In this document: in pieces, positions 1 through 64,000 of the stretch
How positions within the stretch are numbered: the first letter of the stretch is position 1
Layout of the letters: the number at the start of each line of letters is the position of its first letter
From: Myxococcota bacterium
Lineage (GTDB): Bacteria > Myxococcota_A > UBA796 > UBA2385
DNA: 64,000 bases
Reading direction: 5' to 3'
Assembly: GCA_044344255.1 (NCBI GenBank)
Contig: JBIJDH010000003.1
Location: forward strand, 96,001 to 160,000
Position numbers and translations under genes: made by a program
The notes under the pieces: model-generated
The model's database searches: none
The model's input: the letters and a program-made list of their open reading frames with translations, nothing else
What the model was told of the DNA's origin: nothing

Positions 1-198
1 ATCGACAGCGGCGAACCGGACAGCGGCGAACCGGACAGCGGTGCCGGGAGCTCCGACCCCGACGGTGACGACGGGGAATCCAACGGGGGTGGAGGGAAGG
101 GCTGTGGCTGCTCGGCCCATGGGGGCGCCAGGGCAGGCTGGCTGGGGCTCCTGCTCGGCGTCGCCGCCCTCGGTGCCCGTCGCCGTCGGGTGGCCTGA
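1..198 (+). CDS. 3' end of a surface protein with a MYXO-CTERM-type sorting tail (partial)
   Basis: Frame 1 reads IDSGEPDSGEPDSG...GKGCGCSAHGGARAGWLGLLLGVAALGARRRRVA*: low-complexity linker, GCGC motif, hydrophobic helix, basic tail, TGA at 196-198. Not in the ORF track. Confidence 0.85.
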   Translation: MDSGEPDSGEPDSGAGSSDPDGDDGESNGGGGKGCGCSAHGGARAGWLGLLLGVAALGARRRRVA

Positions 199-217
199 GC
201 TCGGCGCGCGCGGGGCC

Positions 218-533
218 TCACCCCCCACAGGCCGACAAGCAGGCGCCCCTGCCGCTCCATGCGCGCCCAGTCTTCGTCCGAGCAGGCCAGCGGAGCCAGG
301 CGATGTCCGGTGTCCATCCAGACCTCGGCGCCCTCCTCGTAGACCTCACCGCGCTCGCGCGGCGCGAGGCCTCGGATCACGACCAGCACGTCGACATCGG
401 AGTCGGCGCGAGCCTGCCCGCGGGCTTAGGAGCCGAACAAGGTCATGTGCAACAAGCGGTCTCCGAAGCGCTGCTCCAACCGCCGGCGGAGCGCGGAGAG
501 TGCTCCTCGAATGCCAACGGGGAGGTCGCTCAT
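218..533 (-). pseudogene. Minimal nucleotidyltransferase (MNT, polbeta superfamily) with an in-frame nonsense codon
   Basis: ATG at 533 gives MSDLPVGIRGALSALRRRLEQRFGDRLLHMTLFGS*ARGQARADSDVDVLVVIRGL...; TAA at 428-426 sits where Tyr of LFGSYARG is expected. The DxD motif is intact. The 3' end is approximate because no stop is found at the expected position. Confidence 0.8.
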
Positions 534-595
534 GGCCTTCCGCTAACGCGGCCTGCCCGCGCGCGGGACCCTCCCTGGGCGCCTGCCCGACCCGC

Positions 596-1561
596 TCAGC
601 GGCCCTGGACGGTCCAGAGGTCTCCCTTCTCCTGTCCCTTCAACGAGATTCGACTGAGCAGGTCGGCGCCCATCATTCCCTGGAGGCCGTCCGGCAGCTC
701 GTCCACGAGCATCACGTCCACACCCGCGATGATGAAGCTCCCGATTCCGAATTGGTCGACCCGCGCGAGCTGTCCGGCGATGGTGCCCTGAAAGTTCTTG
801 AACAACCAGGGGTCTGCGGGCAAGGGAGTCAAAGCCGGGACGGCGTCCTTTCGAATGACCGTGATCCCGCTCCCGGTGTCGGCGCCGAGCTGGAGGGAGG
901 TGCCGTTGACCGAGACGGGGAAGGTCCACCAGCTTTGGAGCGGGGTCTGCTTCACCTCTGTCTGGCCCGTGACCATCCAGTCCTTGCAGTGGGTCTCCGG
1001 TTGAATGCGGCTCGTGGCCAGATTGGCCTCTCCCCGAAGGTCTCGGCGGGCGGCGTTGACCCCCATCCAGGTGACCCAGGCCTCGCAGGGGAGGCCGGCC
1101 TGCTCCTGCGCGAGCGCCAGCTCTTTCAGCTGCTCGTCGGTCGTGTGTTTGGGGTCGAGCAGCATGGCGCGGCGGAGGTCGCTCACCACCCCCGGCCGGT
1201 CGCCCGCCTGCTCCCGGATGTTCGCCCGGCTGCGGTAGGTCCTGGGCTCGGAGGGCTCGGCCGCCACACGACGATCGGCCACCTCGAGCGACCAGGCGAA
1301 GTCTCTCCGCTTGATGCCGAGGCTCACTTGCAGGTCCTCAAAGGCCACCCCTGGCTTGCAGGCGCTGGTGAAGGACTTCATGGCGCTGACCGCCTCCTCC
1401 CCCGCGCCGGCCTTGTCGAGGTAGTCCGCGAGGTTGACCATCGCCGCTTCGTTGCAGGGCTCGGAGGCGAGGGTGGCGCGGGCCGTGCGGATGGGCGTCT
1501 TGAAGGGGCCGTAGTCGGGGCCGGACTCACACGCGAGGAGCAAGACGAGGGAGGGGATCAC
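596..1561 (-). CDS. Lipoprotein with TPR-like region and C-terminal retropepsin-like aspartyl protease domain
   Basis: Lipobox LLAC; ADTGSGITVI (DTG motif) and GMMGADLL are clan AA signatures; helical TPR-like N-terminal half. Confidence 0.8.
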   Translation of the reverse strand: MIPSLVLLLACESGPDYGPFKTPIRTARATLASEPCNEAAMVNLADYLDKAGAGEEAVSAMKSFTSACKPGVAFEDLQVSLGIKRRDFAWSLEVADRRVAAEPSEPRTYRSRANIREQAGDRPGVVSDLRRAMLLDPKHTTDEQLKELALAQEQAGLPCEAWVTWMGVNAARRDLRGEANLATSRIQPETHCKDWMVTGQTEVKQTPLQSWWTFPVSVNGTSLQLGADTGSGITVIRKDAVPALTPLPADPWLFKNFQGTIAGQLARVDQFGIGSFIIAGVDVMLVDELPDGLQGMMGADLLSRISLKGQEKGDLWTVQGR

Positions 1562-1667
1562 GGGGGCTCCAAGGGAGGGTCGCCCTTCTAACCCGCTTTA
1601 CAAGTACAACAATGGCGAGTGCGTCACGCCGCTGCCGGGGCGGTCCGGGACCACCCAGGGCACAGTC

Positions 1668-1710
1668 AGCCCTCGGCGGAGGGATGTGTGAGCCCTCGGC
1701 GGAGGGATGT
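1668..1710. repeat. Two 20-bp direct repeats, each containing a small hairpin (REP-like)
   Basis: AGCCCTCGGCGGAGGGATGT at 1668-1687 and 1691-1710; internal CCCTC-GGCG-GAGGG stem-loop. Confidence 0.8.
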
Positions 1711-1729
1711 CCGTCCGCCGCGGGCGCGG

Positions 1730-3196
1730 TCAGTCCGCCGCGGGCATCCGCCCCGGGCCGAGGGTGGAGACGGGCGCCTTCGGGTGCACCTGGAAGCGGG
1801 TGTCCCGCTCGCGATAGATCACATTGTAGGCGCAGGATGGAATATTTTTACCGTCGGGCTCCCGGATCGAGACCGGACAGAGCTGGATGCGGTCGGTGTC
1901 GAAGCTCTCTTCGTCCATGTGGGCGTGGACATAGAGGGCGCGGGTGCGGCGCTCCGCCTCCCGCAAACGCTGCTCCGGGCTTCGGTTGGGATCGAAGGCG
2001 GCCTCGGCGAGCCCGCGCAGGGCGGTGAGCACGGCCACCTCGTCTTCACAGGGGAATTCCCCGGTCCACAGATCGTTGATCACGTCCTCCAGCACGCGCT
2101 CCATGCCGGGCCCGGGCTCGAGGTAGAGGGAGGTGCCGAGCATCTCTCGGAGGCGCTCGCGGGTCATGAAGCGGGGGAAGGGGAGCCAGCGCCCGTCCCC
2201 GAGGCGCAGCAGATAGGTGACCTGATAGCAGAGCGGATGGGCGGCGGGGGAGGGCACGAAGTCGGAGACGGCCACCGCGCCGGCCGTCTGTGCTTCGATG
2301 TCGCGGAGCACGGCGTCAGGGGTGTAACGGGCCCGGCGGTCAAAGGCGGCCCCGCTCTGGCCGGTGAAGGTCATCGGGTGCAGCTCGACCGAGCGGATGT
2401 GGTCGCGCGAGAGGGCGAGCGTGATGAAACGTCCGAGCTCGTGGTCGTTGACGCCCCGACAGAGCACGGGGAGCAGGGTGGTGTCGATGCCGTGCTCCTC
2501 GAGGAGGTCGAGGACGCGGAGCTTCCCCGCGGTGAAGGTGCCGCCGAGCAGGGCCTTGTTGGCGGTGTCCTCGAAGGAGTCAAAGGAGAGGATGACACGC
2601 GCGCCCACGGCCGCGAGGCGGGGGAGCAGCTCGGGCTCGCGGAGGAAGCGGAGCCCGTGGGTGGAGATCGTGATGCGGTGGATGCCCTCCCGGGCGCAGC
2701 GCTCGACGATGCGCAGGAAGTCGGGGTGGGAGGTGGGCTCGCCGCCGGTGAGGTTGATGATGCGCCGGTCGGGGGCGGCGCGGCGCAGGTGCCCGAGCAG
2801 GCTGTCGAGCTCGGCCTCGGAGAGGTGCCAGGCGCCATCGTTGCGGTTGTGGGTGTAGCAGATCGGACAGTCGAGGTTGCAGGCCGAGGTGATGGGCACG
2901 ATCGGGAGGAAGAGCCGCTGATGGTGCTGGCTGCAGGGCCCACAGTCGTACGGGCAGCCCTGGCTCGGCGGGTTCGCGTGGGCGGGCGGGGTGGCGCGGG
3001 CGGCCATCGCGAGGGTCGCGTGGTACCAGGCGGCGTCCTCGGCCACCACCGCGCCGCTCTCCCCATGGTCGGGACAGGCCTTTCGGAGCTCAATCCGCCC
3101 CTCCACCTCCCAGAGCGCGGCGGGCAGGCTCCGTTTGCAGGTGGGGCAGAGGCCGGTGGTCTGTCCGAGTCGCCGGGGGGGGGCCTGTTCAAGCAT
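1730..3196 (-). CDS. Radical SAM protein, Tes/GDGT-MAS (MJ0619)-like, paralog A
   Basis: N-terminal CPTC...CPDHG, GCPYDCGPCxxH, CNLDCPIC, LTGGEPT, HPLC, C-terminal CPVS...DGKNIPSCAYN. Confidence 0.85.
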   Translation of the reverse strand: MLEQAPPRRLGQTTGLCPTCKRSLPAALWEVEGRIELRKACPDHGESGAVVAEDAAWYHATLAMAARATPPAHANPPSQGCPYDCGPCSQHHQRLFLPIVPITSACNLDCPICYTHNRNDGAWHLSEAELDSLLGHLRRAAPDRRIINLTGGEPTSHPDFLRIVERCAREGIHRITISTHGLRFLREPELLPRLAAVGARVILSFDSFEDTANKALLGGTFTAGKLRVLDLLEEHGIDTTLLPVLCRGVNDHELGRFITLALSRDHIRSVELHPMTFTGQSGAAFDRRARYTPDAVLRDIEAQTAGAVAVSDFVPSPAAHPLCYQVTYLLRLGDGRWLPFPRFMTRERLREMLGTSLYLEPGPGMERVLEDVINDLWTGEFPCEDEVAVLTALRGLAEAAFDPNRSPEQRLREAERRTRALYVHAHMDEESFDTDRIQLCPVSIREPDGKNIPSCAYNVIYRERDTRFQVHPKAPVSTLGPGRMPAAD

Positions 3197-3773
3197 GGGT
3201 CGCCTGTCGCGGGGGCCCGTCCGGGCGGCCCCAGGCGCGGCTGCAGAGCCAGTCGCCCGCGGAGATCACCGCCGCGCAGAGGCCGAGGTTGAAGAGCACC
3301 GAGGCCCAGAGGGGCGTGCCCGCCGGCCAGACCGGATAGGGCCGAAAGGCGGTGTTCACGTTGAGCTCGGGGCGGGTGAGCAGGCGGGCGAGCGCCATCG
3401 CGCCGGCGGTGAGGGCGATAGAGGCGGGCACGAGGCCGCGCGGCACGCCGAAGCGCCGGGCATAGGTGAGGCCGATGGCCGCGGTCCCGAGGTGCAGCGC
3501 CGTCGAGCTCGGCGTGGTGGTGCCCGTGGTCACGACGTCGAGGATCCAAGAGGGGAAGCCGATGAGGCTGTTGTAGAGGCCGCCCACCACGACGAGCTGG
3601 GGAGAGACCGTGAGGAGCCCGAGGAGCTGCACCATCGCGGCGATGTGGCAGAAGTAGAGCATCTCGTCCAAGATCCCGAGCTCGACCTTCACCGCCGTGT
3701 GCCAGAGGAGGGCCATGGCCACGAGGCCTGCGAGCAGGCGCGCGCGGAGGGGGCTGGGTGTGGCGCGGGTCAG
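3189..3773 (-). CDS. Integral membrane protein, possibly YwaF/TMEM164-like
   Basis: About 6 hydrophobic segments, YFCH motif and a later LH. Start is either CTG 3773 (overlapping the upstream stop) or ATG 3716; the GC-rich ORF extension to 4238 is not credible. Confidence 0.6.
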   Translation of the reverse strand: MTRATPSPLRARLLAGLVAMALLWHTAVKVELGILDEMLYFCHIAAMVQLLGLLTVSPQLVVVGGLYNSLIGFPSWILDVVTTGTTTPSSTALHLGTAAIGLTYARRFGVPRGLVPASIALTAGAMALARLLTRPELNVNTAFRPYPVWPAGTPLWASVLFNLGLCAAVISAGDWLCSRAWGRPDGPPRQATHA

Positions 3774-4486
3774 AGGCCACCGGTCAGGTGGAGGGTGGCG
3801 CCGGTCATCCAGCCCGGCGACAGGGCGAGGCGGGACAGGGCGGGCACCACCTCGTCGAGGCGGCCGCGGCGGCCCAAGGCGCTGTGGGACAGATAGGCGG
3901 AGACGAGCCCGGGGTCGGCCGCCTCCGAGGCGCCCACCCCGAGATCGGCGATCAGCGCGTGGTTGCAGCAGATCCCGCGCCGGCCCCACTCCTTGGCCAC
4001 CGCCCGCACGAGGCCGGCCTGCGCGGCGTGGGCGGCGGCCATCGCCACCGGCACCCGCAGGGACTGAACGGCGGCGAGGCTGCCGACCATCACGACGCTC
4101 CCGCCGCCCGCCGCCGCCATTCGGGGGAGCAGGGCCCGCAGGAGCTGAAAGGGGGCGCGGGCGGAGAGGGCCATCGTCGCCTCCCAGTCGGCGTCGGTCG
4201 TCTCTTCGATGCCGCCGCGCGGCGCCTGTCCGGCGCACCAGACGATCGCGCGGGGCGCCTCGGCGTTGCGCTCGGCGAGGCGCACCACTTCGGCCCCCTG
4301 TCGAAGGTCGACCGCGAGGGCCTCCCAGCCCGTCTCTTCACGCAGCCGCCGCGCGGCCTCGGCCCCCTGAAAGTAGGTGAACCGTCCGGGCTGCCCCGCG
4401 GCCTGGAGCGCGCGCACCAGCGCCCCGCCGATCGTGCCGCTGCCGCCCACGACGAGGAGCGCTCCGCCCGGCGGTCTCTCGGTCAC
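3770..4486 (-). CDS. FabG-like SDR lacking the catalytic YxxxK
   Basis: GTG 4486 overlaps the upstream TGA; VGGSGTIG Rossmann motif; VPVAMAAAH where the paralogs read P(V/I)HYAxxK; C-terminal MTGATLHLTGG. Confidence 0.8.
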   Translation of the reverse strand: MTERPPGGALLVVGGSGTIGGALVRALQAAGQPGRFTYFQGAEAARRLREETGWEALAVDLRQGAEVVRLAERNAEAPRAIVWCAGQAPRGGIEETTDADWEATMALSARAPFQLLRALLPRMAAAGGGSVVMVGSLAAVQSLRVPVAMAAAHAAQAGLVRAVAKEWGRRGICCNHALIADLGVGASEAADPGLVSAYLSHSALGRRGRLDEVVPALSRLALSPGWMTGATLHLTGGL

Positions 4487-5616
4487 CTCAAACCTCCGGC
4501 GGCGGTCGGCGGGAGCCCGAGGTCGGCCCGGAGCGCCGCGTCTTGTTGGGGGCGCCAGATGTACTGGTCGAGCAGGTAGTGGTGCAGCACGAGCCCCCAG
4601 TACAGGCTGATCGCGAGGCCCTCCGCGGCGGCGGAGCCGGGGCCCCAGCCGGGGATCGCCCCCCGATAGGCGTTGGTCAGCAGGTAGGGGAGGCCGAGGG
4701 CGACCGCGATCAGCCAGGCCCAGGCGGGGCGGGCGGCGAGGCGAGCGCCGGAGGAGCCCTGTCCGTCGGGGTGCCGCTGGCGGCTGCTCCAGCCCACGAG
4801 GCCGATGTACTGGAGGCCGTGCGGCATCCCGTTGGTGATGGCGAGCGCGACGAAGGCGGCCTCGAGCGTGCGAGCGGCGGGCACGACGGGCTCCATCATC
4901 CCGATCGCGGCGAAGCCGAGGGTGAAGAGCGACAGCACCGGAAAGAGCAGGAAGAGGGCGGGGAGCGTGGGCTCCCCTCGCCGGGCGCGCAGGGCGGTGC
5001 GGGCGCCATAGGCGGTGATCGAGAGGACGATGAGGCCGAGCAGCCCCCCGAGGAGCGGGCGCTCGAGGCCCGAGGGCTCCGCCGAGAGGCCGAATTCCTG
5101 TCGGTTCAAGGGGTGCGCGAGGGTGAACCAGGCGAAGAGGGCCCAAAGGATGCCATAGAGGGCCGCGCGGTCTATCCCCCGCTCCCGCGGCCCCAGGCCT
5201 GCCTTTCGGGCATAGAGCGACCAGATGCCATAGTTCTGTCGGACCGCGTGGTGGTAGCCCCAGAGCGCGGTCAGCAGCAGGAAGAGGTCCATCGGCGCCG
5301 ACTGGCCGGTCCACTGGGCCGCGGCCCAACAGAGGGGCCCCGGCAGCCAGATGAGCAGGCTCCAGCGGAGGAGGGGCCCGCGCCGCCGCCGCTCGAGGGG
5401 GTCGAGGTAGGTGCGGAGCAGCGTGGCATAGAAGTGCGGCCCATCGACGAGCAGCAGCCAGGCGCAGAGGAGGGGGAGCCCGAGGCCCGGCGCGGCGAGC
5501 ACGGACAGGCCGAGGCCGAGCGAGAGGAGGGCGCTCGCGAAGAACCACAGCAGATCGGCCCGCCGGCTGATGATCCAGCCGCTCGCCGCGGGCCCCTCGA
5601 TCGCCGGGGCCGACAC
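4483..5616 (-). CDS. Polytopic membrane protein with His motifs (putative metal-dependent lipid-modifying enzyme)
   Basis: Multiple TM segments; DGPHFYAT, WGYHHAVRQNYG, HGLQY, HHYLLDQYIW. Confidence 0.65.
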   Translation of the reverse strand: MSAPAIEGPAASGWIISRRADLLWFFASALLSLGLGLSVLAAPGLGLPLLCAWLLLVDGPHFYATLLRTYLDPLERRRRGPLLRWSLLIWLPGPLCWAAAQWTGQSAPMDLFLLLTALWGYHHAVRQNYGIWSLYARKAGLGPRERGIDRAALYGILWALFAWFTLAHPLNRQEFGLSAEPSGLERPLLGGLLGLIVLSITAYGARTALRARRGEPTLPALFLLFPVLSLFTLGFAAIGMMEPVVPAARTLEAAFVALAITNGMPHGLQYIGLVGWSSRQRHPDGQGSSGARLAARPAWAWLIAVALGLPYLLTNAYRGAIPGWGPGSAAAEGLAISLYWGLVLHHYLLDQYIWRPQQDAALRADLGLPPTAAGGLR

Positions 5617-5617
5617 C

Positions 5618-6376
5618 TCAGAGCCCCCCGTCGAGCACGAGGCGGGCGCCGGTCATCAGCGTGTTCTCGCCCGACACCGCCCAGGCGGCCCACTCCGCCA
5701 CCTCCTCGAGCCCACCTAGGCGCCCGAGCGCGCTCTGTTCGCGGTAGTCCTGCAGCCGGTGGGCGGGGAGGCGCTGGGCGAGGCCCTCCTCGAGCAGCCC
5801 GGGCACGAGCAGGTTCACTTGCACGCCGTAGCGCCCCACCTCCCGCGCCGTCGCCTCGGTGAAGCCGCGCAGCGCCGCCTTGCTGGCCGCGTAGTGGACA
5901 GGGGCCGGCACCATCCGCTCGCCGGCGAAGGAGCCTACGTTGAGGATGTGCCCGCGGCGGGCGCGGATCATGTGCCGCAGCGCCGCCCGCGAGAAGAGGA
6001 AGGCCCCCTTCACGTTGACCGCCATCATGCGGTCCCAGTCGGCCTCCTCGAGCAGGGCGAGCGGCAGGAGCTGGTTGATGCCGGCGGCGTTGACGAGCAC
6101 GTCGAGGCCGCCCCAGTCGGCCGCGAGCGCGCGGACGGTGGCCTCGGCGTGCGCGGCGTCCTCCACCGAGCCCTGGAAGCTCTGAGGGTCGGCGCCCGCG
6201 GCCGTGAGGAGGCGCGTGGTCTCCAAGGCGTCCTCGGCGCGGCGGCTCCAGGTGAAGGCGACCCGGGCCCCCCGGCGCGCGAGGGCGAGGCCGATCGCCC
6301 GGCCGAGGTTGCGCGAGCCGCCCGTGATGAGGCAGCGGAGGCGCGCCGGGGCGGGAGCGGGGGCCGGCTCGCTCAA
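5618..6376 (-). CDS. 3-oxoacyl-ACP reductase (FabG-like SDR)
   Basis: TGGSRNLG, VNAAG, YAASK, DGG C-terminus. Confidence 0.9.
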   Translation of the reverse strand: MSEPAPAPAPARLRCLITGGSRNLGRAIGLALARRGARVAFTWSRRAEDALETTRLLTAAGADPQSFQGSVEDAAHAEATVRALAADWGGLDVLVNAAGINQLLPLALLEEADWDRMMAVNVKGAFLFSRAALRHMIRARRGHILNVGSFAGERMVPAPVHYAASKAALRGFTEATAREVGRYGVQVNLLVPGLLEEGLAQRLPAHRLQDYREQSALGRLGGLEEVAEWAAWAVSGENTLMTGARLVLDGGL

Positions 6377-7113
6377 ACGGCGCCGTCCACGACGACGGTG
6401 GCGCCGTTCATGTAGCTGTTGCGGGAGGAGACGAGGAAGGCGACCACCTCGGCCACCTCCTGGTGGGTGCCGAGGCGCCCGAGCGCGCAGTGGCGGATGA
6501 ACTCGTCGCGGCGGGCGGGCGGGAGGTTGGCGCTGACGCCGTCTTCGAGCACGCCGGGCGCGATGCAGTTGACCTGGATGCCGTAGCGGCCCACCTCCTT
6601 GGCCAGGGCCTCGGTGAAGCCCCGGAGGGCCGCCTTCGCGGTGGCGTAGTGGATCGGGGCCTGCATCATCTTGACGCCGGCGAGGCTCGAGACGTTGAGG
6701 ACGTGGCCGCGCCGCTGGCGCACCATCCCGCGCAGCACCGACTGGGTGGTGAGGAAGGCGCCCTTGACGTGGGTGTCCATCATTCGATCCCAGTCCTCCT
6801 CCTCCATCAGCGCGAGGGGCACGACCTGCCCGTGCCCGGCGTTGTTGACGAGGATGTCGATAGGCTGGCCGCCGTCGGCCTCGACGGCCTTACAGAGCGC
6901 CCGGGTGCCCTCGCGGTCGGTCACGCTCACCGGGAAGGCCCAGCCGCCCGGGCCGGCCTGGAGCTCGGCCAGCACGGCCTCGGCCTCGGGGCGGGCCTTC
7001 AGGTAGGTGATGGCCACCCGCGCCCCCTCGCGCGAGAGCGTGGTGGCGATGGCCCGCCCGAGCCCGCGGGAGCCGCCCGTGACCAGGGCCACCCGACCGT
7101 CGAGGAGGCCCAT
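6373..7113 (-). CDS. 3-oxoacyl-ACP reductase (FabG-like SDR)
   Basis: ATG 7113 in a TGATG overlap; TGGSRGLG, VNNAG, NVSS, YATAK. Confidence 0.92.
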   Translation of the reverse strand: MGLLDGRVALVTGGSRGLGRAIATTLSREGARVAITYLKARPEAEAVLAELQAGPGGWAFPVSVTDREGTRALCKAVEADGGQPIDILVNNAGHGQVVPLALMEEEDWDRMMDTHVKGAFLTTQSVLRGMVRQRRGHVLNVSSLAGVKMMQAPIHYATAKAALRGFTEALAKEVGRYGIQVNCIAPGVLEDGVSANLPPARRDEFIRHCALGRLGTHQEVAEVVAFLVSSRNSYMNGATVVVDGAV

Positions 7114-8774
7114 CAGAGGGTCTGTCCGGGGGGCTTGGCGGCGCCGCGGTGGAACATGTTGAAGCCACAGGCGGGCATCACGCGGCCGTCCTCCTGGGGG
7201 TAGTGGTGGCAACACTTCCGCAGCCGCTCGAGGTCAAAGTCGTGGCGGTCCATGTAGTGGTGCAAGAAGATAGACTTGGCCTGTCGCTCGCCGATGCGCG
7301 CCGCCTCTTTGTGGTCGAGCACGCGGTCGGGGAACATCACGGCGAGGGTGCGCTTCATCGCGGCGAGGATGAGCGGGGCGTCCTCGATCTCGTCCTGTCG
7401 TGACCAGACGTCGTACAGCGTGTCCTGGAGCGAGTCTTCGACGTCCTTCGTCGCTGGCAGGACGGCGCTCGACCGCAGCAGGTTCAAGTGGCGGTCAAAG
7501 TTGACGAAGCGCGGGAAGGGCACCGATCGGCCATCGTCCAGCTTCAGCAGATAGGTGAGCGACACACACTGCGGGTGCGAGCAGGGCAGGGGGAAGAAGT
7601 CGGAGCGGCGCACGAGGCCGCCCGTCTGCTCCTCGGCGCGGCGCACGAGGCCGGGGATCGTGACGCGGTCCATCGGATCGTGCACGAAGCCCGCGCCGCC
7701 CAGGCCCGTGTAAGCGGCGGGCTGGAAATTGAGCGAGATGATGGCGTCCGTCTCGAGGAAGAGGCGCACGACGTCGCCCACCTCCTCGTCGTTGACCCCG
7801 CGCGCCACCACGCAGATGAGCTGGGTGGGGAGGTCAAGCTCGCGGATCATCGTGAGGGCGGCGGCCTTCTCGCGGGTGAGGTCGCGCCCACGGATGCGGG
7901 TGTGGGTCTCGGCGGAGGTGCCGTCGAGCTGGAGGCCGACATAGACCCCGCGCCGCTTGAGCTCCAGGGCGAAGGCGCGGTCGCGGCCGAGGCGCAGGCC
8001 GTTCGTGATCAGCACCACGCGCGCGATCTCGGGGCGGTCGGCGATGTCGAGCAGCTCGAGGATGCGGGGGTGGCTCGAGGGCTCCCCGCCGGAGAGGGCG
8101 ATAGAGTCGAGGTAGCCCTCCTTGCGCACGAGCCCGTCGATGATGCGGGTGAAGGCCTCATTCGAGATGTGGGTGCTGTACTGATTGTTGACGATGCAGA
8201 TCGGGCACTCGAGGTTGCAGTGGTCGGTGACCTCGATGATCGGCAGGCAGGTGTGCTGCTCGTGGTCGTCACAGACGCCGCAGTCGGTGGGGCAGCCCGC
8301 CTCCACCTTGGCCGAGAACTCGAAGGGGCGGGTGCCGGAGCGGGCATAGGCGTAGGCGTTGACGTAGTAGTCGGCGTCCTCGCTCACCATGGCCTCGGAG
8401 GGCCCGCAGGTGGGGCAGTCCTTCTGGAAGTAGACCTTGCCCTCCCGCATCACGACCACCGCCTCGGTCAGCGCGAGGCAGGTGGGGCAGGTGCTGGTGG
8501 TGCGTTTCCAGGGGTGGTCTCCCGTGGGCTCGGCGGCGGCGCCGCGCCCCCGCGCGAGCCAGGCCTGGAGCCAGGCCTTGGCGTCGGGGTCGATCTGACG
8601 CTCGCTCTGCCCGCAGGCGGCGCAGAAGACGAGGTGCCAGACGGCGTGGTCGCGGATGACGACCCGGGCCTCCTTCACGCTGGCGCAGCCTGGGCAGACA
8701 TCCATGGCGTGGGCGAGGAAGGTGTGCGGGCGGTCCTCACGAACGGCGGGGGTGACGCAGCTTCCACAGTCCAT
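7113..8774 (-). CDS. Radical SAM protein, Tes/GDGT-MAS (MJ0619)-like, paralog B with duplicated N-terminal Cys ribbon
   Basis: CPGC...CAACG then CPTC...CPTCG; GCPTDCGVCxxH; CNLECPIC; LSGGEP; HPQC; RKCCHHYPQEDGRVMPACGFN. Confidence 0.88.
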   Translation of the reverse strand: MDCGSCVTPAVREDRPHTFLAHAMDVCPGCASVKEARVVIRDHAVWHLVFCAACGQSERQIDPDAKAWLQAWLARGRGAAAEPTGDHPWKRTTSTCPTCLALTEAVVVMREGKVYFQKDCPTCGPSEAMVSEDADYYVNAYAYARSGTRPFEFSAKVEAGCPTDCGVCDDHEQHTCLPIIEVTDHCNLECPICIVNNQYSTHISNEAFTRIIDGLVRKEGYLDSIALSGGEPSSHPRILELLDIADRPEIARVVLITNGLRLGRDRAFALELKRRGVYVGLQLDGTSAETHTRIRGRDLTREKAAALTMIRELDLPTQLICVVARGVNDEEVGDVVRLFLETDAIISLNFQPAAYTGLGGAGFVHDPMDRVTIPGLVRRAEEQTGGLVRRSDFFPLPCSHPQCVSLTYLLKLDDGRSVPFPRFVNFDRHLNLLRSSAVLPATKDVEDSLQDTLYDVWSRQDEIEDAPLILAAMKRTLAVMFPDRVLDHKEAARIGERQAKSIFLHHYMDRHDFDLERLRKCCHHYPQEDGRVMPACGFNMFHRGAAKPPGQTL

Positions 8775-8783
8775 TCGCGGCTC

Positions 8784-9794
8784 CTAGGCCCGCATCCGGG
8801 CGCCGAGGTCGATCCAGTCGCGCAAGCTACCACCTTCCCCGAGCGCCTGGGCCATGCCGCGGCAGAGGGTCCAGCAGGCCTGGCAGCCGTTGCCGGCGTC
8901 GGCCTCCCGCAGGCGGCGGAGCAGCTCGGGCAGCGGGGTGTCCCGGACGTTGCCGACGGAGCGGTCGATCTTCTCGATGCAGGGCGCCACGTTGCCGAGG
9001 TGGTCGAGGTTGAAGGCCTGGAGCCCCGCCCGACAGCGGGGGAGCGCGGCGCCGCCATCGAGGTAGTCCGGGAAGCCCTCGAGGTAGCTCCCGAAGCTCT
9101 GGAGGTGGCGGTGGCGGTCTCGCAGCGCGGGGAGGCCGGCCACGGCGGCGGCGTCGGGGCGGTGGGCGCCGGCCGGGCCGCGGCGGAAGCCCCCGTCGGA
9201 GAGCAGCGTGAGGTGGTGGCCGAGGCGGAGAGCGGCGCTGAGCTCCAACAGGGGCTCCAGGAGCGTCTGGTTCTCCCGCATCACCACCGTCATGAGGTGG
9301 ACCTGGGCGGCGCCCTTGGCGGAGGCCTCTCGCAGCGCGACGGCGGCGCATCGGGCCTGCTCGAAGGCCCCCGGCGTGCGGCGCATCTCATCATGGCGCT
9401 CGTCGGGAAAGTCGATGGAGACGCCGACCTGGTGGAGCCCCGCCCGGAAGAGGGCCCTCGCCTTGGTTTCGTCTACAAACCAGCCATTGGTATACAGGAT
9501 GGGCAGGTGCCCCTCGTCGGCGAAGATCCTCACGATGTCGATGAGATCGGGGCGGACCAGCGGCTCACCTCCCTCGATGGAGACCAGGAAGGCACCCTCT
9601 TTTGCCAGGGCTCGGGCGAGGCGCTCAAAATCTGCAAGCCGAAGCTCCTCCTTGGGGCTCGCGCCATTGGGCCAGAAGTCACAGAAGGGGCAGGCCATGT
9701 TGCACCGGTTCGTGACCTGCACCAGCACGCTGAAGGGGCGCACCCGGAGGATCCCGGCGGCGAAGTACAGCTCTCGAAGGGAGCGATTCGTCAC
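8784..9794 (-). CDS. Radical SAM protein with SPASM/twitch-type C-terminal domain
   Basis: CNMACPFC, EGGEP, YTNG; C-terminal CRAG...GNVAPC...GNV...CQACWTLC. Confidence 0.88.
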   Translation of the reverse strand: MTNRSLRELYFAAGILRVRPFSVLVQVTNRCNMACPFCDFWPNGASPKEELRLADFERLARALAKEGAFLVSIEGGEPLVRPDLIDIVRIFADEGHLPILYTNGWFVDETKARALFRAGLHQVGVSIDFPDERHDEMRRTPGAFEQARCAAVALREASAKGAAQVHLMTVVMRENQTLLEPLLELSAALRLGHHLTLLSDGGFRRGPAGAHRPDAAAVAGLPALRDRHRHLQSFGSYLEGFPDYLDGGAALPRCRAGLQAFNLDHLGNVAPCIEKIDRSVGNVRDTPLPELLRRLREADAGNGCQACWTLCRGMAQALGEGGSLRDWIDLGARMRA

Positions 9795-9831
9795 CGGTTG
9801 GGCTCCACTGAAGATCGGGCAGGTCTGTCGG

Positions 9832-10500
9832 TCAATAAGGGCTCGGGCTTCGCGCTTCCTGCTCCCATCGCGCCCAGCAGTGCTGACGGATGGCGGGATC
9901 GGGGAAGTTCAAGCATGGATCGGGGGCTCCCGGCGCGAGGCTGGCCGCGGAGATCCCAACACCGGCCGCGAATTCTTTCCAGGTGGCCGCCTCCGGGGAC
10001 AGGGAGATCACGTTGCGGGTCAGCGTATCGAGCACCTCGGGGTGAAGGGGGGACCTGTAAGCGCCACGGCTGGCCCCGGCGATATGGTAGAGACATTGAC
10101 CTTTCATGGACCCTGAACGATCGCATATTTGCAGCACTTCGGCGAGCTTTGCGCTCTGTCCCGACAGGTTTCGGGCGGCCTCCATATGGCACATGTCCTG
10201 GTAACGTGTACTGTGAATATTGTCGCAGAGCTGTTCGGTGCCGCGGGGTCGCGTACTGGTCACGGTGAGCAGCCAACATTGATCTTCCGCATCTTGAGCA
10301 TCCAGTCGCGGGCACAAGGAAGCCAAGTCGTCGGCCGGCAGCGGGGGCACCTGTTGAACGGCGGAGAGCTGGCACCAGTCGCCGGCCTCCGTGTCCAGAT
10401 GTGCGCAGGGCTCGATGAGCGGGACGATAGAGCTGGCGAGCGGTTGGAGGCTGCGACAGGCCCACACCAGGGCCAACAGCCCGCCTGACGCGGCCCTCAT
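9832..10500 (-). CDS. Cys-rich repeat exported protein or lipoprotein, hypothetical
   Basis: ATG 10500 in an ATGA overlap; signal ending VWAC; about five C-x8-10-C helical repeats (e.g. LCDNIHSTRYQDMCH). Confidence 0.6.
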   Translation of the reverse strand: MRAASGGLLALVWACRSLQPLASSIVPLIEPCAHLDTEAGDWCQLSAVQQVPPLPADDLASLCPRLDAQDAEDQCWLLTVTSTRPRGTEQLCDNIHSTRYQDMCHMEAARNLSGQSAKLAEVLQICDRSGSMKGQCLYHIAGASRGAYRSPLHPEVLDTLTRNVISLSPEAATWKEFAAGVGISAASLAPGAPDPCLNFPDPAIRQHCWARWEQEARSPSPY

Positions 10501-10856
10501 TGGGGTTGTTGCCACAAATGAGGGCGGTTCCATTGACTGGAGCAGCGCTGAGAGGGGATCTCGGGCAACGTGGCACAGAGCGTGTTCATCGTATCTGTAT
10601 CGAGGCCGGGCGGGTGGAGGGCGACGAGGCGCTGAATCGCGGCACCGCGCAGCAGTGGATCTTCGATAGTATAGACTAGAGCGACCGCATCGGCGGTGCG
10701 GGCCTGCTCTGCGGCGGTCGTGACGGCCTCGAAGGTGCATCGGTCGCGGGTGGGGGTGTCGGTGGGGGCGGTACAGTCGGGGGTGGCTTCCCCACAGCCC
10801 AGGCCGAGGGCGAGCAGGAAACCCCACGGCACATGGCAGGCAGCGACACGATTCAT
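10497..10856 (-). CDS. Small Cys-containing lipoprotein, hypothetical
   Basis: ATG 10856 overlaps the cyclase stop; FLLALGLGC lipobox; C-terminal NRPHLW. Confidence 0.6.
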   Translation of the reverse strand: MNRVAACHVPWGFLLALGLGCGEATPDCTAPTDTPTRDRCTFEAVTTAAEQARTADAVALVYTIEDPLLRGAAIQRLVALHPPGLDTDTMNTLCATLPEIPSQRCSSQWNRPHLWQQPQ

Positions 10857-12727
10857 CCCTTCGAGGCCCCTCTTCCGGATAGGGTTCCGAGCTTGGTGAG
10901 CCGCATCTCGCCCTTCAGCCCCTTCAATTGACGCTCGACATAGACCGTGGGGAGGCCGGTCGCCTCCACGATGGTGGCGACTCGCGGATCGGCGTCGATG
11001 GCGGGGGTCCACACGACCTCCCCGCTGCCGGCCACCCCCTGCGCGCGGGCGGCGGTGTTGACGGTGCCCCCGAAGTAGTCGATGCCAGCGGCGTCGGTGT
11101 GCACCGCGAGCACCGGGCCGACGTGGAGGCCCACCTTGAGGCGGGGCGCCACCTGGAGCCCGCGCTGCTCGATCCAGGTGTTGAAGGCCGCCTGCATCGA
11201 GAGCGCGGCGCGCAGCGCGGTGGGGCCGTCATGAAAGGCCGCCATGACGGCGTCGCCGATGGTCTTGACCACCGTGCCCCCCTCGGCCGACACCACCGCC
11301 TCGAGCACCGCGAAGTGGTCGCGCACGAGCGCGTAAGCGCCGGCGTCGCCCATCTCCTCGTACATGGCGGTGGAGTCCGAGAGGTCGGTGAAGACGAGGG
11401 CCACGCTGCGCACGGAGATGCGCGTGTTGGGGGCCAGCACCTGGTGCCCCATCCGCTTGCGGAAGCCGGGCAGGGTGGTGAGCCGGGCGGCGGGGATCCG
11501 CTCATCCTCTCCGCCCACGCGGGTGAGGTAGACGCGGGCGCGCCCGGGGCCGTCGTTCTCGAAGCTCAGCGGCACCCGCCCGGGGGCGGTGAGCTGGGCC
11601 TCCCCGGCCGCGCTGGCCCGCCAGGCGATCGGCCCGCTGTGGGCGCCCTCGCGCACGACGACCGAGGCGTCGGGGCGGTCGCCGCCGGGGCCGAGGCGCC
11701 ACTCACCGGTCGGGAGCTCGATGGTGGCCTCCTGTTGCCCGCCCTCGGGGAGGGTGAAGACCGCGTATTGGGAGGGCGCCCCCCCGGGGTACATCGTGCA
11801 GAAGCGCTCGGTGGTGCGGGTGAGCACGCTCGGGTGCGGCGCGAAGAGGACCTCCACGTTCTCGCCGAGGTCGCTCTGGAAGTCGATGCGACAGGCGGAG
11901 CACGTGGCGTGGTCGGCGATGTCGGAGAGGGTGGTGCTGGCGGCCACCTCTCCGTAACAACGCACGCAGCGCACGCTCCAGTAGAGCTCGAGGGCCCCCG
12001 CCTCGACACCTGCGAGGAGGGCGTTGAGCACGAGGTCGCGGTCCATGCCCCAGCGCTGCGCGAGGGCGTAGCCGCGGAGCTGGCGCAGCTCGGTGGGGTG
12101 CGCGGTGGAGAGGTGCTCCTCGATGTGGGCGACGACGTCGGGGTCTGAGACCTGGGCCCAGCGGTCGAGGGCGAAGCGCGCGCCGTCGGGCAGCGGGCGG
12201 ACGGCCTTCGGGGGCGCGGAGAGGGCGTCGAGGGCCGCCTGCCAGCTCCGGGCGATGCCGCGGATCTGCATCTGGGCCACGGGGAGGGCGGGCAGCGCGA
12301 CGTGGAGGGTGAGCGAGATCTCGGGCCGGACGAGGCTGCCCTCTGTGAGGAGCCGGGCCTCGTAGTCGGTCTGCTTGAGGATCGGGCTCCGGACGGTGCG
12401 GACCTGGCGGAAGGCCTCGCCGCGCACCCAAGAGGTGTAGGCCTCCTCGAAGGGCATCCGCATGCCCATCGGGCCGGCGAGGAAGCCCGACATCACGGGC
12501 AGGCCGTCACGCTGGGCCTGGAGCTCCATCGAGAGCACGGCCCCGTTACCGGCCATCTGGTTGAGCCAGTCGGTGTCCCCCACGAGGCGCCAGGCGCGCG
12601 CGCGGGGCACCGCCGGCCCGCGCACCAGCATCCGCACGGCGCGCCCCGCGGCGGCCTCGCGGGGGCCAGGGAGGCGGGAGGCGCTGAGGCTGAGCTCGGT
12701 CGAGGACATCGCGCGGGGGGCCTCCAT
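10853..12727 (-). CDS. Class III adenylate/guanylate cyclase with DUF5939-like N-terminal region
   Basis: FTDLSDST, VKTIGDAVMA, GLHVGP, DYFGGTVNTAAR; CVRC...CSAC zinc-ribbon-like motif. Alternative start at 12709. Confidence 0.88.
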   Translation of the reverse strand: MEAPRAMSSTELSLSASRLPGPREAAAGRAVRMLVRGPAVPRARAWRLVGDTDWLNQMAGNGAVLSMELQAQRDGLPVMSGFLAGPMGMRMPFEEAYTSWVRGEAFRQVRTVRSPILKQTDYEARLLTEGSLVRPEISLTLHVALPALPVAQMQIRGIARSWQAALDALSAPPKAVRPLPDGARFALDRWAQVSDPDVVAHIEEHLSTAHPTELRQLRGYALAQRWGMDRDLVLNALLAGVEAGALELYWSVRCVRCYGEVAASTTLSDIADHATCSACRIDFQSDLGENVEVLFAPHPSVLTRTTERFCTMYPGGAPSQYAVFTLPEGGQQEATIELPTGEWRLGPGGDRPDASVVVREGAHSGPIAWRASAAGEAQLTAPGRVPLSFENDGPGRARVYLTRVGGEDERIPAARLTTLPGFRKRMGHQVLAPNTRISVRSVALVFTDLSDSTAMYEEMGDAGAYALVRDHFAVLEAVVSAEGGTVVKTIGDAVMAAFHDGPTALRAALSMQAAFNTWIEQRGLQVAPRLKVGLHVGPVLAVHTDAAGIDYFGGTVNTAARAQGVAGSGEVVWTPAIDADPRVATIVEATGLPTVYVERQLKGLKGEMRLTKLGTLSGRGASKG

Positions 12728-12883
12728 CGGTCGATCAGGGCACAGGCGGTTGTGGCGGGGGTGGGTTGCGGAGCGGGCTGTGGTTTTACCACGCCCCGTC
12801 CCTGGCCGGCGGCGGGCGCTCGGTCTCCTCCCAAGCTGGCCTGAAGTCCGGGCCTGAACCTCGATGCGCGGGTGATTCGCGGC

Positions 12884-13138
12884 TCAGAGCCGCTCGTCGA
12901 GCCCAATCGCCGCGGCCATCGCGTTCACCGCGCTTTGCCGCTCGCCAAGGACCTCCGTGGAGAGGAGGGCGCTGCGCTGCGCGTCCCGGTAGTGGGTGAG
13001 GATATAGCCGGGCTCCTTCCGGTTTCGCTTGAGCACCCAGATAGAGCCGTCGGGCATGTCCCCGACGACGAGGCCGAGGCCACCGTCGACCGCGTGGGTC
13101 ACGTCGTGGAGGGTGTGCGGATAATAGGGGCGGGGCAT
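12884..13138 (-). CDS. Small hypothetical protein (84 aa)
   Basis: MPRPYYPHTLHDV...GLDERL; protein-like composition with GC3-biased codons. Confidence 0.6.
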   Translation of the reverse strand: MPRPYYPHTLHDVTHAVDGGLGLVVGDMPDGSIWVLKRNRKEPGYILTHYRDAQRSALLSTEVLGERQSAVNAMAAAIGLDERL

Positions 13139-13166
13139 TCGGAACTCGGGCTCGGGAGCGGCTGGG

Positions 13167-13805
13167 AGTAACCACCGGTGTGGTGGACACCAATCAAACA
13201 GCGTGGAAGGATGTCCCGATGCCACGCAAGATCTACACCGCCGCGTACCGGTCTCACCTGGTCTCGCTCGTCCAGCAGGGCCGAACGCCGGAGTCGCTGG
13301 CGAAGGAGTTCGAACCGTCCGCGCCGGCCATCCGGCAGTGGGTGGAGGCGGACGCCGCGGCCTCCCGCGAGGAGGCTCCGGTGGACAAGGACGCGCGCAT
13401 CCGGGAGCTCGAGCGGTTGGTCGGCGCGCTCAAAGAGGAGCAAGAAATACTAAAAAAAGCCGCGGCCTGGTTTGCCTCGGAGAGCGAGTCGGGCCCGAGA
13501 GCGGGTACTCGTTCCTGAAGGCTCACCAGGCCGAGCACGGAGTGGCGACGATGTGCCGGGTGCTGGGGCTCTGCCGCAGCGGCTACTATGTCTGGCTGGG
13601 CGGCGAGGTCTCCCAGCACGCCCGTCGAGACGACGAGCTTCGAAGGGCCATTCTGGAGGAGCACCGGGCCTCCGGTGGCGCATTTGGAGCGGCCCGCCTC
13701 CACGCGATGCTGCAGCGGCGGGGGCTGAACGCGAGCCGGAAGCGGGTGGCCCGCCTGATGCGAGAGGCCGGCATCCAGGGGTTGACCGGGTATCAGGGGC
13801 GATAG
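13167..13805 (+). mobile_element. IS3-family insertion sequence remnant (OrfA plus truncated OrfB, no DDE domain)
   Basis: OrfA HTH/leucine zipper ending EILKKAAAWFA; A7G slippery site at 13452-13459; OrfB begins MCRVLGLCRSGYY...RKRVARLMREAGIQG and stops at 13805; IRL-like GTGGTGGACACC near 13180. Left boundary approximate. Confidence 0.88.
13219..13518 (+). CDS. IS3-family OrfA (transposase N-terminal HTH)
   Basis: MPRKIYTAAYR...AIRQWV...RIRELER...EILKKAAAWF. Confidence 0.85.
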   Translation: MPRKIYTAAYRSHLVSLVQQGRTPESLAKEFEPSAPAIRQWVEADAAASREEAPVDKDARIRELERLVGALKEEQEILKKAAAWFASESESGPRAGTRS

Positions 13806-13814
13806 ACCGTCGCT

Positions 13815-14261
13815 CTATCCGCCCACCGCCACAAATCTCCGCTCCGGCAGCACCACCGCCGTCAGCGCCCCACCCTGGATCGTCCCGGCGCCCGTGTCGA
13901 TCGCCAGGACATGGGGCAGGTTGACGGGCCGCCTCTGCGGGACGTGACCCATGACGACCGGACGATCGACCGGCAACATCTCCCGTGGGTCGTTCGACGC
14001 CCAAAGCAACGTCGCCGGGTGGTGAGCGACCAGGTGTGGCACCACCTCGGGCAGGCTCATCTTCGGGAGGGCCACCGTGGAGGGGATGCCGGCGTGGATG
14101 AGCCAGAAGGGCTCCCCCCCAACCTGGAGGTCGAGGGCGGTGTGCAGGGAGGCGAGCCAGCGCCCATGGGCCTCGGGTACTTTGTCCCGTTGCGGCTCGA
14201 TCTCATTCACCGTGTCGCCGATGACCCCGAAAGAAGAGAGGGTCGGTCGACCCTTCATCAT
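13815..14261 (-). pseudogene. C-terminal half of a PPP/ApaH-type metallophosphoesterase (5'-truncated)
   Basis: Has IHAGI, LLW, VVMGH, IDTGA and GALTA motifs, but the N-terminal GDxHG, GDxxDRG and GNHE motifs are absent and only ~70 bp separate it from the upstream gene. Confidence 0.75.
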
Positions 14262-14334
14262 CGGGCTCAGGGCTGCCCGCGGGAATGGTTGGACGGGCCG
14301 CCCCCGGACTCGACCGAGGCGGTGGAGTCAATCC

Positions 14335-15726
14335 CTATCTGAATTCACCGCCGCGCCAGGCCTGCTCGCCGAGGCGGCGGGTGACGGCCTGGAGCAGGGC
14401 GGGGACGGAGCGGTAGCGGTCGAGGATGCCGATGACGGCGTCGGCGAGGCGGAGGGCCTCGGCCTCGGGGAGGGTGAGGGGCGGCTCGAGCTTGAGCACG
14501 TTCCAGGATAGGGCGCAGGGCTGGGCGATGAAGCCCGCCTCGAGGAGCTCGAGGGCCAGCCACTGGCCGAAGACCTGTCGCGACAGGCGGGACACGAGGC
14601 CGGGGGCGAGGCGCCCGAGGAGGCCGGCGCCGGGCTTTGGGCCGAGGGCCACCCCGATGAGCAGGCCGCGGCCGCGCACCTCGAGCACGAAGGGGTGGTC
14701 GGCGAGGCCTCGGCTCAAGCGGGAGAGGAGGAGCCGCCCCACCCGGTCGGCGGCGGCGCAGAGGTGGTCGGCCTCGAGGATGCGGAGGGTCTCGCGGGCG
14801 GCCTCGGCGGCGAGGGCGTTACCTCCGAATGTGCTGCTGTGCAGGTCGAAGCGGTCCATCGTGCCATAGGCCCGCTTGTGCAGGTCGGCCCGGACGAGGG
14901 CGACGCTGATCGGCGAGACGCCGCCGCTGAGCCCCTTGCCGAGCACGAGGAGGTCGGGGGTCACGCCCTCGGCGGTCGAGGCGAGCAAGGCGCCGGTGCG
15001 GCCGATGCCGGTCTGGATCTCGTCGAGCACGAAGAGGGTGCCGGCGGCCCGGCAGAGGGCGGCGGCCTCGGCGAGGTAGCCGTGGGGGGGCAGGATCACC
15101 CCCGCTTCGGCCTGGATGGGCTCGACGATGAAGGCCGCGTGGGCCTTCCCGGCGAGGGCGGCCTTGAGCGCGGGGGCGTCGCCGAAGGGCACGGCCGCGG
15201 AGGGGAGCAGGGGGCCGAAGGGGGCCCGCATCCGCGCCTCACCCAGGATGGAGAGCGTGGCGAGGCTGGTGCCGTGGTAGCCCCCGGCGCAGTGGAGGAA
15301 GCTCTGGCGGCCGGTCACGAGGCGGGCGAGCTTGAGGGCCGCCTCCACTCCCTCCGCCCCGCCGTTGGCGAAGAGAGAGACGCTGAGCTGATCTCCGGTG
15401 AGGCGGGAGAGGGCCTCGGCCAGCGCGGCGGCCTCGGGGGCCGGCCCGATGTGAGAGAGGTTGACCCGCCCCTCCGTGAAGAAGGCGGCCATTCGGGCGT
15501 TGAGGGCTGGGTGGTTGTGGCCCAGCGGCAGGGCGCCGAAGCCGGAGAGGGCGTCGAGGTAGCGGCGCCCCTGGTCGTCCTCGAGGGTGCAGCCCTCTCC
15601 CCGGGTATAGACCCGACCGTAGCCGAAGACGCCGAGCAGATCGATGAAGGCGGGGTTGATGTGGCGGGCGTGTCGGGCCTCGGTCTGTCGGGCCTCGGTC
15701 TGTCGGGGCTCGTTCGGGCGGCTCAT
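14335..15726 (-). CDS. Class III PLP-dependent aminotransferase (ornithine/putrescine/HpnO-like)
   Basis: ATG 15726 in an ATGA overlap; YLDALSGFG, LGHNHP, EPIQAEAG, DEIQTGIGRTG, GKGLSGG. Confidence 0.92.
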   Translation of the reverse strand: MSRPNEPRQTEARQTEARHARHINPAFIDLLGVFGYGRVYTRGEGCTLEDDQGRRYLDALSGFGALPLGHNHPALNARMAAFFTEGRVNLSHIGPAPEAAALAEALSRLTGDQLSVSLFANGGAEGVEAALKLARLVTGRQSFLHCAGGYHGTSLATLSILGEARMRAPFGPLLPSAAVPFGDAPALKAALAGKAHAAFIVEPIQAEAGVILPPHGYLAEAAALCRAAGTLFVLDEIQTGIGRTGALLASTAEGVTPDLLVLGKGLSGGVSPISVALVRADLHKRAYGTMDRFDLHSSTFGGNALAAEAARETLRILEADHLCAAADRVGRLLLSRLSRGLADHPFVLEVRGRGLLIGVALGPKPGAGLLGRLAPGLVSRLSRQVFGQWLALELLEAGFIAQPCALSWNVLKLEPPLTLPEAEALRLADAVIGILDRYRSVPALLQAVTRRLGEQAWRGGEFR

Positions 15727-18083
15727 GTCATTCGGCGCCGGAGGGTGGGGGCGAGCAGGAGGGGGAGCAGGCAGGTGCTGGCCAAGGGGAGCAGGCGCCA
15801 CTCGAGGGTGAGCTCGCCGGTGGGCTCCACCAGCACGACGTTGGCGAGGGCGAAGGAGATCACCGCCGACAGCATCCCGGGCGCGGCGCCATAGACCGTG
15901 GCCACCCAGAGGAGGGAGATCCCATAGAGGGCGAGGGCGGGCGCGCCCGTGACGGCCTTGAGGGTCGCGAGGACGCCGGTGGTCGCGTAGGGCACGATGA
16001 GGGCGACCATGAGGTCGCGCAGGCGGAGGGAGGGCGGCGGCGGGGCGGTCAGGGCCGCGGGCCCCGGAGAAGGGGCGCTCAGCGGGGCGCTCCGCGGGAC
16101 CTCGGCGCCGACCTCGGGGCCCACACGGAGGAGCCGCTCGGCTTGGACGAGCTGATCGGCCGTGCCGGCCAGGACGAGCAGCGTCCCTTGTCCGAGGGCC
16201 TGCTCGGGATCGGGGGTCGAGCGCACCACCTCCTGCTCGCTGGCGGCGATCACCAGCGCGCCGGTGCGGCGGCGGAGGTCGATGTCCCGGAGGCTGCGCC
16301 CGAGGCCCCAGTGACCCTCGCCGAGCTCGAGCACGCGGGTCGAGAAGGCGGTGAGCAGCGCCGTCGGCGAGACCTGGGGTGCCCCGTCAGGGCCGCGGGC
16401 GCTGCGGGACTCCTGGGCCGCCTGGGCGAGGACCTGTCCGTGGATCCCGGCGCTGTGCAGCACATGGAGGACGAGGTCGGCGGCCGCGGACTCGTCCTCG
16501 GCGATCACCACCACGCCGGGGAGTGCGACGAGACTGGCATCCCGCTCCATCCGCTGCACCCGGATCACCAGCGGGACGGTGGGGTGACGAGCGCGGAGGA
16601 GCGCGGCGATGTGCCCGGCGGCGGCGGGGTCCGAGAGCATTAGCACCACCTGCCGGGCCCCCCCGACGTAGGCGACGTGCTCGAGGGCCTCGGGGCTCGT
16701 GAGGTCGGCGTAGGCGGCGTCCCAGCCGCGGTCCCGGGCGGCGGACACCTCGACCAGATCGAGGTCGACGGCGAGGAAGGGCACGCCCGCGGCCTCGAGC
16801 GCCCGCCCCAGGGTGCGCCCGCCGTGCCCGAGGCCGCCGATGACGACGTGGCCCGTCCGAACCGGGTGTGGCGCGTGGTCGGAGGGGGTGTCGGTGTTGC
16901 CGAGCCTCCGCTCGAGCGGGCGGAGGAGGGCCACGCCCGCGGCGACGCGGGGGCTCTGCGCCACCAGGATGGGCGAGACGATCATCGTGATCACGCTGGC
17001 GGCGAGGAAGGCGGAGGCGGCCCCTTCGCTGATCAGGCCTTGATCTTCGGCGGCGCGGATGAGCACGAAGGAGAACTCCCCGATCTGGGCGAGGCTGAGG
17101 CCCGTCAGCAGCGCCACCCGCAGGGGGAAGCGCATCAGCAGCACGCCGAGGGCGGCCAGCGCCAGCTTGCCCACGACCAGCATCAGCACGAGGGCGCCGA
17201 TGAGCACGGGCTCTTCGACCAGGATGCGAGGGTCGAGGAGCATGCCGATCGAGACGAAGAAGACGCTGGCCATGGCGTCGCGGAAGGGGGAGACCTGGGC
17301 GGCGATGGTGTGGGCGAACTCGGTCTCGGCGATGATCACCCCCGCCAGAAAGGCGCCGAGGGCGATCGAGAGCCCGATGCTGGCGGTGGCCCACGAGACG
17401 GCCGCGGCGATCAGCAGCGCGCTGAGGATGAAGACCTCGCGGCTGTTGGCCCGGGCGACGCCGCCGAGGAGGGCGGGCACCACCTTGCCGGCCACCACGA
17501 GGCCGCCCACGACCACCATGACCGCCTGCCCCATGGTCTCGGCGAAGGTCCAGATGGTGCCGCCCGCTCCGGCGAGCATCGGGATCGCGAGCATCATCGG
17601 GACGATGCAGAGGTCCTGGAAGATCAGGACCCCGACCACGAGCTTGCCGTGGGGGGCGTTGACCTCACCGCGCTCCGAGAGGGACTGGAGCACGATGGCC
17701 GTGCTCGACAGGGCGGCGACGAAGCCCCAGGCCACGCCCTCCGCTGGCGCCACGCCGAAGGCCACCGCGCCGAGCACCCCGGCGAGCACGGTCAGGCCGA
17801 CCTGCAGCGTCCCGCCCACGGCTACGAAGCGCGCGATCGGGCGGAGCCGGTCGAGCGAGAACTCGAGGCCGATGGTGAAGAGCAGCAGCGCGACCCCGAG
17901 CTCGGCGATCACCTCGACGGTGTGCAGATCGGAGACGAGCCCGAGCGCGTGGGGGCCGATGAGGAGGCCGGCCACGAGGAAGCCAACGATGGGGGGCAGC
18001 CCGATCCGGCGCAGCCCCACCACCGCGAGGACGCCGCTCAGGAAGACGACGACGAGGTCGCGGAGCAGGTCCTGCAGGTTCAT
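15723..18083 (-). CDS. CPA2/KefC-like cation:proton antiporter with TrkA-N, TrkA-C and an extra C-terminal membrane domain
   Basis: LLFTIGLEFS, LSSTAIV, FQD, LAQIGEFSF; GLGHGG in the KTN domain; RCK-C LRRRTGALVIA; DUF4118-like hydrophobic tail. Confidence 0.9.
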   Translation of the reverse strand: MNLQDLLRDLVVVFLSGVLAVVGLRRIGLPPIVGFLVAGLLIGPHALGLVSDLHTVEVIAELGVALLLFTIGLEFSLDRLRPIARFVAVGGTLQVGLTVLAGVLGAVAFGVAPAEGVAWGFVAALSSTAIVLQSLSERGEVNAPHGKLVVGVLIFQDLCIVPMMLAIPMLAGAGGTIWTFAETMGQAVMVVVGGLVVAGKVVPALLGGVARANSREVFILSALLIAAAVSWATASIGLSIALGAFLAGVIIAETEFAHTIAAQVSPFRDAMASVFFVSIGMLLDPRILVEEPVLIGALVLMLVVGKLALAALGVLLMRFPLRVALLTGLSLAQIGEFSFVLIRAAEDQGLISEGAASAFLAASVITMIVSPILVAQSPRVAAGVALLRPLERRLGNTDTPSDHAPHPVRTGHVVIGGLGHGGRTLGRALEAAGVPFLAVDLDLVEVSAARDRGWDAAYADLTSPEALEHVAYVGGARQVVLMLSDPAAAGHIAALLRARHPTVPLVIRVQRMERDASLVALPGVVVIAEDESAAADLVLHVLHSAGIHGQVLAQAAQESRSARGPDGAPQVSPTALLTAFSTRVLELGEGHWGLGRSLRDIDLRRRTGALVIAASEQEVVRSTPDPEQALGQGTLLVLAGTADQLVQAERLLRVGPEVGAEVPRSAPLSAPSPGPAALTAPPPPSLRLRDLMVALIVPYATTGVLATLKAVTGAPALALYGISLLWVATVYGAAPGMLSAVISFALANVVLVEPTGELTLEWRLLPLASTCLLPLLLAPTLRRRMT

Positions 18084-18096
18084 GGGGCCCCGGGGC

Positions 18097-18531
18097 TCAG
18101 GTCTGTTTGGCCAGCACGAGGTTCACGAAGGTCTCGACCGAGAAGAGGCCGAGGATCTGGCTCGAGCGGAGGCCGGGGGCGATCCGCTCAGCGGCTTCGG
18201 GCATCAGCGTGCGGAGGCGCACGAGGCCAGCCTCCGAGATGATGCCGTTCGGCGCGAATTCCTCGTCGCTCATGTCCCCGCGGGCCGCCCGCTCCATCTC
18301 GCCGCGGGTGATCTCGATGTCCCAGGCCTGCTCCAGCTTGAAGACCACCTCGAGGAACTCGAGGGACTGGAGGCCGGCCTCCATCAGGTTGGTCTCGGGC
18401 GCGATGCCCGCGGGATCGGCGGCGATCACCTCGGCGACCGCTTCGATGACGGTGTGGCGCACCTCCTCGCGGCTCGGAGCCGCGCGCGGCGGGGAGGACG
18501 GGAGGGGCGGGGTCTCACCAAGGTCGGTCAC
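18097..18531 (-). CDS. Enlarged acyl carrier protein
   Basis: Acidic; IAPETNLMEAGLQSLEFLEVVFKLEQAWDIEI (phosphopantetheine Ser in QSL); long insertion before the last helix. Confidence 0.85.
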   Translation of the reverse strand: MTDLGETPPLPSSPPRAAPSREEVRHTVIEAVAEVIAADPAGIAPETNLMEAGLQSLEFLEVVFKLEQAWDIEITRGEMERAARGDMSDEEFAPNGIISEAGLVRLRTLMPEAAERIAPGLRSSQILGLFSVETFVNLVLAKQT

Positions 18532-18594
18532 GGGTCGCTCCAGCCGGCGAAGGTAACCTGGGCGCCTGTCCGCGTTCCCGATCGGTCGCCGCCG

Positions 18595-19254
18595 TCAGTC
18601 CCCTGCGTCGAGCCAGGTCACGACCTGCTCGAGGGGCCGCCGCGGCTTCGGGCTCGGCTGCTCCGCGGGCCAGCCGAGGGCGACGGCGCCGAGCATCCGG
18701 AAGGGGGCGCGGATCCCCACGAGCGCCTCCACACCCGCCCGCGCCACCATCGGCCCGGCCATCCAGGTGGCGCCGAGGCCCTCGGCCGCGGCCTGGTTGA
18801 GGAGGTTCATCGTCGCGGCGGCGGCGGCGCACAGCTCGGACTGCATGGCGGCGGAGGTGTCGTAAGCGGAGGGGTCACCGCCGCCGGAGCGCACGAGGGC
18901 GGCGATGAGGTCGGTGTGGCTGCGGTAGCTCGGCACCACGATGACGGGCGCGGCGGCGAGGGGCTCGTGGAAGAAGTCGCCGTAGCGCCCGAAGTCGTCC
19001 TTGTGGTGGCCCCGCTCGATGATCGCACCCATCTCGGCCACCCGCGCGTGTACGACCTCGACCACCCGGGCGCGGACCGAGGCCGCCGTGACCACCGCGA
19101 AGCGCCAGGGCTGGCGGTTGGTGGGGGAGGGCGCGCTCACGGCCGCCGCGAAGAGGCGCTCCAGCACCGCCCGCTCGACGGGATCGGGGCGGAAGGCCCG
19201 CACGCTCTGGCGGGCCTGGAGGGCGGCGAGGAAGGTCGGGCCGTCGAGGGGCAT
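18595..19254 (-). CDS. Nitroreductase-family flavoprotein
   Basis: RQSVRAF, APSPTNRQPWRF, NLLNQAAAEGLGATW. Confidence 0.92.
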   Translation of the reverse strand: MPLDGPTFLAALQARQSVRAFRPDPVERAVLERLFAAAVSAPSPTNRQPWRFAVVTAASVRARVVEVVHARVAEMGAIIERGHHKDDFGRYGDFFHEPLAAAPVIVVPSYRSHTDLIAALVRSGGGDPSAYDTSAAMQSELCAAAAATMNLLNQAAAEGLGATWMAGPMVARAGVEALVGIRAPFRMLGAVALGWPAEQPSPKPRRPLEQVVTWLDAGD

Positions 19255-19284
19255 CTTCGGCCCATAGCACGGCCGACGGGGCGC

Positions 19285-20211
19285 TCAGGTGGGGCCGAGC
19301 CGAAGCCACCCCGCCTGGTCGGGTGAGCCGCCGGACCGGCCCTCGATCGGCCCTCCGTGGCCCCTCCCGAGCAGCTCGGCCATGATCACGAGCTGCACGA
19401 GGCCGGTCGCCGCGCCGAGCTCCCCGGTCGCGCCGTCGAGGTCGATCCTGCGGCCGGGCCCGAGCCCCTCCAGCGTGGATGCGGCGGGGACGGTGGCGGC
19501 GGTGGTGTGGGCGGTCCTCACCGTCAGGTTGCCCAGCCCCCGGTCCCGCGCGAGGAGCACGGCGGCCGCGGCCTCTCCGGGGGCCCGGCCCTCGGCCCAC
19601 CGCCCCGAGGCGTAGCCCTCGACGAGCAATTCGGGCTCGATCAGGCTGTCGGCGCCGATCACGAGGGCGGCATCGAGCGCGTCGGCGCGGAGGGCGCGGA
19701 GGGCGGCCTCGAGGGCCATCAGCCCGCCGATCGCCCCGGCGCAGGTGACGCCGTCTCCCCGGGCCTCGAGCTCGATGCTGATCAGGGCGTGGGCGTTGTT
19801 CGAGAGGTGGCGGAGCATCCAGTAGGGGTGGACTTGTTTGAGGCCGCGGGCCCAGGCGCCTTCGCCGTCGGGGCGCTGGTGGACCATCGCGGGCAGCAGC
19901 TCGTTCCAGAGGGCGCGCAGCCCGCCGATGCCCATGAAGACGCCGAGGCGGTCGCGGTCACCGGCCCAGCCTGCGGCCGCCTCTCGGGCGACCTCGAGGG
20001 CGAAGAGGCCCACCCGTCCGAGGAAGCGGGCCTGGGGACAGGGGAGGGGATCGCCGGGCACCCGCGCGGACAGGGCCGCCGGGTAGACCGGGGGGAGCAG
20101 GCTGTGCGGGCCGATGGCGCGCTCTCCCCGCAGCAGGCGGTCGAGCACGGCGGCGGGCCGGTCGCCGAGCGGGGTGCGCAGCGCGGTGGAGAGGACGCCG
20201 ATCCGGCTCAT
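19285..20211 (-). CDS. Ketosynthase-like subunit (chain-length-factor-like, non-catalytic)
   Basis: KS N-terminal fold (RLGVFMGIG, LSNN, GEAAAAVLL); no ACA-type catalytic Cys motif and no HGT/GH histidines. Confidence 0.75.
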   Translation of the reverse strand: MSRIGVLSTALRTPLGDRPAAVLDRLLRGERAIGPHSLLPPVYPAALSARVPGDPLPCPQARFLGRVGLFALEVAREAAAGWAGDRDRLGVFMGIGGLRALWNELLPAMVHQRPDGEGAWARGLKQVHPYWMLRHLSNNAHALISIELEARGDGVTCAGAIGGLMALEAALRALRADALDAALVIGADSLIEPELLVEGYASGRWAEGRAPGEAAAAVLLARDRGLGNLTVRTAHTTAATVPAASTLEGLGPGRRIDLDGATGELGAATGLVQLVIMAELLGRGHGGPIEGRSGGSPDQAGWLRLGPT

Positions 20212-21485
20212 GGACGGGGCTCCCGGGCCGAGCCGAAGAGGAGGGTCACGTTCTGCCCGCCGAAGCCGAAGGAGTTGCTCAGCACGACCGCGGGGGAGGC
20301 GAGGTGGGGGCGCTCCCCGAGGACGGCGATGGGGAGGTCGGGATCGGACACCTCGTGGCCGGCGGTCCCCGGCACGACCCCGCGGAGCAGGGGCAGCAGG
20401 CAGGCGGCGGCCTCGATCGCCCCCGCCGCGGCCATGCCGTGCCCGAGGGCGCCCTTGATCGAGCCCGTGAGCGGCGCCTCGGGGCCGAAGAGGTCAAAGA
20501 TGGCGCGGGCTTCGGCGAGATCGTTGCTCGGCGTGCCGGTGCCGTGGGCGTTGATGTAGCCCACGTCCGCCGGTGCCAGCCTGGCGCGGCGGAGGGCCAG
20601 GGACATCGCTTGGCGGGCCTGCTGACCGTCCTCCCGCGGCGCAGTGGGGCGGTAGCCGTCCTGGGTGGAGGCCTCCCCGAGCAGGCGGCCGAGGATCGGG
20701 GCGCCCCGGGCGCGGGCGTGGGACTCCGCCTCGACGATGAAGAAGGCGGCGCCCTCTCCGACGACGATGCCGTCCCGACGCGGGTCGAAGGGGCGACAGG
20801 CGTCAAGCTCGGCGCGGGGGCTCGGCACGCCGAGGCGGGCGAGGCCGGCGAGGCCGAGCGGGTTCAACATGCTGTCGGCGCCGCCGCAGAGCACGGCGGT
20901 GGCCTCGCCGCGGCGAATCCAAGCGGCCGCCGTGGCCAGCGCGAGGCCCCCGGCGGCGCAGGCCGAGGCGTTGACCAGCGGCGCCCCGACGATCGGGAGC
21001 ATGGCCCGGAGCAGGGTGGCCGTGCGATCGACGGGCGAGCGGTACCGACAGGCCGGGCCCTGGTCCTGCGCCCAGTCGAGGGCCTCCACGCCGGCCTGAT
21101 CCCTGTGGAACATCGGGACGAAGTCTTCGAGGAAGGCGCACTCCAGGCCGAGGGCCACCGAGAGGCGGAGGCCGGTGGGCTGGCCGGCCATGGTCCAGGC
21201 CTCGTGGGCGGCGAGCAGCCCCCAGGCGATCTTCCGATCGCGCAGCGAACCGTCGGTGGCGAGGGCCTCGAGGGCCGCCTGCTGCCCGTAGGCCGCGCGC
21301 AGGGCCTCGAGCGGGCGGACCGCGTCCGGCACCGCCCCGCCGACCTGGACGGGGAAGCCCTCGGTCGGGAAGTGGTGGAGGGGGCGGATCGCGCGGTCGC
21401 CGGCGCTCAGCCCGGACCAGAGGGCCTCGACGCCCTGCCCGAAGGCGGTGACCGCGCCGACGCCGGTGAGGACGGGCGCGCTCAT
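20208..21485 (-). CDS. Beta-ketoacyl-ACP synthase (FabF-like)
   Basis: ATG 21485; ASACAAG, RPFDPRRDG, NAHGTGT, KGALGHGMAAAG, SNSFGFGG. Confidence 0.93.
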   Translation of the reverse strand: MSAPVLTGVGAVTAFGQGVEALWSGLSAGDRAIRPLHHFPTEGFPVQVGGAVPDAVRPLEALRAAYGQQAALEALATDGSLRDRKIAWGLLAAHEAWTMAGQPTGLRLSVALGLECAFLEDFVPMFHRDQAGVEALDWAQDQGPACRYRSPVDRTATLLRAMLPIVGAPLVNASACAAGGLALATAAAWIRRGEATAVLCGGADSMLNPLGLAGLARLGVPSPRAELDACRPFDPRRDGIVVGEGAAFFIVEAESHARARGAPILGRLLGEASTQDGYRPTAPREDGQQARQAMSLALRRARLAPADVGYINAHGTGTPSNDLAEARAIFDLFGPEAPLTGSIKGALGHGMAAAGAIEAAACLLPLLRGVVPGTAGHEVSDPDLPIAVLGERPHLASPAVVLSNSFGFGGQNVTLLFGSAREPRP

Positions 21486-22396
21486 CGGGACCCGCCTGGC
21501 GCGAAGGTGAAGGTGACCCGGCTCCGCAGGCCGTCGGCGTCGCGGTGGAGGGCCTCGGCGGCGTCGCGGTCGAGGGCGCCCCGCTCGAGGGTCCGGAGCC
21601 AGGCGAGCGCGGGGCCGGCGGCGAGGGCCTCGAAGGGCTCGTCGGCGAAGGGCTCGTCGGCGGAGGGCTCGTCGGCGGAGGGCTCGTCGATGTCCTCGGC
21701 TCGCTCGATCCAGCCGAGGGGCGCCTGGGCCTCCCGCGCCAGCACGAAGACGGCCGCGCCCTCGCCGAGCGGCCGGCGGGTGCCCAGGCGGCGGAGCTCG
21801 CTCGCGGTGACGGGGTGGAGGGCGGAGTCGGCCCCCCCCGCGATGACGTAGGGGGCGTCGGTCTCCTGGAGGGCCCACATCGCCTCCCGCAGGGCCAGGG
21901 TGGTGCCGACCCCACGGGAGAAGACAGCGCCGTTCGGGCCGCCGAGGCCCTCGAGGATCGCCGGGTGAGCGAGGGTGAAGTTGTTCATGAGCTGGAAGGC
22001 GAGGGTCGGGTTGCAGGCGCCCACGCCGCGGCGAGCGAAGGCCGCCCCCGACCACTGGCCGTCTTGGAGGGCCGGTCGGAGCAGGCGGAGCACATCCTCC
22101 ATCGAGCCGGCGCTGGCGCCGACCCCGAGGAAGATGCCGATCTGGAGTGGATCGACGGGCGCGGCGCCGACGGCGGCTTCGGCTGCGCGGAGGGCGAAGA
22201 GCGCGTCGTGGACCGCGCCCGAGGCGAGCAGCGCCCCCCGAGACATCATCCGCGCGCCGCGACGGAGGGGCGGCCAGGGCTCGTCGGCGGACACCCGCCA
22301 CTCCGGCCCGGCGGGCCCCGGGGTCGGCTGGGGGACCCGCGCTCCGACGGCGACGATCGCGGCCCGAGGCGGGCCGGGGCGGCGGGGCTCACCCAT
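21482..22396 (-). CDS. Ketosynthase-like subunit (chain-length-factor-like, non-catalytic)
   Basis: IGIFLGVG, LMNN, GGADS, GEGAAVFVL; no catalytic Cys/His; contains an EPSAD tandem repeat. Confidence 0.75.
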   Translation of the reverse strand: MGEPRRPGPPRAAIVAVGARVPQPTPGPAGPEWRVSADEPWPPLRRGARMMSRGALLASGAVHDALFALRAAEAAVGAAPVDPLQIGIFLGVGASAGSMEDVLRLLRPALQDGQWSGAAFARRGVGACNPTLAFQLMNNFTLAHPAILEGLGGPNGAVFSRGVGTTLALREAMWALQETDAPYVIAGGADSALHPVTASELRRLGTRRPLGEGAAVFVLAREAQAPLGWIERAEDIDEPSADEPSADEPFADEPFEALAAGPALAWLRTLERGALDRDAAEALHRDADGLRSRVTFTFAPGGSR

Positions 22397-23582
22397 GGCC
22401 GATCACGACGCTCGCGTTGGCGCCCCCGAAGGCGAAGGCGTTGATGAGGGCCGAGCGCAGCGGCCCCACCTGGGCGGCCCCCAGGACGAGCGGCAGCGGG
22501 ACGTCGGGGTGGAGGAGGCCGGCGATGGGGGGCGCGCGACCGTCGCGGAGGGCCTCGGCGGCGGCGCAGAGGCCGACGGCGCCCGCGCCGGCGATCCAGT
22601 GGCCGAGGGCCCCCTTGACGGCGCTCACCCAGCCCGCTCCGTCGCCCAGCACCCGGAGGAGGGCCGCCGCCTCGACCGCGTCGTTGAGGGGGGTCGAGGT
22701 CCCGTGTGCCTGGACGTGATCGACCGCGCGCCGGCCCGCCTGCTCGAGGGCCCGCCGCATGGCCCGCTCGGCGCCCGCGCCCGCGGGATCGGGCATCGTG
22801 AGGTGGTGGCCGTCGACGGTGCGGGCGCAACCTTCGAGCCGGAGGGGGCCCGGCCGACTGGAGAGCCAGAGCAGCGCGGCCCCCTCCCCGACGACGAAGC
22901 CGTCTCGCTGAGCGTCGAAGGGGCGGCTGCGGCCGCGGGCGCTGAGCGCCCCGAGCTTGCCGAAGCCCGCCATCATCAAGGGGTCGACGTCGGCGCCCAC
23001 CCCGCCGGCCAGGGCCTCGTCGCACTCCCCTTGGGCGATGGCCCGCGCGGCCTCGATCACCGCGGCGAGGCCCGAGGCACAGGCGAGCGACAGCGTCGCG
23101 GTGGGGCCGGTGGCGCCGATCGCGCGCGCGAGCGCGGCGGCGACGGCGGCGGGGGAGAGCAGGGCGGGGCTCAGCCGCGGCGCGAGGGGGCCGGCCCCCG
23201 CGGCGAAGGCGGCGTGGTCGAAGGCCTTGCCGCCCCCCGCGGCGCGCGCGACCTCGACGAGGGTGTGGAAGCGCCCGCGGCCCGACTCCGCGCCGACGAA
23301 GACCCCGGTGGAGGGCCCGCCGACGGGGAGGCCCGCGCAGGCCTCGAGATCGGCGAGGGCGGCGGCCATCAGCGGCAGCCTGCGGTCCTCGGCGTCGAGG
23401 TGGGACAGGACCGGCGCGCCCACCGTACACGGGAAGCCGGTGACGTCGAAGTGCCCGATGGGGCCGACGGCGCTGTCCCCCGCGCAGAGCCGCGGCCAGC
23501 TGCTCGCCCAGGTCGGCCCGAGGGGGGTGGTCGCCCCCCAGCCGTGGATCCACACGGGGCGACCCTGGGTCTTCGGGTTCAA
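22389..23582 (-). CDS. Beta-ketoacyl-ACP synthase (FabF-like)
   Basis: LACASG, RPFDAQRDG, QAHGTST, KGALGHWIAGAG, NAFAFGG. Confidence 0.93.
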   Translation of the reverse strand: MNPKTQGRPVWIHGWGATTPLGPTWASSWPRLCAGDSAVGPIGHFDVTGFPCTVGAPVLSHLDAEDRRLPLMAAALADLEACAGLPVGGPSTGVFVGAESGRGRFHTLVEVARAAGGGKAFDHAAFAAGAGPLAPRLSPALLSPAAVAAALARAIGATGPTATLSLACASGLAAVIEAARAIAQGECDEALAGGVGADVDPLMMAGFGKLGALSARGRSRPFDAQRDGFVVGEGAALLWLSSRPGPLRLEGCARTVDGHHLTMPDPAGAGAERAMRRALEQAGRRAVDHVQAHGTSTPLNDAVEAAALLRVLGDGAGWVSAVKGALGHWIAGAGAVGLCAAAEALRDGRAPPIAGLLHPDVPLPLVLGAAQVGPLRSALINAFAFGGANASVVIGHG

Positions 23583-23618
23583 GCCGCCTCCACCCGCTTC
23601 AGGTTCGTTCAGGCCCGC

Positions 23619-24086
23619 TCAGGGCGCCTCGGTGGAGCCGTAGAGCCAGAGGTTCAGGATCTCCTGTCGTCGCTCGATCACGCGCGGGTGGCTGACCCGG
23701 GCGAAGGCGAAGGTGAGCTCCGCCTCGGCCACGGTCTCCCCGTCTCGACGAGCGATCCCGCGCACGCGCCCGCCGTCCTCGTTGGCGTGGACGCCCAGGG
23801 CCTCGAGCTCGAGCCGGTCACCGGGGCGGACGATCTGCCGGAAGCGAGCCTTGTCCGCCGAGAGTAGCAGAGCGTGGAGGTCTGTCCGACCGCGCAGCCG
23901 CATCGTCGCCTCCAGCAGGACCCCGCCGAGCTGCGCCAACCCCTCGAGGAGCAGCGCCCCCGGGAAGACCGGGTGGCCTGGGAAGTGGTCGGCGAGGAAG
24001 TCTTCGGAGAGTGTGCAGCACTTGATCGCCGTCGCGCGGGCGGGAGGCTCGAGCAGCGTGATGCGATCGATGAGGAAGTAGCGCAT
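23619..24086 (-). CDS. FabZ-like 3-hydroxyacyl-ACP dehydratase (hot-dog fold)
   Basis: LIDRI, HFPGHPVFPGALLLEGLAQ, ARFRQIVRPGD. Confidence 0.92.
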   Translation of the reverse strand: MRYFLIDRITLLEPPARATAIKCCTLSEDFLADHFPGHPVFPGALLLEGLAQLGGVLLEATMRLRGRTDLHALLLSADKARFRQIVRPGDRLELEALGVHANEDGGRVRGIARRDGETVAEAELTFAFARVSHPRVIERRQEILNLWLYGSTEAP

Positions 24087-24103
24087 GGGCCCAGCTCCAG
24101 TCG

Positions 24104-25351
24104 CTACTTACCGATGTTCTTCCCGTCCTTTCGCCAGCCCTTGCGGATCTGGTTCTCCTCTTGCCGGGTCTTGCCGCCGAAGCGCCAGGAGAGGTCAAAG
24201 GCCTGCAGGGGCCAGAGGTAGGGGGAGGGGGCCGACCAGCCGAGGCCGACGCGGAGGTCGAGGTGGCGCCAGGAGGCCTGGTAGGCCGCGGTGGCCATGT
24301 AGTTCTCGAAGAGCTGGAAGGTCATGTCCTCGGAGGTGGACACCCCCGCGTTGACCGTTCCGCCGAGGCCGGCGATGGGCGGGAGCTGCGCGTCCGAGCT
24401 CACGCCCTGGGTGTACCCGGCGAAGGCGAGGCCCTGAAACTGGAGGACGAAGCTGTCGCGCCGATTGAAGCGGTAGTCCGTGGCGGCGCGCAGCGTCCAG
24501 GCGCGGCCCTTCACGTCGAGCAGGATGGTGTTGGGATCGGCCACGTTGGTGACCCAGTCCTCGTAGGTCCGGCAGCTTGGGGTGAGCTCATCGCTGCCCG
24601 GGGCGTAGCAGCCCATGGCCATCCAGTCGGGGATGTCCGAGAAGTGGGGGGGCGCCCCGGCGATGCCGATGAAGTTGTAGGTGGCGCCGACGTGGAGGGA
24701 CCAGGGCTTCAAGATCTGGACCGACGCCAGCCCGCCCGCGGTGCCGGACCAGGCGGTGAGGGTCGAGATCCGGGAGCGGAGGTAGCTGCCGGTGAAGGCG
24801 GCGTCGAAGGGCCCGGCGCTCACGAAGTTGAACTTGGCGTTGGCGTTCGGGACCTGCAGCGCGTCGAGGGCGGGGATGGTGCCGAGCTGCGTGTTCGGGA
24901 GCACGCCGACGGTGATGGTGGCGAGACCGAGCTTGAGCTCGCCCCACTCCAGGGTGTAGGCGGTGAAGTCGGTGGCCGCGTACGGGTTCTGGGGGAGACG
25001 CTCACGGGTGGGCTTGAGGAACTCGTGCTGCTCCTCGGTGAGGGGCTTGGCCGTGACCGCCTCATTGACGTTGATCGAGGCGGGCGGATCGGACTCGTTC
25101 TCCGAGCCCTCCTTCTTGCTCCCCTTTTTCTTCTTTTTCTTTGCCTGCCCCTTCTTGCCGTCCTCCTTCTTGGCCTCGCCCTTCTGGGGCTCCGCCTCGC
25201 CGGAGCCGCTCGCTTCTCCGCTACCTCCCCCCTCGGCGCCGCCTTCGTCGGCGAGGGCGATGGGGGAGTCGGACCCAAGGTCGCCCGGCTCGTTGGACAA
25301 GTCCTGGGCCCACGCGGAGCCCATCAGCAGGAGGAGTGTGTGGGGCGTCAT
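24104..25351 (-). CDS. Exported hypothetical protein, possibly outer-membrane beta-rich
   Basis: Signal peptide ending AWA; acidic/Lys-rich N-terminal linker; alternating beta-strand-like segments (FDLSWRFGG). Confidence 0.7.
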   Translation of the reverse strand: MTPHTLLLLMGSAWAQDLSNEPGDLGSDSPIALADEGGAEGGGSGEASGSGEAEPQKGEAKKEDGKKGQAKKKKKKGSKKEGSENESDPPASINVNEAVTAKPLTEEQHEFLKPTRERLPQNPYAATDFTAYTLEWGELKLGLATITVGVLPNTQLGTIPALDALQVPNANAKFNFVSAGPFDAAFTGSYLRSRISTLTAWSGTAGGLASVQILKPWSLHVGATYNFIGIAGAPPHFSDIPDWMAMGCYAPGSDELTPSCRTYEDWVTNVADPNTILLDVKGRAWTLRAATDYRFNRRDSFVLQFQGLAFAGYTQGVSSDAQLPPIAGLGGTVNAGVSTSEDMTFQLFENYMATAAYQASWRHLDLRVGLGWSAPSPYLWPLQAFDLSWRFGGKTRQEENQIRKGWRKDGKNIGK

Positions 25352-25488
25352 GGTGCAAGCTTAACAGCTCCGTCGCTGGGGTTGGAGGGGAGGGTGCTGG
25401 CGAGCGGGGCGCAGGCTCGGCCTGCGGCGGGCAGCCTCCCGCTTGGTTCGGTGGTAGAAATGCGGACCTGCCCGCGCGAGCCCCCCCT

Positions 25489-27822
25489 TTGAACATCCGT
25501 GCCCTGCTGCTGATCGTCGGCGCTGCGGTCGCCTTCTCCTGGATGGCGATCCCGGCGCGCTCCGCGGGGGCGCCCATCCTCACGGTGGCGGCCTGGCGCG
25601 CGATCTTCGTGGCGCTCTCCTTCGCCGCGTGGACCCTCCTGGAGGGGCGCGGCCTCGCGGCGCTGCGGCTGGAGCGGCCCACCCTGCGCATGGGCGTCTT
25701 CTACGGGCTGGCCCTGGCCCTCGCGTCGGCCACCTACACGGGGGCTTACGCGCTGACGACGGTGCCGAACACGGCCTTCTTCCACAGCCTCGCCCCCGTG
25801 GCCGCCTTCCCGCTCGCCTACCGGCTCTTCGGCGAGCGCCCCGGCGGGCGGGCGCTGATCGGCACCGGCCTCGCGGTGCTCGGCGTAGGGCTCCTCTCCG
25901 GCGTCTCGATCCTGCACTTCACCGAGGCGGTGAACCCCCGCTTCCTCCTCGGTGATCTGCTGGCCCTGCTGTCGGGCTTCGGCTACGGCGCCGTGCTCGT
26001 GTGCACGCGGGCGGCGCGCACGCAGGGCTTGCCGGTGCTGCCCGTGCTTACGGTGGCCTGGACGGTCGCCGCGCTGGTGTTGGTTCCCCTCGCGCTGGTG
26101 ACGGGGCAGCTCAGCCTGCCCCTGAGCGGCGTGCCCTGGGTCCTCGGCCTGGCCCTCGTGTGCACGACCCTGCCCTTCTACCTGCTCAATGTGGCGCTGC
26201 GGCAGGTGCCCGCAGGGGTGGCCTCCCTGGTCGCGATGTCGGAGGTGCTGTTCGCCACGGTGCTGGGCTTCGTCTTCTACGGAGAGACGGTGGCGCCGAT
26301 CGGCTGGCTCGGCGGGCTCTTCGTCTTGCTGGGCATCGGCTGGCCCTTCTTCGGAGAGGAGGGTGTCCCGGCCGCAGAGGTGCCACAGCTCTCGCCGGCG
26401 GCGCGCGGCCCGCGGCTCGGTCGGCTGGGGATCCGGCTCCTCCTGTTCAACGGCGGCGCGGCGATGGCCCTGCTCGAGGGGCACCGCTCGGGCATGCTGC
26501 TCGCCTGGCTGGCCCTTGCATCGGCGGCCTCGCTTGGCCACCCGCTGCTCCGAGAGGCCGCAGGGGTCCGGTGGGCGGGTGCGCTGCGGGCCGGCCTCGG
26601 GGGCCTCGGCCTCCTGCTCCTCCTGGCGCTCGTCTGGCGGGGCGGCTGGGATGACCCCAGCCCCTCGCTGCTCGTCGCCGGGGCAGCGGGCCTCGCGCTC
26701 CTCGCCGACGCCTGGCTGCGAGGGGCCGAGCCCGAAGGAGAGCGCGCCGACGACCTCGTCGCGCGCCTCGGCCTCCTGGGCTGCCTGCTCGGCGCAGCGG
26801 CCGGCGCGGCGGGCCACCCGGCGGCGGGCCTGCTGCTCGGTGGCGCGGGGCTCCTCACCACCCTGAGCGCGGTGCTCCTCGGGGCCGACGCCCTCAACCT
26901 GTCCATCGGGGAGGCGGTGCGACGGCGCCTTCGGCCGGCCGGCGGCCCGCGCCTCGTGTTGGGGCTGGTGCTGCTCCTGCTCGTCACCGGTGGGCTTCGT
27001 GTGGTGCCGGCGGGGCATGTGGCGGTGATCGAGCGGCTGGGACGGCCGATCCCCGAGCCCTCCCCCGCAGGTTTGCTCACCCGCTTGCCGCCCCCCTTCG
27101 AGCGGAGCACGGTGGTCGATGTGGCCCGCGTGCGGCGGGTGGCGCTCTCGGGCACCGAGGCGACCTTGCTCACCGGGGATCAGGCCCTCGTCTCCGTTCA
27201 AGCGAGCCTCGTCTATACGGTCAGCGAGCCGGTCTCCTTTGTCCTCGGCTCGGCCGACCCCGAAGCCGCCCTCGTGCGGCTCGGCCGCGCCTCCCTCGTC
27301 GAGACCGTGGCCCGGCTCAGCCTCGACGCGGTCCTGACCCGAGGCCGCGCTGGCCTCGAAGGTCGGGTGGCCGAGCTCACCCGCCGCGCCGCGGAGGCCG
27401 CCGGGCTCGGCGTGAAGGTGGAGGCCGTCGAGCTGCTCCACGTGGGGGTCCCGGCGCCGGTCACCGCCGCCTTCCTCGACGTCACCAGCGCCGAGGAGCA
27501 CCAGAAGCGGCTCGTCAACGAGGCTGAGGCCTACGCGGCGCGTGTCGTCCCAGCGGCGCGCGGCGGGGTGGTGGCGGCTGGCGAGCGGGCCCGCGGCGCC
27601 GTCGCCGGCACCCTCGCCCGCGCCGAGGGGCGCGCCGCCTTGATCTTCGGCCTCACCGAGGGGGGGAGCCCGGCGCCGGGTATCACCGTCGACCGGGCCC
27701 GACATGAACAGATGATCGAGATCCTGGCCCCGCGGCGCCTGCTCATCGTGCCGTCGTCGGTGACCGTCTGGGCGGGTGGGGCCGCCGCCTCGGCGCCGAT
27801 CCCCACGAAGGGAGCGAAGTGA
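25489..27822 (+). CDS. Fusion of EamA/DMT transporter, extra TM region and SPFH (HflK-like) domain
   Basis: TTG 25489; two EamA repeats (LAPV...GER, GDLLAL, SEVLFATVLG...GE); C-terminal AVIERLGR, LLTGD, VTAAFLDVTSA, NEAEAYA. Confidence 0.8.
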   Translation: MNIRALLLIVGAAVAFSWMAIPARSAGAPILTVAAWRAIFVALSFAAWTLLEGRGLAALRLERPTLRMGVFYGLALALASATYTGAYALTTVPNTAFFHSLAPVAAFPLAYRLFGERPGGRALIGTGLAVLGVGLLSGVSILHFTEAVNPRFLLGDLLALLSGFGYGAVLVCTRAARTQGLPVLPVLTVAWTVAALVLVPLALVTGQLSLPLSGVPWVLGLALVCTTLPFYLLNVALRQVPAGVASLVAMSEVLFATVLGFVFYGETVAPIGWLGGLFVLLGIGWPFFGEEGVPAAEVPQLSPAARGPRLGRLGIRLLLFNGGAAMALLEGHRSGMLLAWLALASAASLGHPLLREAAGVRWAGALRAGLGGLGLLLLLALVWRGGWDDPSPSLLVAGAAGLALLADAWLRGAEPEGERADDLVARLGLLGCLLGAAAGAAGHPAAGLLLGGAGLLTTLSAVLLGADALNLSIGEAVRRRLRPAGGPRLVLGLVLLLLVTGGLRVVPAGHVAVIERLGRPIPEPSPAGLLTRLPPPFERSTVVDVARVRRVALSGTEATLLTGDQALVSVQASLVYTVSEPVSFVLGSADPEAALVRLGRASLVETVARLSLDAVLTRGRAGLEGRVAELTRRAAEAAGLGVKVEAVELLHVGVPAPVTAAFLDVTSAEEHQKRLVNEAEAYAARVVPAARGGVVAAGERARGAVAGTLARAEGRAALIFGLTEGGSPAPGITVDRARHEQMIEILAPRRLLIVPSSVTVWAGGAAASAPIPTKGAK

Positions 27823-28706
27823 TGGACAAGAACAGGGCCGCTCTGCTGGCCGGCGTGGGGGCCTTGCTCGGGCTCGGCCTCGCCTCGGCCTCGACGCTCG
27901 ATGCCCGCGAGGTGGGGGTGGTCACCCGCTTTGGCGCCCCCGTGCGGGCGCTCACCGAGCCGGGCCTCTACCTGCACGCCCCCTGGCCCTTCGAGACCCT
28001 CGTCCGCTTCGACGCCCGTCTGAGGGTGCTCGAGACACCGGCCACCGAGTTCCTCACCGCAGACAAGAAGAACCTCGTGGTCGAGGCCTTCGCCATCTGG
28101 CGGGTGACGGACCCTCGGCGTTTCCTCGAGGCCGTGGGTCAGGTGGAGGCCGCCGAGGCGCAGCTCGTCGACCTCGTCCGCTCTCGCATCGGCGCGGCGA
28201 TGGGCAAGATGGACCTCACCGCCGTGCTCACGGTCGAGTCCGGCGCCGGCGGGCTCCTCCCCGACACCCTCGTCGAGGAGGTGTCTGCCACCGCCCTCTC
28301 CCGCTTCGGGGTGCGGGTGCTCGATGTGCGGCTCCGGCAGGTGAGCCTCCCCATCCAGAACGAGCAGTCCATCTATGAGCGCATGAAGGCCGAGCGCCAG
28401 CGCATCGCCAACCAATACCGCTCCGAGGGGGAGGAGCAGGCCACCGCCATCAAGGCCGCCGCCGACCGCGAGGCCGCCGAGCTGCTCGCCACCGCCGATC
28501 GGGAGGCCGCCATCATCCTCGCCGGGGCCGAGAAGGAGGCCGCGGCGCGCTATGCGGAGGCCTACCGGGCCAACCCGCCCCTCTACACCCTGCTCGCCGA
28601 CATGGACGCCTACCGGGCCGTGCTCGACGAGGACACCACCGTGGTGCTCGACGGCGAGAGCGGCTTCTTCGCCCCCCTCTCCGGGCGGGGGGCGTCGCTC
28701 CCGTGA
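27822..28706 (+). CDS. hflC: HflC-like SPFH protein
   Basis: VVTRFG, EFLTADKKNLVV, IYERMKAERQRIANQYRSEGEE. Confidence 0.88.
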   Translation: MDKNRAALLAGVGALLGLGLASASTLDAREVGVVTRFGAPVRALTEPGLYLHAPWPFETLVRFDARLRVLETPATEFLTADKKNLVVEAFAIWRVTDPRRFLEAVGQVEAAEAQLVDLVRSRIGAAMGKMDLTAVLTVESGAGGLLPDTLVEEVSATALSRFGVRVLDVRLRQVSLPIQNEQSIYERMKAERQRIANQYRSEGEEQATAIKAAADREAAELLATADREAAIILAGAEKEAAARYAEAYRANPPLYTLLADMDAYRAVLDEDTTVVLDGESGFFAPLSGRGASLP

Positions 28707-29560
28707 GCTCCGGCGCCGCTCGCCTCCTGCTCGCCGCGGTCGGGCTCGTGGCCCTGGCGGCCTCGACGCTGATCGTGGTCGATCCCGCCGAGGTCGCGGT
28801 GGTGCAGCGCTTTGGCGCCGCCCATCGGGTGGTGTCCGCCGGCCTCGGGCTCCGCTTGCCCTGGCCGGTCGAGTCGGTCGAGCGGGTGCGGCTCACCGAG
28901 GTGCGGCGGGTGGAGCTCCCCCGGGCGCGCCTGCTGACCGGCGACTCCAACCTCGTCGAGCTCGAGCTCGTGGCCCAGTACAGCGTCTCCGACCCTGTGG
29001 CCTGGGCCTTCGGGCCGGCCGACCCCGAGCGCCTCGTGGCCGATCTCGTCGGCGCGGCGGCCACCTCTCTGCTCTGCAAGCTGCCCGTCGACGTCCTGCT
29101 CACGAGCGGCCGGGCTGAGCTCCAGCGCCGCCTCACCGAGACCGTGCAGCCCGACCTCGACCGCCTCGGCACCGGCGTGCACCTCGTCGGCGTGGAGGTT
29201 CGAGAGATCGTGCCCCCCGAGGCGGTGCAGAACGCATTTAACGACGTGAGCAGCGCGCGCGGCGACCAGGACACCCTCCGCCTCGCCGCCGACGCCTACG
29301 CCTCCCGCCTGCTGCCCGACGTGCGCGGCAAGGCGAGCGAGCGGCTGGAGGTCGCCCGGGGCCGCGCCGCCGAGATCAAGGGCCGCTCCGAAGGGGACGT
29401 CGCCCGCTTCGAGGCCCTGCTGCCCGCTTGGCGGACCGACCCCGCCGCCCTCCGGGGTCGCCTGCAGGCCGAGCTCGCCCAGACCGTCGGGCCCAAGATC
29501 ACGATCCGCAGCCTGCCCCCGGGATCCATCCTCACCCTCCCTCCTGAGTCTCCCCGATGA
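28703..29560 (+). CDS. hflK: HflK-like SPFH protein
   Basis: VVQRFG, LPWPVE, LLTGDSNLV, VQNAFNDVSSA, GDVARF. Confidence 0.85.
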   Translation: MSSGAARLLLAAVGLVALAASTLIVVDPAEVAVVQRFGAAHRVVSAGLGLRLPWPVESVERVRLTEVRRVELPRARLLTGDSNLVELELVAQYSVSDPVAWAFGPADPERLVADLVGAAATSLLCKLPVDVLLTSGRAELQRRLTETVQPDLDRLGTGVHLVGVEVREIVPPEAVQNAFNDVSSARGDQDTLRLAADAYASRLLPDVRGKASERLEVARGRAAEIKGRSEGDVARFEALLPAWRTDPAALRGRLQAELAQTVGPKITIRSLPPGSILTLPPESPR

Positions 29561-31026
29561 ACCGCTTTCGTGGCGTCATCCTGCTCGTGGTGCTCGCCAA
29601 CATCGTGCTTGTCGCCTGGCTCCTCCTCCGGAGCCCCGAAGGGCAGGGCCCGCGCAGCGCCGCCGAGGTGGTCGCTCCGCTCGTGGCCGACGCCGCCCTC
29701 GACGGCGCCCGCTATGACCTCCAGGCTCGCCAGGGGGAGCTCAACCTCATCCTCATCAGCCTCGACGCGCTCCGCTACGACCGCACCGGCTTCGGCGGCA
29801 ACCCGGACGGGCTCACCCCCAACCTCGATCGTTTCGCCGAGGAGGCCGTGGTCTTCCACAAGACGACTGCGGCCGCTCCCTGGACGCTGCCCTCGCACAT
29901 GTCGATCTTCACCGGTCGTTGGCCCTCTGTCCACGGGGTGACGAACAAGCTGAAGCTCCTCAGCCAGGACCAGATGGTGCCCACCTCTCTGTCGCCGGGC
30001 ATCGAGACCTTCCCGGATCTGTTGATCCGCGCGGGCTACACGGCGGTGGGCTTCACGGGTGGGGCGGGCGTGCAGGCCAGCTACGGCTTCGGTCGCGGCT
30101 TCGCGACCTACCTCGACGACAAGCCCTTCGCCGGCTTCGACTATAGCGTCCCCCCGGCCTTGAGTTGGCTCCAAGAGCACCGAAATGAACGATTCTTCAT
30201 GTTCCTACATGGCTACGACGCCCACGGCCAGCACCCGCTGCTTGGCGTGAACCCCCGCGACGCCGTCCCCGACTACAAGGGCGCGCTCGACGGCTCGGTC
30301 GAGGAGCAGGCGAAGCTGCGCGAGCAGGGCCTCGCCGCCATCGAGAGCCCCGGAGACGGCGCCAACATCCGCGGCACCATCAACGAGGAGGACGCCCGCT
30401 TCCTCAAGGGCGTCTACGACCGCAAGGTCCAGCAGGCCGACGAGCGGGTGGGCGGCTTCCTCGACCAGCTCAAGGCGCAAGGGCTGCTCGAGAAGAGCGT
30501 CGTCGCCATCATCTCCGATCACGGCGACGAGTTCATGGAGCACGGCTACGTGGATCACGGGGCGACCCTCTGTGAGCATCAGCTCCACACCGTGATGCTG
30601 ATCCGCTTCCCCGGCTACACCAAGCGGCGGGACGTGCGCGAACCCGTCCGCTCCCTCGACGTCTTCCCCACCCTCTTCGACGCAGTGGGTCTCCAGGGGC
30701 CCCCGGGCGTGGACGGACAGAGCCTCTTGCCGATGCTGCGCGGCGAGGCCCAGGTCCTGCCGGTCTTCTCCGAGACCGACTATCGGCTCTTCGTTCACCT
30801 CCGCATGACCCGCGTGGGCTCGAAGAAGCTGCTGCTGGACCTCGAGGACGGGCAGCGCCAGCTCTTCGACCTCGCCACCGATCAGGACGAGGAGCGCGAC
30901 CTCAGCTCCTCGAACCCGCGAGACACCTATGAGCTCGAGCAGGCGCTGCGCGGCTGGATGGAGAAGACCCGCACGAACCCCGTGGACTACCTCGGCATCA
31001 AGCAGGAGCCGATCAAGATCTTCTGA
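29557..31026 (+). CDS. Membrane-anchored sulfatase-like protein (AlkP superfamily)
   Basis: N-terminal TM; ISLDALRYD, TPNLD, WTLPSHMSIFTG (Thr at the nucleophile position), SDHG. Confidence 0.85.
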   Translation: MNRFRGVILLVVLANIVLVAWLLLRSPEGQGPRSAAEVVAPLVADAALDGARYDLQARQGELNLILISLDALRYDRTGFGGNPDGLTPNLDRFAEEAVVFHKTTAAAPWTLPSHMSIFTGRWPSVHGVTNKLKLLSQDQMVPTSLSPGIETFPDLLIRAGYTAVGFTGGAGVQASYGFGRGFATYLDDKPFAGFDYSVPPALSWLQEHRNERFFMFLHGYDAHGQHPLLGVNPRDAVPDYKGALDGSVEEQAKLREQGLAAIESPGDGANIRGTINEEDARFLKGVYDRKVQQADERVGGFLDQLKAQGLLEKSVVAIISDHGDEFMEHGYVDHGATLCEHQLHTVMLIRFPGYTKRRDVREPVRSLDVFPTLFDAVGLQGPPGVDGQSLLPMLRGEAQVLPVFSETDYRLFVHLRMTRVGSKKLLLDLEDGQRQLFDLATDQDEERDLSSSNPRDTYELEQALRGWMEKTRTNPVDYLGIKQEPIKIF

Positions 31027-31039
31027 CAAGATCTTCTGA
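31014..31039. repeat. 13-bp tandem duplication spanning the sulfatase stop codon
   Basis: CAAGATCTTCTGA at 31014-31026 and 31027-31039. Confidence 0.85.
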
Positions 31040-31134
31040 CGGGTGCTCCGGAGTAGCGGCCGCGGGTACAAGAAGGCGAGTCGTCCCCCTTCCGTCCGGC
31101 GCTGTGGGTGGTACCATGGGGAGCATCGGCTGGC

Positions 31135-32784
31135 ATGACGCGCTGGATCTCGGAGTCTCCTTTGGCCTACACTCCCTCCCTTGACCCTGCCCTGTACGTC
31201 CACGCGAACGGCTCGGTCGACCAGCTGTATATGGACCAGATGCGGCAGCAGGACCGCAGCCCCGTCCACACCGACAGCCGCTTGCCGCGGGTGGCGCTGG
31301 TGGTGGGGCCGTCGCCCTTCTCGATGCCGAGGGGCTGGGAGTTCTTTCTGACCTCCCCCTACGAGGGGATCACGTACATCGCGACCGTCTTGATCAACGC
31401 CGGATACCCGGTGGAGATCGTGGATGTTCGATACGATCCCACCCCGCACGAGACGGCCTATCGCGCCGTGCTCGACCGCTGTGACGTCGTGGGCATCGCC
31501 ACCTTCGAGGATAACTACCCCTGGGTCGAGCGCCTGATCGCTGACCTCAAGGCCGATCGCCCCAACCTGCCGATCATCCTCGGCGGCAGCCTCGTCACCA
31601 GCGTCCCCCACGTCTTCATGCGCGAGACCCGCGCCGACGTCGCGGTCATCTCTGAAGGTGAGATCACGATCCTCGAGGTGATGGACGCCTTCACCCGGGG
31701 CAATTGGAGCTGGCGCCTCGCCGAGATCAAGGGGATCTGGTACCGCGACAGCAAGGGGCAGGTGCACGCCACCCCTCCCCGCGGCCAGATGCCCAACCTC
31801 GACTCCCTGCCGAACATGCGGCTCGATCTCTGGCCGCAGTTCAAGGACCCCCGCGGGATGCAGCCGCAGATCATCGCGAGCTACTCCCGTGGCTGCAAGA
31901 TGGACTGCTCTTTCTGTTACCGCACCACCCCGCAGGAGCGGGTGAAGTCGCCGCAGAAGCTCAATGAAGAGCTGGCCTTCCTGAAGAAGAACTATCAGAC
32001 CGAGTTCATCTTCTTCGTTGACCTCACCTTCACGGCGCACAAGAAGCAGACCCTCGAGTACCTCGACGTCATCGGGCAGCACGACATCGGCTGGACCTGC
32101 CTCACCCGCAACGCCGACGTCGACCTCGAGGTCACCACCCGAATGGGCGAGACGGGCTGCGACATCGGGCTGTTTGGCGTCGAGACGCTCACCCCCGAGG
32201 TCTTGAAGGAGGCCCGGAAGGGTTCGACCGAGAACCTCGTCTTCCGCGCGATGCGCAACGCCGAAGAGGGCGGCATCCGCTACGGCGGCCTCACCATCGT
32301 CGGCCTTCCGGGAGAGACGGAGGAGAGCCTCGACCATATGTGCGGCTGGGCTGAGGAGCACAACCACATCACCCGCGTGAAGTACCTCTCTGCCATGCCG
32401 GGCACGACGGTCTATCGACAGGGCCTGGAGTCCGGGGTCATCCGCAGCGAGGTGGAGCACCTCCGCTGGCTGTCCGTCGAGCAGGCGCTGGAGCGCGACG
32501 AGTTCCTCAACTACAACGGCCTGCCGGACGCCGTGATGCGTCGCGCTTACAAGCGCATCTACGACAGCTACTGCCCCGGTCCGGTGATGGACTTCAAACA
32601 TTACCCGGAGCACTTCGCCTATTTCGATCCCGATCCGAACCCCGCCAAGCCTTGGCGCGCCAACTTCGCCTCCGCCGGCGCGCACCCCTTCCCGGGGAGC
32701 GAGGAATTCCGCGGCCTGAAGCCAGCGAGCGAGGGGGTCACCCTCACGAACGTGGTCGCCAGCGAGTTCAACGCGCAGGTCTGA
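31135..32784 (+). CDS. Cobalamin-binding-domain radical SAM protein (class B-type)
   Basis: GITYIATVL...IILGG...SEGEIT B12-binding Rossmann domain; SRGCKMDCSFC; FGVE; IVGLPGETEES. Confidence 0.88.
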   Translation: MTRWISESPLAYTPSLDPALYVHANGSVDQLYMDQMRQQDRSPVHTDSRLPRVALVVGPSPFSMPRGWEFFLTSPYEGITYIATVLINAGYPVEIVDVRYDPTPHETAYRAVLDRCDVVGIATFEDNYPWVERLIADLKADRPNLPIILGGSLVTSVPHVFMRETRADVAVISEGEITILEVMDAFTRGNWSWRLAEIKGIWYRDSKGQVHATPPRGQMPNLDSLPNMRLDLWPQFKDPRGMQPQIIASYSRGCKMDCSFCYRTTPQERVKSPQKLNEELAFLKKNYQTEFIFFVDLTFTAHKKQTLEYLDVIGQHDIGWTCLTRNADVDLEVTTRMGETGCDIGLFGVETLTPEVLKEARKGSTENLVFRAMRNAEEGGIRYGGLTIVGLPGETEESLDHMCGWAEEHNHITRVKYLSAMPGTTVYRQGLESGVIRSEVEHLRWLSVEQALERDEFLNYNGLPDAVMRRAYKRIYDSYCPGPVMDFKHYPEHFAYFDPDPNPAKPWRANFASAGAHPFPGSEEFRGLKPASEGVTLTNVVASEFNAQV

Positions 32785-32797
32785 GGCCCCGGCGCCC

Positions 32798-33559
32798 TCA
32801 GCGGGTGGCGACCGCGACGCCGAAGAGCATTCGGTCGATGATCTGCCCGTCCCCTTGCTCCACGCCGTGGAGCGAGAGGAAGGCCGCGCTGCCCTTCGCA
32901 TAGACCTGCCGGATGGCCTCGCGGGCGCTGTCCTCGATGGCCTTGTTGTCCGCCCAGGCGTCGACGTCTTCGACGCTCACGTAGTCCCGCACCTCCACGT
33001 GCTGGGCGCCGGCGTCGCGCAGGCGCGAGGCGAGAGACGCGCGGGTGTAGAAATTGCGGCGGGCCGGGTTTCGGAGGCGGAGCACCTCGAAGTACTCGCG
33101 GGCGTCCTCCTCGCCATAGGCGCAGAGGTTGACGATGACCACGCGACCCCCGGGCTTGACCACCCGGAGCATCTCGCGGAAGGCGGCGAGGTCGTCCATG
33201 AACTGGCTGCCCTGCCGGCAGACCACCGCGTCAAAGGTCGCCTCGGCGAAGGGCAAGCGCTCGGCGGGAGACTGGACGAGGACATCGACGTGCGGCCGAG
33301 CCTGCTCGAACATCGCAGGGGTGACGTCCAGGCCCGTGATGTGGGCCACCCGGCCTCGGAAGGCGCGAGAGACGAGGCCGGTGCCCACCGCGACGTCCAG
33401 CAGCCGGTCGGCCGGGGCAGGGGCCACCGCCGCGACCGTGGCCTCGGCGAGGGCGGGGTCGGTGCACCAACGGCTGGAGCGGTCATAGTGGCCGGCCCGC
33501 TTGGTGAAGTGCTCCAGGACAGCGTCGAGGGCAGGGGTCGCGGGGTCGGTGGGGCTCAT
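32798..33559 (-). CDS. Class I SAM-dependent methyltransferase
   Basis: ATG 33559; LLDVAVGTG, GLDVTPAM, LPFAEATFDAV, RVVKPGG. Confidence 0.92.
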   Translation of the reverse strand: MSPTDPATPALDAVLEHFTKRAGHYDRSSRWCTDPALAEATVAAVAPAPADRLLDVAVGTGLVSRAFRGRVAHITGLDVTPAMFEQARPHVDVLVQSPAERLPFAEATFDAVVCRQGSQFMDDLAAFREMLRVVKPGGRVVIVNLCAYGEEDAREYFEVLRLRNPARRNFYTRASLASRLRDAGAQHVEVRDYVSVEDVDAWADNKAIEDSAREAIRQVYAKGSAAFLSLHGVEQGDGQIIDRMLFGVAVATR

Positions 33560-35502
33560 CGGGGGCTCGGCTTGGTGGCGGAGAAGATGCACCAGCGCCA
33601 CTGGTCGCGGATGTGACCGGCGGCGGAGATCTCGAAGGGGTGGACCAGTCGGGCCTCGGCGGGCGCGTGGTGGTAGAGGTCGCGGATCTCGTGTCGCATG
33701 AGGTTCGGCGTCTCGTGCGTGTTGATCCAGAGGTCGATGTCCTCCCATTGGAAGACCTCGCGCATCACGATGTCGACGAAGCCGGCCTCTTCGAGGAGGC
33801 GGCGCATGTCGGCCTCCATCAGGTTGTTGAAGAAGAGGGGCTGCTTCTTCTTTACGACGCGGAAGAACCAAGCGGCGTCACCCTCGCCGTAGGGGACCAT
33901 CTGTCCGACGATGAACTGGCCGCCGGGCTTGAGCACCCGAAAGACCTCCGAGACCGGCTTCTCAGGGCGGGGCAGCAGGTGGAGCACCTCCCGGTTGCAG
34001 ACGATGTCGAACCGATCGGCGGGGAAGGGGATGTCATAGACGTCGCCCTGCACCACCTCGTCGAGGCGGGTGCGGGCGAGGGTGATCATCTCGGGGGTGA
34101 GATCGAGGCCGGTGATGTGGCCGACCCGGCCCCGGAAGGAGGCCCCCACGACGCCGCTGCCGCAGCAGACGTCGAGCACCTGCGCGTCCGGACCCTGCCG
34201 ACAGAGCTCGGCGTGGGTGGAGAGGATGGTGGGGTCGGTCAGCCAGCGGGCGCTGTCGTGCCAGTTCTTGGAGCGGATTCCGAACTGCTGCCGATAGACC
34301 TCCTTGGACACGATGCTGTCGACGGTGCGGTAGCGAGCGCGCTCGCTCGCCCGCCGCGCCGCCGAGCGGGCTCGCCCGGCCTCGAGCGCCTTGCCGACGA
34401 TGGTGTTGCGGAGCGCCGGATCGGCGGAGAGGCGCTCCCGGAGGGCCGCGGAGATCACCGCCTCGACGGCGCGGGTGGCGGAGCGCGACGTGAGGACCGT
34501 CTTCGTCTGTCCTTCGAATTCAGGCTCGCTCATGCGCACGCTCAGCACGGCGACGAGGCCCTCGCGGACGTCGTATCCGGCGATGTGCTCACCGTTGGCC
34601 TCGTTGAGGAGGCCGGCCGCAGCCGCCGCCTCGTTCACGGCGCGGGTGAGCGCCGCCCGGAGGCCCTCCACGTGGGTGCCGCCCTGGGTGGTGCCGATGC
34701 TGTTGACATAAGAGAGCAGCTCTTCGCTGTAGTCGTGGGTCCACTGCAGCGCGGCCTCCACTTCGAGGCCCTCGAAGCGGCCCCGCAGGTGGAGCGGGGA
34801 GGGGTGCGCCGGGACTCGCTGTGCGGCGAGGTGGGCCACGAAGCCGGCGATGCCGGTCTCGAACCGATAGACGGCCTCGTCGGCCCCGGGGGTGCGCAGC
34901 GAGACGCGGAGCCCGGGGTGCAGATAGGCCTGCTCCTGGACGTATCGGGTGAGCGTCTCGACATCGAGGCCGATGCCCTCGGTGAAGATGGCGGGGTCTG
35001 GCCGGAAGCGGACCTGGGTGCCGCGGCGGTCGGCCTCCGGCGCCGGGGTGGAGGCCCCGAGCACGCGGCCCTGGGCGCAGCGGAGCTCGTGGCGGAGGCC
35101 CGCGCGCCAGACGGTCAACGTCAGGGACGCGGAGAGGGCGTTGACGCAGGTGAGGCCGACGCCGTGGAGGCCGCCGGTCACCCCGTAGGCGCCGGACTGG
35201 AACTTCCCGCCCGCGTGGAGCTCGGTGACGACGACCTCGAGGGTGGGGCGGCCGCTCTGCGGGTGCGGCTCGGTGGGGATGCCGCGCCCGTCATCTTCTA
35301 CGGTGACCGTGCCATCGTCGTCCACGACGACGGAGATCGCGGTGCACGAGCCGGTGAGGGCCTCGTCCACCGCATTTTGTACGACCTCCATCACGAGGTG
35401 GAAGACGCCGTCGGGGCCGGTGGAGCCCACGTACATGGCCGGGCGGCGGCGGACGGCCTCGAGACCGGGGAGAATGACGATGGAGTCAGCGTCGTAGCGC
35501 AT
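33556..35502 (-). CDS. Fusion of GyrB-type GHKL ATPase + transducer domains to a class I SAM methyltransferase
   Basis: ATG 35502 (TGATG overlap): YDADSIVILPGLEAVRRRPAMYVG, EVVQNAVDEA, EDDGRGIP, LHAGGKF, GGLHGVG, GGTH, FEGQTK, then in frame VLDVCCGSG, GLDLTPEM, RVLKPGG. No TOPRIM EGDSA motif. Confidence 0.92.
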   Translation of the reverse strand: MRYDADSIVILPGLEAVRRRPAMYVGSTGPDGVFHLVMEVVQNAVDEALTGSCTAISVVVDDDGTVTVEDDGRGIPTEPHPQSGRPTLEVVVTELHAGGKFQSGAYGVTGGLHGVGLTCVNALSASLTLTVWRAGLRHELRCAQGRVLGASTPAPEADRRGTQVRFRPDPAIFTEGIGLDVETLTRYVQEQAYLHPGLRVSLRTPGADEAVYRFETGIAGFVAHLAAQRVPAHPSPLHLRGRFEGLEVEAALQWTHDYSEELLSYVNSIGTTQGGTHVEGLRAALTRAVNEAAAAAGLLNEANGEHIAGYDVREGLVAVLSVRMSEPEFEGQTKTVLTSRSATRAVEAVISAALRERLSADPALRNTIVGKALEAGRARSAARRASERARYRTVDSIVSKEVYRQQFGIRSKNWHDSARWLTDPTILSTHAELCRQGPDAQVLDVCCGSGVVGASFRGRVGHITGLDLTPEMITLARTRLDEVVQGDVYDIPFPADRFDIVCNREVLHLLPRPEKPVSEVFRVLKPGGQFIVGQMVPYGEGDAAWFFRVVKKKQPLFFNNLMEADMRRLLEEAGFVDIVMREVFQWEDIDLWINTHETPNLMRHEIRDLYHHAPAEARLVHPFEISAAGHIRDQWRWCIFSATKPSPR

Positions 35503-36014
35503 CAACCCTCCACGGCGACAGGAGGGCTGAGGCGAGGCAGGTGCGCGCGGCGGCTGTGCGCCACCGACTCGAACCAGGAGGCGATGTCGGGGAAACCCTC
35601 GGCCGCCGCGGTGCGGGCGTACTCGGGGAGGTGCTCTTGGAGCTCGAGGGAGGTCGCGGCGTGCAGCGCCGCGAGGTTCCACGCGGTCTCGCCGATGGCC
35701 CGGTTGGTGAGCGGGTCGCCCACGCGACGGAGGAAGTCGAGGTGACCGCTGGCGATGAGCTCGACCGTCTCCGCCATCTCGCGGAGCGCGGTCGCGACGG
35801 TGGGGTGGCCCTCGAGCTCGGCGAGCCGCGCGAAGCTCACCAGAAGCCGGGCCGCGGCGGCGTCCCGGATGAAGGCCTCGCGGAGGTGCTCGTGCGTGCG
35901 CGTGCCGAAGAGGTCGGTCAGGCCGGAGGTCGGGGCACCGGGGCCGCCCGAGGCCTCCGGGCCGGCCGTCGGGAGCCCGGGTGCGGGAGGGGAGGGGAAG
36001 ATCGCGGGTGGCAT
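35502..36014 (-). CDS. Rubrerythrin-like ferritin-fold protein with degenerate iron ligands
   Basis: THEHLREAF...EGHPTVA...GHLDFL...GDPLT...IGET..NL...AEGFPDIASWFE matches short-chain rubrerythrins, but the ExxH motifs are altered. Confidence 0.8.
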   Translation of the reverse strand: MPPAIFPSPPAPGLPTAGPEASGGPGAPTSGLTDLFGTRTHEHLREAFIRDAAAARLLVSFARLAELEGHPTVATALREMAETVELIASGHLDFLRRVGDPLTNRAIGETAWNLAALHAATSLELQEHLPEYARTAAAEGFPDIASWFESVAHSRRAHLPRLSPPVAVEG

Positions 36015-36023
36015 CCGCCCCAC

Positions 36024-36944
36024 CTACTCGGCGAGGTCGCCCTCGTCGACCATTGGGGAGGGGGCATTCCGTCCTTGAGGACGATCTCGGTCGACGCCCC
36101 GCGCATCGACCTTGTCCCGCCAGCTCCCCCAGTGGGGGCCATCCCCTTCGAAACGATCTCTGGGCGCGTCGGGACCAAGCAGGGCCCGGAGCTCGCGACG
36201 CCCTTCCAGTCGATTGGAGTGGTACCGAAGCTGCGTGGCGGAGTAACGGTGCGCGGCCCCCTCCGGGCAGGCGAGGCGCGCCTCGCAGGTCGAGGCGCAG
36301 CGCGGGGACTCCCGGTGGAAGTCGACGCAGCGGTCGACATTCCAGCGTCCCTCCGGGAAGGCGTCGCCCGGGCAGGCGCGCGTACAGGGGGCGGGGCAGG
36401 CCAGGCAGGGCGCGGCGAGGGCGCTCGGGTCTTCGGCCGCCGGGGCGCCTGGGCGGCGAGCGTAGGCGCCGAAGGTGGCGGTGTCGTCTGCTGCGGCTTC
36501 GAGGAAGCAGGCGGCGCGGAGCCCGATCCAGGGGCCGTAGGCGGGGTGGAGCAGCAGGCCGAGCCGGCTCTGGGCGCCGAGGCCGGCGAGGCCCGCCAGC
36601 AGTCGGAAGTCGATGTGCAGGTCGGCCTCCGCGCTCGCCCAGAACCACCGGCGGGGGCCCGCCCCGAGGGCGTGGTCGGCGGTGGCGATGGTGCGGCGGA
36701 CGAAGGCGTCGAGCGGGTGCGGCTCCTCGGTGAGCGAGGTCGGGCGGGCGGCGAGCTCCGCGAGGAGGGCCGTCCACAGCGCGCCGCCGCCGTTGGCGAC
36801 GACGAGGATCGAGCGGGCGCCGGGCTGGAGGGCCGACGATCGGCGGCTCGGCAGGGCGACCGCGTCCCAGTCGGAGACCGCGGCGACCGCGAGCAGGTTG
36901 AGGCCGGCGGGGAGGACAGATCGTTGAAAGGCGTCGAGGTCCAT
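36024..36944 (-). CDS. QueG/CblC-related Fe-S protein
   Basis: HPLD, GLLLHPAYGPWIGLRAA, CLACPAPCTRACP, C...CASTCEARLACP. Confidence 0.7.
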   Translation of the reverse strand: MDLDAFQRSVLPAGLNLLAVAAVSDWDAVALPSRRSSALQPGARSILVVANGGGALWTALLAELAARPTSLTEEPHPLDAFVRRTIATADHALGAGPRRWFWASAEADLHIDFRLLAGLAGLGAQSRLGLLLHPAYGPWIGLRAACFLEAAADDTATFGAYARRPGAPAAEDPSALAAPCLACPAPCTRACPGDAFPEGRWNVDRCVDFHRESPRCASTCEARLACPEGAAHRYSATQLRYHSNRLEGRRELRALLGPDAPRDRFEGDGPHWGSWRDKVDARGVDRDRPQGRNAPSPMVDEGDLAE

Positions 36945-37039
36945 GCGGTCGGTTATCTCGCTCGCCCCGGGGCGCAGCGACCGCTGAGCTCGGCGAGGCA
37001 GCCGGTAGAGCCTGACCGATGGAGCCTGACCCGCAGACG

Positions 37040-38101
37040 ATGACCCCCGACCCCATCCTCATCGTCGGGACCGAGCGGAGCGGCTCCAACCTGCTCCGGC
37101 TGGTGCTGAACAGCCACTCCCGCATCCAAGTGCCGCATCCACCGCACCTCGTCCGCTACTTCGCGCCGATCATCGCCGATTATGGTGATCTCTCCCAGGA
37201 CGAGAACCTGCTCCGGCTGGCCGAAGACGCCGTCTCTCTCGTGAGCGGGCACATCTATCGGTGGGAGCACCGGCTCGATCCCCGGGCGGTGGCGGCGCTG
37301 GCCGAGCCGCGTGACCTCCTCGGGGTCTACTTCGCCGTGATGGAGCTCGATCGGCGGGCCTCCGGCAAGGCGCGCTCGGCCTGTAAGAGCACCTTCATGG
37401 TGCATCACATCGACACGGTGCGGCGGGCCCGCCCGGGGGCGCGCTTCCTCTTCCTCCACCGCGACCCGCGCGACGTGGCGGCCAGCGCCCGGCGCAGCGT
37501 CTTCTCTACCTTTCACCCATGGTATACGGCAAACCTCTGGCGGGAGGAGCAGGCCCTCGGCCTCCGCGCGCTGGGCGCCCTCCCCGCAGGGGTCATCCTC
37601 CCCGTCGCCTACGAGGCCCTCGTGGCCGCGCCGGAGCGGGAGCTCCGCCGGATCTGTGACTTCCTCGGTGAGGCCTTCGAGCCGGCGATGCTGCGGCACG
37701 CCGAGACCGCGGAGGCCCAGAAGAGCGCTGGCCTCGCCGAGTCCTGGGCGCGGACCGGGGAGCCGATCAGCGCGGCCTCCGTCTCGCGCTACCGGGCCGA
37801 TCTGAGCGAGCGGGAGATCGGCCTCGTCGAGTATGTCACCCGCCACGAGCTGCTCGCCCTCGGCTATGTGCCGGAGGTGGCGGCCCCGGCTCCGCCCTCG
37901 GCGGTGGAGCTGGCGCGCTTCGCGGTCGAGGAGCGCGCCGCGGAGCTCCGGGTCGAGCTGCGCTCCCTCCGGAAGGACGACAACGTGGCCGCGCGATGGA
38001 GGCGCGGCGCCTGGCTCAAGCTCCTCCGCTGGCGCGCGGCGCTGCGGGGCCGATCGACGCCCCGTGGCGCGTCGCCTGGGGCCCCGGGCGGCCCGGCGTG
38101 A
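37040..38101 (+). CDS. PAPS-dependent sulfotransferase
   Basis: IVGTERSGSNLLR (5'-PSB loop), HRDPRDVAAS (3'-PB), YEALVAAPE..LRRICDFLG. Confidence 0.9.
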   Translation: MTPDPILIVGTERSGSNLLRLVLNSHSRIQVPHPPHLVRYFAPIIADYGDLSQDENLLRLAEDAVSLVSGHIYRWEHRLDPRAVAALAEPRDLLGVYFAVMELDRRASGKARSACKSTFMVHHIDTVRRARPGARFLFLHRDPRDVAASARRSVFSTFHPWYTANLWREEQALGLRALGALPAGVILPVAYEALVAAPERELRRICDFLGEAFEPAMLRHAETAEAQKSAGLAESWARTGEPISAASVSRYRADLSEREIGLVEYVTRHELLALGYVPEVAAPAPPSAVELARFAVEERAAELRVELRSLRKDDNVAARWRRGAWLKLLRWRAALRGRSTPRGASPGAPGGPA

Positions 38102-39444
38102 GCGCCGACGCCACAGCCCGGGACACGCTCCAGCGCAGGCTCCACGCCCTCGAGGCGGACGCGGCCCTGCCCGCCCTCCCCGATGAGCCCCTCCCCGACG
38201 AGGCCCTCCGCGATCTCGTCGTGATCCTGTCGAGCTCGCGCGGCGGATCGAGCATCCTCGCCGAGGCCCTCCGCCGGCAGACCGGGCTCCTGCACTTCCG
38301 GGCCGAGGTCAACCCCTTCTTCGTGATGGCCGGCCTGAGCTGCGGGCAAGGCGGCGCCCGCTCGGACGCCCTCGGCGAGGCGGACCTCCAGCGCGCCCCC
38401 GAGGTGCGTGCCCTGCGCCGCGCCCTGCTCGCCGACATCGGCCGACCGCGAAGCACCCTGCCCGACGCCGCGGCCCGGCGGCGATACGGCCTCGATCTGG
38501 CGAGGCGCTTCACCCTGCAGTGGCCGACCCTCGAGCTCGAGCTCGAAGGTGTGCACGCGGCCCTCGAGCGGGCGCTCGACGCGGCGGCCCGGGCTCAGCG
38601 GGGGGGCGACGGGGGTGGCGAGAGGGGGGGCGAGGTCGACCTCTCCGATCCGCGCCTCGTCGTCGCTCTCGTCATCCGGGAGCTGCGCGGCCAGGGCCTC
38701 CCCATCCATCCATACGCCTACGACATCGACCCTGGGCTCCTCCGCGCCCTGTTCCCCGGTGTGCTGCCGCGCTTCGAGCCCGAGGGGCCGATCATCGAGG
38801 AGCCGCCCTACGTCGCGATCTCGCCCTGGGCCCCGGCGACCGCCGAGGAGCTCCAGCGCCTGCCCGTGGTGATGAAGACGCCGAGCAATGTCTACCGGCT
38901 CCCCTTCCTGGCGGGGCTCTTCCCGGAGGCCCGGCTGCGACTGCTCCACCTCCGGCGAAACGTAGCCTCGAGCGTCAACGGGCTCCTCGACGGCTGGGGC
39001 CACCCGGGCTTCCACAGCCATCGCCTGGGCGGGCCCGGCGGCGCGGAGGGTTGGTGGAAGTTCGATCTGCCCCCCGGCTGGGAGGCCTGGGTCGACGCGC
39101 CGCCCGGCCTTCGCTGCGCCTGGCAGTGGCGGTCGGCCCACCGCGCCGCGCTCGAATTTTTGCGCCAACGGCCCGACCTGCCGCGCTTCGCCCTCCGCTT
39201 CGAAGACCTGCTCCGGGGCGGCGAGGTCGAGGCGGCCGCGGTGGAGGCGCTCGCGGGCTGGCTGGGCGCCCCCCTCTCACCCGGCCTGCTCGACGGGGTC
39301 CCCGCGGTGATGGCGACCGCGCCGCCCCGCCGCCGTCGCTGGTTCGCCCGCGCGGCCGAGCTCGGTCCGGTGCTCGAAGACCCTGACAACATCCGCATGA
39401 TGGAGGAGCTTGGTTATGAGTCGGAGCTCACTACCTGGCTTTAG
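38098..39444 (+). CDS. Sulfotransferase-fold protein (divergent)
   Basis: GTG 38098 overlaps the upstream TGA; SSSRGGSSILAE, MKTPSN, LRRNVASSVNGL, LRFEDL. Confidence 0.75.
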   Translation: MSADATARDTLQRRLHALEADAALPALPDEPLPDEALRDLVVILSSSRGGSSILAEALRRQTGLLHFRAEVNPFFVMAGLSCGQGGARSDALGEADLQRAPEVRALRRALLADIGRPRSTLPDAAARRRYGLDLARRFTLQWPTLELELEGVHAALERALDAAARAQRGGDGGGERGGEVDLSDPRLVVALVIRELRGQGLPIHPYAYDIDPGLLRALFPGVLPRFEPEGPIIEEPPYVAISPWAPATAEELQRLPVVMKTPSNVYRLPFLAGLFPEARLRLLHLRRNVASSVNGLLDGWGHPGFHSHRLGGPGGAEGWWKFDLPPGWEAWVDAPPGLRCAWQWRSAHRAALEFLRQRPDLPRFALRFEDLLRGGEVEAAAVEALAGWLGAPLSPGLLDGVPAVMATAPPRRRRWFARAAELGPVLEDPDNIRMMEELGYESELTTWL

Positions 39445-40369
39445 GCACGAGGCCCCGAGCCACTTGGGCGGCCTGGGCTGGCGGCCTCGGACCCTCTCCC
39501 ACCGCGAGGAGATGGGCGCGCTCTGGACCGCCTCGGGCCTCTCCTCGCCGGTGGCCCCGCTCCAGGAGGTGGTGCTCGCCCTGCCCGGCCTCGAGCAGCG
39601 GTACTCCGAGGATCCCGCGCTGTGGTTGATGGAGGAGCGGCCGGAGCTCGATCGGATGCGGGGAGAGTTCGAGGGGCTGGTGAAGGCCTACCAAGCCGAG
39701 GGGGTGGTGGTGCAGGTCCACCGCCCACGCCAGCCGACGCCGAACCACATCTTCTGCTGCGACCTCTTCTTCGCCACCCCTGAGGGCATCATCCTCTCGC
39801 GGATGGCCTCCGAGCAGCGGGCCGGGGAGGAGCGGGAGATCGCGGCCTTCTTCGCCCGGATGGGCGTCCCCATCCTGCTCACGCCGCGGGGGCACGCCAC
39901 CTTTGAGGGGGCGGACGCGATGTGGCTCGACGCCCGCACGGTGCTCATCGGCATCGGAAACCGGACCAACGAGGCGGCGGTGGCCCAGCTCCGCCCCCTG
40001 CTCGAGTCGATGGGGGTGGAGGTCCGGGTCTGCACGCTCACGAGCGGGGTCCAGCACCTGCTCGGCGCCTTCAACCCCGTCGACGAGCGGGTCGCGTGTG
40101 TGCTCGCCGACGAGCTCAGCCCCTCCCTCCGTCGCGCGCTGTCCGGCTGGCGCCTGATCCTCCTGCCCAGCACCCCCGAGACCCGCCGTGGCCGGGCGAT
40201 GAACTTCGTCACGCTGTCCCCGCGCCGCGTCCTCATGCCGGCGGGGAGCCCCAACACACGCGCCCTCTACGAGTCGCAGGGCATCACGGTGATCGAGGCC
40301 CCGATCGACCAGTACCTGCGCGCGGCCGGCGGCATGGGCTGCCTCACCGGCGTCCTGCGCCGCGGCTGA
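39416..40369 (+). CDS. Amidinotransferase / arginine deiminase / DDAH (pentein) family enzyme
   Basis: RAGE, FEGAD, GNRTN, QHL, NFVTL, terminal GGMGCLT with catalytic Cys. Confidence 0.85.
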   Translation: MSRSSLPGFRHEAPSHLGGLGWRPRTLSHREEMGALWTASGLSSPVAPLQEVVLALPGLEQRYSEDPALWLMEERPELDRMRGEFEGLVKAYQAEGVVVQVHRPRQPTPNHIFCCDLFFATPEGIILSRMASEQRAGEEREIAAFFARMGVPILLTPRGHATFEGADAMWLDARTVLIGIGNRTNEAAVAQLRPLLESMGVEVRVCTLTSGVQHLLGAFNPVDERVACVLADELSPSLRRALSGWRLILLPSTPETRRGRAMNFVTLSPRRVLMPAGSPNTRALYESQGITVIEAPIDQYLRAAGGMGCLTGVLRRG

Positions 40370-40372
40370 GCT

Positions 40373-42556
40373 TCAGGTGGGCGGCGGGGCCTCGGTCGGC
40401 GGGGCCTCGGTCGACGGGGCCTCGGTCGACGGGGCCTCGGTCGGCGAGGCGGCGGGCCAGAGGGCGGGCCGGAAGTCGAGGGCCCGCACGAGGAAGGACC
40501 AGCGGTCGGCCGCCTCTTGGATGCGCTGGGAGGTCGATTTGCCGGCGCCGTGGCCGGCGCGGGTCTCGATGCGGATGAGGGCTGGCGGCGCCGCAGGGAG
40601 GGCCGCGTGGATGTGCTGGAGCGCGGCGGCGAACTTGAAGCTGTGTGCGGGCACCACCCGATCGTCGTGGCTGCCGGTGGTCACCAGGGTGGCGGGGTAG
40701 GCCACCCCCTCGCGGAGGTTGTGCAGCGGCGAGTAGCCGAAGAGGTGCTCGAACATCTCCGGATCGTCGGCGCGGCCGTAGTCGCTCGCCCAGGCCCAGC
40801 CGATCGTGAACCGGTGGTAGCGGAGCATGTCGAGCACCGCCACCGAGGGCAGCGCCGCGCCGAAGAGCTCGGGGCGACGGGTCATGCAGGCGCCGACCAG
40901 CAGCCCGCCGTTGCTCCCGCCGTGGATCGCCAGCCGCGCGGGGCGGGTGTAACCCTCGCGGAACAGCCAGTCCGCCGCGGCCTCAAAGTCGGCGAAGGTG
41001 TTGGTCTTGTTGCGGAGTCGGCCCGCATCGTGCCAGGCGGCTCCGTACTCGCCGCCGCCCCGGAGGTTGGCCACGGCCCAGATCCCACCCATCTCGAGCC
41101 AGACGGCCCGCTCCACGCTGAAGGAGGGGGTGAGCGAGATGTGGAAGCCGCCGTAGCCGTAGAGGAGCGTGGGGTGGCTGCCGTCCCGCGGGATGCCCGC
41201 CTTGTGGACGATGAACATGGGCACACGGGCGCCGTCGGCTGACTCGACGAAGACCTGCTCGGTGACATAGCTGGCGGCGTCGAAGGGGGTCTCGGGGACG
41301 GACCATGGCTGCACCCCCCCCGTGGCCACCTCGTAGCGGTAGATCGAGGCGGGGCGGAGGAAGCCGTGGAAGGCGAAGTAGGTCTCGGTGTCGTCGGCCC
41401 GCCCTTGGAAGCCCTCGGCGGTGCCGATCCCCGGCAGCACGACCTCGCCCATCGGCTCGCCAGAGAGTGAACAGACGCGCACCTCGGAGCGGGCATGGCG
41501 CATGTAGGCGAGGATCAAGCGATGACCGACGATCGATGCCCCTTGGAGCGTGTCCTCCACCTCGGCCACGACCGGGCGCCATCGAGGCGCCGCAGGGTCG
41601 GCGAGGCTGACCGCCATCACCCGGCCCCGGGGGGCGTGGAGGTTGGTGAAGAAGTAGAGGTCGTCACCCTCGCTGTCGATGATCGAGTAGTGGGCATCGA
41701 AGCTACCGATCAGGGTTATGGGTGGCGAAGCGAGGCCGTCTGTACGGTGAACGGTGACCAGGTTCTTGGGATCTGTGCCCGCCCAGGTCGAGATGAGCAG
41801 GTAGCGCCCATCGTCGGTGACCGAGGCCGAGAAGCTCCAGTCGGGCTGCTCGGGGTCGGCGTGCACGAGCCGGTCTTCGGCCTGGTCGGTGCCCCGCCGG
41901 TGGTAACAGAGCTGATTGTTCAGGTTGACCTGCTCGAGCGGGCTCTTGGGCTCGGGGTAGCGCCCATAGTAGAAGCCCGCGCTGTCGGCGCTCCAGGTTG
42001 CGGTGGTGAACTTGGCCCAGCGCAGGGTGTCGGCGAGATCGCGGCCGGTCGCGACCTCTCGGATCCGCCAGACCTGCCAGTCCGAGCCCCCGTCGGAGGT
42101 GGCCCAGGCCAGCCAACGCCCGTCTGGGCTCACCGACCAGGCGGCGAGCGAGACGGTGCCGTCGTCGGAGAGGGTGTTGGGGTCGAGCAGCAGCCGCCCC
42201 TCCCGATTTCCGACGGGGGCGGTCAGCAAGACGGCCTGCTCTTGGAGCCCGTCGTTTCGCAGCCAGAAGGCCTGGCCGCCGGCGAGGGTGGGGGCGCTGA
42301 TGCGCGCGTAGTCCGTGAGGGCGCGGAGGCGAGCGCGGATCGCCGCGCGCTCGGGCACCTCGGAGAGGAAGCCCTCGGTGAGCTGGTTCTCAGCGTCAAT
42401 CCAGGCGCGACTCTCCGCGCTCTCCGGGTCCTCGAGCCAGCGGTAGGGGTCCGCCACCGCGCGCCCGTGATGGAGCTCCGCCTCCTCGCCCCGACGGGCT
42501 GGCGGGTAACAGAGCGGCGCGGCGAGGCCGGAGGCCTCCTCCCGGAGATCGTTCAT
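40373..42556 (-). CDS. Prolyl oligopeptidase (S9A)
   Basis: ADPYRWLED, YGYGGF, GGSNGG, HDDRV, AGHG; TEAPS repeat tail. Confidence 0.96.
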   Translation of the reverse strand: MNDLREEASGLAAPLCYPPARRGEEAELHHGRAVADPYRWLEDPESAESRAWIDAENQLTEGFLSEVPERAAIRARLRALTDYARISAPTLAGGQAFWLRNDGLQEQAVLLTAPVGNREGRLLLDPNTLSDDGTVSLAAWSVSPDGRWLAWATSDGGSDWQVWRIREVATGRDLADTLRWAKFTTATWSADSAGFYYGRYPEPKSPLEQVNLNNQLCYHRRGTDQAEDRLVHADPEQPDWSFSASVTDDGRYLLISTWAGTDPKNLVTVHRTDGLASPPITLIGSFDAHYSIIDSEGDDLYFFTNLHAPRGRVMAVSLADPAAPRWRPVVAEVEDTLQGASIVGHRLILAYMRHARSEVRVCSLSGEPMGEVVLPGIGTAEGFQGRADDTETYFAFHGFLRPASIYRYEVATGGVQPWSVPETPFDAASYVTEQVFVESADGARVPMFIVHKAGIPRDGSHPTLLYGYGGFHISLTPSFSVERAVWLEMGGIWAVANLRGGGEYGAAWHDAGRLRNKTNTFADFEAAADWLFREGYTRPARLAIHGGSNGGLLVGACMTRRPELFGAALPSVAVLDMLRYHRFTIGWAWASDYGRADDPEMFEHLFGYSPLHNLREGVAYPATLVTTGSHDDRVVPAHSFKFAAALQHIHAALPAAPPALIRIETRAGHGAGKSTSQRIQEAADRWSFLVRALDFRPALWPAASPTEAPSTEAPSTEAPPTEAPPPT

Positions 42557-42593
42557 CTTTGCTCCTCACCGGGATGACCGGCGTGCGAGGGGA

Positions 42594-43751
42594 TCAAGGA
42601 GCGACGAAGCCGTAGTAGGCGACGTTCCGGGCGGGGGGAAGGTGGTCTTTCGGCAGCAGCAAGGTGCGGACGTTCCACAGATCGGTGAAGACCCGCGACT
42701 GGGTAGTGCGGTCCAGGTACTCGACCCCCGACGAGCCGCCCGTCCCCACCCTGCGGCCGATGACCCGCTCCACCATCCGGGCGTGGCGCTGGCGCCAGAG
42801 CACGAGCTGCTCCTCGAGCTCGACCACGGTGTCGACGAGCAGCCGCGGCCAGGCGAGGAGGGGGAAGCTGCGGTAGCTCTCGACGTAGAGCAGCCCGGCG
42901 CGGGCCCGGCGGGTGGCGGCCTGCTCGGCCTCGGGCCGGTCCTGGGCGAGCAGGAAGCGGCGGGCGCCCTCCAGGCTCATCGCGAAGCGGCGCCGAACGT
43001 CGGCCTCCGGGGAGACCCGCGCGCGCAGCAGGGCCTCGATCTGCGTGCTGTGGTGGGCCTCGAGGGCCTGGAGGTAGTCGCTGATGAAGCCGATCACCGC
43101 TTCATTGTCGCCGGGATCGGTCGGCTGCGAGCCCTGGATGGGGGTGCGGTACAGCCAGCTCGCCAGCGCCTGCCGCAGGGTGCCGCCAGCGGTGGCCTCG
43201 GCGACGGCGGCGTCCACGCGGGCCCAGGCGTACCGGCCCGCGGCCGAGCTCTGGCCGAGCTCGCGGATGTGGTCGAGGACCGCGGTCTGGCCGTAGGCCT
43301 CGCGGGCGCCCTCTTCGAGGCCGAGCAGGATCTCCATCTCGCGCATCTGGAAGGACTGAAAGCCGCTGGCCGGGACGAGCTTGTCGCGGAAGCCGAGGAA
43401 GTCTTGGGGGGTGAGGGTCTCCATCACGGAGAACTGCTCGACGGCGAGCCGCAGGATCGCCACCACCCGGCGCAGGTGGTGCACGACGTCGGGCACCTCG
43501 GCCTCGGGGACGGTGGAGTCTCCGAGGCAGCGGATGGCCTCTCGGAGCTCGCGGATCACCTGCTTGAACCAGAGCTCGTAGCACTGGTGCACGATGATGA
43601 AGAGCAGCTCGTCGGGCACGAGCGCGCGGTCGTCGGGCTCGTGACCCCCCTGGAGGTCGAGGAGGTGATTGAGCTTGAGGTAGTCCCAGTAGTTGAGGGG
43701 GTCGGTCGCGCGGGGCGGAGAGGTCGGGGCCAAGGGGGTCTGCTCGGGCAT
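42594..43751 (-). CDS. kynA: Tryptophan 2,3-dioxygenase
   Basis: YWDYLKL, DELLFIIVHQCYELWFK, ASGFQSFQ, WRQRHARMVERVIG, GTGGSSGVEYL. Confidence 0.93.
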   Translation of the reverse strand: MPEQTPLAPTSPPRATDPLNYWDYLKLNHLLDLQGGHEPDDRALVPDELLFIIVHQCYELWFKQVIRELREAIRCLGDSTVPEAEVPDVVHHLRRVVAILRLAVEQFSVMETLTPQDFLGFRDKLVPASGFQSFQMREMEILLGLEEGAREAYGQTAVLDHIRELGQSSAAGRYAWARVDAAVAEATAGGTLRQALASWLYRTPIQGSQPTDPGDNEAVIGFISDYLQALEAHHSTQIEALLRARVSPEADVRRRFAMSLEGARRFLLAQDRPEAEQAATRRARAGLLYVESYRSFPLLAWPRLLVDTVVELEEQLVLWRQRHARMVERVIGRRVGTGGSSGVEYLDRTTQSRVFTDLWNVRTLLLPKDHLPPARNVAYYGFVAP

Positions 43752-43793
43752 TCGGACTCCAAGCGGTCGCCTATCCCCGGGGGGCTCGCTCCG

Positions 43794-44948
43794 TCATTCT
43801 CGCTTTGCCTTCAAGCTCCCGCTGACCACCAGCGCGGCGGCGGCCCCCTTCACGGCCTCGGTGCGGGCGACGACGTGCAGCTTGCCCACTCGAGCCTCCT
43901 CCGCCGCCGGCAGGGCCTCGTTGATGCCCTTGGCGACCGTGTCGAGGATCACGCTCTCGAAGAGCAGCGCCAGGGGATCGGCGATACCCGCGCCCTTGCT
44001 CTTCTCACCCTCTTCGGCCTTGGTGGACTTGAAGGCGAGCTTGTCATCCTGGAGGCCGATGTGGCCGAAGACCGAGTACTCCCGCCACCAGCCGGCCCCC
44101 GAGAGGCGCCAGACCCGCAGCCCGAGCTGGAAGTCGTCGTTCTGCACCCGCAGGGAGCGGGGATCGATCGCGATGTCGTGCTCCTGGATCCCCGCCTCGA
44201 AGGCTGCCCTGCGCATCAGCGCGAGGGCTGTCTCCTGGCTCATCCGCAGCTCCCAGTCCGAGGAGAGCGCGCCGCCCGCCTGCACCGCCGCGCCGCCCGG
44301 GACGTTGGAGAGGGCCTGGATCTCCAGCATCCCTGCGGTGCCGTCGAGGCGCATGGCCCGCAAGGGGAGGGCCTCGCCGCCGAACTCGCCGAGCTGGATG
44401 GGATCGGCTCCTTCGAGGGCGTCGTCGATCCAGCCCTTCAGGGGAGAGGCCATGTCGAGGCCGCTGATCTGGCCGTCGGAGAGCTTGAGCTTGTCGACGC
44501 CGAGCAGCTTTCCGGACACCGTCCAGGTGCGGCCGGTGCGGACCACCTCGAACTTCATGCGGGCGCCGAGCTCGGCGTTAAAAGGGAGCTCTCCGGAGAG
44601 GGGGCCCGCGACCCACTTCGCCCCGCCCTTGATCGCGCCCTCGAGGCCGACGCAGGAGGCGCAGCCCTCGCCCACCTTGACGCCGAGCTTCTTCAGCTTG
44701 CCGTACGGCTTGACAGAGATCTTGATGCCGAGAGGGTTCTTGAGCTCGAGCTCCTTGTCCCACTCGGTGAGGCCGGCGTTGATCACCCCGGTCGCGAGCT
44801 CGGAGAGCGCCCCGTCGCTGATGCGGAGCCGGAGCTCCGGGGCCCAGTCGCCGACGATCTGCTCCGGATCGGCCATCACGGCGGCCTTCTCTGCGTCGTA
44901 GAGCTCCTTGATGTGTCCAGCGCAGGCGAAGCTGAAGAGGAAGAACAT
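43794..44948 (-). CDS. Hypothetical lipoprotein
   Basis: ATG 44948, MFFLFSFAC lipobox; strong GC3 codon bias. Confidence 0.7.
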   Translation of the reverse strand: MFFLFSFACAGHIKELYDAEKAAVMADPEQIVGDWAPELRLRISDGALSELATGVINAGLTEWDKELELKNPLGIKISVKPYGKLKKLGVKVGEGCASCVGLEGAIKGGAKWVAGPLSGELPFNAELGARMKFEVVRTGRTWTVSGKLLGVDKLKLSDGQISGLDMASPLKGWIDDALEGADPIQLGEFGGEALPLRAMRLDGTAGMLEIQALSNVPGGAAVQAGGALSSDWELRMSQETALALMRRAAFEAGIQEHDIAIDPRSLRVQNDDFQLGLRVWRLSGAGWWREYSVFGHIGLQDDKLAFKSTKAEEGEKSKGAGIADPLALLFESVILDTVAKGINEALPAAEEARVGKLHVVARTEAVKGAAAALVVSGSLKAKRE

Positions 44949-45046
44949 CGGATCTCCGTGGGGGCCGGGGCGCGTCCGAGGGGAGGGGGCGGGCGGTCCG
45001 GGTCGGCCGGCCACCTATCCAACCCGCGCCGGGGTAGCCTACTTGG

Positions 45047-47248
45047 ATGTCCCGCCCTCTCCTGCGCTCGAAGCTCCTTCGCTCGTCCTGGGCGCTGTGT
45101 CCGTGGATGGCGCTGCTCGCGGCGCTCGCCCTCGCTCCGGACGGATCGCAGGCCGCCGAGCCCACCGAGCCCGCCGAGCCCGCCGAGCCCGCCGAGCCCG
45201 CCGAGCCCGTCGCCAAGGGGCGGATCGGCGTGCAGCTCGAGGCCATCGGTCAGGGCATGCTCGCCGCCGCGGTGGTGCCCGGCTCGGGCGCCGATCGGGC
45301 CGGGCTCCGCCCCGGCGACACCCTCGTGAAGGTGGGAGACCAGCCGATCGCGGAGAGCGTAGACGGCGCCCGCCAGCAGCTCATGGGGCCCCCCGGCAGC
45401 CGGGTGTCGGTGACGGTGCGGCGCTCGCTCGGCCGTGGGGAGGAGCACCTGGAGATCGAGCGCGGCGTCCCCCCGCCGGCCGCCAAGGGTCCCCCGCTGC
45501 CCGCGGTGGTGCTCGCCTTCCGGAGCGCGGTCCTCCGAGGGAGCAAGGCGGACCTCAAGGCGGCCACCGACGCCCTCGTGCAGGCCGACTTCGGCGGCCT
45601 CGAGCCCGTCGTCGCCGTGGGCTCGGTGCTGCGCTCGGCGCTCGGGCGTGATCCGAAGTCGCTCGGGCCCGCCTTCGATCGCCTTCGCCCCTCTGCCGGC
45701 CAGGATCCGGCGCTGGCCGCCCTCCTCGCCGAGGTGGCCGATAAGATTGGGCGCCCGGAGGAGGGGCTGTCGCTGCGCCGGGCTGCGCTCGCGGCGGCGC
45801 CCCCCGACGTGCTCCTCTCTGACAACACCACGCGCGGCGACCTGGGCGGCAACGAGCGGAGCCGCCTTCGTGTGGCAGAGGCCGACTGGGAGGCGGGGGC
45901 GCGCCGCGCGGCGATCGAGGCGGTGCGGAGCCTCTCGCTCAGCCGGGAGGTGGGGCCGCTCGGCGCCACCCTCGGCCTCGCCCCCGAGGCCCCGCGGGAG
46001 CCCTGGCGGGCGGCCCTGCCGCCGGTCGAGGAGGTCTCTCTCCGCCTGCTCGACGGCGCGGAGTGGCGCTTGTCGGAGCAGCGCGGGCGGGTCGTGCTGC
46101 TCACCTTCTGGGCCACCTGGTGCGGGCCCTGCCGACAGGAGCTGCCCGAGCTCGTGGCCCTGCGGCGAGAGCTCGGTCCGAAGGGCTTCGACGTGGTCGC
46201 CGTGAGCATCGACGGGGCGAAGACGGTGGGGGAGCTGCCCGAGGCGGCGCGGAAGCTGGGGCTGGACTTTCCGGTGGCCCACTCTCCGGCGGTGGCGAGC
46301 CGGTTTGGGGTCTCGGCGATCCCCGCCCTCCGCTTGATCGGCCGCGACGGGACCCTCGCCTATTCGGCCAAGGGCTACTCGGCGGACGCCCTCCGACGCC
46401 TGCGGGAGGCCGTCGAGCTCGCGCTGCGGGAAGACGGGCAGGGCGGCGGGGTGCTCGGCCGGCCGCACGGCGTGGCGGAGGCCCGCCTCCTCGGCCTCGC
46501 GCCCCTCACCAGCGGGACGGGGGTGGTGGCGGCCGGAGATCGGCTCGCGGTCGGGATCCCGGGAGCCAGCCCTTGGGTGGAGGGCCCCGCCGGGGCCTCG
46601 GTGCCCGACCTCAGCGAGGGCGCGGGCTCACCCGATGAGCGCCTCGCCTGGCAAGGCGGGCCGGTCGCCGTCGACCCCGGGCGCTACCTCCTGCGCGCCT
46701 GGGACGACGACGGAGCGCTCCGCTGGACCACCACCCTGGCCTCGGCCGCGGTCGACGTGGTCACGCTCGGCGAGCAGATCCTCGTCGCGGCAGAGGGGGG
46801 CACCTACGTCTTCGACGCGGAGGGGCGCCTGCTCCAGGAGCTGCCGGGCCGCTACATCGACCTCGCGGCCGCGAGCGGAGGCGGTGCCTGGGCCATCGAC
46901 GGGGAGGCCCGCTATCGCCTGAGGGCGGGCCCGGCGGGGGTGGAGGTCGAGCCCGCCGGAGCCGCCCGGGGCGCCGCGCGGGTGGCCGAGCGCGGGGAGC
47001 TCGGGGCGGCGATCGCGGTGGACCTCGTCTCCGGCCGCTTCGGACCCGGGGGCGCCCCGCGTGTGGTGGCGACCCGCACCGATCACCGCCTGATCGGCCT
47101 CGACGGCGCCGGCGCCCCGGCCTTCTCCCTCGAGCTGCGGCAGACCGCCCGCCTCGCCGCGGCTGACCTGGACGGCGATGGCCAGGACGAGCTCATCGCG
47201 GTGATTCGCGGGGTCGGCGTCGCGCGCATCCACCTCCGGCTCCCTTAA
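45047..47248 (+). CDS. Exported PDZ + TlpA-type thioredoxin + beta-propeller-like protein
   Basis: GRIGVQL...ADRAGLRPGD (PDZ); FWATWCGPCRQELP; DLDGDGQDEL motif; EPA repeat linker. Confidence 0.82.
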   Translation: MSRPLLRSKLLRSSWALCPWMALLAALALAPDGSQAAEPTEPAEPAEPAEPAEPVAKGRIGVQLEAIGQGMLAAAVVPGSGADRAGLRPGDTLVKVGDQPIAESVDGARQQLMGPPGSRVSVTVRRSLGRGEEHLEIERGVPPPAAKGPPLPAVVLAFRSAVLRGSKADLKAATDALVQADFGGLEPVVAVGSVLRSALGRDPKSLGPAFDRLRPSAGQDPALAALLAEVADKIGRPEEGLSLRRAALAAAPPDVLLSDNTTRGDLGGNERSRLRVAEADWEAGARRAAIEAVRSLSLSREVGPLGATLGLAPEAPREPWRAALPPVEEVSLRLLDGAEWRLSEQRGRVVLLTFWATWCGPCRQELPELVALRRELGPKGFDVVAVSIDGAKTVGELPEAARKLGLDFPVAHSPAVASRFGVSAIPALRLIGRDGTLAYSAKGYSADALRRLREAVELALREDGQGGGVLGRPHGVAEARLLGLAPLTSGTGVVAAGDRLAVGIPGASPWVEGPAGASVPDLSEGAGSPDERLAWQGGPVAVDPGRYLLRAWDDDGALRWTTTLASAAVDVVTLGEQILVAAEGGTYVFDAEGRLLQELPGRYIDLAAASGGGAWAIDGEARYRLRAGPAGVEVEPAGAARGAARVAERGELGAAIAVDLVSGRFGPGGAPRVVATRTDHRLIGLDGAGAPAFSLELRQTARLAAADLDGDGQDELIAVIRGVGVARIHLRLP

Positions 47249-47260
47249 GAACGAACTCGA

Positions 47261-47419
47261 GACCGATTGCCGAAGTCCGGTTGCCTGGATCTGACAGATG
47301 AGCTGACCCTACGCAGCGCCGGGATACAAGAGGCTGGATAGGTGGACGGTGACGCGGGGTCCGGGCGGCTGGCGCCTCCGTCACCGTCGAAGGGTCGGGT
47401 GATCGAAGGCTCCGCGGTC
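47261..47419. ncRNA. Candidate structured intergenic RNA (family unassigned)
   Basis: Nested complementarity: 47261-65 with 47415-19, 47303-10 with 47391-98, and a perfect 10-bp stem 47345-54 with 47379-88. Confidence 0.3.
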
Positions 47420-47511
47420 GTCTGGCGGGGGACCGGCGGCGCAAGGCTTCGTGGACGTACCGCGGTGCGGTATACCTTTGTCGATATCGCTCGTTGGAGA
47501 GTGGAGGCATC

Positions 47512-48846
47512 TTGGCGGAGCAGCGAGTCAGTGAGACAAAGGTCGGGGAGACAAAGGTCGGGGAGACAAAGAACCCCGGTGAGGCGCTCGGGTCGAAGCA
47601 GCTCTCTCAGCGAGCTGCAGCGACGCGGGATCTGTCGATCATGGGCACCCCGGAGGTCGTCCCCCGCCTCGCCCTGATGGCCCAGCAGGATCCGTCCCCC
47701 GCCGTTCGGCTCGGCTGTGCGGGGGCCGCGGCCGACATCCTCAGCCGATATCGGGTCGGCACCTCCCGCCTGGCGCTCCCCGACGACGAGCGCCAGCGGT
47801 TGTTCACCCTCTTCAAGGCGATTGACCCCGGAGTGAACCCAGGGTTGTTCGGCATGCTCGCCACCCTGGACACCCCGGAGTGTGCGCCCCGCATCCTCTC
47901 CGGCTTTCGAGACCCTCGGGGCGGCGTGCGGGTCGGGGCCGCGGTGGGCCTGCTGCGCCTCTGCACCTCCGCCGCCCACGACGGAGACAGCGTCTTGGAG
48001 CAGCTCGTGGTGAGCGCCCTCGACGACAAGCGGCACAAGCCCGACGCCCTCGCTGAGGTCGCGCGGGTCTCGGCCGCCGCCGGCTATCGCTCGGCCTTGC
48101 CTCGGCTCCGCAGCCTCGGCCTCGAGGGTGCACACGGGGACACGATCCTGGCGGCGGTGGCCACCCTCGAGCGGGCGGAGGATCTCTCGGCCTGGACGGG
48201 CGCGTGGGTCTCCGACGGGCGGGACGCGGGCGAGGTGGGGGAGCCCGGCGAGCAGCCCAGCGCCTTCCTGATCGTCGCCGAGGGGGGCGGGGCGCTCTTC
48301 GCGCCGCCGGGGGCGCCCCTCCGCGCGGAGGCGCAGTTCGACATCGAAGGGGCGCGACGAATGCTCCTCCGCCGCTCGGGGGCCGCGCAGGCCGAGCCGG
48401 CCCTCCAGTGGCGGGGCGCCACCTGGACTCCGGCCGATGAGGTCGCGCTGGTCGAGGTCATCGACCGGACCCTCCGCCTCGAGGAGCTTGATGGGCGCGC
48501 GCCGCCCGCCCCGAGCCCGGAGGCGCTTCTCCTGCTCCAGCGCCTCGGGCCGGTGCTCTCCGACAACGGCCTCGGCCGCCGCACCCACGCCCTGCTCGAG
48601 CTCCGCGCCGGGCAGGCGGAGGCGGCCCTCCGCAGCCTGAAGGAGGCCGTGGAGCTCAAAAAGACCCCCGCAGATGCCTGGTACTTCCTCGGTGAGCTGC
48701 TCTTCGCCGGGGGAGATCCCACGGGAGCGGCGGAGGCCTGGGAGGCGACGATCCGTCGCGCCCGCCGCAAGCGGGACTGGTTTGCCCTCCGGGCGCGCGC
48801 GGCCCTGGGCTCGGAAGAAGGAGGGGAGTCCCATGAACCGTCTTGA
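47512..48846 (+). CDS. HEAT-repeat and TPR protein, hypothetical
   Basis: TTG after GGAGG; DPSPAVR and DPRGGVRVGAA HEAT-like motifs; ADAWYFLGELL TPR. Confidence 0.7.
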   Translation: MAEQRVSETKVGETKVGETKNPGEALGSKQLSQRAAATRDLSIMGTPEVVPRLALMAQQDPSPAVRLGCAGAAADILSRYRVGTSRLALPDDERQRLFTLFKAIDPGVNPGLFGMLATLDTPECAPRILSGFRDPRGGVRVGAAVGLLRLCTSAAHDGDSVLEQLVVSALDDKRHKPDALAEVARVSAAAGYRSALPRLRSLGLEGAHGDTILAAVATLERAEDLSAWTGAWVSDGRDAGEVGEPGEQPSAFLIVAEGGGALFAPPGAPLRAEAQFDIEGARRMLLRRSGAAQAEPALQWRGATWTPADEVALVEVIDRTLRLEELDGRAPPAPSPEALLLLQRLGPVLSDNGLGRRTHALLELRAGQAEAALRSLKEAVELKKTPADAWYFLGELLFAGGDPTGAAEAWEATIRRARRKRDWFALRARAALGSEEGGESHEPS

Positions 48847-51800
48847 TGTCGCGCGGGGGAGCGCGTCGCTCCGCTCGCCCCCTCGCCCCTTCGTTTTGGC
48901 CCAAGCCTTCCCGCTCGGGGGGTGCCGCGGTGCATAGCCTCTCGCCCTTCGGAGGGCGCGAGCCCGCCCTCTCTGAGCTGCTCGGCCCCAACGCCGAGCT
49001 CGTCGCCCGCTTCCGGCGCTTCGCCGCCGCGCGCCGTCCGGGCCTCGTCCTGGTGGTCGGCCCCGCGGGATCGGGGCGGGGGCTCGTGCTGCGCGCCCTC
49101 GCCCAGGAGATCCTGCCCGAGCGGACGAAGGGTGACACTGATGCCTCATTGGCAGATCTCCAGGCGGTCCGCTCCCGCTTGGAGGGCCTGTCCCGGTGGG
49201 CCGGGGCCAGCCGTTACGCCGCGGCGCTCGGTGATCAGCTCGGCGGAGCGGTCAGCACCGACGGGCAAACCCCGAGCCTCGCTCGCCAGCTCTACGCCTT
49301 CGGCGGGCGAGGTTACGGCGGTGCCGGCCATGGGCGGATCTCCGGGCCGGTGCTCCTGCTCGGGGGTGCCGAGGGCCACCCGATGGGGCGCATGGCGCTC
49401 TACCGCTGGCTGCCGCGAATCGCCGCCGAGGGGATGACCGAGTGGGTCTTCGTGAGCCTCGAGGCCCAGGCCGACGGCCGATCCCCGCTCGAGTCGGCGA
49501 TCGTCGGTCGCCGGTACCCCGAAGACCCCAATTCCCGGGTCCTCGTCTTTCGCGCAGGCCAAGGCTGGGATCGGGCCGCGGTGGAGCGGCTCGCGCACCT
49601 GCACCTCGACACCCCGCACGTCTCCACGGAGCTGCTCGACGAGCTCTGGGCCGCCGTGGGGCCCTGGGGCGACAACCCGCCGGCTGCGGCTCGCATCCTC
49701 CTCGATCATTGGCGCCGAGCCGAGCTGATCGAAAACCGAGCCGGAAGTTGGGAGCTCACCCGTCCAAAGGGCCTGCTCGGCCTGTTGAGCGGCGGGAGAG
49801 GCGAGGTGCCGAACCTCGAGGGCTGCCTCGCGCCGCTGCTCGGAGAGGGTCCGGCCCGCGCGGTGCTGCTGGCCGCCGCGTGGGCGGGCCCCTTCGCCCC
49901 CTGGGATGCGCTGCGGGCCGCCCTCGATCCCTCCGCTGACCCCACCGTCGTCGATCGCCTCCGCGACCGCTTGACCACGGAGCACCGGCCGCGCCTGTGG
50001 CGGATGAGCGAAGGAACGGTGGTCTGGCGTGATCACAAGCTGCGCGACCTCATCTTTCGGGTGAGCCACCTGCCCGGCAGCCCGCTCCGCGCCGAGGCGG
50101 AGGCCGCGGTCGGCCGCGCCCTGAGCTGGCTGGCTCATGAGCCCTGGGGGGAGCGCGCTCGCTGGTCGCAGCCGGAACGATGCTGGTCGGAGGCCCTCGG
50201 TGTACCGCCGATCGCGGTCCCCGTCCCGCCTGCCCTCGACGCCATGGCCGCCGAGCAGAGCTTCTTGAGCTGGCTTCGCTTCGGGCCTCCGCTCGACGAG
50301 CAGGGCCTGTCCACCCTCGTCGAGCGCCTCGACCCTGCGTTGGCCGCTTGGCCGAACCCCGTCCCCCGCGAGGAGCTGTGGCGGACCGTGATGGAGCGCA
50401 GCGGCGCGACCTCGCCCAGCCGGGCCCGGGCCCTGCACATGCTCGGCCAGCTCCTCCGGACGCAGGGACGGCTGGCGGAGGCGGAGGGGCTGCTCCGGCA
50501 TTGCCTCGACACCGTGACCGTCCCCGAGCGGACGCCCGGGGAGCGGGTGAGCACCCAGGCCGCCCTCGGGCTCGTCCTCCTCGCCCTCCGACGGACGACG
50601 GAGGCCGAAGAGCGGCTGCGCCGGGCCGTCAACGAGGCGGAGCGCGGCCAGGTGGCCCCCTTGGAGCTGGCGACGATGCGCCTCGGCCTCGCCCGCACCG
50701 TGCTCCTGCTCGGGCGCCTCGGTGAGGCCGATCCGCTGCTCCGGCGGAGCGTGGAGGAGCTCGTGGCCACGGGGGCGCCCGCCTCGCTCGTGTCCTCGGC
50801 GCGGCATGATCTGGCAAAGGTCCGCTGGATGCAGGGTCGCGCCGCGGAGGCCCTGCGGATCTTGCGGATGTCGATCCGCGATGGGCTCCGCGAGGGGGCG
50901 GGTCGGGATGATCTGGCCCGAATGCGGGCCGATCTCGGTGGCTGGCTGCTCGAGACCGGCGATCTTGCGGAGGCCGAGGTGGTGCTGCGAGAGGCCGCCG
51001 ATCGCGGGGGGCCGAGCGAAGACCCCGGACGAGCGCCGCTCCTCCTCGGTCGTGCCCTGATGCGACAGGGACGCTTCACCGACGCCGAGGTGGCGCTGCG
51101 AAAGTCGATCGGTGAGCGCCGAAAGGTCGGCTCGCCGCAGAGCGAGGTGCTGCAGCCGCGGATGGAGCTCGTCGCCTGCGTCCGGCTCCAGGGCCGCACG
51201 CGAGAGGCCGAGGTGCTGCTGCGGCGCTGGATCGCCAACTCACGTGACTGGGCCGGCCCGGCGGAGGCCAGCCGGATGTACCACCAGCTCGCCCTCACGG
51301 CCGTCGGGCAGGGGCAGGTCGAGGAGGCTGAGGTCCTCTTTCGGACCGCGCTCGAGTATGGGGTCGAGGCCGACGTCGGGCCCGGCACCACCGCCCTCAT
51401 CCGCCACGGCCTCGGCGCCCTGCTTATCGGGCGCGGGCAGATGTCGGAGGCGGCGGCCGAGCTGCGCCGCGCCCTCTTCGATCTCCGCTCCGGCGCGAAG
51501 GGAGACGAGGTGTCGTCGAACCCGACGCTGACCGCCCGAGATCGGGATCGCTTTCAGCAGGCCGATCAGCTGCTGCGGGCCAGCCTCGAGGAGATGGAGG
51601 ACGCGGGTGGCCACTCCTCTCAGCGCGCCCTCACCTGGCAGCTCCTCGCTCAGCTCGCCTTTGAGCGGGGGCATGTCAATGAGGCCGCCGACCTCGCCCG
51701 TCGCGCGGAGATGGACCTGCTGGGCTATCTTGAGCAGCTCCGGGAGGCCGATCCCTTCGACGCCCGGCTGCGGGGCTGCCTCGCTGCCCTACGCGACAAC

Positions 51801-51908
51801 GCGAACATGCGCGGCGAAGAGGAGGAGGCGGAGTATTGGGCGACCGAGCTCCAGGCCCTCGCTGGGATGGAGTCGGGCATCGCCTCGGTGGCCGTCCCGC
51901 AGCTCTGA
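48843..51908 (+). CDS. P-loop (AAA_16/STAND-like) domain plus long TPR array
   Basis: FGGREPALSEL, VLVVGPAGSGRG; about 9 TPR-like repeats (QGRLAEAEGLLR etc.). Start uncertain (48843 or 48930). Confidence 0.75.
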   Translation: MMSRGGARRSARPLAPSFWPKPSRSGGAAVHSLSPFGGREPALSELLGPNAELVARFRRFAAARRPGLVLVVGPAGSGRGLVLRALAQEILPERTKGDTDASLADLQAVRSRLEGLSRWAGASRYAAALGDQLGGAVSTDGQTPSLARQLYAFGGRGYGGAGHGRISGPVLLLGGAEGHPMGRMALYRWLPRIAAEGMTEWVFVSLEAQADGRSPLESAIVGRRYPEDPNSRVLVFRAGQGWDRAAVERLAHLHLDTPHVSTELLDELWAAVGPWGDNPPAAARILLDHWRRAELIENRAGSWELTRPKGLLGLLSGGRGEVPNLEGCLAPLLGEGPARAVLLAAAWAGPFAPWDALRAALDPSADPTVVDRLRDRLTTEHRPRLWRMSEGTVVWRDHKLRDLIFRVSHLPGSPLRAEAEAAVGRALSWLAHEPWGERARWSQPERCWSEALGVPPIAVPVPPALDAMAAEQSFLSWLRFGPPLDEQGLSTLVERLDPALAAWPNPVPREELWRTVMERSGATSPSRARALHMLGQLLRTQGRLAEAEGLLRHCLDTVTVPERTPGERVSTQAALGLVLLALRRTTEAEERLRRAVNEAERGQVAPLELATMRLGLARTVLLLGRLGEADPLLRRSVEELVATGAPASLVSSARHDLAKVRWMQGRAAEALRILRMSIRDGLREGAGRDDLARMRADLGGWLLETGDLAEAEVVLREAADRGGPSEDPGRAPLLLGRALMRQGRFTDAEVALRKSIGERRKVGSPQSEVLQPRMELVACVRLQGRTREAEVLLRRWIANSRDWAGPAEASRMYHQLALTAVGQGQVEEAEVLFRTALEYGVEADVGPGTTALIRHGLGALLIGRGQMSEAAAELRRALFDLRSGAKGDEVSSNPTLTARDRDRFQQADQLLRASLEEMEDAGGHSSQRALTWQLLAQLAFERGHVNEAADLARRAEMDLLGYLEQLREADPFDARLRGCLAALRDNANMRGEEEEAEYWATELQALAGMESGIASVAVPQL

Positions 51909-51915
51909 ATTCGTC

Positions 51916-52638
51916 TCACCCTCGTCCGAGCTGCGCGGCGCGGGGGGCGCCGGGGTCCTCGGGGAGGGCGTCGTGGAGGGGGATGCGGTTGCCGACCTCG
52001 TAGCCGGCCCGGTCAAAGGCGAAGGGGACGGGCATCGAGCCGCCGAAGCGCCGCCCCTGCTGCCGGAGCCACCCCTCGACATCGTCGCCGCGCCGCAGCA
52101 CGAGGGCCGTCCCCTTGGGGTCGAGGCGCTGATCTTCACGCCGCAGCTCGCCGAGCCGGACGGCCACGGCGCTGATCGCCGAGTGGGTGAAGGCGATGAG
52201 GTCTTGGACCCGCCCCTCCTCCGTCGGTAGGCCGCGCGCTTCGCGCTCCCGGTGGCGACGCTCGGTGAAGGCGGCGCGGGCGGCGGTCAGCTCCCGATCG
52301 AGCACGGCGTAGAGGTACTCGGTGATGAGCAGGCTCGATCGGTGTCCGAAGAGGTGCGCCCGCTCGCCGCTCCGAGGCCAGGCCACCGTGCAACAGCCGT
52401 GGCTGGCCACCACCGCGCTCAGGCGGCGGCGCCAGAGGGCGCGGTCGGTCAGCGGGATGCAGCGCTCGAGGATCGGGTCGCGGTCGTGATCACCGCGGCG
52501 CCGGGCCTCGTCGGCCTGCAGGGCGAAGCGGCGGGCGAGGGCCCGGGCCATCCGGGCGGCGGCCTCTCCCTCGGGGGTGCCCGCCTGATCGGTGGCCAGC
52601 GCGAGGAGCTTCTGGATGCGGGCGATGGGATCGATCAT
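51916..52638 (-). CDS. DUF2786-domain protein
   Basis: N-terminal IARIQKLLALA...TPEGEAAARMA; GYEVG near the C-terminus. Confidence 0.78.
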   Translation of the reverse strand: MIDPIARIQKLLALATDQAGTPEGEAAARMARALARRFALQADEARRRGDHDRDPILERCIPLTDRALWRRRLSAVVASHGCCTVAWPRSGERAHLFGHRSSLLITEYLYAVLDRELTAARAAFTERRHREREARGLPTEEGRVQDLIAFTHSAISAVAVRLGELRREDQRLDPKGTALVLRRGDDVEGWLRQQGRRFGGSMPVPFAFDRAGYEVGNRIPLHDALPEDPGAPRAAQLGRG

Positions 52639-52741
52639 GGGTCACCTGAGCACAGGGTGCCATGCTCCGACCGCCTCGGGGACCCGGGGTTCCGTCGCCC
52701 CTGTCAGGGTTTGATGAGGGCGCGGCGACCGGAGGGGGGCC

Positions 52742-53521
52742 TCAGGTGGAGGCCGGCGAGGCCGCGCCGTCCCGCTTCGACTCGCGCGAGGGGGACTGGA
52801 TGTCGAGGATCGGCCAGTTGTAGGCGTGCGCCAGCTTGACCAGCTTGTCGTCGGGGTTGATGCAGGCGGGGTGCCCGACCACAGAGAGCATCGGCACGTC
52901 GGAGTAGGAGTCCGAGTAGGCGTGGCAGTCGCGGAGGTCGTGGCCGTGGTCGGCGGCGTCTTTGACGAGCAGGCCCGACTTTTCGGGCCCGGCGACCACC
53001 GGGCGGAGCAGGCGACCGGTGGCGTAGAGGTCCTTGAATTCGAGGCGGTTGGCGATGACGTGGTCGGCCCCGAGGTGACGCGCCAGCGGGCGCATCGTCA
53101 CGTCGAGGGAGCCGGTCACCAGCACGACCCGGAGCTTGGCGCGGTGGCACTGGTCGATGAGCTCGCGGGCGCCCGGGAAGATGCGCGGCTTGACCACATT
53201 GTCGAAGACCTCGTCAGCGAGCACCATCACGCGATCTTCGCTCATCCCCTTGAAGTGGGAGAACAGGAGCTCGTTGAAGCGGCGACGGTCTTGCAGCTCC
53301 GCCAGGGCCAGCAGCGGGGCGTTCAACAGGGCGCGGCCGATCGAGCCGAGGCTCTGGAGCGGGGTGCCCTGATTACCGAGGAAGTAGGCGGTCGGCTGGA
53401 GGAGGTTCGTCCCGACTAGGGTGCCGTCGACGTCGAAGTAGGCCGTGGCCCGGAAGGCGGAGGAGGAGCCGAGGCCGGGGAGGGGCTCAGCCGAGGGGAG
53501 ACGGGACTCTGCCGGGGGCAT
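52742..53521 (-). CDS. HAD-IB family hydrolase (SerB-like)
   Basis: FDVDGTL, LVTGS, AYSDSYSDVPML, INPD. Confidence 0.92.
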   Translation of the reverse strand: MPPAESRLPSAEPLPGLGSSSAFRATAYFDVDGTLVGTNLLQPTAYFLGNQGTPLQSLGSIGRALLNAPLLALAELQDRRRFNELLFSHFKGMSEDRVMVLADEVFDNVVKPRIFPGARELIDQCHRAKLRVVLVTGSLDVTMRPLARHLGADHVIANRLEFKDLYATGRLLRPVVAGPEKSGLLVKDAADHGHDLRDCHAYSDSYSDVPMLSVVGHPACINPDDKLVKLAHAYNWPILDIQSPSRESKRDGAASPAST

Positions 53522-53556
53522 GGCGCGGCCTTCTTCGTTCGAAGCGGGCTGCGGGC

Positions 53557-55356
53557 CTAACCGACGTCGCCCGCTCCTTCCACCCGACGCGGGTCGAGGT
53601 GCACCGCCCAGAGCCCGAGGCCAGGGGCGATGTCACCTTGGCGCTCCGGCTGGAGCGCGCAAGACACCAGCAGGGCCTGGACGGCGGAGGACTCGGCCAC
53701 CCGCTCGGTCCAGACGACGGAGCCCCCTACCGCGGCGTCTACGGCCCGGTTGGCGATCGAGACCGTGCTCCCGAAGTAGTCGAGGCCGGCGGTGTCGGTG
53801 TGCATCGCCAAGGCGGGCCCGCGGTGCAGGCCGATCCGGAGGCGAGGGGCCCCGACCGCGGCGGTGGCGCGGCTGTGCCGGTCGTGGGCGGCGTGGGCGG
53901 CGAGCGCGGCCCGGAGCGCGTCTTCGGGGTTGTAGAAGGCGGCGAGCATGGAGTCGCCGGTGGTCTTGACGCGGGTGCCCCCTGCGGCGTCCACCGCGGC
54001 GTCGAGGAGGGCGAAGTGGGCGACCACGAAGGAGAGGGCCTGGCGGTCTCCCTGGTCGAGGTAGAAGGCGGTGGAGTCGGTGAGGTCGGTGAAGAGGACC
54101 GTCACCTCTGAGACCTCGAAGCGGGCGGCGGGGGCGAGGGCGGGGACGCCGAAGCGGGCGCGCCAGAGCCCCGAGGTGACGAGCCGCAGCGCGGGGAGGG
54201 GCGCGCCGCCGTGGTCCTGACGGCAGAGCAGCACCCGACAGCGGGCGGGGGAGTCGTTGTGGAGCTGGAGGGTCACCCGCCCCGCGGCCGTCCGTCGGGA
54301 GGTCGGGGTGGGCAGCGGGGTCCAGCGGAGGGGCCCGACCGGCCCGTCTTCGAGCACGATCAGCGCCTGGTCGGCGTGCCCGCCGCTGGCGACGATCTGC
54401 CAGAGCCCGGGGTCGAGGTCGAGCTCGATCTGGTCCTGCCCCCCGGGCGGGAGCAGGCTGAGGGCCGCCACCTCGGGACGCCGGGCGGGGAACCAGGTGG
54501 CGAAGCCGGGCTCCCCGCGGGGGGCGAGCGAGGCGGGGGCGCAGAAGACCGCCTCGACCGTGGCGCGCAGGTCGACCGGGAAGGCGGACTGGCAGCTCCC
54601 GCAGGTGGCGGCCTCGCGGAGGAGGGAGAGGGCCTCGACGGCCTCGCAGGCGAGCGCGCAGCGGGGGCAGCGGGCCTGCCAACGGAGCTCGAGGAGCCCG
54701 GCGCCCACGGCCTCGATGAAGGCGTCCTGCACCACCGCGCGGGGCAGGCCCCAGCGGAGGGCGAGCAGGGCGGGCCGGAGCTCGGACAGGGACCACAGGG
54801 GGGCGGCCTCGAGCAGGCGCCGCAGCCGGTGGACCACCGGGGCAGGAGCGCCGCCGGCCTTCCAGCGCACGAAGGCCGCGGTGACGGCGTGATCGAGCTG
54901 CCGGAGGGCGGCCGGCGCGGGGGTGGTGCCAGGGGTGGGGAGGGTCCGGAGGCAGCGCTGCCAGGCCCGCCCCGTGGCCGCGAGGCCGAGGGAGACGAGG
55001 GGCTCGACGAGGGCCGAGCGAGGCCGAAGCTCGAGCTCGAGCCGAGGGATGACGCCCTCTCCCCGGCGCTCGAGGGTGGCTTCGAAGCGCAGCTCCCGCA
55101 GCAGGGGGCCCTCGATCTGCCGACAGAAGCGCAGGCTCTGGCCGACGACCCAGCGGTGGTCGACCTCCTCGAAGCGGTGGCGGAGCCCGATCGGCCCCAG
55201 CAGCTCCCCCGACAGCACGGGGAAGCCGTCCTCCCCCGCCTCGAGTTCAAAGGTGAGGGGAGGGGAGGCGGCCTGCCGGTTCAGGTGGTCGGGATCGGAG
55301 AGCAGCGTCCACGCGGCGGTGGCCTCGGCGAGGGGGCCCTCCAGGCGCAGGAGCAT
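53557..55356 (-). CDS. Class III cyclase with DUF5939-like region; paralog of 10853-12727
   Basis: FTDLTDST, VKTTGDS, GLHRGP, DYFGSTVSIANR; CPRC...CGSC. Confidence 0.85.
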   Translation of the reverse strand: MLLRLEGPLAEATAAWTLLSDPDHLNRQAASPPLTFELEAGEDGFPVLSGELLGPIGLRHRFEEVDHRWVVGQSLRFCRQIEGPLLRELRFEATLERRGEGVIPRLELELRPRSALVEPLVSLGLAATGRAWQRCLRTLPTPGTTPAPAALRQLDHAVTAAFVRWKAGGAPAPVVHRLRRLLEAAPLWSLSELRPALLALRWGLPRAVVQDAFIEAVGAGLLELRWQARCPRCALACEAVEALSLLREAATCGSCQSAFPVDLRATVEAVFCAPASLAPRGEPGFATWFPARRPEVAALSLLPPGGQDQIELDLDPGLWQIVASGGHADQALIVLEDGPVGPLRWTPLPTPTSRRTAAGRVTLQLHNDSPARCRVLLCRQDHGGAPLPALRLVTSGLWRARFGVPALAPAARFEVSEVTVLFTDLTDSTAFYLDQGDRQALSFVVAHFALLDAAVDAAGGTRVKTTGDSMLAAFYNPEDALRAALAAHAAHDRHSRATAAVGAPRLRIGLHRGPALAMHTDTAGLDYFGSTVSIANRAVDAAVGGSVVWTERVAESSAVQALLVSCALQPERQGDIAPGLGLWAVHLDPRRVEGAGDVG

Positions 55357-55362
55357 GGGCGG

Positions 55363-56535
55363 TCAGCCGCCAGCCTCTTCTTCCTTCGTCGAGATCCCCG
55401 CCTCGTCGATCGCGTCGCCTGCGAGGCGCCGCTCGAAGATCCGCCGGCGGTCGGCCTTGTGGAGGTCATAGAGGTAGCGGGCCGGGGTCAACGCCTCGGC
55501 CTTCTTGCCGATCACGCCCACCATCCGCCAGCTCCCGTCCACCCACTGCACCGCGAAGCTGCGGTCGCGACCCTTGGCCTTGACGCCCACATGGTAGAGC
55601 GAGGCGTCCTGCCCGTCTCGGGAGATGCTGCCGATGTCATCGGCCTTGTTGATGACGTACTCCGCCCAGGGGGTGCCGTCCTGGGCCCGCGGCGAGCCGT
55701 GGAAGGAGGGCCCCACCGAGATGAGCTCGCCCACCGAGCAGGCGCCGACCATCGGCGAATCGACGAGGTTGTAGCAGACGCTCAGCAAGAGGGCGCCCTG
55801 GAAGTCGCCGTCGTAGAGGGCCTGGTCGAACTTCTGCGCGAGGGCCAGCACCTCGTCGCGGCTGGGGGCGCCCGGGGCCTTCTCCGTCGGGCGGGCGCGG
55901 CTGCCCCGCTCCTCGCCGGCGGGCAGCGGGCTCGGGCAGCCGCCCTGGTGGAGGTTGAGGACGGAGGCATCGAAAACAGGGGCCCCCTCCTTGCTCACCG
56001 TGACCTCGATGGTCTTGGTCTTCTCCTCCGGGGCGAGGCACTCAAACCACGGGGACGACTTGGCCATCGAGAAGGTGACGGGGACGAAGTAGGCGTCCTT
56101 CTTCCACTCCCCCTGAGCGACCGTGATCTTCGGATCTTCACCCAGGTAGACGCAGTAGCCCTTCTGGGTCGAGGCGGTGATGAAGCGCTGCGACTGGTAG
56201 GTGGGCGAGATGCGGGCCAGTGAGCCGTTGGGCCGAGTGCCGATGTCGTCGTTGAAAGCGAGGTCCTTCTGCTCGAGGCAGGCCTTGTCGAACCAGGGGG
56301 CCTCGAGCCAGACGGCCTTACCCTTCAGCTCGAGGCCGGTGCGGCCGGGAGGATTGGCGGCGGTGAAGGCCGCCTCGATCGAGGCCTTGGCGGCCGCGTG
56401 CTCGAGCTTGGGCTCGCAGCCCTGGATGAGGAGCCCCGGGAAGAAGAGCAGCGAGAGCGCGCCCGCCGCCCCGGCTCGTTGGGCCGTCCGGCCCGTCTGC
56501 CCCCCGTTGCCGGCCGCCTTCGCTCCACCCTTCAT
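55363..56535 (-). CDS. Hypothetical Cys-containing lipoprotein
   Basis: ATG 56535; hydrophobic stretch ending LIQGC; GC3 codon bias. Confidence 0.7.
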   Translation of the reverse strand: MKGGAKAAGNGGQTGRTAQRAGAAGALSLLFFPGLLIQGCEPKLEHAAAKASIEAAFTAANPPGRTGLELKGKAVWLEAPWFDKACLEQKDLAFNDDIGTRPNGSLARISPTYQSQRFITASTQKGYCVYLGEDPKITVAQGEWKKDAYFVPVTFSMAKSSPWFECLAPEEKTKTIEVTVSKEGAPVFDASVLNLHQGGCPSPLPAGEERGSRARPTEKAPGAPSRDEVLALAQKFDQALYDGDFQGALLLSVCYNLVDSPMVGACSVGELISVGPSFHGSPRAQDGTPWAEYVINKADDIGSISRDGQDASLYHVGVKAKGRDRSFAVQWVDGSWRMVGVIGKKAEALTPARYLYDLHKADRRRIFERRLAGDAIDEAGISTKEEEAGG

Positions 56536-56630
56536 CCTGACCTCCGATTGAAGGGGCGAAAGTACCACGCCGAAGCTCGGCGACCCTGTGAGGAGATCGT
56601 GCGACAGCGCAGGAGTGCGTCGGCGGGCGG

Positions 56631-57323
56631 TCAAGCGCGGAGGATCCAGGCCCAGGCCTCGCGGAGGCGCGCCGCGCCGTCCGTGAGGATGACCTCGCCG
56701 TGCGCAGGGATCACGCCGGTTGGCCCTCGATCGACGAGGCCTCGGAGGGCGGCCTGGAGCGCTCCCTTGTCCGAGACCATCGCGAAGCGGACGGCGCGGC
56801 TCTGCCGGAGGGCCCCGTTGGCGCCGACGAGGCTGAGGAGCAGGCTCGTCTGCCAGTTGGCGGGCTCGCGGATGTGGAAGGCGAGGTCTGTGAGGAAGAG
56901 CAGCCCGGACGGCCCGTGGAGGAAGGCGGTCTCGCTCAAGGCGTCGGCCCCGGCCACGAAGAGGGGCGTGAGCGAGGGGCCGAAGGGCATCGCGCCCACC
57001 TCAACGGGGAGGATGGTGTCGAAGCGCAGCTCCGGCCGCTTCTCGGCGAGGCCCGGGGCCCCCCAGCCTTGGGCGCCGGGCCAGCGCGCACGCGCCGCGG
57101 CGTAGGCCATGTAGTGGAGCTTGTTCGGCGCCACGATGTGGCGAACCTCGCCGAGGGTGTCGATCGCGGCAGCGGTGGCCTCCTCCATCCGCACGGGGGA
57201 GATCAGCGTGAGCCCGCTGTCCTCACCCTTCACCACGAGGCAGCGGCCGGGGAGCACCACCCCGCCGGGCTGGGGGAGGGAGACGTCGACGGACCAGAGG
57301 TCGGGGGCGATGGGGTTGAGCAT
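56631..57323 (-). CDS. DUF4336-family protein (metallo-beta-lactamase-like fold)
   Basis: LISPV, IVAPNKLH, ETAFLH, LTDL, VIPAHG. Confidence 0.85.
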   Translation of the reverse strand: MLNPIAPDLWSVDVSLPQPGGVVLPGRCLVVKGEDSGLTLISPVRMEEATAAAIDTLGEVRHIVAPNKLHYMAYAAARARWPGAQGWGAPGLAEKRPELRFDTILPVEVGAMPFGPSLTPLFVAGADALSETAFLHGPSGLLFLTDLAFHIREPANWQTSLLLSLVGANGALRQSRAVRFAMVSDKGALQAALRGLVDRGPTGVIPAHGEVILTDGAARLREAWAWILRA

Positions 57324-57346
57324 GGCTTTCCTCGAAGGGTGGCCAT

Positions 57347-57387
57347 ATGATAAGGTGAGCCTGACCAACTCGTCAAGCATACCTGAC
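57347..57387 (-). promoter_or_regulatory. Sigma70-like promoter for the DUF4336 gene overlapped by a palindromic operator (probable site of the divergent MarR)
   Basis: Minus strand TTGACG (57376-71), 18 nt, TATCAT (57352-47); inverted repeat GTCAAG-CATA-CCTGAC at 57372-57387. Confidence 0.55.
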
Positions 57388-57405
57388 TAAAAACAGCGGT
57401 CGGCG

Positions 57406-57876
57406 GTGAAGATGGACGTTCAAGACGGAGCGAAGCTGGAGGGCGCCAAGCGGGGCAGCATGGGCCACCGCCTGATGCGCTGCGCCCGGCTGTTCAACGA
57501 GGCCGCGCTGGCGCGGGTGCGGGCCGAGACCGGCCTCCCGATTCGGGCCATCCACACCACGCTCTTCCCGCACGTCGACCTCGGGGGCACCCGGCTGACC
57601 ACCCTCGCCGAGCGGGTCGGCGTGACGAAGCAGGCCGCGGGTGAGCTCGTCGAAGAGCTCGTGGAGATGGGCGTCCTCGAGAGGGTGGCTGACTCCACCG
57701 ACGGCCGGGCCCGCCTCATCCGCTCCCGCGGCGCCCCGGCCGCCCTGGTCGCCGGGATCTCTACCCTGGTCGCGCTCGAGGCTGATTTCGAGGCGGAGGT
57801 CGGGGAGGCTGACGCCCAAGGGCTCCGCGCAGGGCTCCTCTCCCTCGAGGCCTTCCTCAGCCGGGATCGCGCTTGA
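57406..57876 (+). CDS. MarR-family transcriptional regulator
   Basis: LAERVGVTKQAAGELVEELVEMGVLERVADSTDGRAR. Confidence 0.9.
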   Translation: MKMDVQDGAKLEGAKRGSMGHRLMRCARLFNEAALARVRAETGLPIRAIHTTLFPHVDLGGTRLTTLAERVGVTKQAAGELVEELVEMGVLERVADSTDGRARLIRSRGAPAALVAGISTLVALEADFEAEVGEADAQGLRAGLLSLEAFLSRDRA

Positions 57877-59663
57877 GCCCCCGGCGGGCGGGGGCCCTCA
57901 TCGGGGCGGCGGCGGGGGCAGAGCTCTCCTTGCTGCTGCTCCTCTTCATCCAGGTGCAGAACCCCTGGTTCGAGGACTCTCCTGCGCTCTACCTTGGGCT
58001 CGTCGCCGCACCGTTGGCGCTGCTCTGCGCGCTCCCGGGCGTCCTCTTCGGTCCCCGCCTCTCCCCGGCCGTGGCCCGCGCCTTTGGCCGGCCGGCGGGG
58101 CTCCTCCTCGGCATGACCCTCGGCCTCGTCTTGATCCTCGGCCCCCTGTGGCCCCGCCCGAGCCCCTCGGGCCGGGTGCGCCTGCTCGTGCTCGGCCTCG
58201 ACGGCGCCACCTTCGAGCGCCTCGACGCCCTCGAGCTCCCCGCGCTCTCTCGCCTCGCGACGGAGGGGGCTCGGGCCGACCTGATGAGCATGGAGCCGAT
58301 GTTCTCGCCCCTGCTCTGGACCACGATGGCCAGCGGGAAGCCCCCCGAGCAGCACGGCATCCACGGCTTTCACGTTCAGGCCACGGACTGCAAGGCCGCG
58401 CGGTTCTGGGACGTGATGAGCGACGCCGGCCTGTCCGTGGGCACTTGGAAGTGGCTCGTCACCTACCCGCCGACCCGCCTCGCCGCCTTTCAGATCCCGG
58501 CCTGGCTCGCCCCCTCCACCGAGACCTGGCCCCCTGACTACCAATTCGTGAAGGAGATCGAGCTCTCCCGCCGCAGCCACCGCCGACAGGTCGCGCAGCG
58601 GCGCGGCACCCTCCGCCTCGCCTGGGAGGGCGTCCGCCACGGGATGCGGATGAGCACCCTCGCCCGCGCCGCGCGGTATCGCCTCTCCGAGGCCCTGCTC
58701 GGCCCCGATCCGCTGCGGAGCTACTACGAAGGGCAATTGCTTCGGGTGGAGATGGACCGCGACGTCTTCGTCTATGCCCTGCACACCACCAGCCCCGAGG
58801 TGGTGACCTTCACCGACTACGCGACCGACGCCATCGCCCACAAGTTCTGGAAGTTCCACGAGCCCGACCGCTTCCCGGGCGTCGATCCGGCCCTCGTCTC
58901 TCGCTGGGGAGAGGCCGTTAATGACAGCTACCGACAGGCCGACCAGCTCCTCGCCGAGCTCCGAGAGGAGGTGGGCCCCGGGGCGACGGTCGTGGTCCTC
59001 TCCGACCATGGCCACCGCGCGCTGACGGCGGTGGGAGAGGGGATCTACTTCACCCCCAAGACGGAGCGCCTCCAGGCTCGCCTGAGCGCCGAGGTCGGCC
59101 CCGCCGACGTCACCCGCCTCGGCCACAAGCTCGTCGTCGGCCTCACCGGGCCGGACCCCGCGGCCGAGGAGGTCGCCTTGGTCGCCTGGCTCGATCGCCT
59201 CACCCTCTCCAGCACCGGCGAGCCATTCTATCGGCTCGAAGACATCCCGGAGAACCCGCAGGCCGTCGGCCTGTCCCTGCGCCGCGAGTCTATCGGAAAG
59301 GACGAGCTCGAGCGCGCGACGGTGGGCGGAGATCCGCTCCATGACTATGTCAAGCGCGTCGAAGACGAGTCGGGCGAGCACGACGCGCGCGGGGTCTTCC
59401 TCGCCGCCGGCCCGGGCCTCGTCGCCGGTCGGTCACTGCCGGCCCTCCGCCTCTTCGACGTGGCGCCGACCCTGCTCGCCCTCGTCGGCCTCCCCGCCGC
59501 CGAGGACATGCCGGGCGCGGTCGCGGAGGGCCTCTGGGAGCGCCCGCCTGTCCTGCCCTCGCGGCCCGCGTCCTACGACCGCCTCGTCCCCCTCCGCCCG
59601 CTAGAGTCGGGAGAGGCGGGCATCAATGAGGAGCAGCTCAAGCTGCTGGGGTACATCGAGTGA
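57873..59663 (+). CDS. Membrane-anchored alkaline-phosphatase / type I phosphodiesterase superfamily protein
   Basis: Three N-terminal TMs; VLGLDGA, SPLLWTTMASG, HGI, TDAIAH, SDHG, GEHDARG, DVAPT. Confidence 0.85.
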   Translation: MSPRRAGALIGAAAGAELSLLLLLFIQVQNPWFEDSPALYLGLVAAPLALLCALPGVLFGPRLSPAVARAFGRPAGLLLGMTLGLVLILGPLWPRPSPSGRVRLLVLGLDGATFERLDALELPALSRLATEGARADLMSMEPMFSPLLWTTMASGKPPEQHGIHGFHVQATDCKAARFWDVMSDAGLSVGTWKWLVTYPPTRLAAFQIPAWLAPSTETWPPDYQFVKEIELSRRSHRRQVAQRRGTLRLAWEGVRHGMRMSTLARAARYRLSEALLGPDPLRSYYEGQLLRVEMDRDVFVYALHTTSPEVVTFTDYATDAIAHKFWKFHEPDRFPGVDPALVSRWGEAVNDSYRQADQLLAELREEVGPGATVVVLSDHGHRALTAVGEGIYFTPKTERLQARLSAEVGPADVTRLGHKLVVGLTGPDPAAEEVALVAWLDRLTLSSTGEPFYRLEDIPENPQAVGLSLRRESIGKDELERATVGGDPLHDYVKRVEDESGEHDARGVFLAAGPGLVAGRSLPALRLFDVAPTLLALVGLPAAEDMPGAVAEGLWERPPVLPSRPASYDRLVPLRPLESGEAGINEEQLKLLGYIE

Positions 59664-59832
59664 GGGTCGGATCCGGGGTGTTCACGCGGCCATTGAAGCG
59701 GCGGGGGGTGAGCTGGTCGGCAAGCTCCTGCGTGTGAGCCGGCCCCAGCGCTGAGGTGCGGTGTTGGAGTCCGCCCTCCGAATAGGCAGCCCCTGCTGCA
59801 TTGGGGTACGTCGGCCGCCGGAGGGCTCCATC

Positions 59833-60708
59833 ATGGCCAGGGTGACGGTGATCGGTGCAGGTCTGCTCGGTTCGGGCTTCGTGACAAACCTGCTCGCGAA
59901 GGGTGAGGCGGTGACGGTATGGAACCGGTCGCCGGAGAAGCTCGCGCCCCTGGTCGAGCGAGGGGCTGTGGCGGCGGCCAGCCCGGCGGAGGCGGTGCGG
60001 GGGGCCGACCGCGTCCACCTCGTGCTCTCGGAGGATGACGCCGTGGAGGCCGTCGTCGCGGCCTTCGCCGGCGCGCTCGGGGACGGGGTCTTCGTGATCG
60101 ACCACTCCACCAACGCCCCGGCCCGGGTGGCCGAGCGGCACCCGCGCCTGCGCGCCCAGGGCGTCCGCTATGTGCACGCCCCTGTCTTCATGAGCCCGGC
60201 CAACGCCCGCGAGGCCGGCGGACTGATGCTGCTGGCGGCCTCGGCGGAGGAGGCGGACGCGCTGGCGCCCCTGCTGGCGCCGATGACGGGCCGCGTGTGG
60301 TTTGTAGGCGAGCGGTGTGACCTCGCCGCTACGCTGAAGCTCACTGGGAACGGCGTGCTGCTCAGCCTCGTCGGCGTGCTCGGTGACCTCATCGCGATGG
60401 GAGAGGCCCAGGGCCTCAGCCCCGAGCAGGTGCTCTCGCTCTTCGAGGTCTTCAAGCCGGGCAATTCCTTCGGCTTCTTTGGCTCCCGCGCCGCTCGAAA
60501 GGGGGCGGGGCCCGCGAGCTTCGAGCTGCAGATGGCCCGGAAGGACCTCCGGTTGATGCTCGAGGCGGCGGGCGGTCCCGATGACCTCGTCATCCTCCCC
60601 GCGGTAGCGGCGGCGATGGATCGGGCGCTGGAGGAGGGGCACGCCCACAAGGATTACAGCGTCTATGCGTGGCCGCGCGGCCGCCACGGCGCGCCGGGCC
60701 AGGGCTGA
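59833..60708 (+). CDS. 3-hydroxyisobutyrate / 6-phosphogluconate dehydrogenase family NAD(P)-dependent oxidoreductase
   Basis: IGAGLLG, WNRS, IDHST, APV, LKLTGN, KDL. Confidence 0.9.
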   Translation: MARVTVIGAGLLGSGFVTNLLAKGEAVTVWNRSPEKLAPLVERGAVAAASPAEAVRGADRVHLVLSEDDAVEAVVAAFAGALGDGVFVIDHSTNAPARVAERHPRLRAQGVRYVHAPVFMSPANAREAGGLMLLAASAEEADALAPLLAPMTGRVWFVGERCDLAATLKLTGNGVLLSLVGVLGDLIAMGEAQGLSPEQVLSLFEVFKPGNSFGFFGSRAARKGAGPASFELQMARKDLRLMLEAAGGPDDLVILPAVAAAMDRALEEGHAHKDYSVYAWPRGRHGAPGQG

Positions 60709-60716
60709 GCGAGCGG

Positions 60717-61934
60717 GTGGAGCGCCCGACGCCGCCTGTCCTGTCCCGGGGCCGCTTGCTCGGCCTCGTGGGGGCGCTGTATTTCGCCCAGGGCATGCCC
60801 GCGGGCGTCGTCACCGAGCTCATCCCGGTCTGGCTGAAGGATCGCGGCACGTCTCTTCAGGACATCGGGCTGGCCAGCTTGATCGGGCTCCCCTGGACCC
60901 TCAAGCCGCTCTGGGCCCCCCTGGTGGACCGCTACGGGAGCGCCGGGCGGTGGGTCGGCGGCGCGCTGTTCACCATCGCCGCGCTCCTGCTGCTGCTCCC
61001 CCAGGTGGCCGACCGGCCCGCCCTCCTGTGGCCGCTGCTGGTGGGGATCGTGCTGGCCTCGGCCACCCAGGACATCGCCATTGACGGCTTCACCGCCACG
61101 GTGGCGCCGCCCGCAGAGCATGGGCGAGTCAACGGGGTCCGGGTCGCGGCCTACCGGGGCGCGCTGCTGGTCGCGGGCGGCGGGGCGGTCGCGCTCGGCG
61201 GCAGCCTGCCCTGGGCGGTGGTCTTCGCGCTCTTGGGCGGTCTCGCGCTGCTGCTCGCGCTCCCCACCCTGTTGCTGCCGGTGATCCCGCGGGCCCGTGT
61301 GGGGTGGGGGGACTTCGCGGGCGGCCTTTGGGCGTGGGCCAGCCGAGACGGCGCCGCGCGTGGCCTCGGCCTCGTGGCCTTCCTCGTGTTGTTCAAGCTC
61401 GGCGACGCGGCGATGGGGCCGATGGTCAAGCCCTTTTGGATGGATGTCGGCCTCGGTGTAGAGGAGATCGGCTTCATCTCGATCACGCTCGGCGCGGCGC
61501 TCACCGTCGGCGGAGCGATGGCCGGCGGTGAGCTCGTCAGCCGCCTGGGGCTCTTCCGGGGCCTTTGGATGCTCGGCCTCGCGCAGGGGGCGAGCAACCT
61601 CGGCTATGCCGTGGTGGCGCTTGAGCCCTCGCGCGCAGGGGTCTATTTCGCCAGCGTGGTCGAGAGCTTCAGCAGCGGCCTCGGGACCGCCGCCTTCCTG
61701 GCGACCCTCACCCGCCTCTGTGACGGCGAGCAGGCCGCCACCCGCTTCGCCCTGCTCACCGCGCTGGGGATGATCGCCCGCACGATCGCGGGGGCGGTCT
61801 CGGGCTATGGCGCTGCAGGCTGGGGGTACCCGACCTGGTTCGCGTTCACCTTTGTGCTCTCGCTACCAGCATTTCTGCTCCTCCCGGTGGTCCGCGAACG
61901 GCTGCGTGGCTCCGGCGACGGAACGCAGGTGTGA
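60717..61934 (+). CDS. ampG: AmpG-like MFS permease
   Basis: LYFAQGMP, PWTLKPLWAPLVD, SATQDIAIDG, FKLGD. Start uncertain. Confidence 0.8.
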   Translation: MERPTPPVLSRGRLLGLVGALYFAQGMPAGVVTELIPVWLKDRGTSLQDIGLASLIGLPWTLKPLWAPLVDRYGSAGRWVGGALFTIAALLLLLPQVADRPALLWPLLVGIVLASATQDIAIDGFTATVAPPAEHGRVNGVRVAAYRGALLVAGGGAVALGGSLPWAVVFALLGGLALLLALPTLLLPVIPRARVGWGDFAGGLWAWASRDGAARGLGLVAFLVLFKLGDAAMGPMVKPFWMDVGLGVEEIGFISITLGAALTVGGAMAGGELVSRLGLFRGLWMLGLAQGASNLGYAVVALEPSRAGVYFASVVESFSSGLGTAAFLATLTRLCDGEQAATRFALLTALGMIARTIAGAVSGYGAAGWGYPTWFAFTFVLSLPAFLLLPVVRERLRGSGDGTQV

Positions 61935-62012
61935 ACATGCTTTGCACATGGCTTGTGCATGAGATATCCTTCCGGTGCTGACGACTTCCGGTGCTTCGAG
62001 CCTTCCGGGATC

Positions 62013-62056
62013 TTGACTGTTCCGACAGGTTGATTATTTCGAAGGTTAGGAATATC
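62013..62056 (+). promoter_or_regulatory. Putative promoter/operator of the MarR-ABC operon
   Basis: TTGACT at 62013-18 followed by the AT-rich imperfect palindrome TATTTCGAAGGTTAGGAATA. Confidence 0.4.
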
Positions 62057-62062
62057 CGTCCC

Positions 62063-62536
62063 ATGGTTGAAGCTGCCCCGGTCCCCGATCGCCTCGCCCT
62101 GCTGCTGGAGCAGCTCCTCGGCTTGTTGCACAGCAACATGGCGGGGGAGACGCTGATGATCATGCACGAGTCCGGTCTGACGATGCCGCAGATCGTGGCG
62201 ATGCACGTGCTCCGGCACCACGGCGCACAGTCGATCAGCTCGCTGCAGGACTTCCTCGGCCTCTCGGCCAGCGCCACCAGCCACCTCGTCGATCGCCTTG
62301 TGGAGCATGGCAGCGTGGCGCGCTCGGAGGACCCCGGTGATCGGCGCCAAAAGCGGGTCGAGCTCCGCCCGCAGGGGCACGCGCTGCTGGGCCGCCTCTC
62401 CGAGGCCCGCCTCCGAGAGCTGGGGGGTGTCTTGACCCAGCTCGACCCGGCCCTGCAGGCCCAGCTCGCCGAGATCATGCAGCGGGCGATCGCCAACCTC
62501 CAGGCGGCGCTCCCCGCTCCTCGACTCCCCTGCTGA
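62063..62536 (+). CDS. MarR-family transcriptional regulator
   Basis: LTMPQ, SATSHLVDRLVEHG, DPGDRRQKRV. Confidence 0.9.
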   Translation: MVEAAPVPDRLALLLEQLLGLLHSNMAGETLMIMHESGLTMPQIVAMHVLRHHGAQSISSLQDFLGLSASATSHLVDRLVEHGSVARSEDPGDRRQKRVELRPQGHALLGRLSEARLRELGGVLTQLDPALQAQLAEIMQRAIANLQAALPAPRLPC

Positions 62537-62593
62537 CCGTTCTCCGCTCCGGCCTTTGCCGCTGATCCCTGAACTTCGTTCCTGGAAGGTCTC

Positions 62594-63283
62594 ATGCCCC
62601 CCATCGTCCAGATTCAGAACGTCACGAAGGACTACCCGCTCGGTAAGCTCACCGTCCGCGCCCTCCGCGGGGTCGACCTCGTGATCGAGAAGGGCGAGTT
62701 CCTCGCGATCGCTGGGCCCTCCGGCAGTGGAAAGACGACGTTGCTCAACCTGATCGGCTGCGTCGACGTACCGACCTCCGGCGACGTGTTGGTGGACGGT
62801 CACGCCACGGCGCGGCTCAACGATCGGGAGCTCACGAAGCTCCGACTCTTTCATATCGGGTTCATCTTTCAGAGCTTTAATCTGATAAACGTGCTGGATG
62901 TTTATCAGAATGTCGAGTTCCCGCTGCTGCTGCAGGGGACGCTGAGCGCCGGGGAGCGGCGACTGCGGGTCGAGGCCCTCGTCGACCGGGTCGGCCTCGC
63001 CGGCCAGCTGCACCAGCGGCCGAACGAGCTGTCGGGCGGCCAGCGGCAGCGGGTGGCCATCGCGCGCGCTCTGGTCACCAAGCCTTCGCTCATCCTCGCC
63101 GACGAGCCCACGGCGAACCTCGACTCTGTGACCGGTGACTCCATCATTGACCTCATGCGCGGCATGAACGAGAGCGAGAAGACCACCTTCATCTTCTCGA
63201 CCCACGACCACCACGTCATGGCCGCCGCCCGTCGGATCGTGCGCATCGCCGACGGGAAGGTCGTAACCGGGGAAGCGTCATGA
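62594..63283 (+). CDS. ABC transporter ATP-binding protein (LolD/MacB type)
   Basis: [37 protein letters not shown]. Confidence 0.96.
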
Positions 63284-64000
63284 ACGGTCTCCGCCTCGCC
63301 CTCCTCCTCGCGGTTCGAAACCTGGGCGCTCACAAGGTCAAGAGCGCCATCGTGGGCACGATCCTCTTCGTGGGCACCTTCTTCATCGTGGTCGGGAGCT
63401 CGCTGCTCGACAGCATCCAGACGGGGATGGAGCGGAACATCACCTCTTCTGTGGCGGGAAATCTCCAGATCTACTCCGAGACCGCGAAGGACGAACTCGC
63501 GATCTTCGGCGGCATGAGCTTCGGCGCCTCCGACCTCGGTGACATCCCCGATTTCGACAAGGTAGCAGGCCCGATCTCGAAGCTTGACAACGTCGCCGCC
63601 GTGGTGCCGATGGGCATCGTGAACGGGACCGTGTTCGGCCAGAACGACATCGACGTGGTGTTGAACGGACTCCGCGCCGCGGTGGCCGCCGGGGACACCG
63701 TGCGTCAGGACGTGCTCATCGGGCGGGTCCGCCGGATCGTGTCTACGCTCGGCGGTGAGCTCGACAACCGCGCCGCGCTGGTGGCCGACAAGGCCAAGCT
63801 GGCGCGAGACAAGGAGGCCCTGACCGAGGCCGGCTCAGACGCCTTCTGGGAGGGCTTCAAGGCCGCGCCGCTGCCGGCTCTCGACTTCCTCGACGGTCGA
63901 ATCGCCCCGCTCGCGACCGACGGGCGCTTGCTGTACATGCGCTTGATCGGCACGGACCTGCCTACGTTCACAAAGACCTTCGATCGGTTCTACGTGGTGG
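63280..64000 (+). CDS. FtsX/MacB/LolE-type ABC permease (partial, runs off the window)
   Basis: ATGA overlap; [45 protein letters not shown]... then a large periplasmic region; open to the window end. Confidence 0.82.

Follow-up and report, generated by a model that had tools for sequence, protein, structure and literature searches.

A type II PKS/FAS-like gene cluster linked to radical SAM enzymes of the tetraether synthase (Tes) superfamily in a Myxococcota bacterium

Genes for a type II PKS/FAS-like system, for radical SAM enzymes with the GDGT-MAS (Tes) fold and for a class III aminotransferase are clustered in the window (the whole stretch of 64,000 nucleotides that was analysed). The KS/CLF-ACP genes travel with Tes-fold enzymes and class III aminotransferases, in agreement with the dedicated pathway proposed in the first-pass annotation. 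Judged from sequence, a chain made on the ACP would undergo radical C-C ring closure and then amination, yielding a specialised lipid or lipid-like metabolite; this is a tentative reading, to which we give a little less than an even chance. No match to an already characterised cluster was found, and no published description of this one was returned by a literature search that covered few subscription journals.

Results

Organization and gene content of the cluster

All 16 named genes were intact open reading frames on the minus strand and matched the families first assigned to them. They were also, as had been described, co-oriented and mostly overlapping: nine of the 15 junctions within the two half-clusters overlapped (by 1-8 bases), the other six being gaps of 1-63 bp.

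The upstream half starts with a FabZ-like dehydratase (23619..24086; PF07977), whose His34 and Glu48 were both present in 66 of 66 orthologues. Two ketosynthases identified by family match, KS1 (22389..23582; Cys168, His293, His328) and KS2 (20208..21485; Cys176, His314, His349), keep the Cys-His-His triad, the active-site Cys being retained in 58/58 and 56/56 orthologues, respectively. Each is followed by a CLF-like, non-catalytic partner matching only the N-terminal domain PF00109, weakly in the case of CLF1 (21482..22396); the active-site Cys is missing from this protein and from CLF2 (19285..20211), and the single Cys nearby in CLF2 is not conserved. Next come a nitroreductase-family flavoprotein (18595..19254; PF00881), which may serve in ene-reduction, oxidation or electron supply, and an acyl carrier protein (ACP, 18097..18531; PF00550) with an invariant Ser56 (31/31 aligned rows) and an insert of about 45 residues after helix II. 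This long-insert ACP is not specific to the pathway: it had a full-length match in 32 of 40 relatives, several of them lacking a Tes-like match, and the idea that the insert evolved for the Tes-fold enzymes was dropped on that account. The prediction of an ACP-TesA complex scored 0.01 and is given no weight either way. A KefB-like CPA2 antiporter (15723..18083; family match), first taken for a pathway gene, is a local insert found in none of 79 relatives' loci; in the close relative locus L020 the ACP gene abuts the aminotransferase gene.

The class III aminotransferase AT3a (14335..15726) keeps its catalytic Lys, as do 16 of 16 orthologues. Its best PDB match was the prodigiosin aminotransferase PigE (4PPM, E 6.5e-84), of which it resembles the C-terminal transaminase half; it lacks the N-terminal reductase-like half, a separate homologue of which lies on contig C36. 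AT3a scored 409 bits against NF053554 (cut-off 850).

The two halves are spaced by 4.5 kb (9795..14334) containing a 5'-truncated metallophosphoesterase (13815-14261), an IS3-type remnant on the plus strand (13180-13805), an adenylate cyclase/DUF5939 gene (10853-12727) and hypothetical frames. The adenylate cyclase was ruled out as part of the cluster (0/79 loci); the hypothetical frames were likewise found in 0/79 loci and the metallophosphoesterase in 2/79.

The downstream half begins with a radical SAM enzyme (8784..9794) that carries five additional Cys at its C-terminus. Its description as a SPASM protein stood in part: a SPASM/twitch match was present, but partial, its 21.3 bits falling below the cut-off of 21.5, and the best PDB match, the decarboxylase BlsE, was weak. 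It is followed by the Tes-fold radical SAM enzyme TesA (7113..8774); by two FabG-like short-chain dehydrogenases (SDRs) with intact YxxxK, FabG1 (6373..7113, overlapping the TesA stop codon) and FabG2 (5618..6376); by a multi-helix membrane protein (4483..5616) of no known family, in which four His are invariant; by the pseudo-FabG FabG3 (3770..4486), confirmed on residue checking to lack the catalytic Tyr/Lys pair, with F/YxxxQ instead of YxxxK in relatives; by a small membrane protein (3189..3773) in which a Cys/Ser-His pair is conserved; and by a second Tes-fold enzyme, TesB (1730..3196). The model of the four-His protein (pLDDT 91.2) gave no clear fold in structure searches, the best hits being scattered rhodopsin-like bundles (Z up to 7.6), nor any Foldseek match at E 0.001; these searches did not bear out a resemblance to His-type membrane dioxygenases. 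For the small membrane protein, whose His is kept in 10/10 orthologues, the lead was TMEM164, a weak one with an Atlas score of 0.78, below the 0.9 bar.

The cluster is incomplete within the window: a module encoding a third Tes-fold paralogue, an SDR and a second aminotransferase (TesC-FabG4-AT3b) sits on contig C2 of the same genome (G000:C2:130592-134176).

Conservation of the cluster in relatives

The relatives' loci numbered 79, of which 46 had at least 9 kb of upstream flank ("long loci"); paralogue co-occurrence was counted over 43 genomes. KS1, CLF1, KS2 and CLF2 all adjoined the TesA orthologue in 44 of the 46 long loci, and both halves are therefore taken as one pathway. The outcome named beforehand as contradicting this, that the halves never co-occur, clearly failed; a TesB orthologue was also present in 39 of the 43 genomes. 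FabZ was found in 62/67 loci, the nitroreductase gene in 42/46 long loci, AT3b in 38/43 genomes and the four-His membrane protein in 27/43. FabG1 was paired with TesA in 77/79 loci, the SPASM-like radical SAM gene adjoined AT3a in 26 of the 27 AT3a-bearing genomes, and a TesC-FabG-AT3b-pseudo-FabG run was seen in several loci. An SDR between CLF2 and the nitroreductase, present in 43/46 long loci, has no copy in the cluster of this genome. Relatives with an intact cluster differ widely in gene order.

The synteny spans Myxococcota and Pseudomonadota records, which is more than chance would give. The cluster is common to culturable soil and water bacteria, the carriers including the strains Massilia atriviolacea SOD and M. 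frigida CCM 8695, both with a compact form of the cluster, and Polyangium fumosum DSM 14668. It is nevertheless rare: of 301 genomes sampled from the phylum, two encode a TesA orthologue. A plasmid search gave only nine distant matches, each below 30% identity.

A TPR-protease and a 415-aa upstream gene were ruled out as parts of the cluster (0/79 loci each), and recurrent unassigned frames among the neighbours were mostly antisense shadows. A fatty-acid-hydroxylase-like gene was observed in 7/79 loci and an LPG-synthase-like gene in 3/79.

Family placement of the Tes-fold enzymes

The Tes-like character first noticed in both radical SAM enzymes held, on alignment to MJ0619, for fold and metal ligands, but not for membership of the Tes family itself. 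The TesA model (pLDDT 93.3) aligned with GDGT-MAS (MJ0619; PDB 7TOL, 7TOM) over 440 residues (7TOM: Z 44.7, rmsd 2.7), the likeness extending to the C-terminal helical region, whereas the next-best fold reached only Z 20.0; TesB matched GDGT-MAS in sequence with E 7.6e-54. Both enzymes share with it the rubredoxin-like site, the N-terminal cluster motif, the radical SAM motif and three C-terminal Cys, so that matching ligands are kept for four metal sites: the radical cluster, the two auxiliary clusters and the rubredoxin-like site, the fourth ligand of which is a Cys in TesA. The N-terminal rubredoxin-like domain of TesA is duplicated, the second, four-Cys copy setting it apart from GDGT-MAS, and TesA has an extra invariant Cys398. 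The three C-terminal Cys and a His were conserved in 78/78 TesA and 13/13 TesB orthologues, a pattern that suggests which C-terminal Cys act as cluster ligands.

The position of Met439 of GDGT-MAS is occupied by His in TesA (His505), TesB (His424) and TesC, and that of Tyr459 by Tyr in TesA only (Tyr525), TesB having Ile. Of 25 cluster-type rows, 24 had His at the Met439 position, where Met stood in 9 of the 11 Tes rows and in 14 of 14 rows of the TrsS radical SAM (seleno)proteins; Met439 and Tyr459 are reported to be fully conserved across 1000 archaeal homologues (PMC9433317). Identity to GDGT-MAS/Tes was about 31%, and TesA and TesB scored 266.9 and 232.6 bits against NF045702 (Tes; cut-off 450), which no protein passed in a whole-genome search. 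Scores against NF045646 (TrsS), whose members have the same architecture, were no lower (267.9 and 245.9 bits; cut-off 490). In unrooted trees (131-row FastTree, 29-row IQ-TREE) in which the Tes rows were proteins passing the NF045702 cut-off, the cluster enzymes formed a branch apart from Tes and TrsS, TrsS lay closer to Tes than they did, and a Tes plus cluster-enzyme clade was rejected (29-row IQ-TREE; AU test, p=0.0057). Since they fall below the cut-off, branch separately and have His for Met439, TesA and TesB are placed by sequence within the Tes superfamily but outside the Tes family proper. The outcome named beforehand as speaking against the first-pass reading, clustering outside the Tes/MJ0619 family, was thereby borne out in part. 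Because the TrsS family shares the fold, the fold alone does not fix the chemistry.

Stand-alone Tes-like proteins of the same phylum lacked at least two of the conserved C-terminal Cys in 11 of 12 cases, and no KS or ACP match was found near them.

Discussion

Comparison with known systems

GDGT-MAS couples sp3 carbons via a C-S intermediate on its C-terminal cluster (PMC9433317); here two or three paralogues are tied to a KS/CLF-ACP system. This system resembles the non-aromatic type II PKSs, both the highly reducing type and the cispentacin (Amc) system, described with a KS and non-catalytic partner, an ACP, a hot-dog dehydratase, a class III aminotransferase and no malonyl transferase of its own (PMC10698177). 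It differs in its two KS/CLF pairs and three or four radical SAM enzymes, in the lack of a starter ligase (AmcH) or thioesterase, and in its scores (KS2, 211 bits, AmcF cut-off 325; FabZ, 41 bits, AmcE cut-off 140). The proposed anammox ladderane clusters, with which a parallel had been drawn, are likewise described as having FAS-II-like genes, an unusual ACP and uncharacterised radical SAM enzymes proposed for ring closure, and as using a B12-dependent radical SAM enzyme and a phytoene-dehydrogenase-like enzyme (PMC13459092). The parallel fails for these two markers, for which no Pfam match was found among the 16 genes or the recurrent neighbours. A B12 radical SAM gene does occur in one sister locus, L106.

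Proposed pathway and alternatives

Active KS, a non-catalytic partner, an ACP with its Ser, a dehydratase and a ketoreductase are all present, as a type II PKS/FAS-like system requires. Enzymes of primary fatty-acid synthesis would prime and malonylate the chain, as no FabD, FabH or ligase was found among the profile matches of the cluster genes, and the two KS with their partners, the dehydratase, the reductases and the dedicated ACP would build it in a modular, type II PKS/FAS-like manner; gene overlap and analogy suggest that KS-CLF heterodimers extend it on that ACP. Each Tes-fold paralogue may then abstract a hydrogen at an unactivated carbon of the chain made by the pathway itself, parking the radical on its 3-Cys/His C-terminal cluster, as in GDGT-MAS, before one C-C bond forms. 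Two to three paralogues would thus give two to three positioned bonds, most simply intra-chain rings, though an inter-chain cross-link would look alike in sequence. SDR/pseudo-SDR pairs and class III aminotransferases would convert carbonyl to amine, for which there is a precedent in cispentacin, where a class III aminotransferase aminates an ACP-bound cyclic acyl group and FAS enzymes act in trans (PMC10698177), and the membrane proteins may transfer or finish the product. The bolder proposal, that the His-ligated bacterial branch acts as a set of position-specific sp3-sp3 couplers on one dedicated ACP-made chain, and that the product is an amino-lipid either polycyclic (ladderane-like or bridged) or welded at its tails, is possible but doubtful.

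The radical SAM genes are paired with SDR and aminotransferase genes so tightly (TesA-FabG1, AT3a with the SPASM-like gene, and the TesC run) that radical oxidation fits this arrangement as well as coupling does: the Tes-fold enzymes would desaturate, dehydrogenate or decarboxylate the chain made on the ACP without a new C-C bond, the C-terminal cluster acting as an electron sink and the carbonyls passing to the neighbouring modules. The weak BlsE match of the SPASM-like enzyme points the same way, but the full four-site architecture of GDGT-MAS is kept and its sole characterised member makes C-C bonds, and we consider oxidation unlikely. Sulfur insertion, with the C-S intermediate as end point and the C-terminal cluster donating sulfur to thioether, thia-ring or thiol lipids, is slightly less likely still. 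The exchange of the labile Met ligand for His, the extra Cys398 of TesA, and the sulfur-lipid adduct of GDGT-MAS together with the unusual ligands noted in S-C forming enzymes (PMC9433317) argue for it; no sulfur-supply or cluster-repair genes recur among the neighbours, and the exchange need not alter the chemistry, since GDGT-MAS can do without its Met ligand, M439A and Y459 variants being reported active (PMC9433317).

A true Tes function, welding two membrane lipids tail-to-tail into the bacterial membrane-spanning or macrocyclic lipids first envisaged for this locus, gained no direct support. The fold shared up to the C-terminal helical region, the Tyr459 kept by TesA, the hydroxylase-like and LPG-synthase-like genes of a few loci and the proposal of bacterial Tes homologues for branched GDGTs (PMC8941075) are in its favour. 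We nevertheless judge it improbable, and weaker than sulfur insertion or oxidation, because glycerol-phosphate acyltransferase is absent from the cluster genes and recurrent neighbours; moreover, the Tes scores are far below the cut-off, the Tes-plus-cluster clade is rejected, the TesA orthologue is rare in the phylum, and archaea need one Tes (PMC8941075) against two or three diverged paralogues here. PMC13159169 describes Tes homologues as undetected in tested diabolic-acid producers and as present in just 3 of the 14 acidobacterial producers, and calls Tes only remotely related to the bacterial membrane-spanning lipid synthase Mss. That this genome's copy is decayed or rearranged beyond use, the family possibly being active elsewhere, is very improbable: the operon is broken by the stretch with the IS remnant and truncated gene, the TesC module lies on another contig and the CLF2-nitroreductase SDR is missing, but all 16 genes are open with intact catalytic residues, and gene order varies widely in intact relatives too.

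Significance

In PMC8941075 and PMC11868695, the presence of bacterial Tes homologues is taken to hint at membrane-spanning lipid synthesis, without proof from experiments. The cluster links one branch of the bacterial Tes homologues with a defined apparatus for making the substrate, in culturable strains known by name, and is therefore directly testable by knockouts and lipidomics; if the proposal of position-specific couplers holds, such chemistry would become accessible in organisms other than archaea and anammox bacteria. Should unactivated carbons be joined within one chain, the enzymes would provide a new tool for building rings and serve as a model of ladderane-type chemistry; should the chemistry be another, Tes-like matches in bacterial genomes should not be taken to mark branched GDGT producers.

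Organization of the cluster

The 16 genes named in the first-pass annotation were all open reading frames on the minus strand, running from 24086 to 1730, and their inferred family matches were borne out. They formed an upstream half (FabZ, KS1, CLF1, KS2, CLF2, nitroreductase, ACP, antiporter and the class III aminotransferase AT3a; 14335-24086) and a downstream half (the SPASM-like enzyme to TesB; 1730-9794); within the halves, 9 of 15 gene junctions overlapped and the remaining gaps were 1-63 bp. The intervening 4.5 kb contained a metallophosphoesterase lacking its first hundred residues, a remnant of an IS3-type element, a gene for an adenylate cyclase/DUF5939 protein and several hypothetical frames. 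The remnant (orfA/orfB, 13180-13805, plus strand), in which no catalytic domain was matched, carried a seven-A run near 13453, a putative slippage site. Two cyclase/DUF5939 paralogues, 40% identical, were present in the window (10853-12727 and 53557-55356, minus strand).

The source genome (8.18-Mb assembly, 83 contigs, 95% complete) also encoded a detached TesC, SDR and AT3b module (L080:8592-12363, equivalent to G000:C2:130592-134362), which in relatives is part of the cluster, and a fourth Tes-like gene (G000:C58:98353-99219). Of the flanking genes, a 415-aa frame without family (24104-25351, minus strand) lay 17 bp upstream of FabZ in the same orientation and was present in 0/79 relatives' loci; 25141-28706 (plus strand) held an EamA-SPFH fusion frame and then an SPFH/Band 7 gene, with more similar frames beyond; and a TPR plus aspartyl-protease gene (596-1561, minus strand), located downstream of TesB, was not conserved with the cluster.

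Conservation in relatives

Searching GTDB genomes with TesA (7113-8774) as the query gave, among the best 80 of 100 confirmed stretches, 79 loci at 57-71% identity, mostly from Myxococcota, with Massilia and other Pseudomonadota. Neighbouring genes were scored by tblastn (E 1e-6). Of the 46 loci that extended 9 kb or more upstream, 44 carried all of KS1, CLF1, KS2 and CLF2, 42 the nitroreductase and 33 the ACP, whose position was often beyond the 10-kb edge. FabZ, mostly divergent from TesA, was detected in 62 of 67 loci with sufficient flank, and FabG1, the SDR downstream of TesA (6373-7113), in 77/79. The antiporter, counted as a cluster member in the first-pass annotation, was found in none of the 79 relatives' loci, and neither was the cyclase from the 4.5-kb stretch.

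Forty-three of the 79 source genomes, picked for longer contigs and including the unpublished G625 (one row), were searched whole; many were kin or incomplete, so the following counts are not independent. TesB orthologues (58-64%) occurred in 39/43 genomes, a third Tes-like paralogue (43-50% to TesB) in 27/43, the SPASM-like enzyme in 28/43, AT3a in 27/43, AT3b in 38/43 and the His membrane protein in 27/43. TesA sits with the KS/CLF genes and TesB accompanies it; the two halves are one system, as proposed earlier. As AT3a adjoined the SPASM-like gene in 26/27 genomes, the 4.5-kb stretch splits a normally adjoining pair.

The cluster was rare: a TesA orthologue occurred in 2/301 sampled genomes of the phylum, against 29/301 with some Tes-like gene, and among 301 genomes from the phylum of Massilia only the Massilia genome had the cluster's ACP type. 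A sister arrangement with three Tes-like genes was found in 4 sampled genomes, with FAS genes alongside in 2 of 3 inspected; at L101 and L105, other tandem Tes-fold paralogues were located beside FabG, FabZ, and KS or aminotransferase genes, and sister locus L106 additionally had a B12 radical SAM gene.

Relationship to Tes and TrsS

GDGT-MAS (Tes, MJ0619) was the only close PDB match of TesA and TesB, and the predicted TesA structure superposed on 7TOM (Z 44.7, 440 residues). In HMMER alignments, read with the residue numbers of PMC9433317, TesA and TesB kept the rubredoxin-like motif, the N-terminal motif, the radical SAM motif and three conserved C-terminal Cys; in TesA the rubredoxin-like domain was duplicated in tandem (hhalign 99.4%, control 0.3%). 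However, Tes profile scores were 267 (TesA) and 233 (TesB) bits, against a cut-off of 450, and position 439, Met in 9/11 Tes and 14/14 TrsS rows, was His in 24/25 cluster-type rows. The Tyr459 equivalent of Tes was retained only in TesA among the cluster paralogues; PMC9433317 describes Met439 and Tyr459 as dispensable in GDGT-MAS.

From 150 matches listed for TesB, 94 near-full-length sequences were retained and classed by NCBIfam. The trees were unrooted, with unnamed proteins as reference rows. In the 131-row tree, a branch with support 99 set the cluster-type rows apart from Tes and TrsS; two of them, from L103, had no KS seen nearby. The AU test on a 29-row subset rejected a Tes-plus-cluster group (p=0.0057). 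The Tes-like character first assigned to these enzymes held for fold and site motifs and failed for membership, by score, ligand and tree: TesA and TesB share the Tes fold and are not Tes itself. In a contrast set of 12 stand-alone Tes-like proteins of the phylum (L109-L120), none had a KS or ACP match nearby, and 11 lacked two or more of the three C-terminal Cys.

Assembly-line enzymes

Cys-His-His was intact in KS1 and KS2 (Cys in 58/58 and 56/56 orthologues), FabZ kept His and Glu in 66/66 orthologues, AT3a and AT3b kept the catalytic Lys, and the ACP had an invariant Ser followed by a long insert. Judged by these residues, the KS/FabZ/aminotransferase/ACP assembly line looks active. The third SDR lacked the catalytic pair, as did its counterparts in relatives. 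The ACP insert is not pathway-specific, because full-length matches were obtained in 32/40 close relatives. A second long-insert ACP of the genome followed another KS/CLF-like pair on contig C36 and preceded a PigE N-terminal-half/acyl-ACP-reductase-like gene (L094:9006-12759); this set may represent a common fatty-aldehyde pathway. Within the cluster there was no match to a malonyl transferase, FabH, a ligase, a thioesterase or a glycerol-phosphate acyltransferase.

Proposed chemistry

According to PMC13459092 and PMC9433317, GDGT-MAS removes H from an unreactive carbon, keeps the resulting radical on its C-terminal cluster in the form of a C-S bond, and goes on to make a C-C bond. With that cluster site kept and chain-building genes travelling along, we tentatively favour, at somewhat below even confidence, Tes-fold enzymes that would form C-C bonds on the chain made by the pathway itself, in the simplest case closing rings, with amination afterwards; the chemistry, the substrate and the product alike are inferences. 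Radical oxidation supplying the SDR and aminotransferase modules is an unlikely alternative, sulfur insertion is slightly less probable than that, and welding of membrane lipids is more doubtful again. Decay of the local copy, whose KS, FabZ and aminotransferase residues are intact, is very improbable.

A fatty-acid-hydroxylase/alkylglycerol-monooxygenase-like gene was present in 7/79 loci (L067, L012, L002, L009, L005, L016, L079) and an LPG-synthase-like gene in 3/79 plus Massilia (L008, L010, L052, L083), a hint that the end product may be membrane-bound in some carriers.

Bacterial Tes homologues had been noted and proposed for branched GDGTs (PMC8941075, whose supplements have Massilia and Sorangium names among the tree labels), this role was still unconfirmed in a 2025 paper (PMC11868695), and Tes homologues were undetected in tested diabolic-acid producers (PMC13159169). 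In the literature searched (subscription journals and MIBiG excluded), no paper was found that describes a KS/CLF cluster accompanied by Tes-fold enzymes. The pathway is real and conserved, a new combination of known parts, and at its centre is a distinct branch of the Tes superfamily, putatively His-ligated from its alignments. It is testable in named culturable strains.

Follow-up and report, generated by a model that had tools for sequence, protein, structure and literature searches.

Nine clustered Streptomyces genes are needed to make the sulfamate group (O-SO2-NH2) of nucleocidin and ascamycin, and one of them encodes NucP/AcmP, according to the published account (PMC10946740). Deletion of nucP abolishes the sulfamylation of nucleocidin, the genetic data being those for S. 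calvus nucP (PMC10946740). That account also names S. virens as a nucleocidin producer and states that producers hold no paralogue of any of the nine sulfamylation genes (PMC10946740). AcmP was listed in 2014 as a "DNA topoisomerase II" of 658 aa (PMC4257720, Table 1), and its best match in the same table-bearing source was a protein of Frankia CcI3 (PMC4257720). A literature search returned nothing on sulfamate assembly or NucP biochemistry beyond the genetics papers of 2014 and 2023 and a review of 2021. The biosynthesis of natural sulfamates is an unsolved question, and the combination of a gyrase clamp with a methyltransferase is the oddest member of the gene set.

Here we analysed a stretch of 64,000 nt (from here: the window) from a Myxococcota bacterium. 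It contains a gene for a GyrB-type ATPase fused to a methyltransferase (from here: P), and we consider it quite probable that P is a NucP/AcmP-family member lying within what looks like a complete sulfamoylation gene set.

The fusion gene and its two halves

P is located at positions 33556 to 35502 on the minus strand, starts with an ATG at 35502 and encodes 648 aa in one intact frame, at exactly the coordinates given in the first-pass annotation of this DNA. Its product consists of a GyrB-type GHKL ATPase and transducer module (residues 1–393; 34324–35502, minus strand), a linker (residues 394–399; 34306–34323, minus strand) and a class I S-adenosylmethionine (SAM) methyltransferase (residues ~400–648; 33559–34305, minus strand). 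The domain switch that had been noticed near 34330 corresponds to residue ~391, and a low-confidence linker appears at residues 388–396 in the AF2 model. The plus strand of 33556–35502 is an open frame as well, the translation of which is high-GC nonsense. An extension of the P frame upstream to 37125 (1189 aa) was rejected as Arg/Pro-rich, high-GC read-through that is non-coding.

P is a real, intact gene and not an assembly artefact. The junction between the GyrB and methyltransferase parts was bridged by one contig in all three DNA runs, which come from three studies, with no indels and no joints. These contigs, one per independent run, span 33529–34754, 33905–36200 and 33937–35188 and thereby establish the continuity across ~34330 that the first-pass annotation had wished to see confirmed. 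All six strain differences within P in one independent run were synonymous. Relatives of P are encoded in 205 species genomes from several phyla, and the ATP and SAM motifs are invariant in 54 aligned members, so the fusion is neither a singleton nor a gene under relaxed selection. All 120 homologues among the matches listed carried both the DNA_gyraseB and the methyltransferase Pfam domains. Transcription evidence was not obtained from an RNA-library run, which gave a single 151-nt contig (34130–34280).

P belongs to the NucP/AcmP family with high confidence. In this comparison, the homologues from S. virens and Frankia served as stand-ins for the deposited NucP/AcmP sequences: an end-to-end alignment of 646 columns, containing 5 gaps, gives P 50% identity with P0139 from S. 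virens (661 aa), and the identity with P0148 from Frankia casuarinae (658 aa) is 49%. From its species, its architecture and the published statement on paralogues, we infer that P0139 is NucP. The architecture, initially believed to be undescribed, was already in print as AcmP/NucP.

In the ATPase half, every GHKL and transducer motif named previously is visible in the translation, namely Y3...I8, E39xxxN43, DDGRG (69–73), AGGKF (97–101), GGLHGVG (110–116), WRAG (132–135) and GQTK (331–334). Pfam matches were HATPase_c at residues 30–170 and DNA_gyraseB at residues 217–387 (E 1.8e-47). The absence of a TOPRIM domain held in the Pfam search, and the NCBIfam gyrB models (TIGR01059) matched P over model positions 1–393 of 639 only, with 423 bits against a cut-off of 882. 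Solved GyrB 43-kDa fragments align to residues 3–390, in agreement with the proposed break at the boundary of that fragment. By equivalence with the residues of the E. coli protein, the GHKL ATPase and transducer of P have the catalytic Glu, the Mg-binding Asn, the adenine-binding Asp and the QTK lysine, together with the glycine lid. Across the 54 aligned members, E39, N43, D70, G72, R73, G74, K100, G111, G114, G116, Q332 and K334 are invariant, the strap residues Y3 and I8 are kept in at least 90%, and R133 of WRAG, the aminocoumarin-contacting Arg, is nearly invariant. These residues suggest that P is likely to be ATPase-competent and to dimerise.

A complete gyrB (977 bits) is encoded elsewhere in the host, along with another B subunit, and the N-terminal half of P is 50% identical to that of the host's own GyrB. 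A quick, unrooted tree of 54 NucP ATPase modules and 9 GyrB/ParE-type modules, including the host's own, answered the question of phylogeny: the NucP modules form a separate clade on one side of a branch with an SH-aLRT of 99, which suggests a single origin. P stands outside the GyrB/ParE clade and has no GyrA/ParC partner gene; as had been observed, gyrA is not nearby: the window belongs to contig C52, whereas C70 and C59 carry the gyrA-type genes.

The methyltransferase half matched Pfam Methyltransf_11/25 at residues 442–532 (E 2.9e-22) and was modelled by AF2 with a pLDDT of 91.2, supporting the class I fold. As expected of class I SAM methyltransferases, it has a Rossmann-like fold with a glycine-rich motif I, and strand 2 is followed by an acidic residue. 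Within and beyond the motif LDVCCGSGV, the residues D444, C446, C447, G448, S449, G450 and D467 are invariant in the 54 aligned members, and the domain is probably catalytically active. Both halves are conserved, with median identities of the aligned relatives to P of 49% for the N-terminal and 65% for the C-terminal half. Fold and profile searches for a substrate clue yielded only proteins of unassigned function as top matches.

Neighbouring genes and the predicted P-Q complex

Co-occurrence was counted within 10 kb of P in 80 related loci from several phyla, and the genes G, J, K, L, N and O were assigned from their domain families and from the agreement of their lengths with those in the acm table. 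Directly upstream of P lies a gene for a NucQ/AcmQ-like pseudo-rubrerythrin (Q; 35502–36023, minus strand, 173 aa; Pfam Rubrerythrin, 5.5e-05), which reaches 43.6 bits with the NCBIfam rubrerythrin model, far under its cut-off of 200. The TGA stop of Q and the ATG of P share one base (TGATG), and a GGAGGG element is found just upstream. Q is directly upstream of P in 73 of the 80 loci, and five of the seven exceptions have less than 400 nt of upstream sequence. On the other side, the ATG of a NucL/AcmL-like stand-alone SAM methyltransferase (L; 32798–33559, minus strand, 253 aa; Pfam Methyltransf_11, 7e-20) overlaps the TGA stop of P (ATGA). L is a paralogue of the C-terminal domain of P (32% identity over 240 columns), and an L-like paralogue occurs near P in 55/80 loci. 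A 169-aa ORF at 32977–33486 (minus strand), with matches in 7 loci, was discarded as a shadow frame of the NucL-like gene. A 900-aa metagenomic protein represents a natural P-L fusion, although only one cluster, from one contig, shows it and a frameshift may be the cause.

The start of Q is directly abutted by the stop of a gene for a Cys-rich protein (CxxCxxxCxxxCP; 36024–36944, minus strand, 306 aa) without a Pfam or NCBIfam match, which by length only (AcmI 302 aa) may be the NucI/AcmI counterpart. Sequence and tblastn matches to it, at 43–54% identity, were found beside cassette genes in 9/80 loci, with one short match in L011. The tblastn search against the Streptomyces loci gave no match, and in L065 the equivalent position is taken by an ORF for a different protein of 352 aa.

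A NucJ/AcmJ-like B12-binding radical SAM enzyme (J; 31108–32784, plus strand, 558 aa, AcmJ 557 aa; Pfam B12-binding and Radical_SAM) is present in 60/80 loci at a median identity of 62%; its matches to NCBIfam class-B radical SAM families are all below the cut-off. The NucG/AcmG-like sulfatase gene (G) is located at 29557–31026 on the plus strand (489 aa, AcmG 480 aa; Pfam Sulfatase, 5.4e-31), and a sulfatase-family match exists in 43/80 loci, with at least 50% identity in only 15. Also on the plus strand are genes for a NucK/AcmK-like sulfotransferase (K; 37019–38101, 360 aa, AcmK 356 aa; Pfam Sulfotransfer_3, 3.7e-34), found in 38/80 loci, and for a NucN/AcmN-like guanidino-group-modifying enzyme (N; 39410–40369, 319 aa, AcmN 319 aa; Pfam ADI/DDAH), likewise in 38/80, the best NCBIfam match of which is dimethylargininase with 69 bits, below the cut-off.

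Between these two, a 482-aa ORF (O; 37996–39444, plus strand), which probably starts further downstream than annotated, given that its homologues align only from residues 9–69 onwards, carries a weak sulfotransferase signature (Pfam Sulfotransfer_3, 1.7e-4 at residues 209–327), fitting the description of NucO in the published account (PMC10946740). O is present in 45/80 loci. In 5 of 5 genomes examined for loci that lack O within 10 kb it is encoded elsewhere, and of 151 sampled genomes from the phylum, 9 encode P and 10 encode O, with 9 shared. K, O and N are missing from the 10-kb flanks in about half of the loci. Directly upstream of the sulfatase gene, an EamA-transporter::SPFH fusion and two further SPFH/Band-7 genes, assigned by Pfam (25141–29560, plus strand), possibly serve export or membrane organisation for the product; this block precedes G-J-Q-P in 3–4 of the closest loci (L001, L007, L011), a weak association. 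By these assignments, the window apparently holds a compact and complete sulfamoylation gene set outside the actinomycetes.

The modelled complex of P with Q scored 0.61, compared to 0.00 for the best of three controls. Among reference pairs, 116 of 157 solved complexes but just 2 of 215 mismatched pairs attained this score mark, counts that hold only roughly for P-Q because our own alignments were used. At least 90% of the contacts recur between model runs, the partner pLDDT being at least 83, and the models place Q against the methyltransferase cap (residues 537–562 and 601–616) and the transducer (276–286, 308–310, 343 and 347) of P. At the predicted interface, conservation in P is lower than in the remainder of the protein (0.56 vs 0.65; 9718 of 10,000 random sets were as high or higher), and in Q it is not significantly raised (0.64 vs 0.57; 1285 of 10,000 random sets). 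On the basis of the model, a physical P-Q complex appears somewhat more probable than its absence.

Possible roles of the clamp and the methyltransferase

The first-pass annotation had offered three roles for the fusion. The one in which a GHKL fold was repurposed for a biosynthetic step is supported by the NucP/AcmP membership of P, the nucP knockout and the gene set in the window. An ATP-gated dimerising methyltransferase, the second, is plausible and would agree with the conservation of the ATP site, the strap, the QTK residues and the SAM motif.

In gyrase, the long C-terminal transducer helix drives TOPRIM. For P, residue conservation is consistent with a mechanism in which two copies would dimerise via the N-terminal strap upon ATP binding, the QTK lysine of the transducer would sense the gamma-phosphate, and the C-terminal transducer helix would move the attached methyltransferase instead of TOPRIM. 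Bound to NucQ, and probably with its paralogue NucL working beside it, the methyltransferase would methylate an anionic intermediate that contains sulfur, with SAM as the donor. Combining a dimerising clamp with SAM-dependent methylation, we propose that ATP binding and hydrolysis gate or drive a transient methylation or a hand-over in S-N assembly. As the final sulfamate contains no methyl group, the need for a methyltransferase is unexplained, and that the specific step is the transient methylation of a sulfate- or sulfamate-type intermediate is a rather speculative suggestion.

The GHKL superfamily includes phosphotransferases, and the GHKL half could instead act like the protein kinases among them and use the ATP gamma-phosphate to phosphorylate a sulfate or sulfamate intermediate on an oxygen, giving a leaving group, while the methyltransferase acts separately. 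Such a leaving group would allow the S-N bond to form or the sulfamoyl group to be transferred. None of the residues for ATP binding and catalysis varies, but the module is of the GyrB type throughout residues 3–390, with strap, QTK loop and full transducer, features that serve hydrolysis-coupled dimerisation rather than phosphotransfer, and a substrate pocket beside the gamma-phosphate is not evident from the sequence. To our knowledge, no GyrB-type domain phosphorylates a small molecule. Sulfamate assembly does need a sulfur oxyanion to be activated, and the published pathway names no enzyme for it beyond PAPS formation (PMC10946740). Taken together, we regard direct phosphotransfer as unlikely.

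Self-resistance, the remaining role in the first-pass annotation, fared badly. In this role, an inhibitor of the gyrase ATPase, or the sulfamoyl nucleoside product as an AMP mimic, would be captured by the GyrB half and inactivated by the methyltransferase; published abstracts do describe nucleoside sulfamates as adenylate mimics, and R133 is nearly invariant. However, the WRAG Arg is common to GyrB proteins in general, the window contains no aminocoumarin or other gyrase-inhibitor biosynthetic genes, and the family is accompanied by sulfur-handling genes in every phylum sampled. The residues for triphosphate binding and hydrolysis are all present, although binding alone would not call for them, and the nucP knockout loses sulfamylation itself and not resistance (PMC10946740). 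Such a decoy is thus highly improbable.

Equally hard to credit is a DNA-directed protein, the clamp of which captures DNA while the C-terminal domain methylates it or regulates the cluster. The complete gyrase 43K module, which forms the DNA-capturing N-gate, is indeed retained, but P lacks both TOPRIM and a GyrA partner. Its methyltransferase is of the small-molecule Methyltransf_11 type, without a match to any DNA methyltransferase family, and in fold it comes closest to BH2331/YcgJ and to methyltransferases acting on natural products or phosphoethanolamine; the genetic phenotype is the loss of a small-molecule modification (PMC10946740). For an assembly chimera or a decaying pseudogene nothing was found in favour, and the junction bridged in 3/3 independent runs, the relatives in 205 species genomes, the two Pfam domains in all 120 homologues among the matches listed and the 6/6 synonymous differences dismiss it.

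Returning to a biosynthetic role, a tentative wider reading is that the nine-gene set is a portable factory for S-N bonds (sulfamoyl groups) beyond the two Streptomyces antibiotics, with NucP as a new functional class of GHKL proteins. The hosts in this reading are freshwater Myxococcota, Elusimicrobia, Gemmatimonadota, Desulfobulbia, S. griseus and S. clavuligerus. If it is true, the ATP clamp of a type IIA topoisomerase, complexed with NucQ and NucL, would spend ATP on small-molecule chemistry, in which a sulfur oxyanion would be activated transiently by a methyl or phospho group to let nitrogen replace oxygen. Family members also occur in well-studied streptomycetes without a known sulfamate product; given these and the 205 species genomes, the abundance of sulfamoylated metabolites, potent mimics of adenylates, may have been greatly underestimated. 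For enzymology, concrete starting points are offered by the complex predicted for P and Q and by the paralogy of P and L.

Comparison with known systems

Aminocoumarin clusters carry an extra full-length, functional gyrB, with TOPRIM, the product of which pairs with GyrA. P resembles this resistance GyrB in being a second GyrB-like gene inside a natural-product cluster, but it stops being GyrB-like after the transducer, its neighbours are sulfur-handling genes and the phenotype of the Streptomyces knockout is biosynthetic. The GyrB 43-kDa fragment (PDB 1ei1, 4wub, 1kij; E ~1e-88 to 1e-92) shares with P the strap Tyr and Ile, the Glu, Asn and Asp residues of the ATP site, the glycine-rich lid and the QTK loop. 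Unlike GyrB, P has no TOPRIM, tail or GyrA partner, and its C-terminal transducer helix runs into the methyltransferase.

BH2331 (PDB 1vl5) and YcgJ (PDB 1xxl) superpose on the whole C-terminal domain of P including the cap, with TM scores of 0.79–0.86, an rmsd of 2.2–2.5 Å over ~230 columns and profile E values of 1.3e-23 and 1e-18. They differ from it in being stand-alone proteins with only 21–26% identity and, since neither has an assigned function or substrate, the likeness gives no substrate clue for P.

The closest systems are NucP and AcmP (S. calvus/S. virens and Streptomyces sp. JCM9888), which have the architecture of P at 661 and 658 aa compared to 648 aa. Common to these loci are the genes for the pseudo-rubrerythrin, the B12-binding radical SAM enzyme, the sulfatase, two sulfotransferase-like proteins, the amidinotransferase-like protein and the second methyltransferase. 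The hosts of NucP/AcmP are actinomycetes, whereas that of P is a freshwater Myxococcota-like bacterium. Unlike the nuc/acm clusters, the window has no nucleoside-specific genes near P, be it for nucleoside tailoring, fluorination or tRNA-synthetase-like proteins. The gene order differs as well, with an operon of the Cys-rich gene (the putative I), Q, P and L placed between G-J and K-O-N and the EamA/SPFH block attached.

The fusion gene and the integrity of its two halves

The minus strand at 33556-35502, with an ATG at 35502, translates to a single 648-aa protein, from here on P. The coordinates and length given in the first-pass annotation were exact and every motif that it listed is present in this translation, but the gene lies on the minus strand. 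The plus-strand frame over 33556-35502 is free of stops, yet it yields high-GC nonsense when translated, and an extension of the minus-strand ORF up to 37125 was rejected as Arg/Pro-rich read-through. The G+C content of the window is 72%.

Pfam assigns HATPase_c (30-170), DNA_gyraseB (217-387, E 1.8e-47) and Methyltransf_11/25 (442-532, E 2.9e-22) to P and finds no TOPRIM domain. NCBIfam gyrB models match over only the first 393 of ~640 positions, with 423-430 bits against cut-offs of 740-882, in agreement with the earlier claim that TOPRIM is absent. The GyrB 43-kDa structures 4wub, 1ei1 and 1kij align with residues 3-390 (E ~1e-88 to 1e-92). An AlphaFold2 model of P (54 family members) reached a mean pLDDT of 88.2 and a pTM of 0.61; confidence is low at the ATP lid (98-114) and in the linker between the domains (388-396), hence the switch from GyrB to methyltransferase sits where it had been placed from the sequence. 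Likewise, no gyrA is nearby, as noted before: the gyrA-type genes of the host are on contigs other than that of the window. Two B-subunit genes of the host, a full gyrB (977 bits) and a further one (762 bits), also lie on other contigs, and separate B-subunit genes were likewise found in five other carrier genomes.

The first-pass annotation had named a chimeric assembly, or a singleton under relaxed selection, as readings that would undo the fusion. An assembly artefact is highly improbable, since the domain junction is bridged in 3/3 DNA runs and relatives occur in many species. One contig per run spans it with no indel and no joint (33529-34754 with 0 differences, 33905-36200 with 12 and 33937-35188 with 0), and these contigs came from three runs of three studies, none of which was flagged as a possible source. 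For a strain variant in one run, 6/6 differences in the fusion gene were synonymous, compared with 8/9 in the downstream methyltransferase gene, 3/4 in the upstream rubrerythrin-like gene and 0/3 in the 306-aa gene, where they fall in a tail that is not conserved. The result for the fusion gene speaks against relaxed selection on P. Searching 5.8 billion protein clusters gave 2432 matches at E <= 0.001 among 8000 candidates scored; all 120 of the matches listed combine DNA_gyraseB and methyltransferase Pfam domains (E <= 7e-140, 62-80% identity over residues 300-648). In a scan of one genome per species (185,579 species), relatives are encoded in 205 species, and the best 80 of these served for all locus comparisons. 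By record title, these 80 belong to Myxococcota, Elusimicrobia, Gemmatimonadota, Desulfobulbia, Armatimonadetes and actinomycetes (Streptomyces, Micromonospora, Verrucosispora, Actinomadura, Nonomuraea and Umezawaea), with some MAG titles ('Klebsiella', 'Bifidobacterium') looking like placeholders.

The window protein was aligned with 53 of 76 clean full-length locus proteins, picked to thin near-duplicates (n = 54). Invariant in the ATPase half are E39, N43, D46, E47, D70, G72, R73, G74, P76, K100, G111, G114, G116, Q332 and K334, while Y3, I8, Y106, H113 and R133 are kept at >=90%. Conserved residues among these presumably correspond to Y5, I10, E42, N46, D73, K103, Q335 and K337 of E. coli GyrB. 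In the methyltransferase half D444, C446, C447, G448, S449, G450, D467, R504, E505, H508, K551-553 and Q554 are invariant, together with many more aromatic and basic residues. Judged from the alignment, the GyrB-type ATP site, strap and QTK loop as well as the SAM site are intact. Median identity to the window protein is 49% (36-58%) for the N-terminal and 65% (60-75%) for the C-terminal half.

The phylogeny against host gyrB/parE that had been proposed as a check was run as a quick maximum-likelihood tree of 63 N-terminal modules. It set 54 NucP-type modules against 9 of GyrB/ParE type, taken from the genomes of the host and of the five other carriers. A branch with an SH-aLRT of 99 separates all the NucP modules from the GyrB/ParE-type ones, in a tree that is unrooted, without bootstrap and samples few GyrB. 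This separation fits a single origin and not repeated capture of host gyrB, and the family as a whole is consistent with a single origin and purifying selection in both halves.

Relation to NucP/AcmP and the gene neighbourhood

A second protein search, with a Streptomyces member as query, gave named homologues, among them a 661-aa protein of the nucleocidin producer S. virens (50% identity to P in an alignment of 646 columns and 5 gaps) and one of 658 aa from Frankia casuarinae (49% identity). Two further entries, P0160 and P0162, carry the names of Streptomyces clavuligerus and S. griseus, well-studied species for which we know of no sulfamate product; they fall in a cluster of 192 sequences. 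From its species, its architecture and a published no-paralogue statement, we infer that the 661-aa S. virens homologue is in fact NucP. According to PMC10946740, sulfamylation depends on each of nine nucleocidin-cluster genes: nucI, G, J, K, L, N, O, Q and P. Table 1 of PMC4257720 contains acmP (658 aa, 'DNA topoisomerase II', top match a Frankia CcI3 protein at 68%), acmQ (155 aa, rubrerythrin), acmO (444 aa), acmN (319 aa, amidinotransferase), acmL (250 aa, methyltransferase), acmK (356 aa, sulfotransferase), acmJ (557 aa, Fe-S oxidoreductase), acmI (302 aa) and acmG (480 aa, sulfatase). The architecture and the genetic role of NucP/AcmP are therefore already published, contrary to the first-pass annotation, which knew of no description. 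Our literature search found no biochemical study of NucP.

Judged by its genes, the window appears to contain the whole published sulfamylation set, at 29557-40369. The 306-aa Cys-rich gene, Q, P and L follow each other, tightly coupled, on the minus strand. The TAG stop of the 306-aa gene (36024-36944), a possible counterpart of nucI by length only, abuts the start of Q; the TGA of the rubrerythrin-like Q (35502-36023) shares one base with the ATG of P, with GGAGGG upstream of this overlap, and the ATG of L, a 253-aa methyltransferase (32798-33559), overlaps the TGA of P. Two plus-strand genes converge on this group and encode a sulfatase (489 aa) and a B12-binding radical SAM enzyme (558 aa). 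Three genes diverge from its other side: one for a sulfotransferase (360 aa), one for a NucO-like protein with the weak Sulfotransfer_3 signature also described for NucO (PMC10946740), and one, at 39410-40369 (+), for a 319-aa enzyme modifying guanidino groups. APS kinase, for PAPS supply, is encoded elsewhere in the host genome. The 319-aa enzyme goes by 'amidinotransferase' in the literature; DDAH models score best, the top NCBIfam match being dimethylargininase (DDAH) at 69 bits, below cut-off. Speculatively, the sulfamate nitrogen could come from a guanidino compound, if a DDAH-like hydrolase frees an N-substituted amine from it.

L and the C-terminal domain of P are paralogous, with 32% identity over 240 columns. 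A comparable pairing occurs in another genome of the same class, where a 252-aa paralogue (G097:C14:9211-9936; 43% identity to the C-domain of the fusion) directly adjoins the fusion gene. A 900-aa metagenomic protein joins P and L in one chain, its L part being 63% identical to that of the window; as a single cluster on one contig, it is a weak hint at most.

The 306-aa protein has no family match, and its CxxCxxxCxxxCP motif resembles an Fe-S cluster site. Further genes surround the group. At 25141-29560 (+), an 893-aa ORF combining EamA transporter and SPFH/Band-7 domains is followed by two further SPFH genes, a block also present upstream of the sulfatase and radical SAM genes in three of the closest loci (L001, L007 and L011). 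Three radical SAM genes lie at 1730-9908 and 18097-25351 (-), and an HMPTM zinc-ribbon domain is present in two of them; short-chain dehydrogenase, acyl-carrier-protein-like, nitroreductase, ketosynthase-like and FabA-like genes accompany them. Together they may make up a separate lipid/polyketide-like gene set. None of the 80 related loci has a match to the ketosynthase-like, the FabA-like or the adjacent 415-aa gene. Two paralogous adenylate/guanylate cyclase genes, each with a DUF5939 domain, are located at 10853-12883 and 53557-55362 (-).

Co-occurrence of the partner genes and a predicted contact with Q

Q and sulfur-handling genes appear to be obligate companions of the fusion family. 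With tblastn of window proteins against the 80 loci (>=50% query coverage, E <= 1e-8, within 10 kb), Q was detected in 73, the B12-radical SAM gene J in 60, a second, L-like copy of the methyltransferase domain in 55, O in 45, a sulfatase-family match in 43 (only 15 at >=50% identity), K and N in 38 each and the 306-aa gene in 9; because many loci are short contigs, the counts are minimum values. In the nine loci with the 306-aa gene, the homologue stands beside cassette genes at 43-54% identity, with the last ~23 residues not conserved. Unrelated window neighbours (prolyl oligopeptidase, tryptophan dioxygenase and others) were found in 0/80. Of the seven loci without Q, five have <400 nt of upstream sequence. 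Where O was missing within 10 kb, a homologue was located elsewhere in the genome in 5/5 cases (E <= 4e-68). Among 151 evenly sampled genomes of the phylum to which the window belongs, the C-domain of P occurs in 9 and O in 10, including all 9 (the tenth match is weak and partial); no statistic is given because kin are not independent.

The METHYLTRANSFERASE half folded alone (57 sequences, the window and 56 of 79) with a pLDDT of 91.2. Its nearest structures, BH2331 (1vl5) and YcgJ (1xxl), share its fold (TM 0.79-0.86, 21-26% identity) and are both without assigned function; natural-product and phosphoethanolamine methyltransferases follow at TM ~0.6, and the structure comparison gave no clue to the substrate. 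As Q is almost always directly upstream and translationally coupled, P was modelled with Q residues 40-173 in three runs with three controls. The score was 0.61 (runs 0.59-0.68) versus 0.00 for the best control; in a benchmark, that score was reached by 116/157 solved complexes and 2/215 mismatched pairs, rough counts given that our own alignments were used. The runs share >=90% of contacts, with a partner pLDDT of >=83. In the model, the methyltransferase cap (537-562, 601-616, 511-512) is crossed by Q helices 66-77 and 145-160, and Q also contacts the transducer at 276-286, 308-310, 343 and 347. The prediction supports binding of Q to P. Conservation gave the predicted interface no further backing: P is less conserved there than over its remaining residues, and Q shows no significant excess.

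A putative ATP-gated step in sulfamylation

NucP, the Streptomyces orthologue, is needed for sulfamylation (PMC10946740). In the mechanism that we propose, ATP binding would bring two clamps together as it does in GyrB 43K, the transducer helix would pass this on to the methyltransferase/Q module, and a SAM-dependent reaction of an anionic sulfur intermediate would thereby be gated or driven. The final product carries no methyl group, so methylation would have to be transient or on a cofactor or carrier; as the specific step, we regard this as a tentative and rather unlikely proposal. The main rival, direct phosphorylation of a sulfur oxyanion by the GHKL domain, would draw on the same apparently intact ATP site, and we hold it to be improbable. 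That P is a decoy or resistance protein, as the first-pass annotation had considered, or acts on DNA, appears very remote in either case.

The passages of PMC4257720, PMC10946740 and reviews consulted here hold no counterpart to four points about the fusion family: its breadth beyond actinomycetes, the paralogy of NucL and the NucP C-domain, the single clamp origin and the predicted P-Q contact. Compared with the nuc and acm clusters, the window has none of their nucleoside-specific genes near the fusion.
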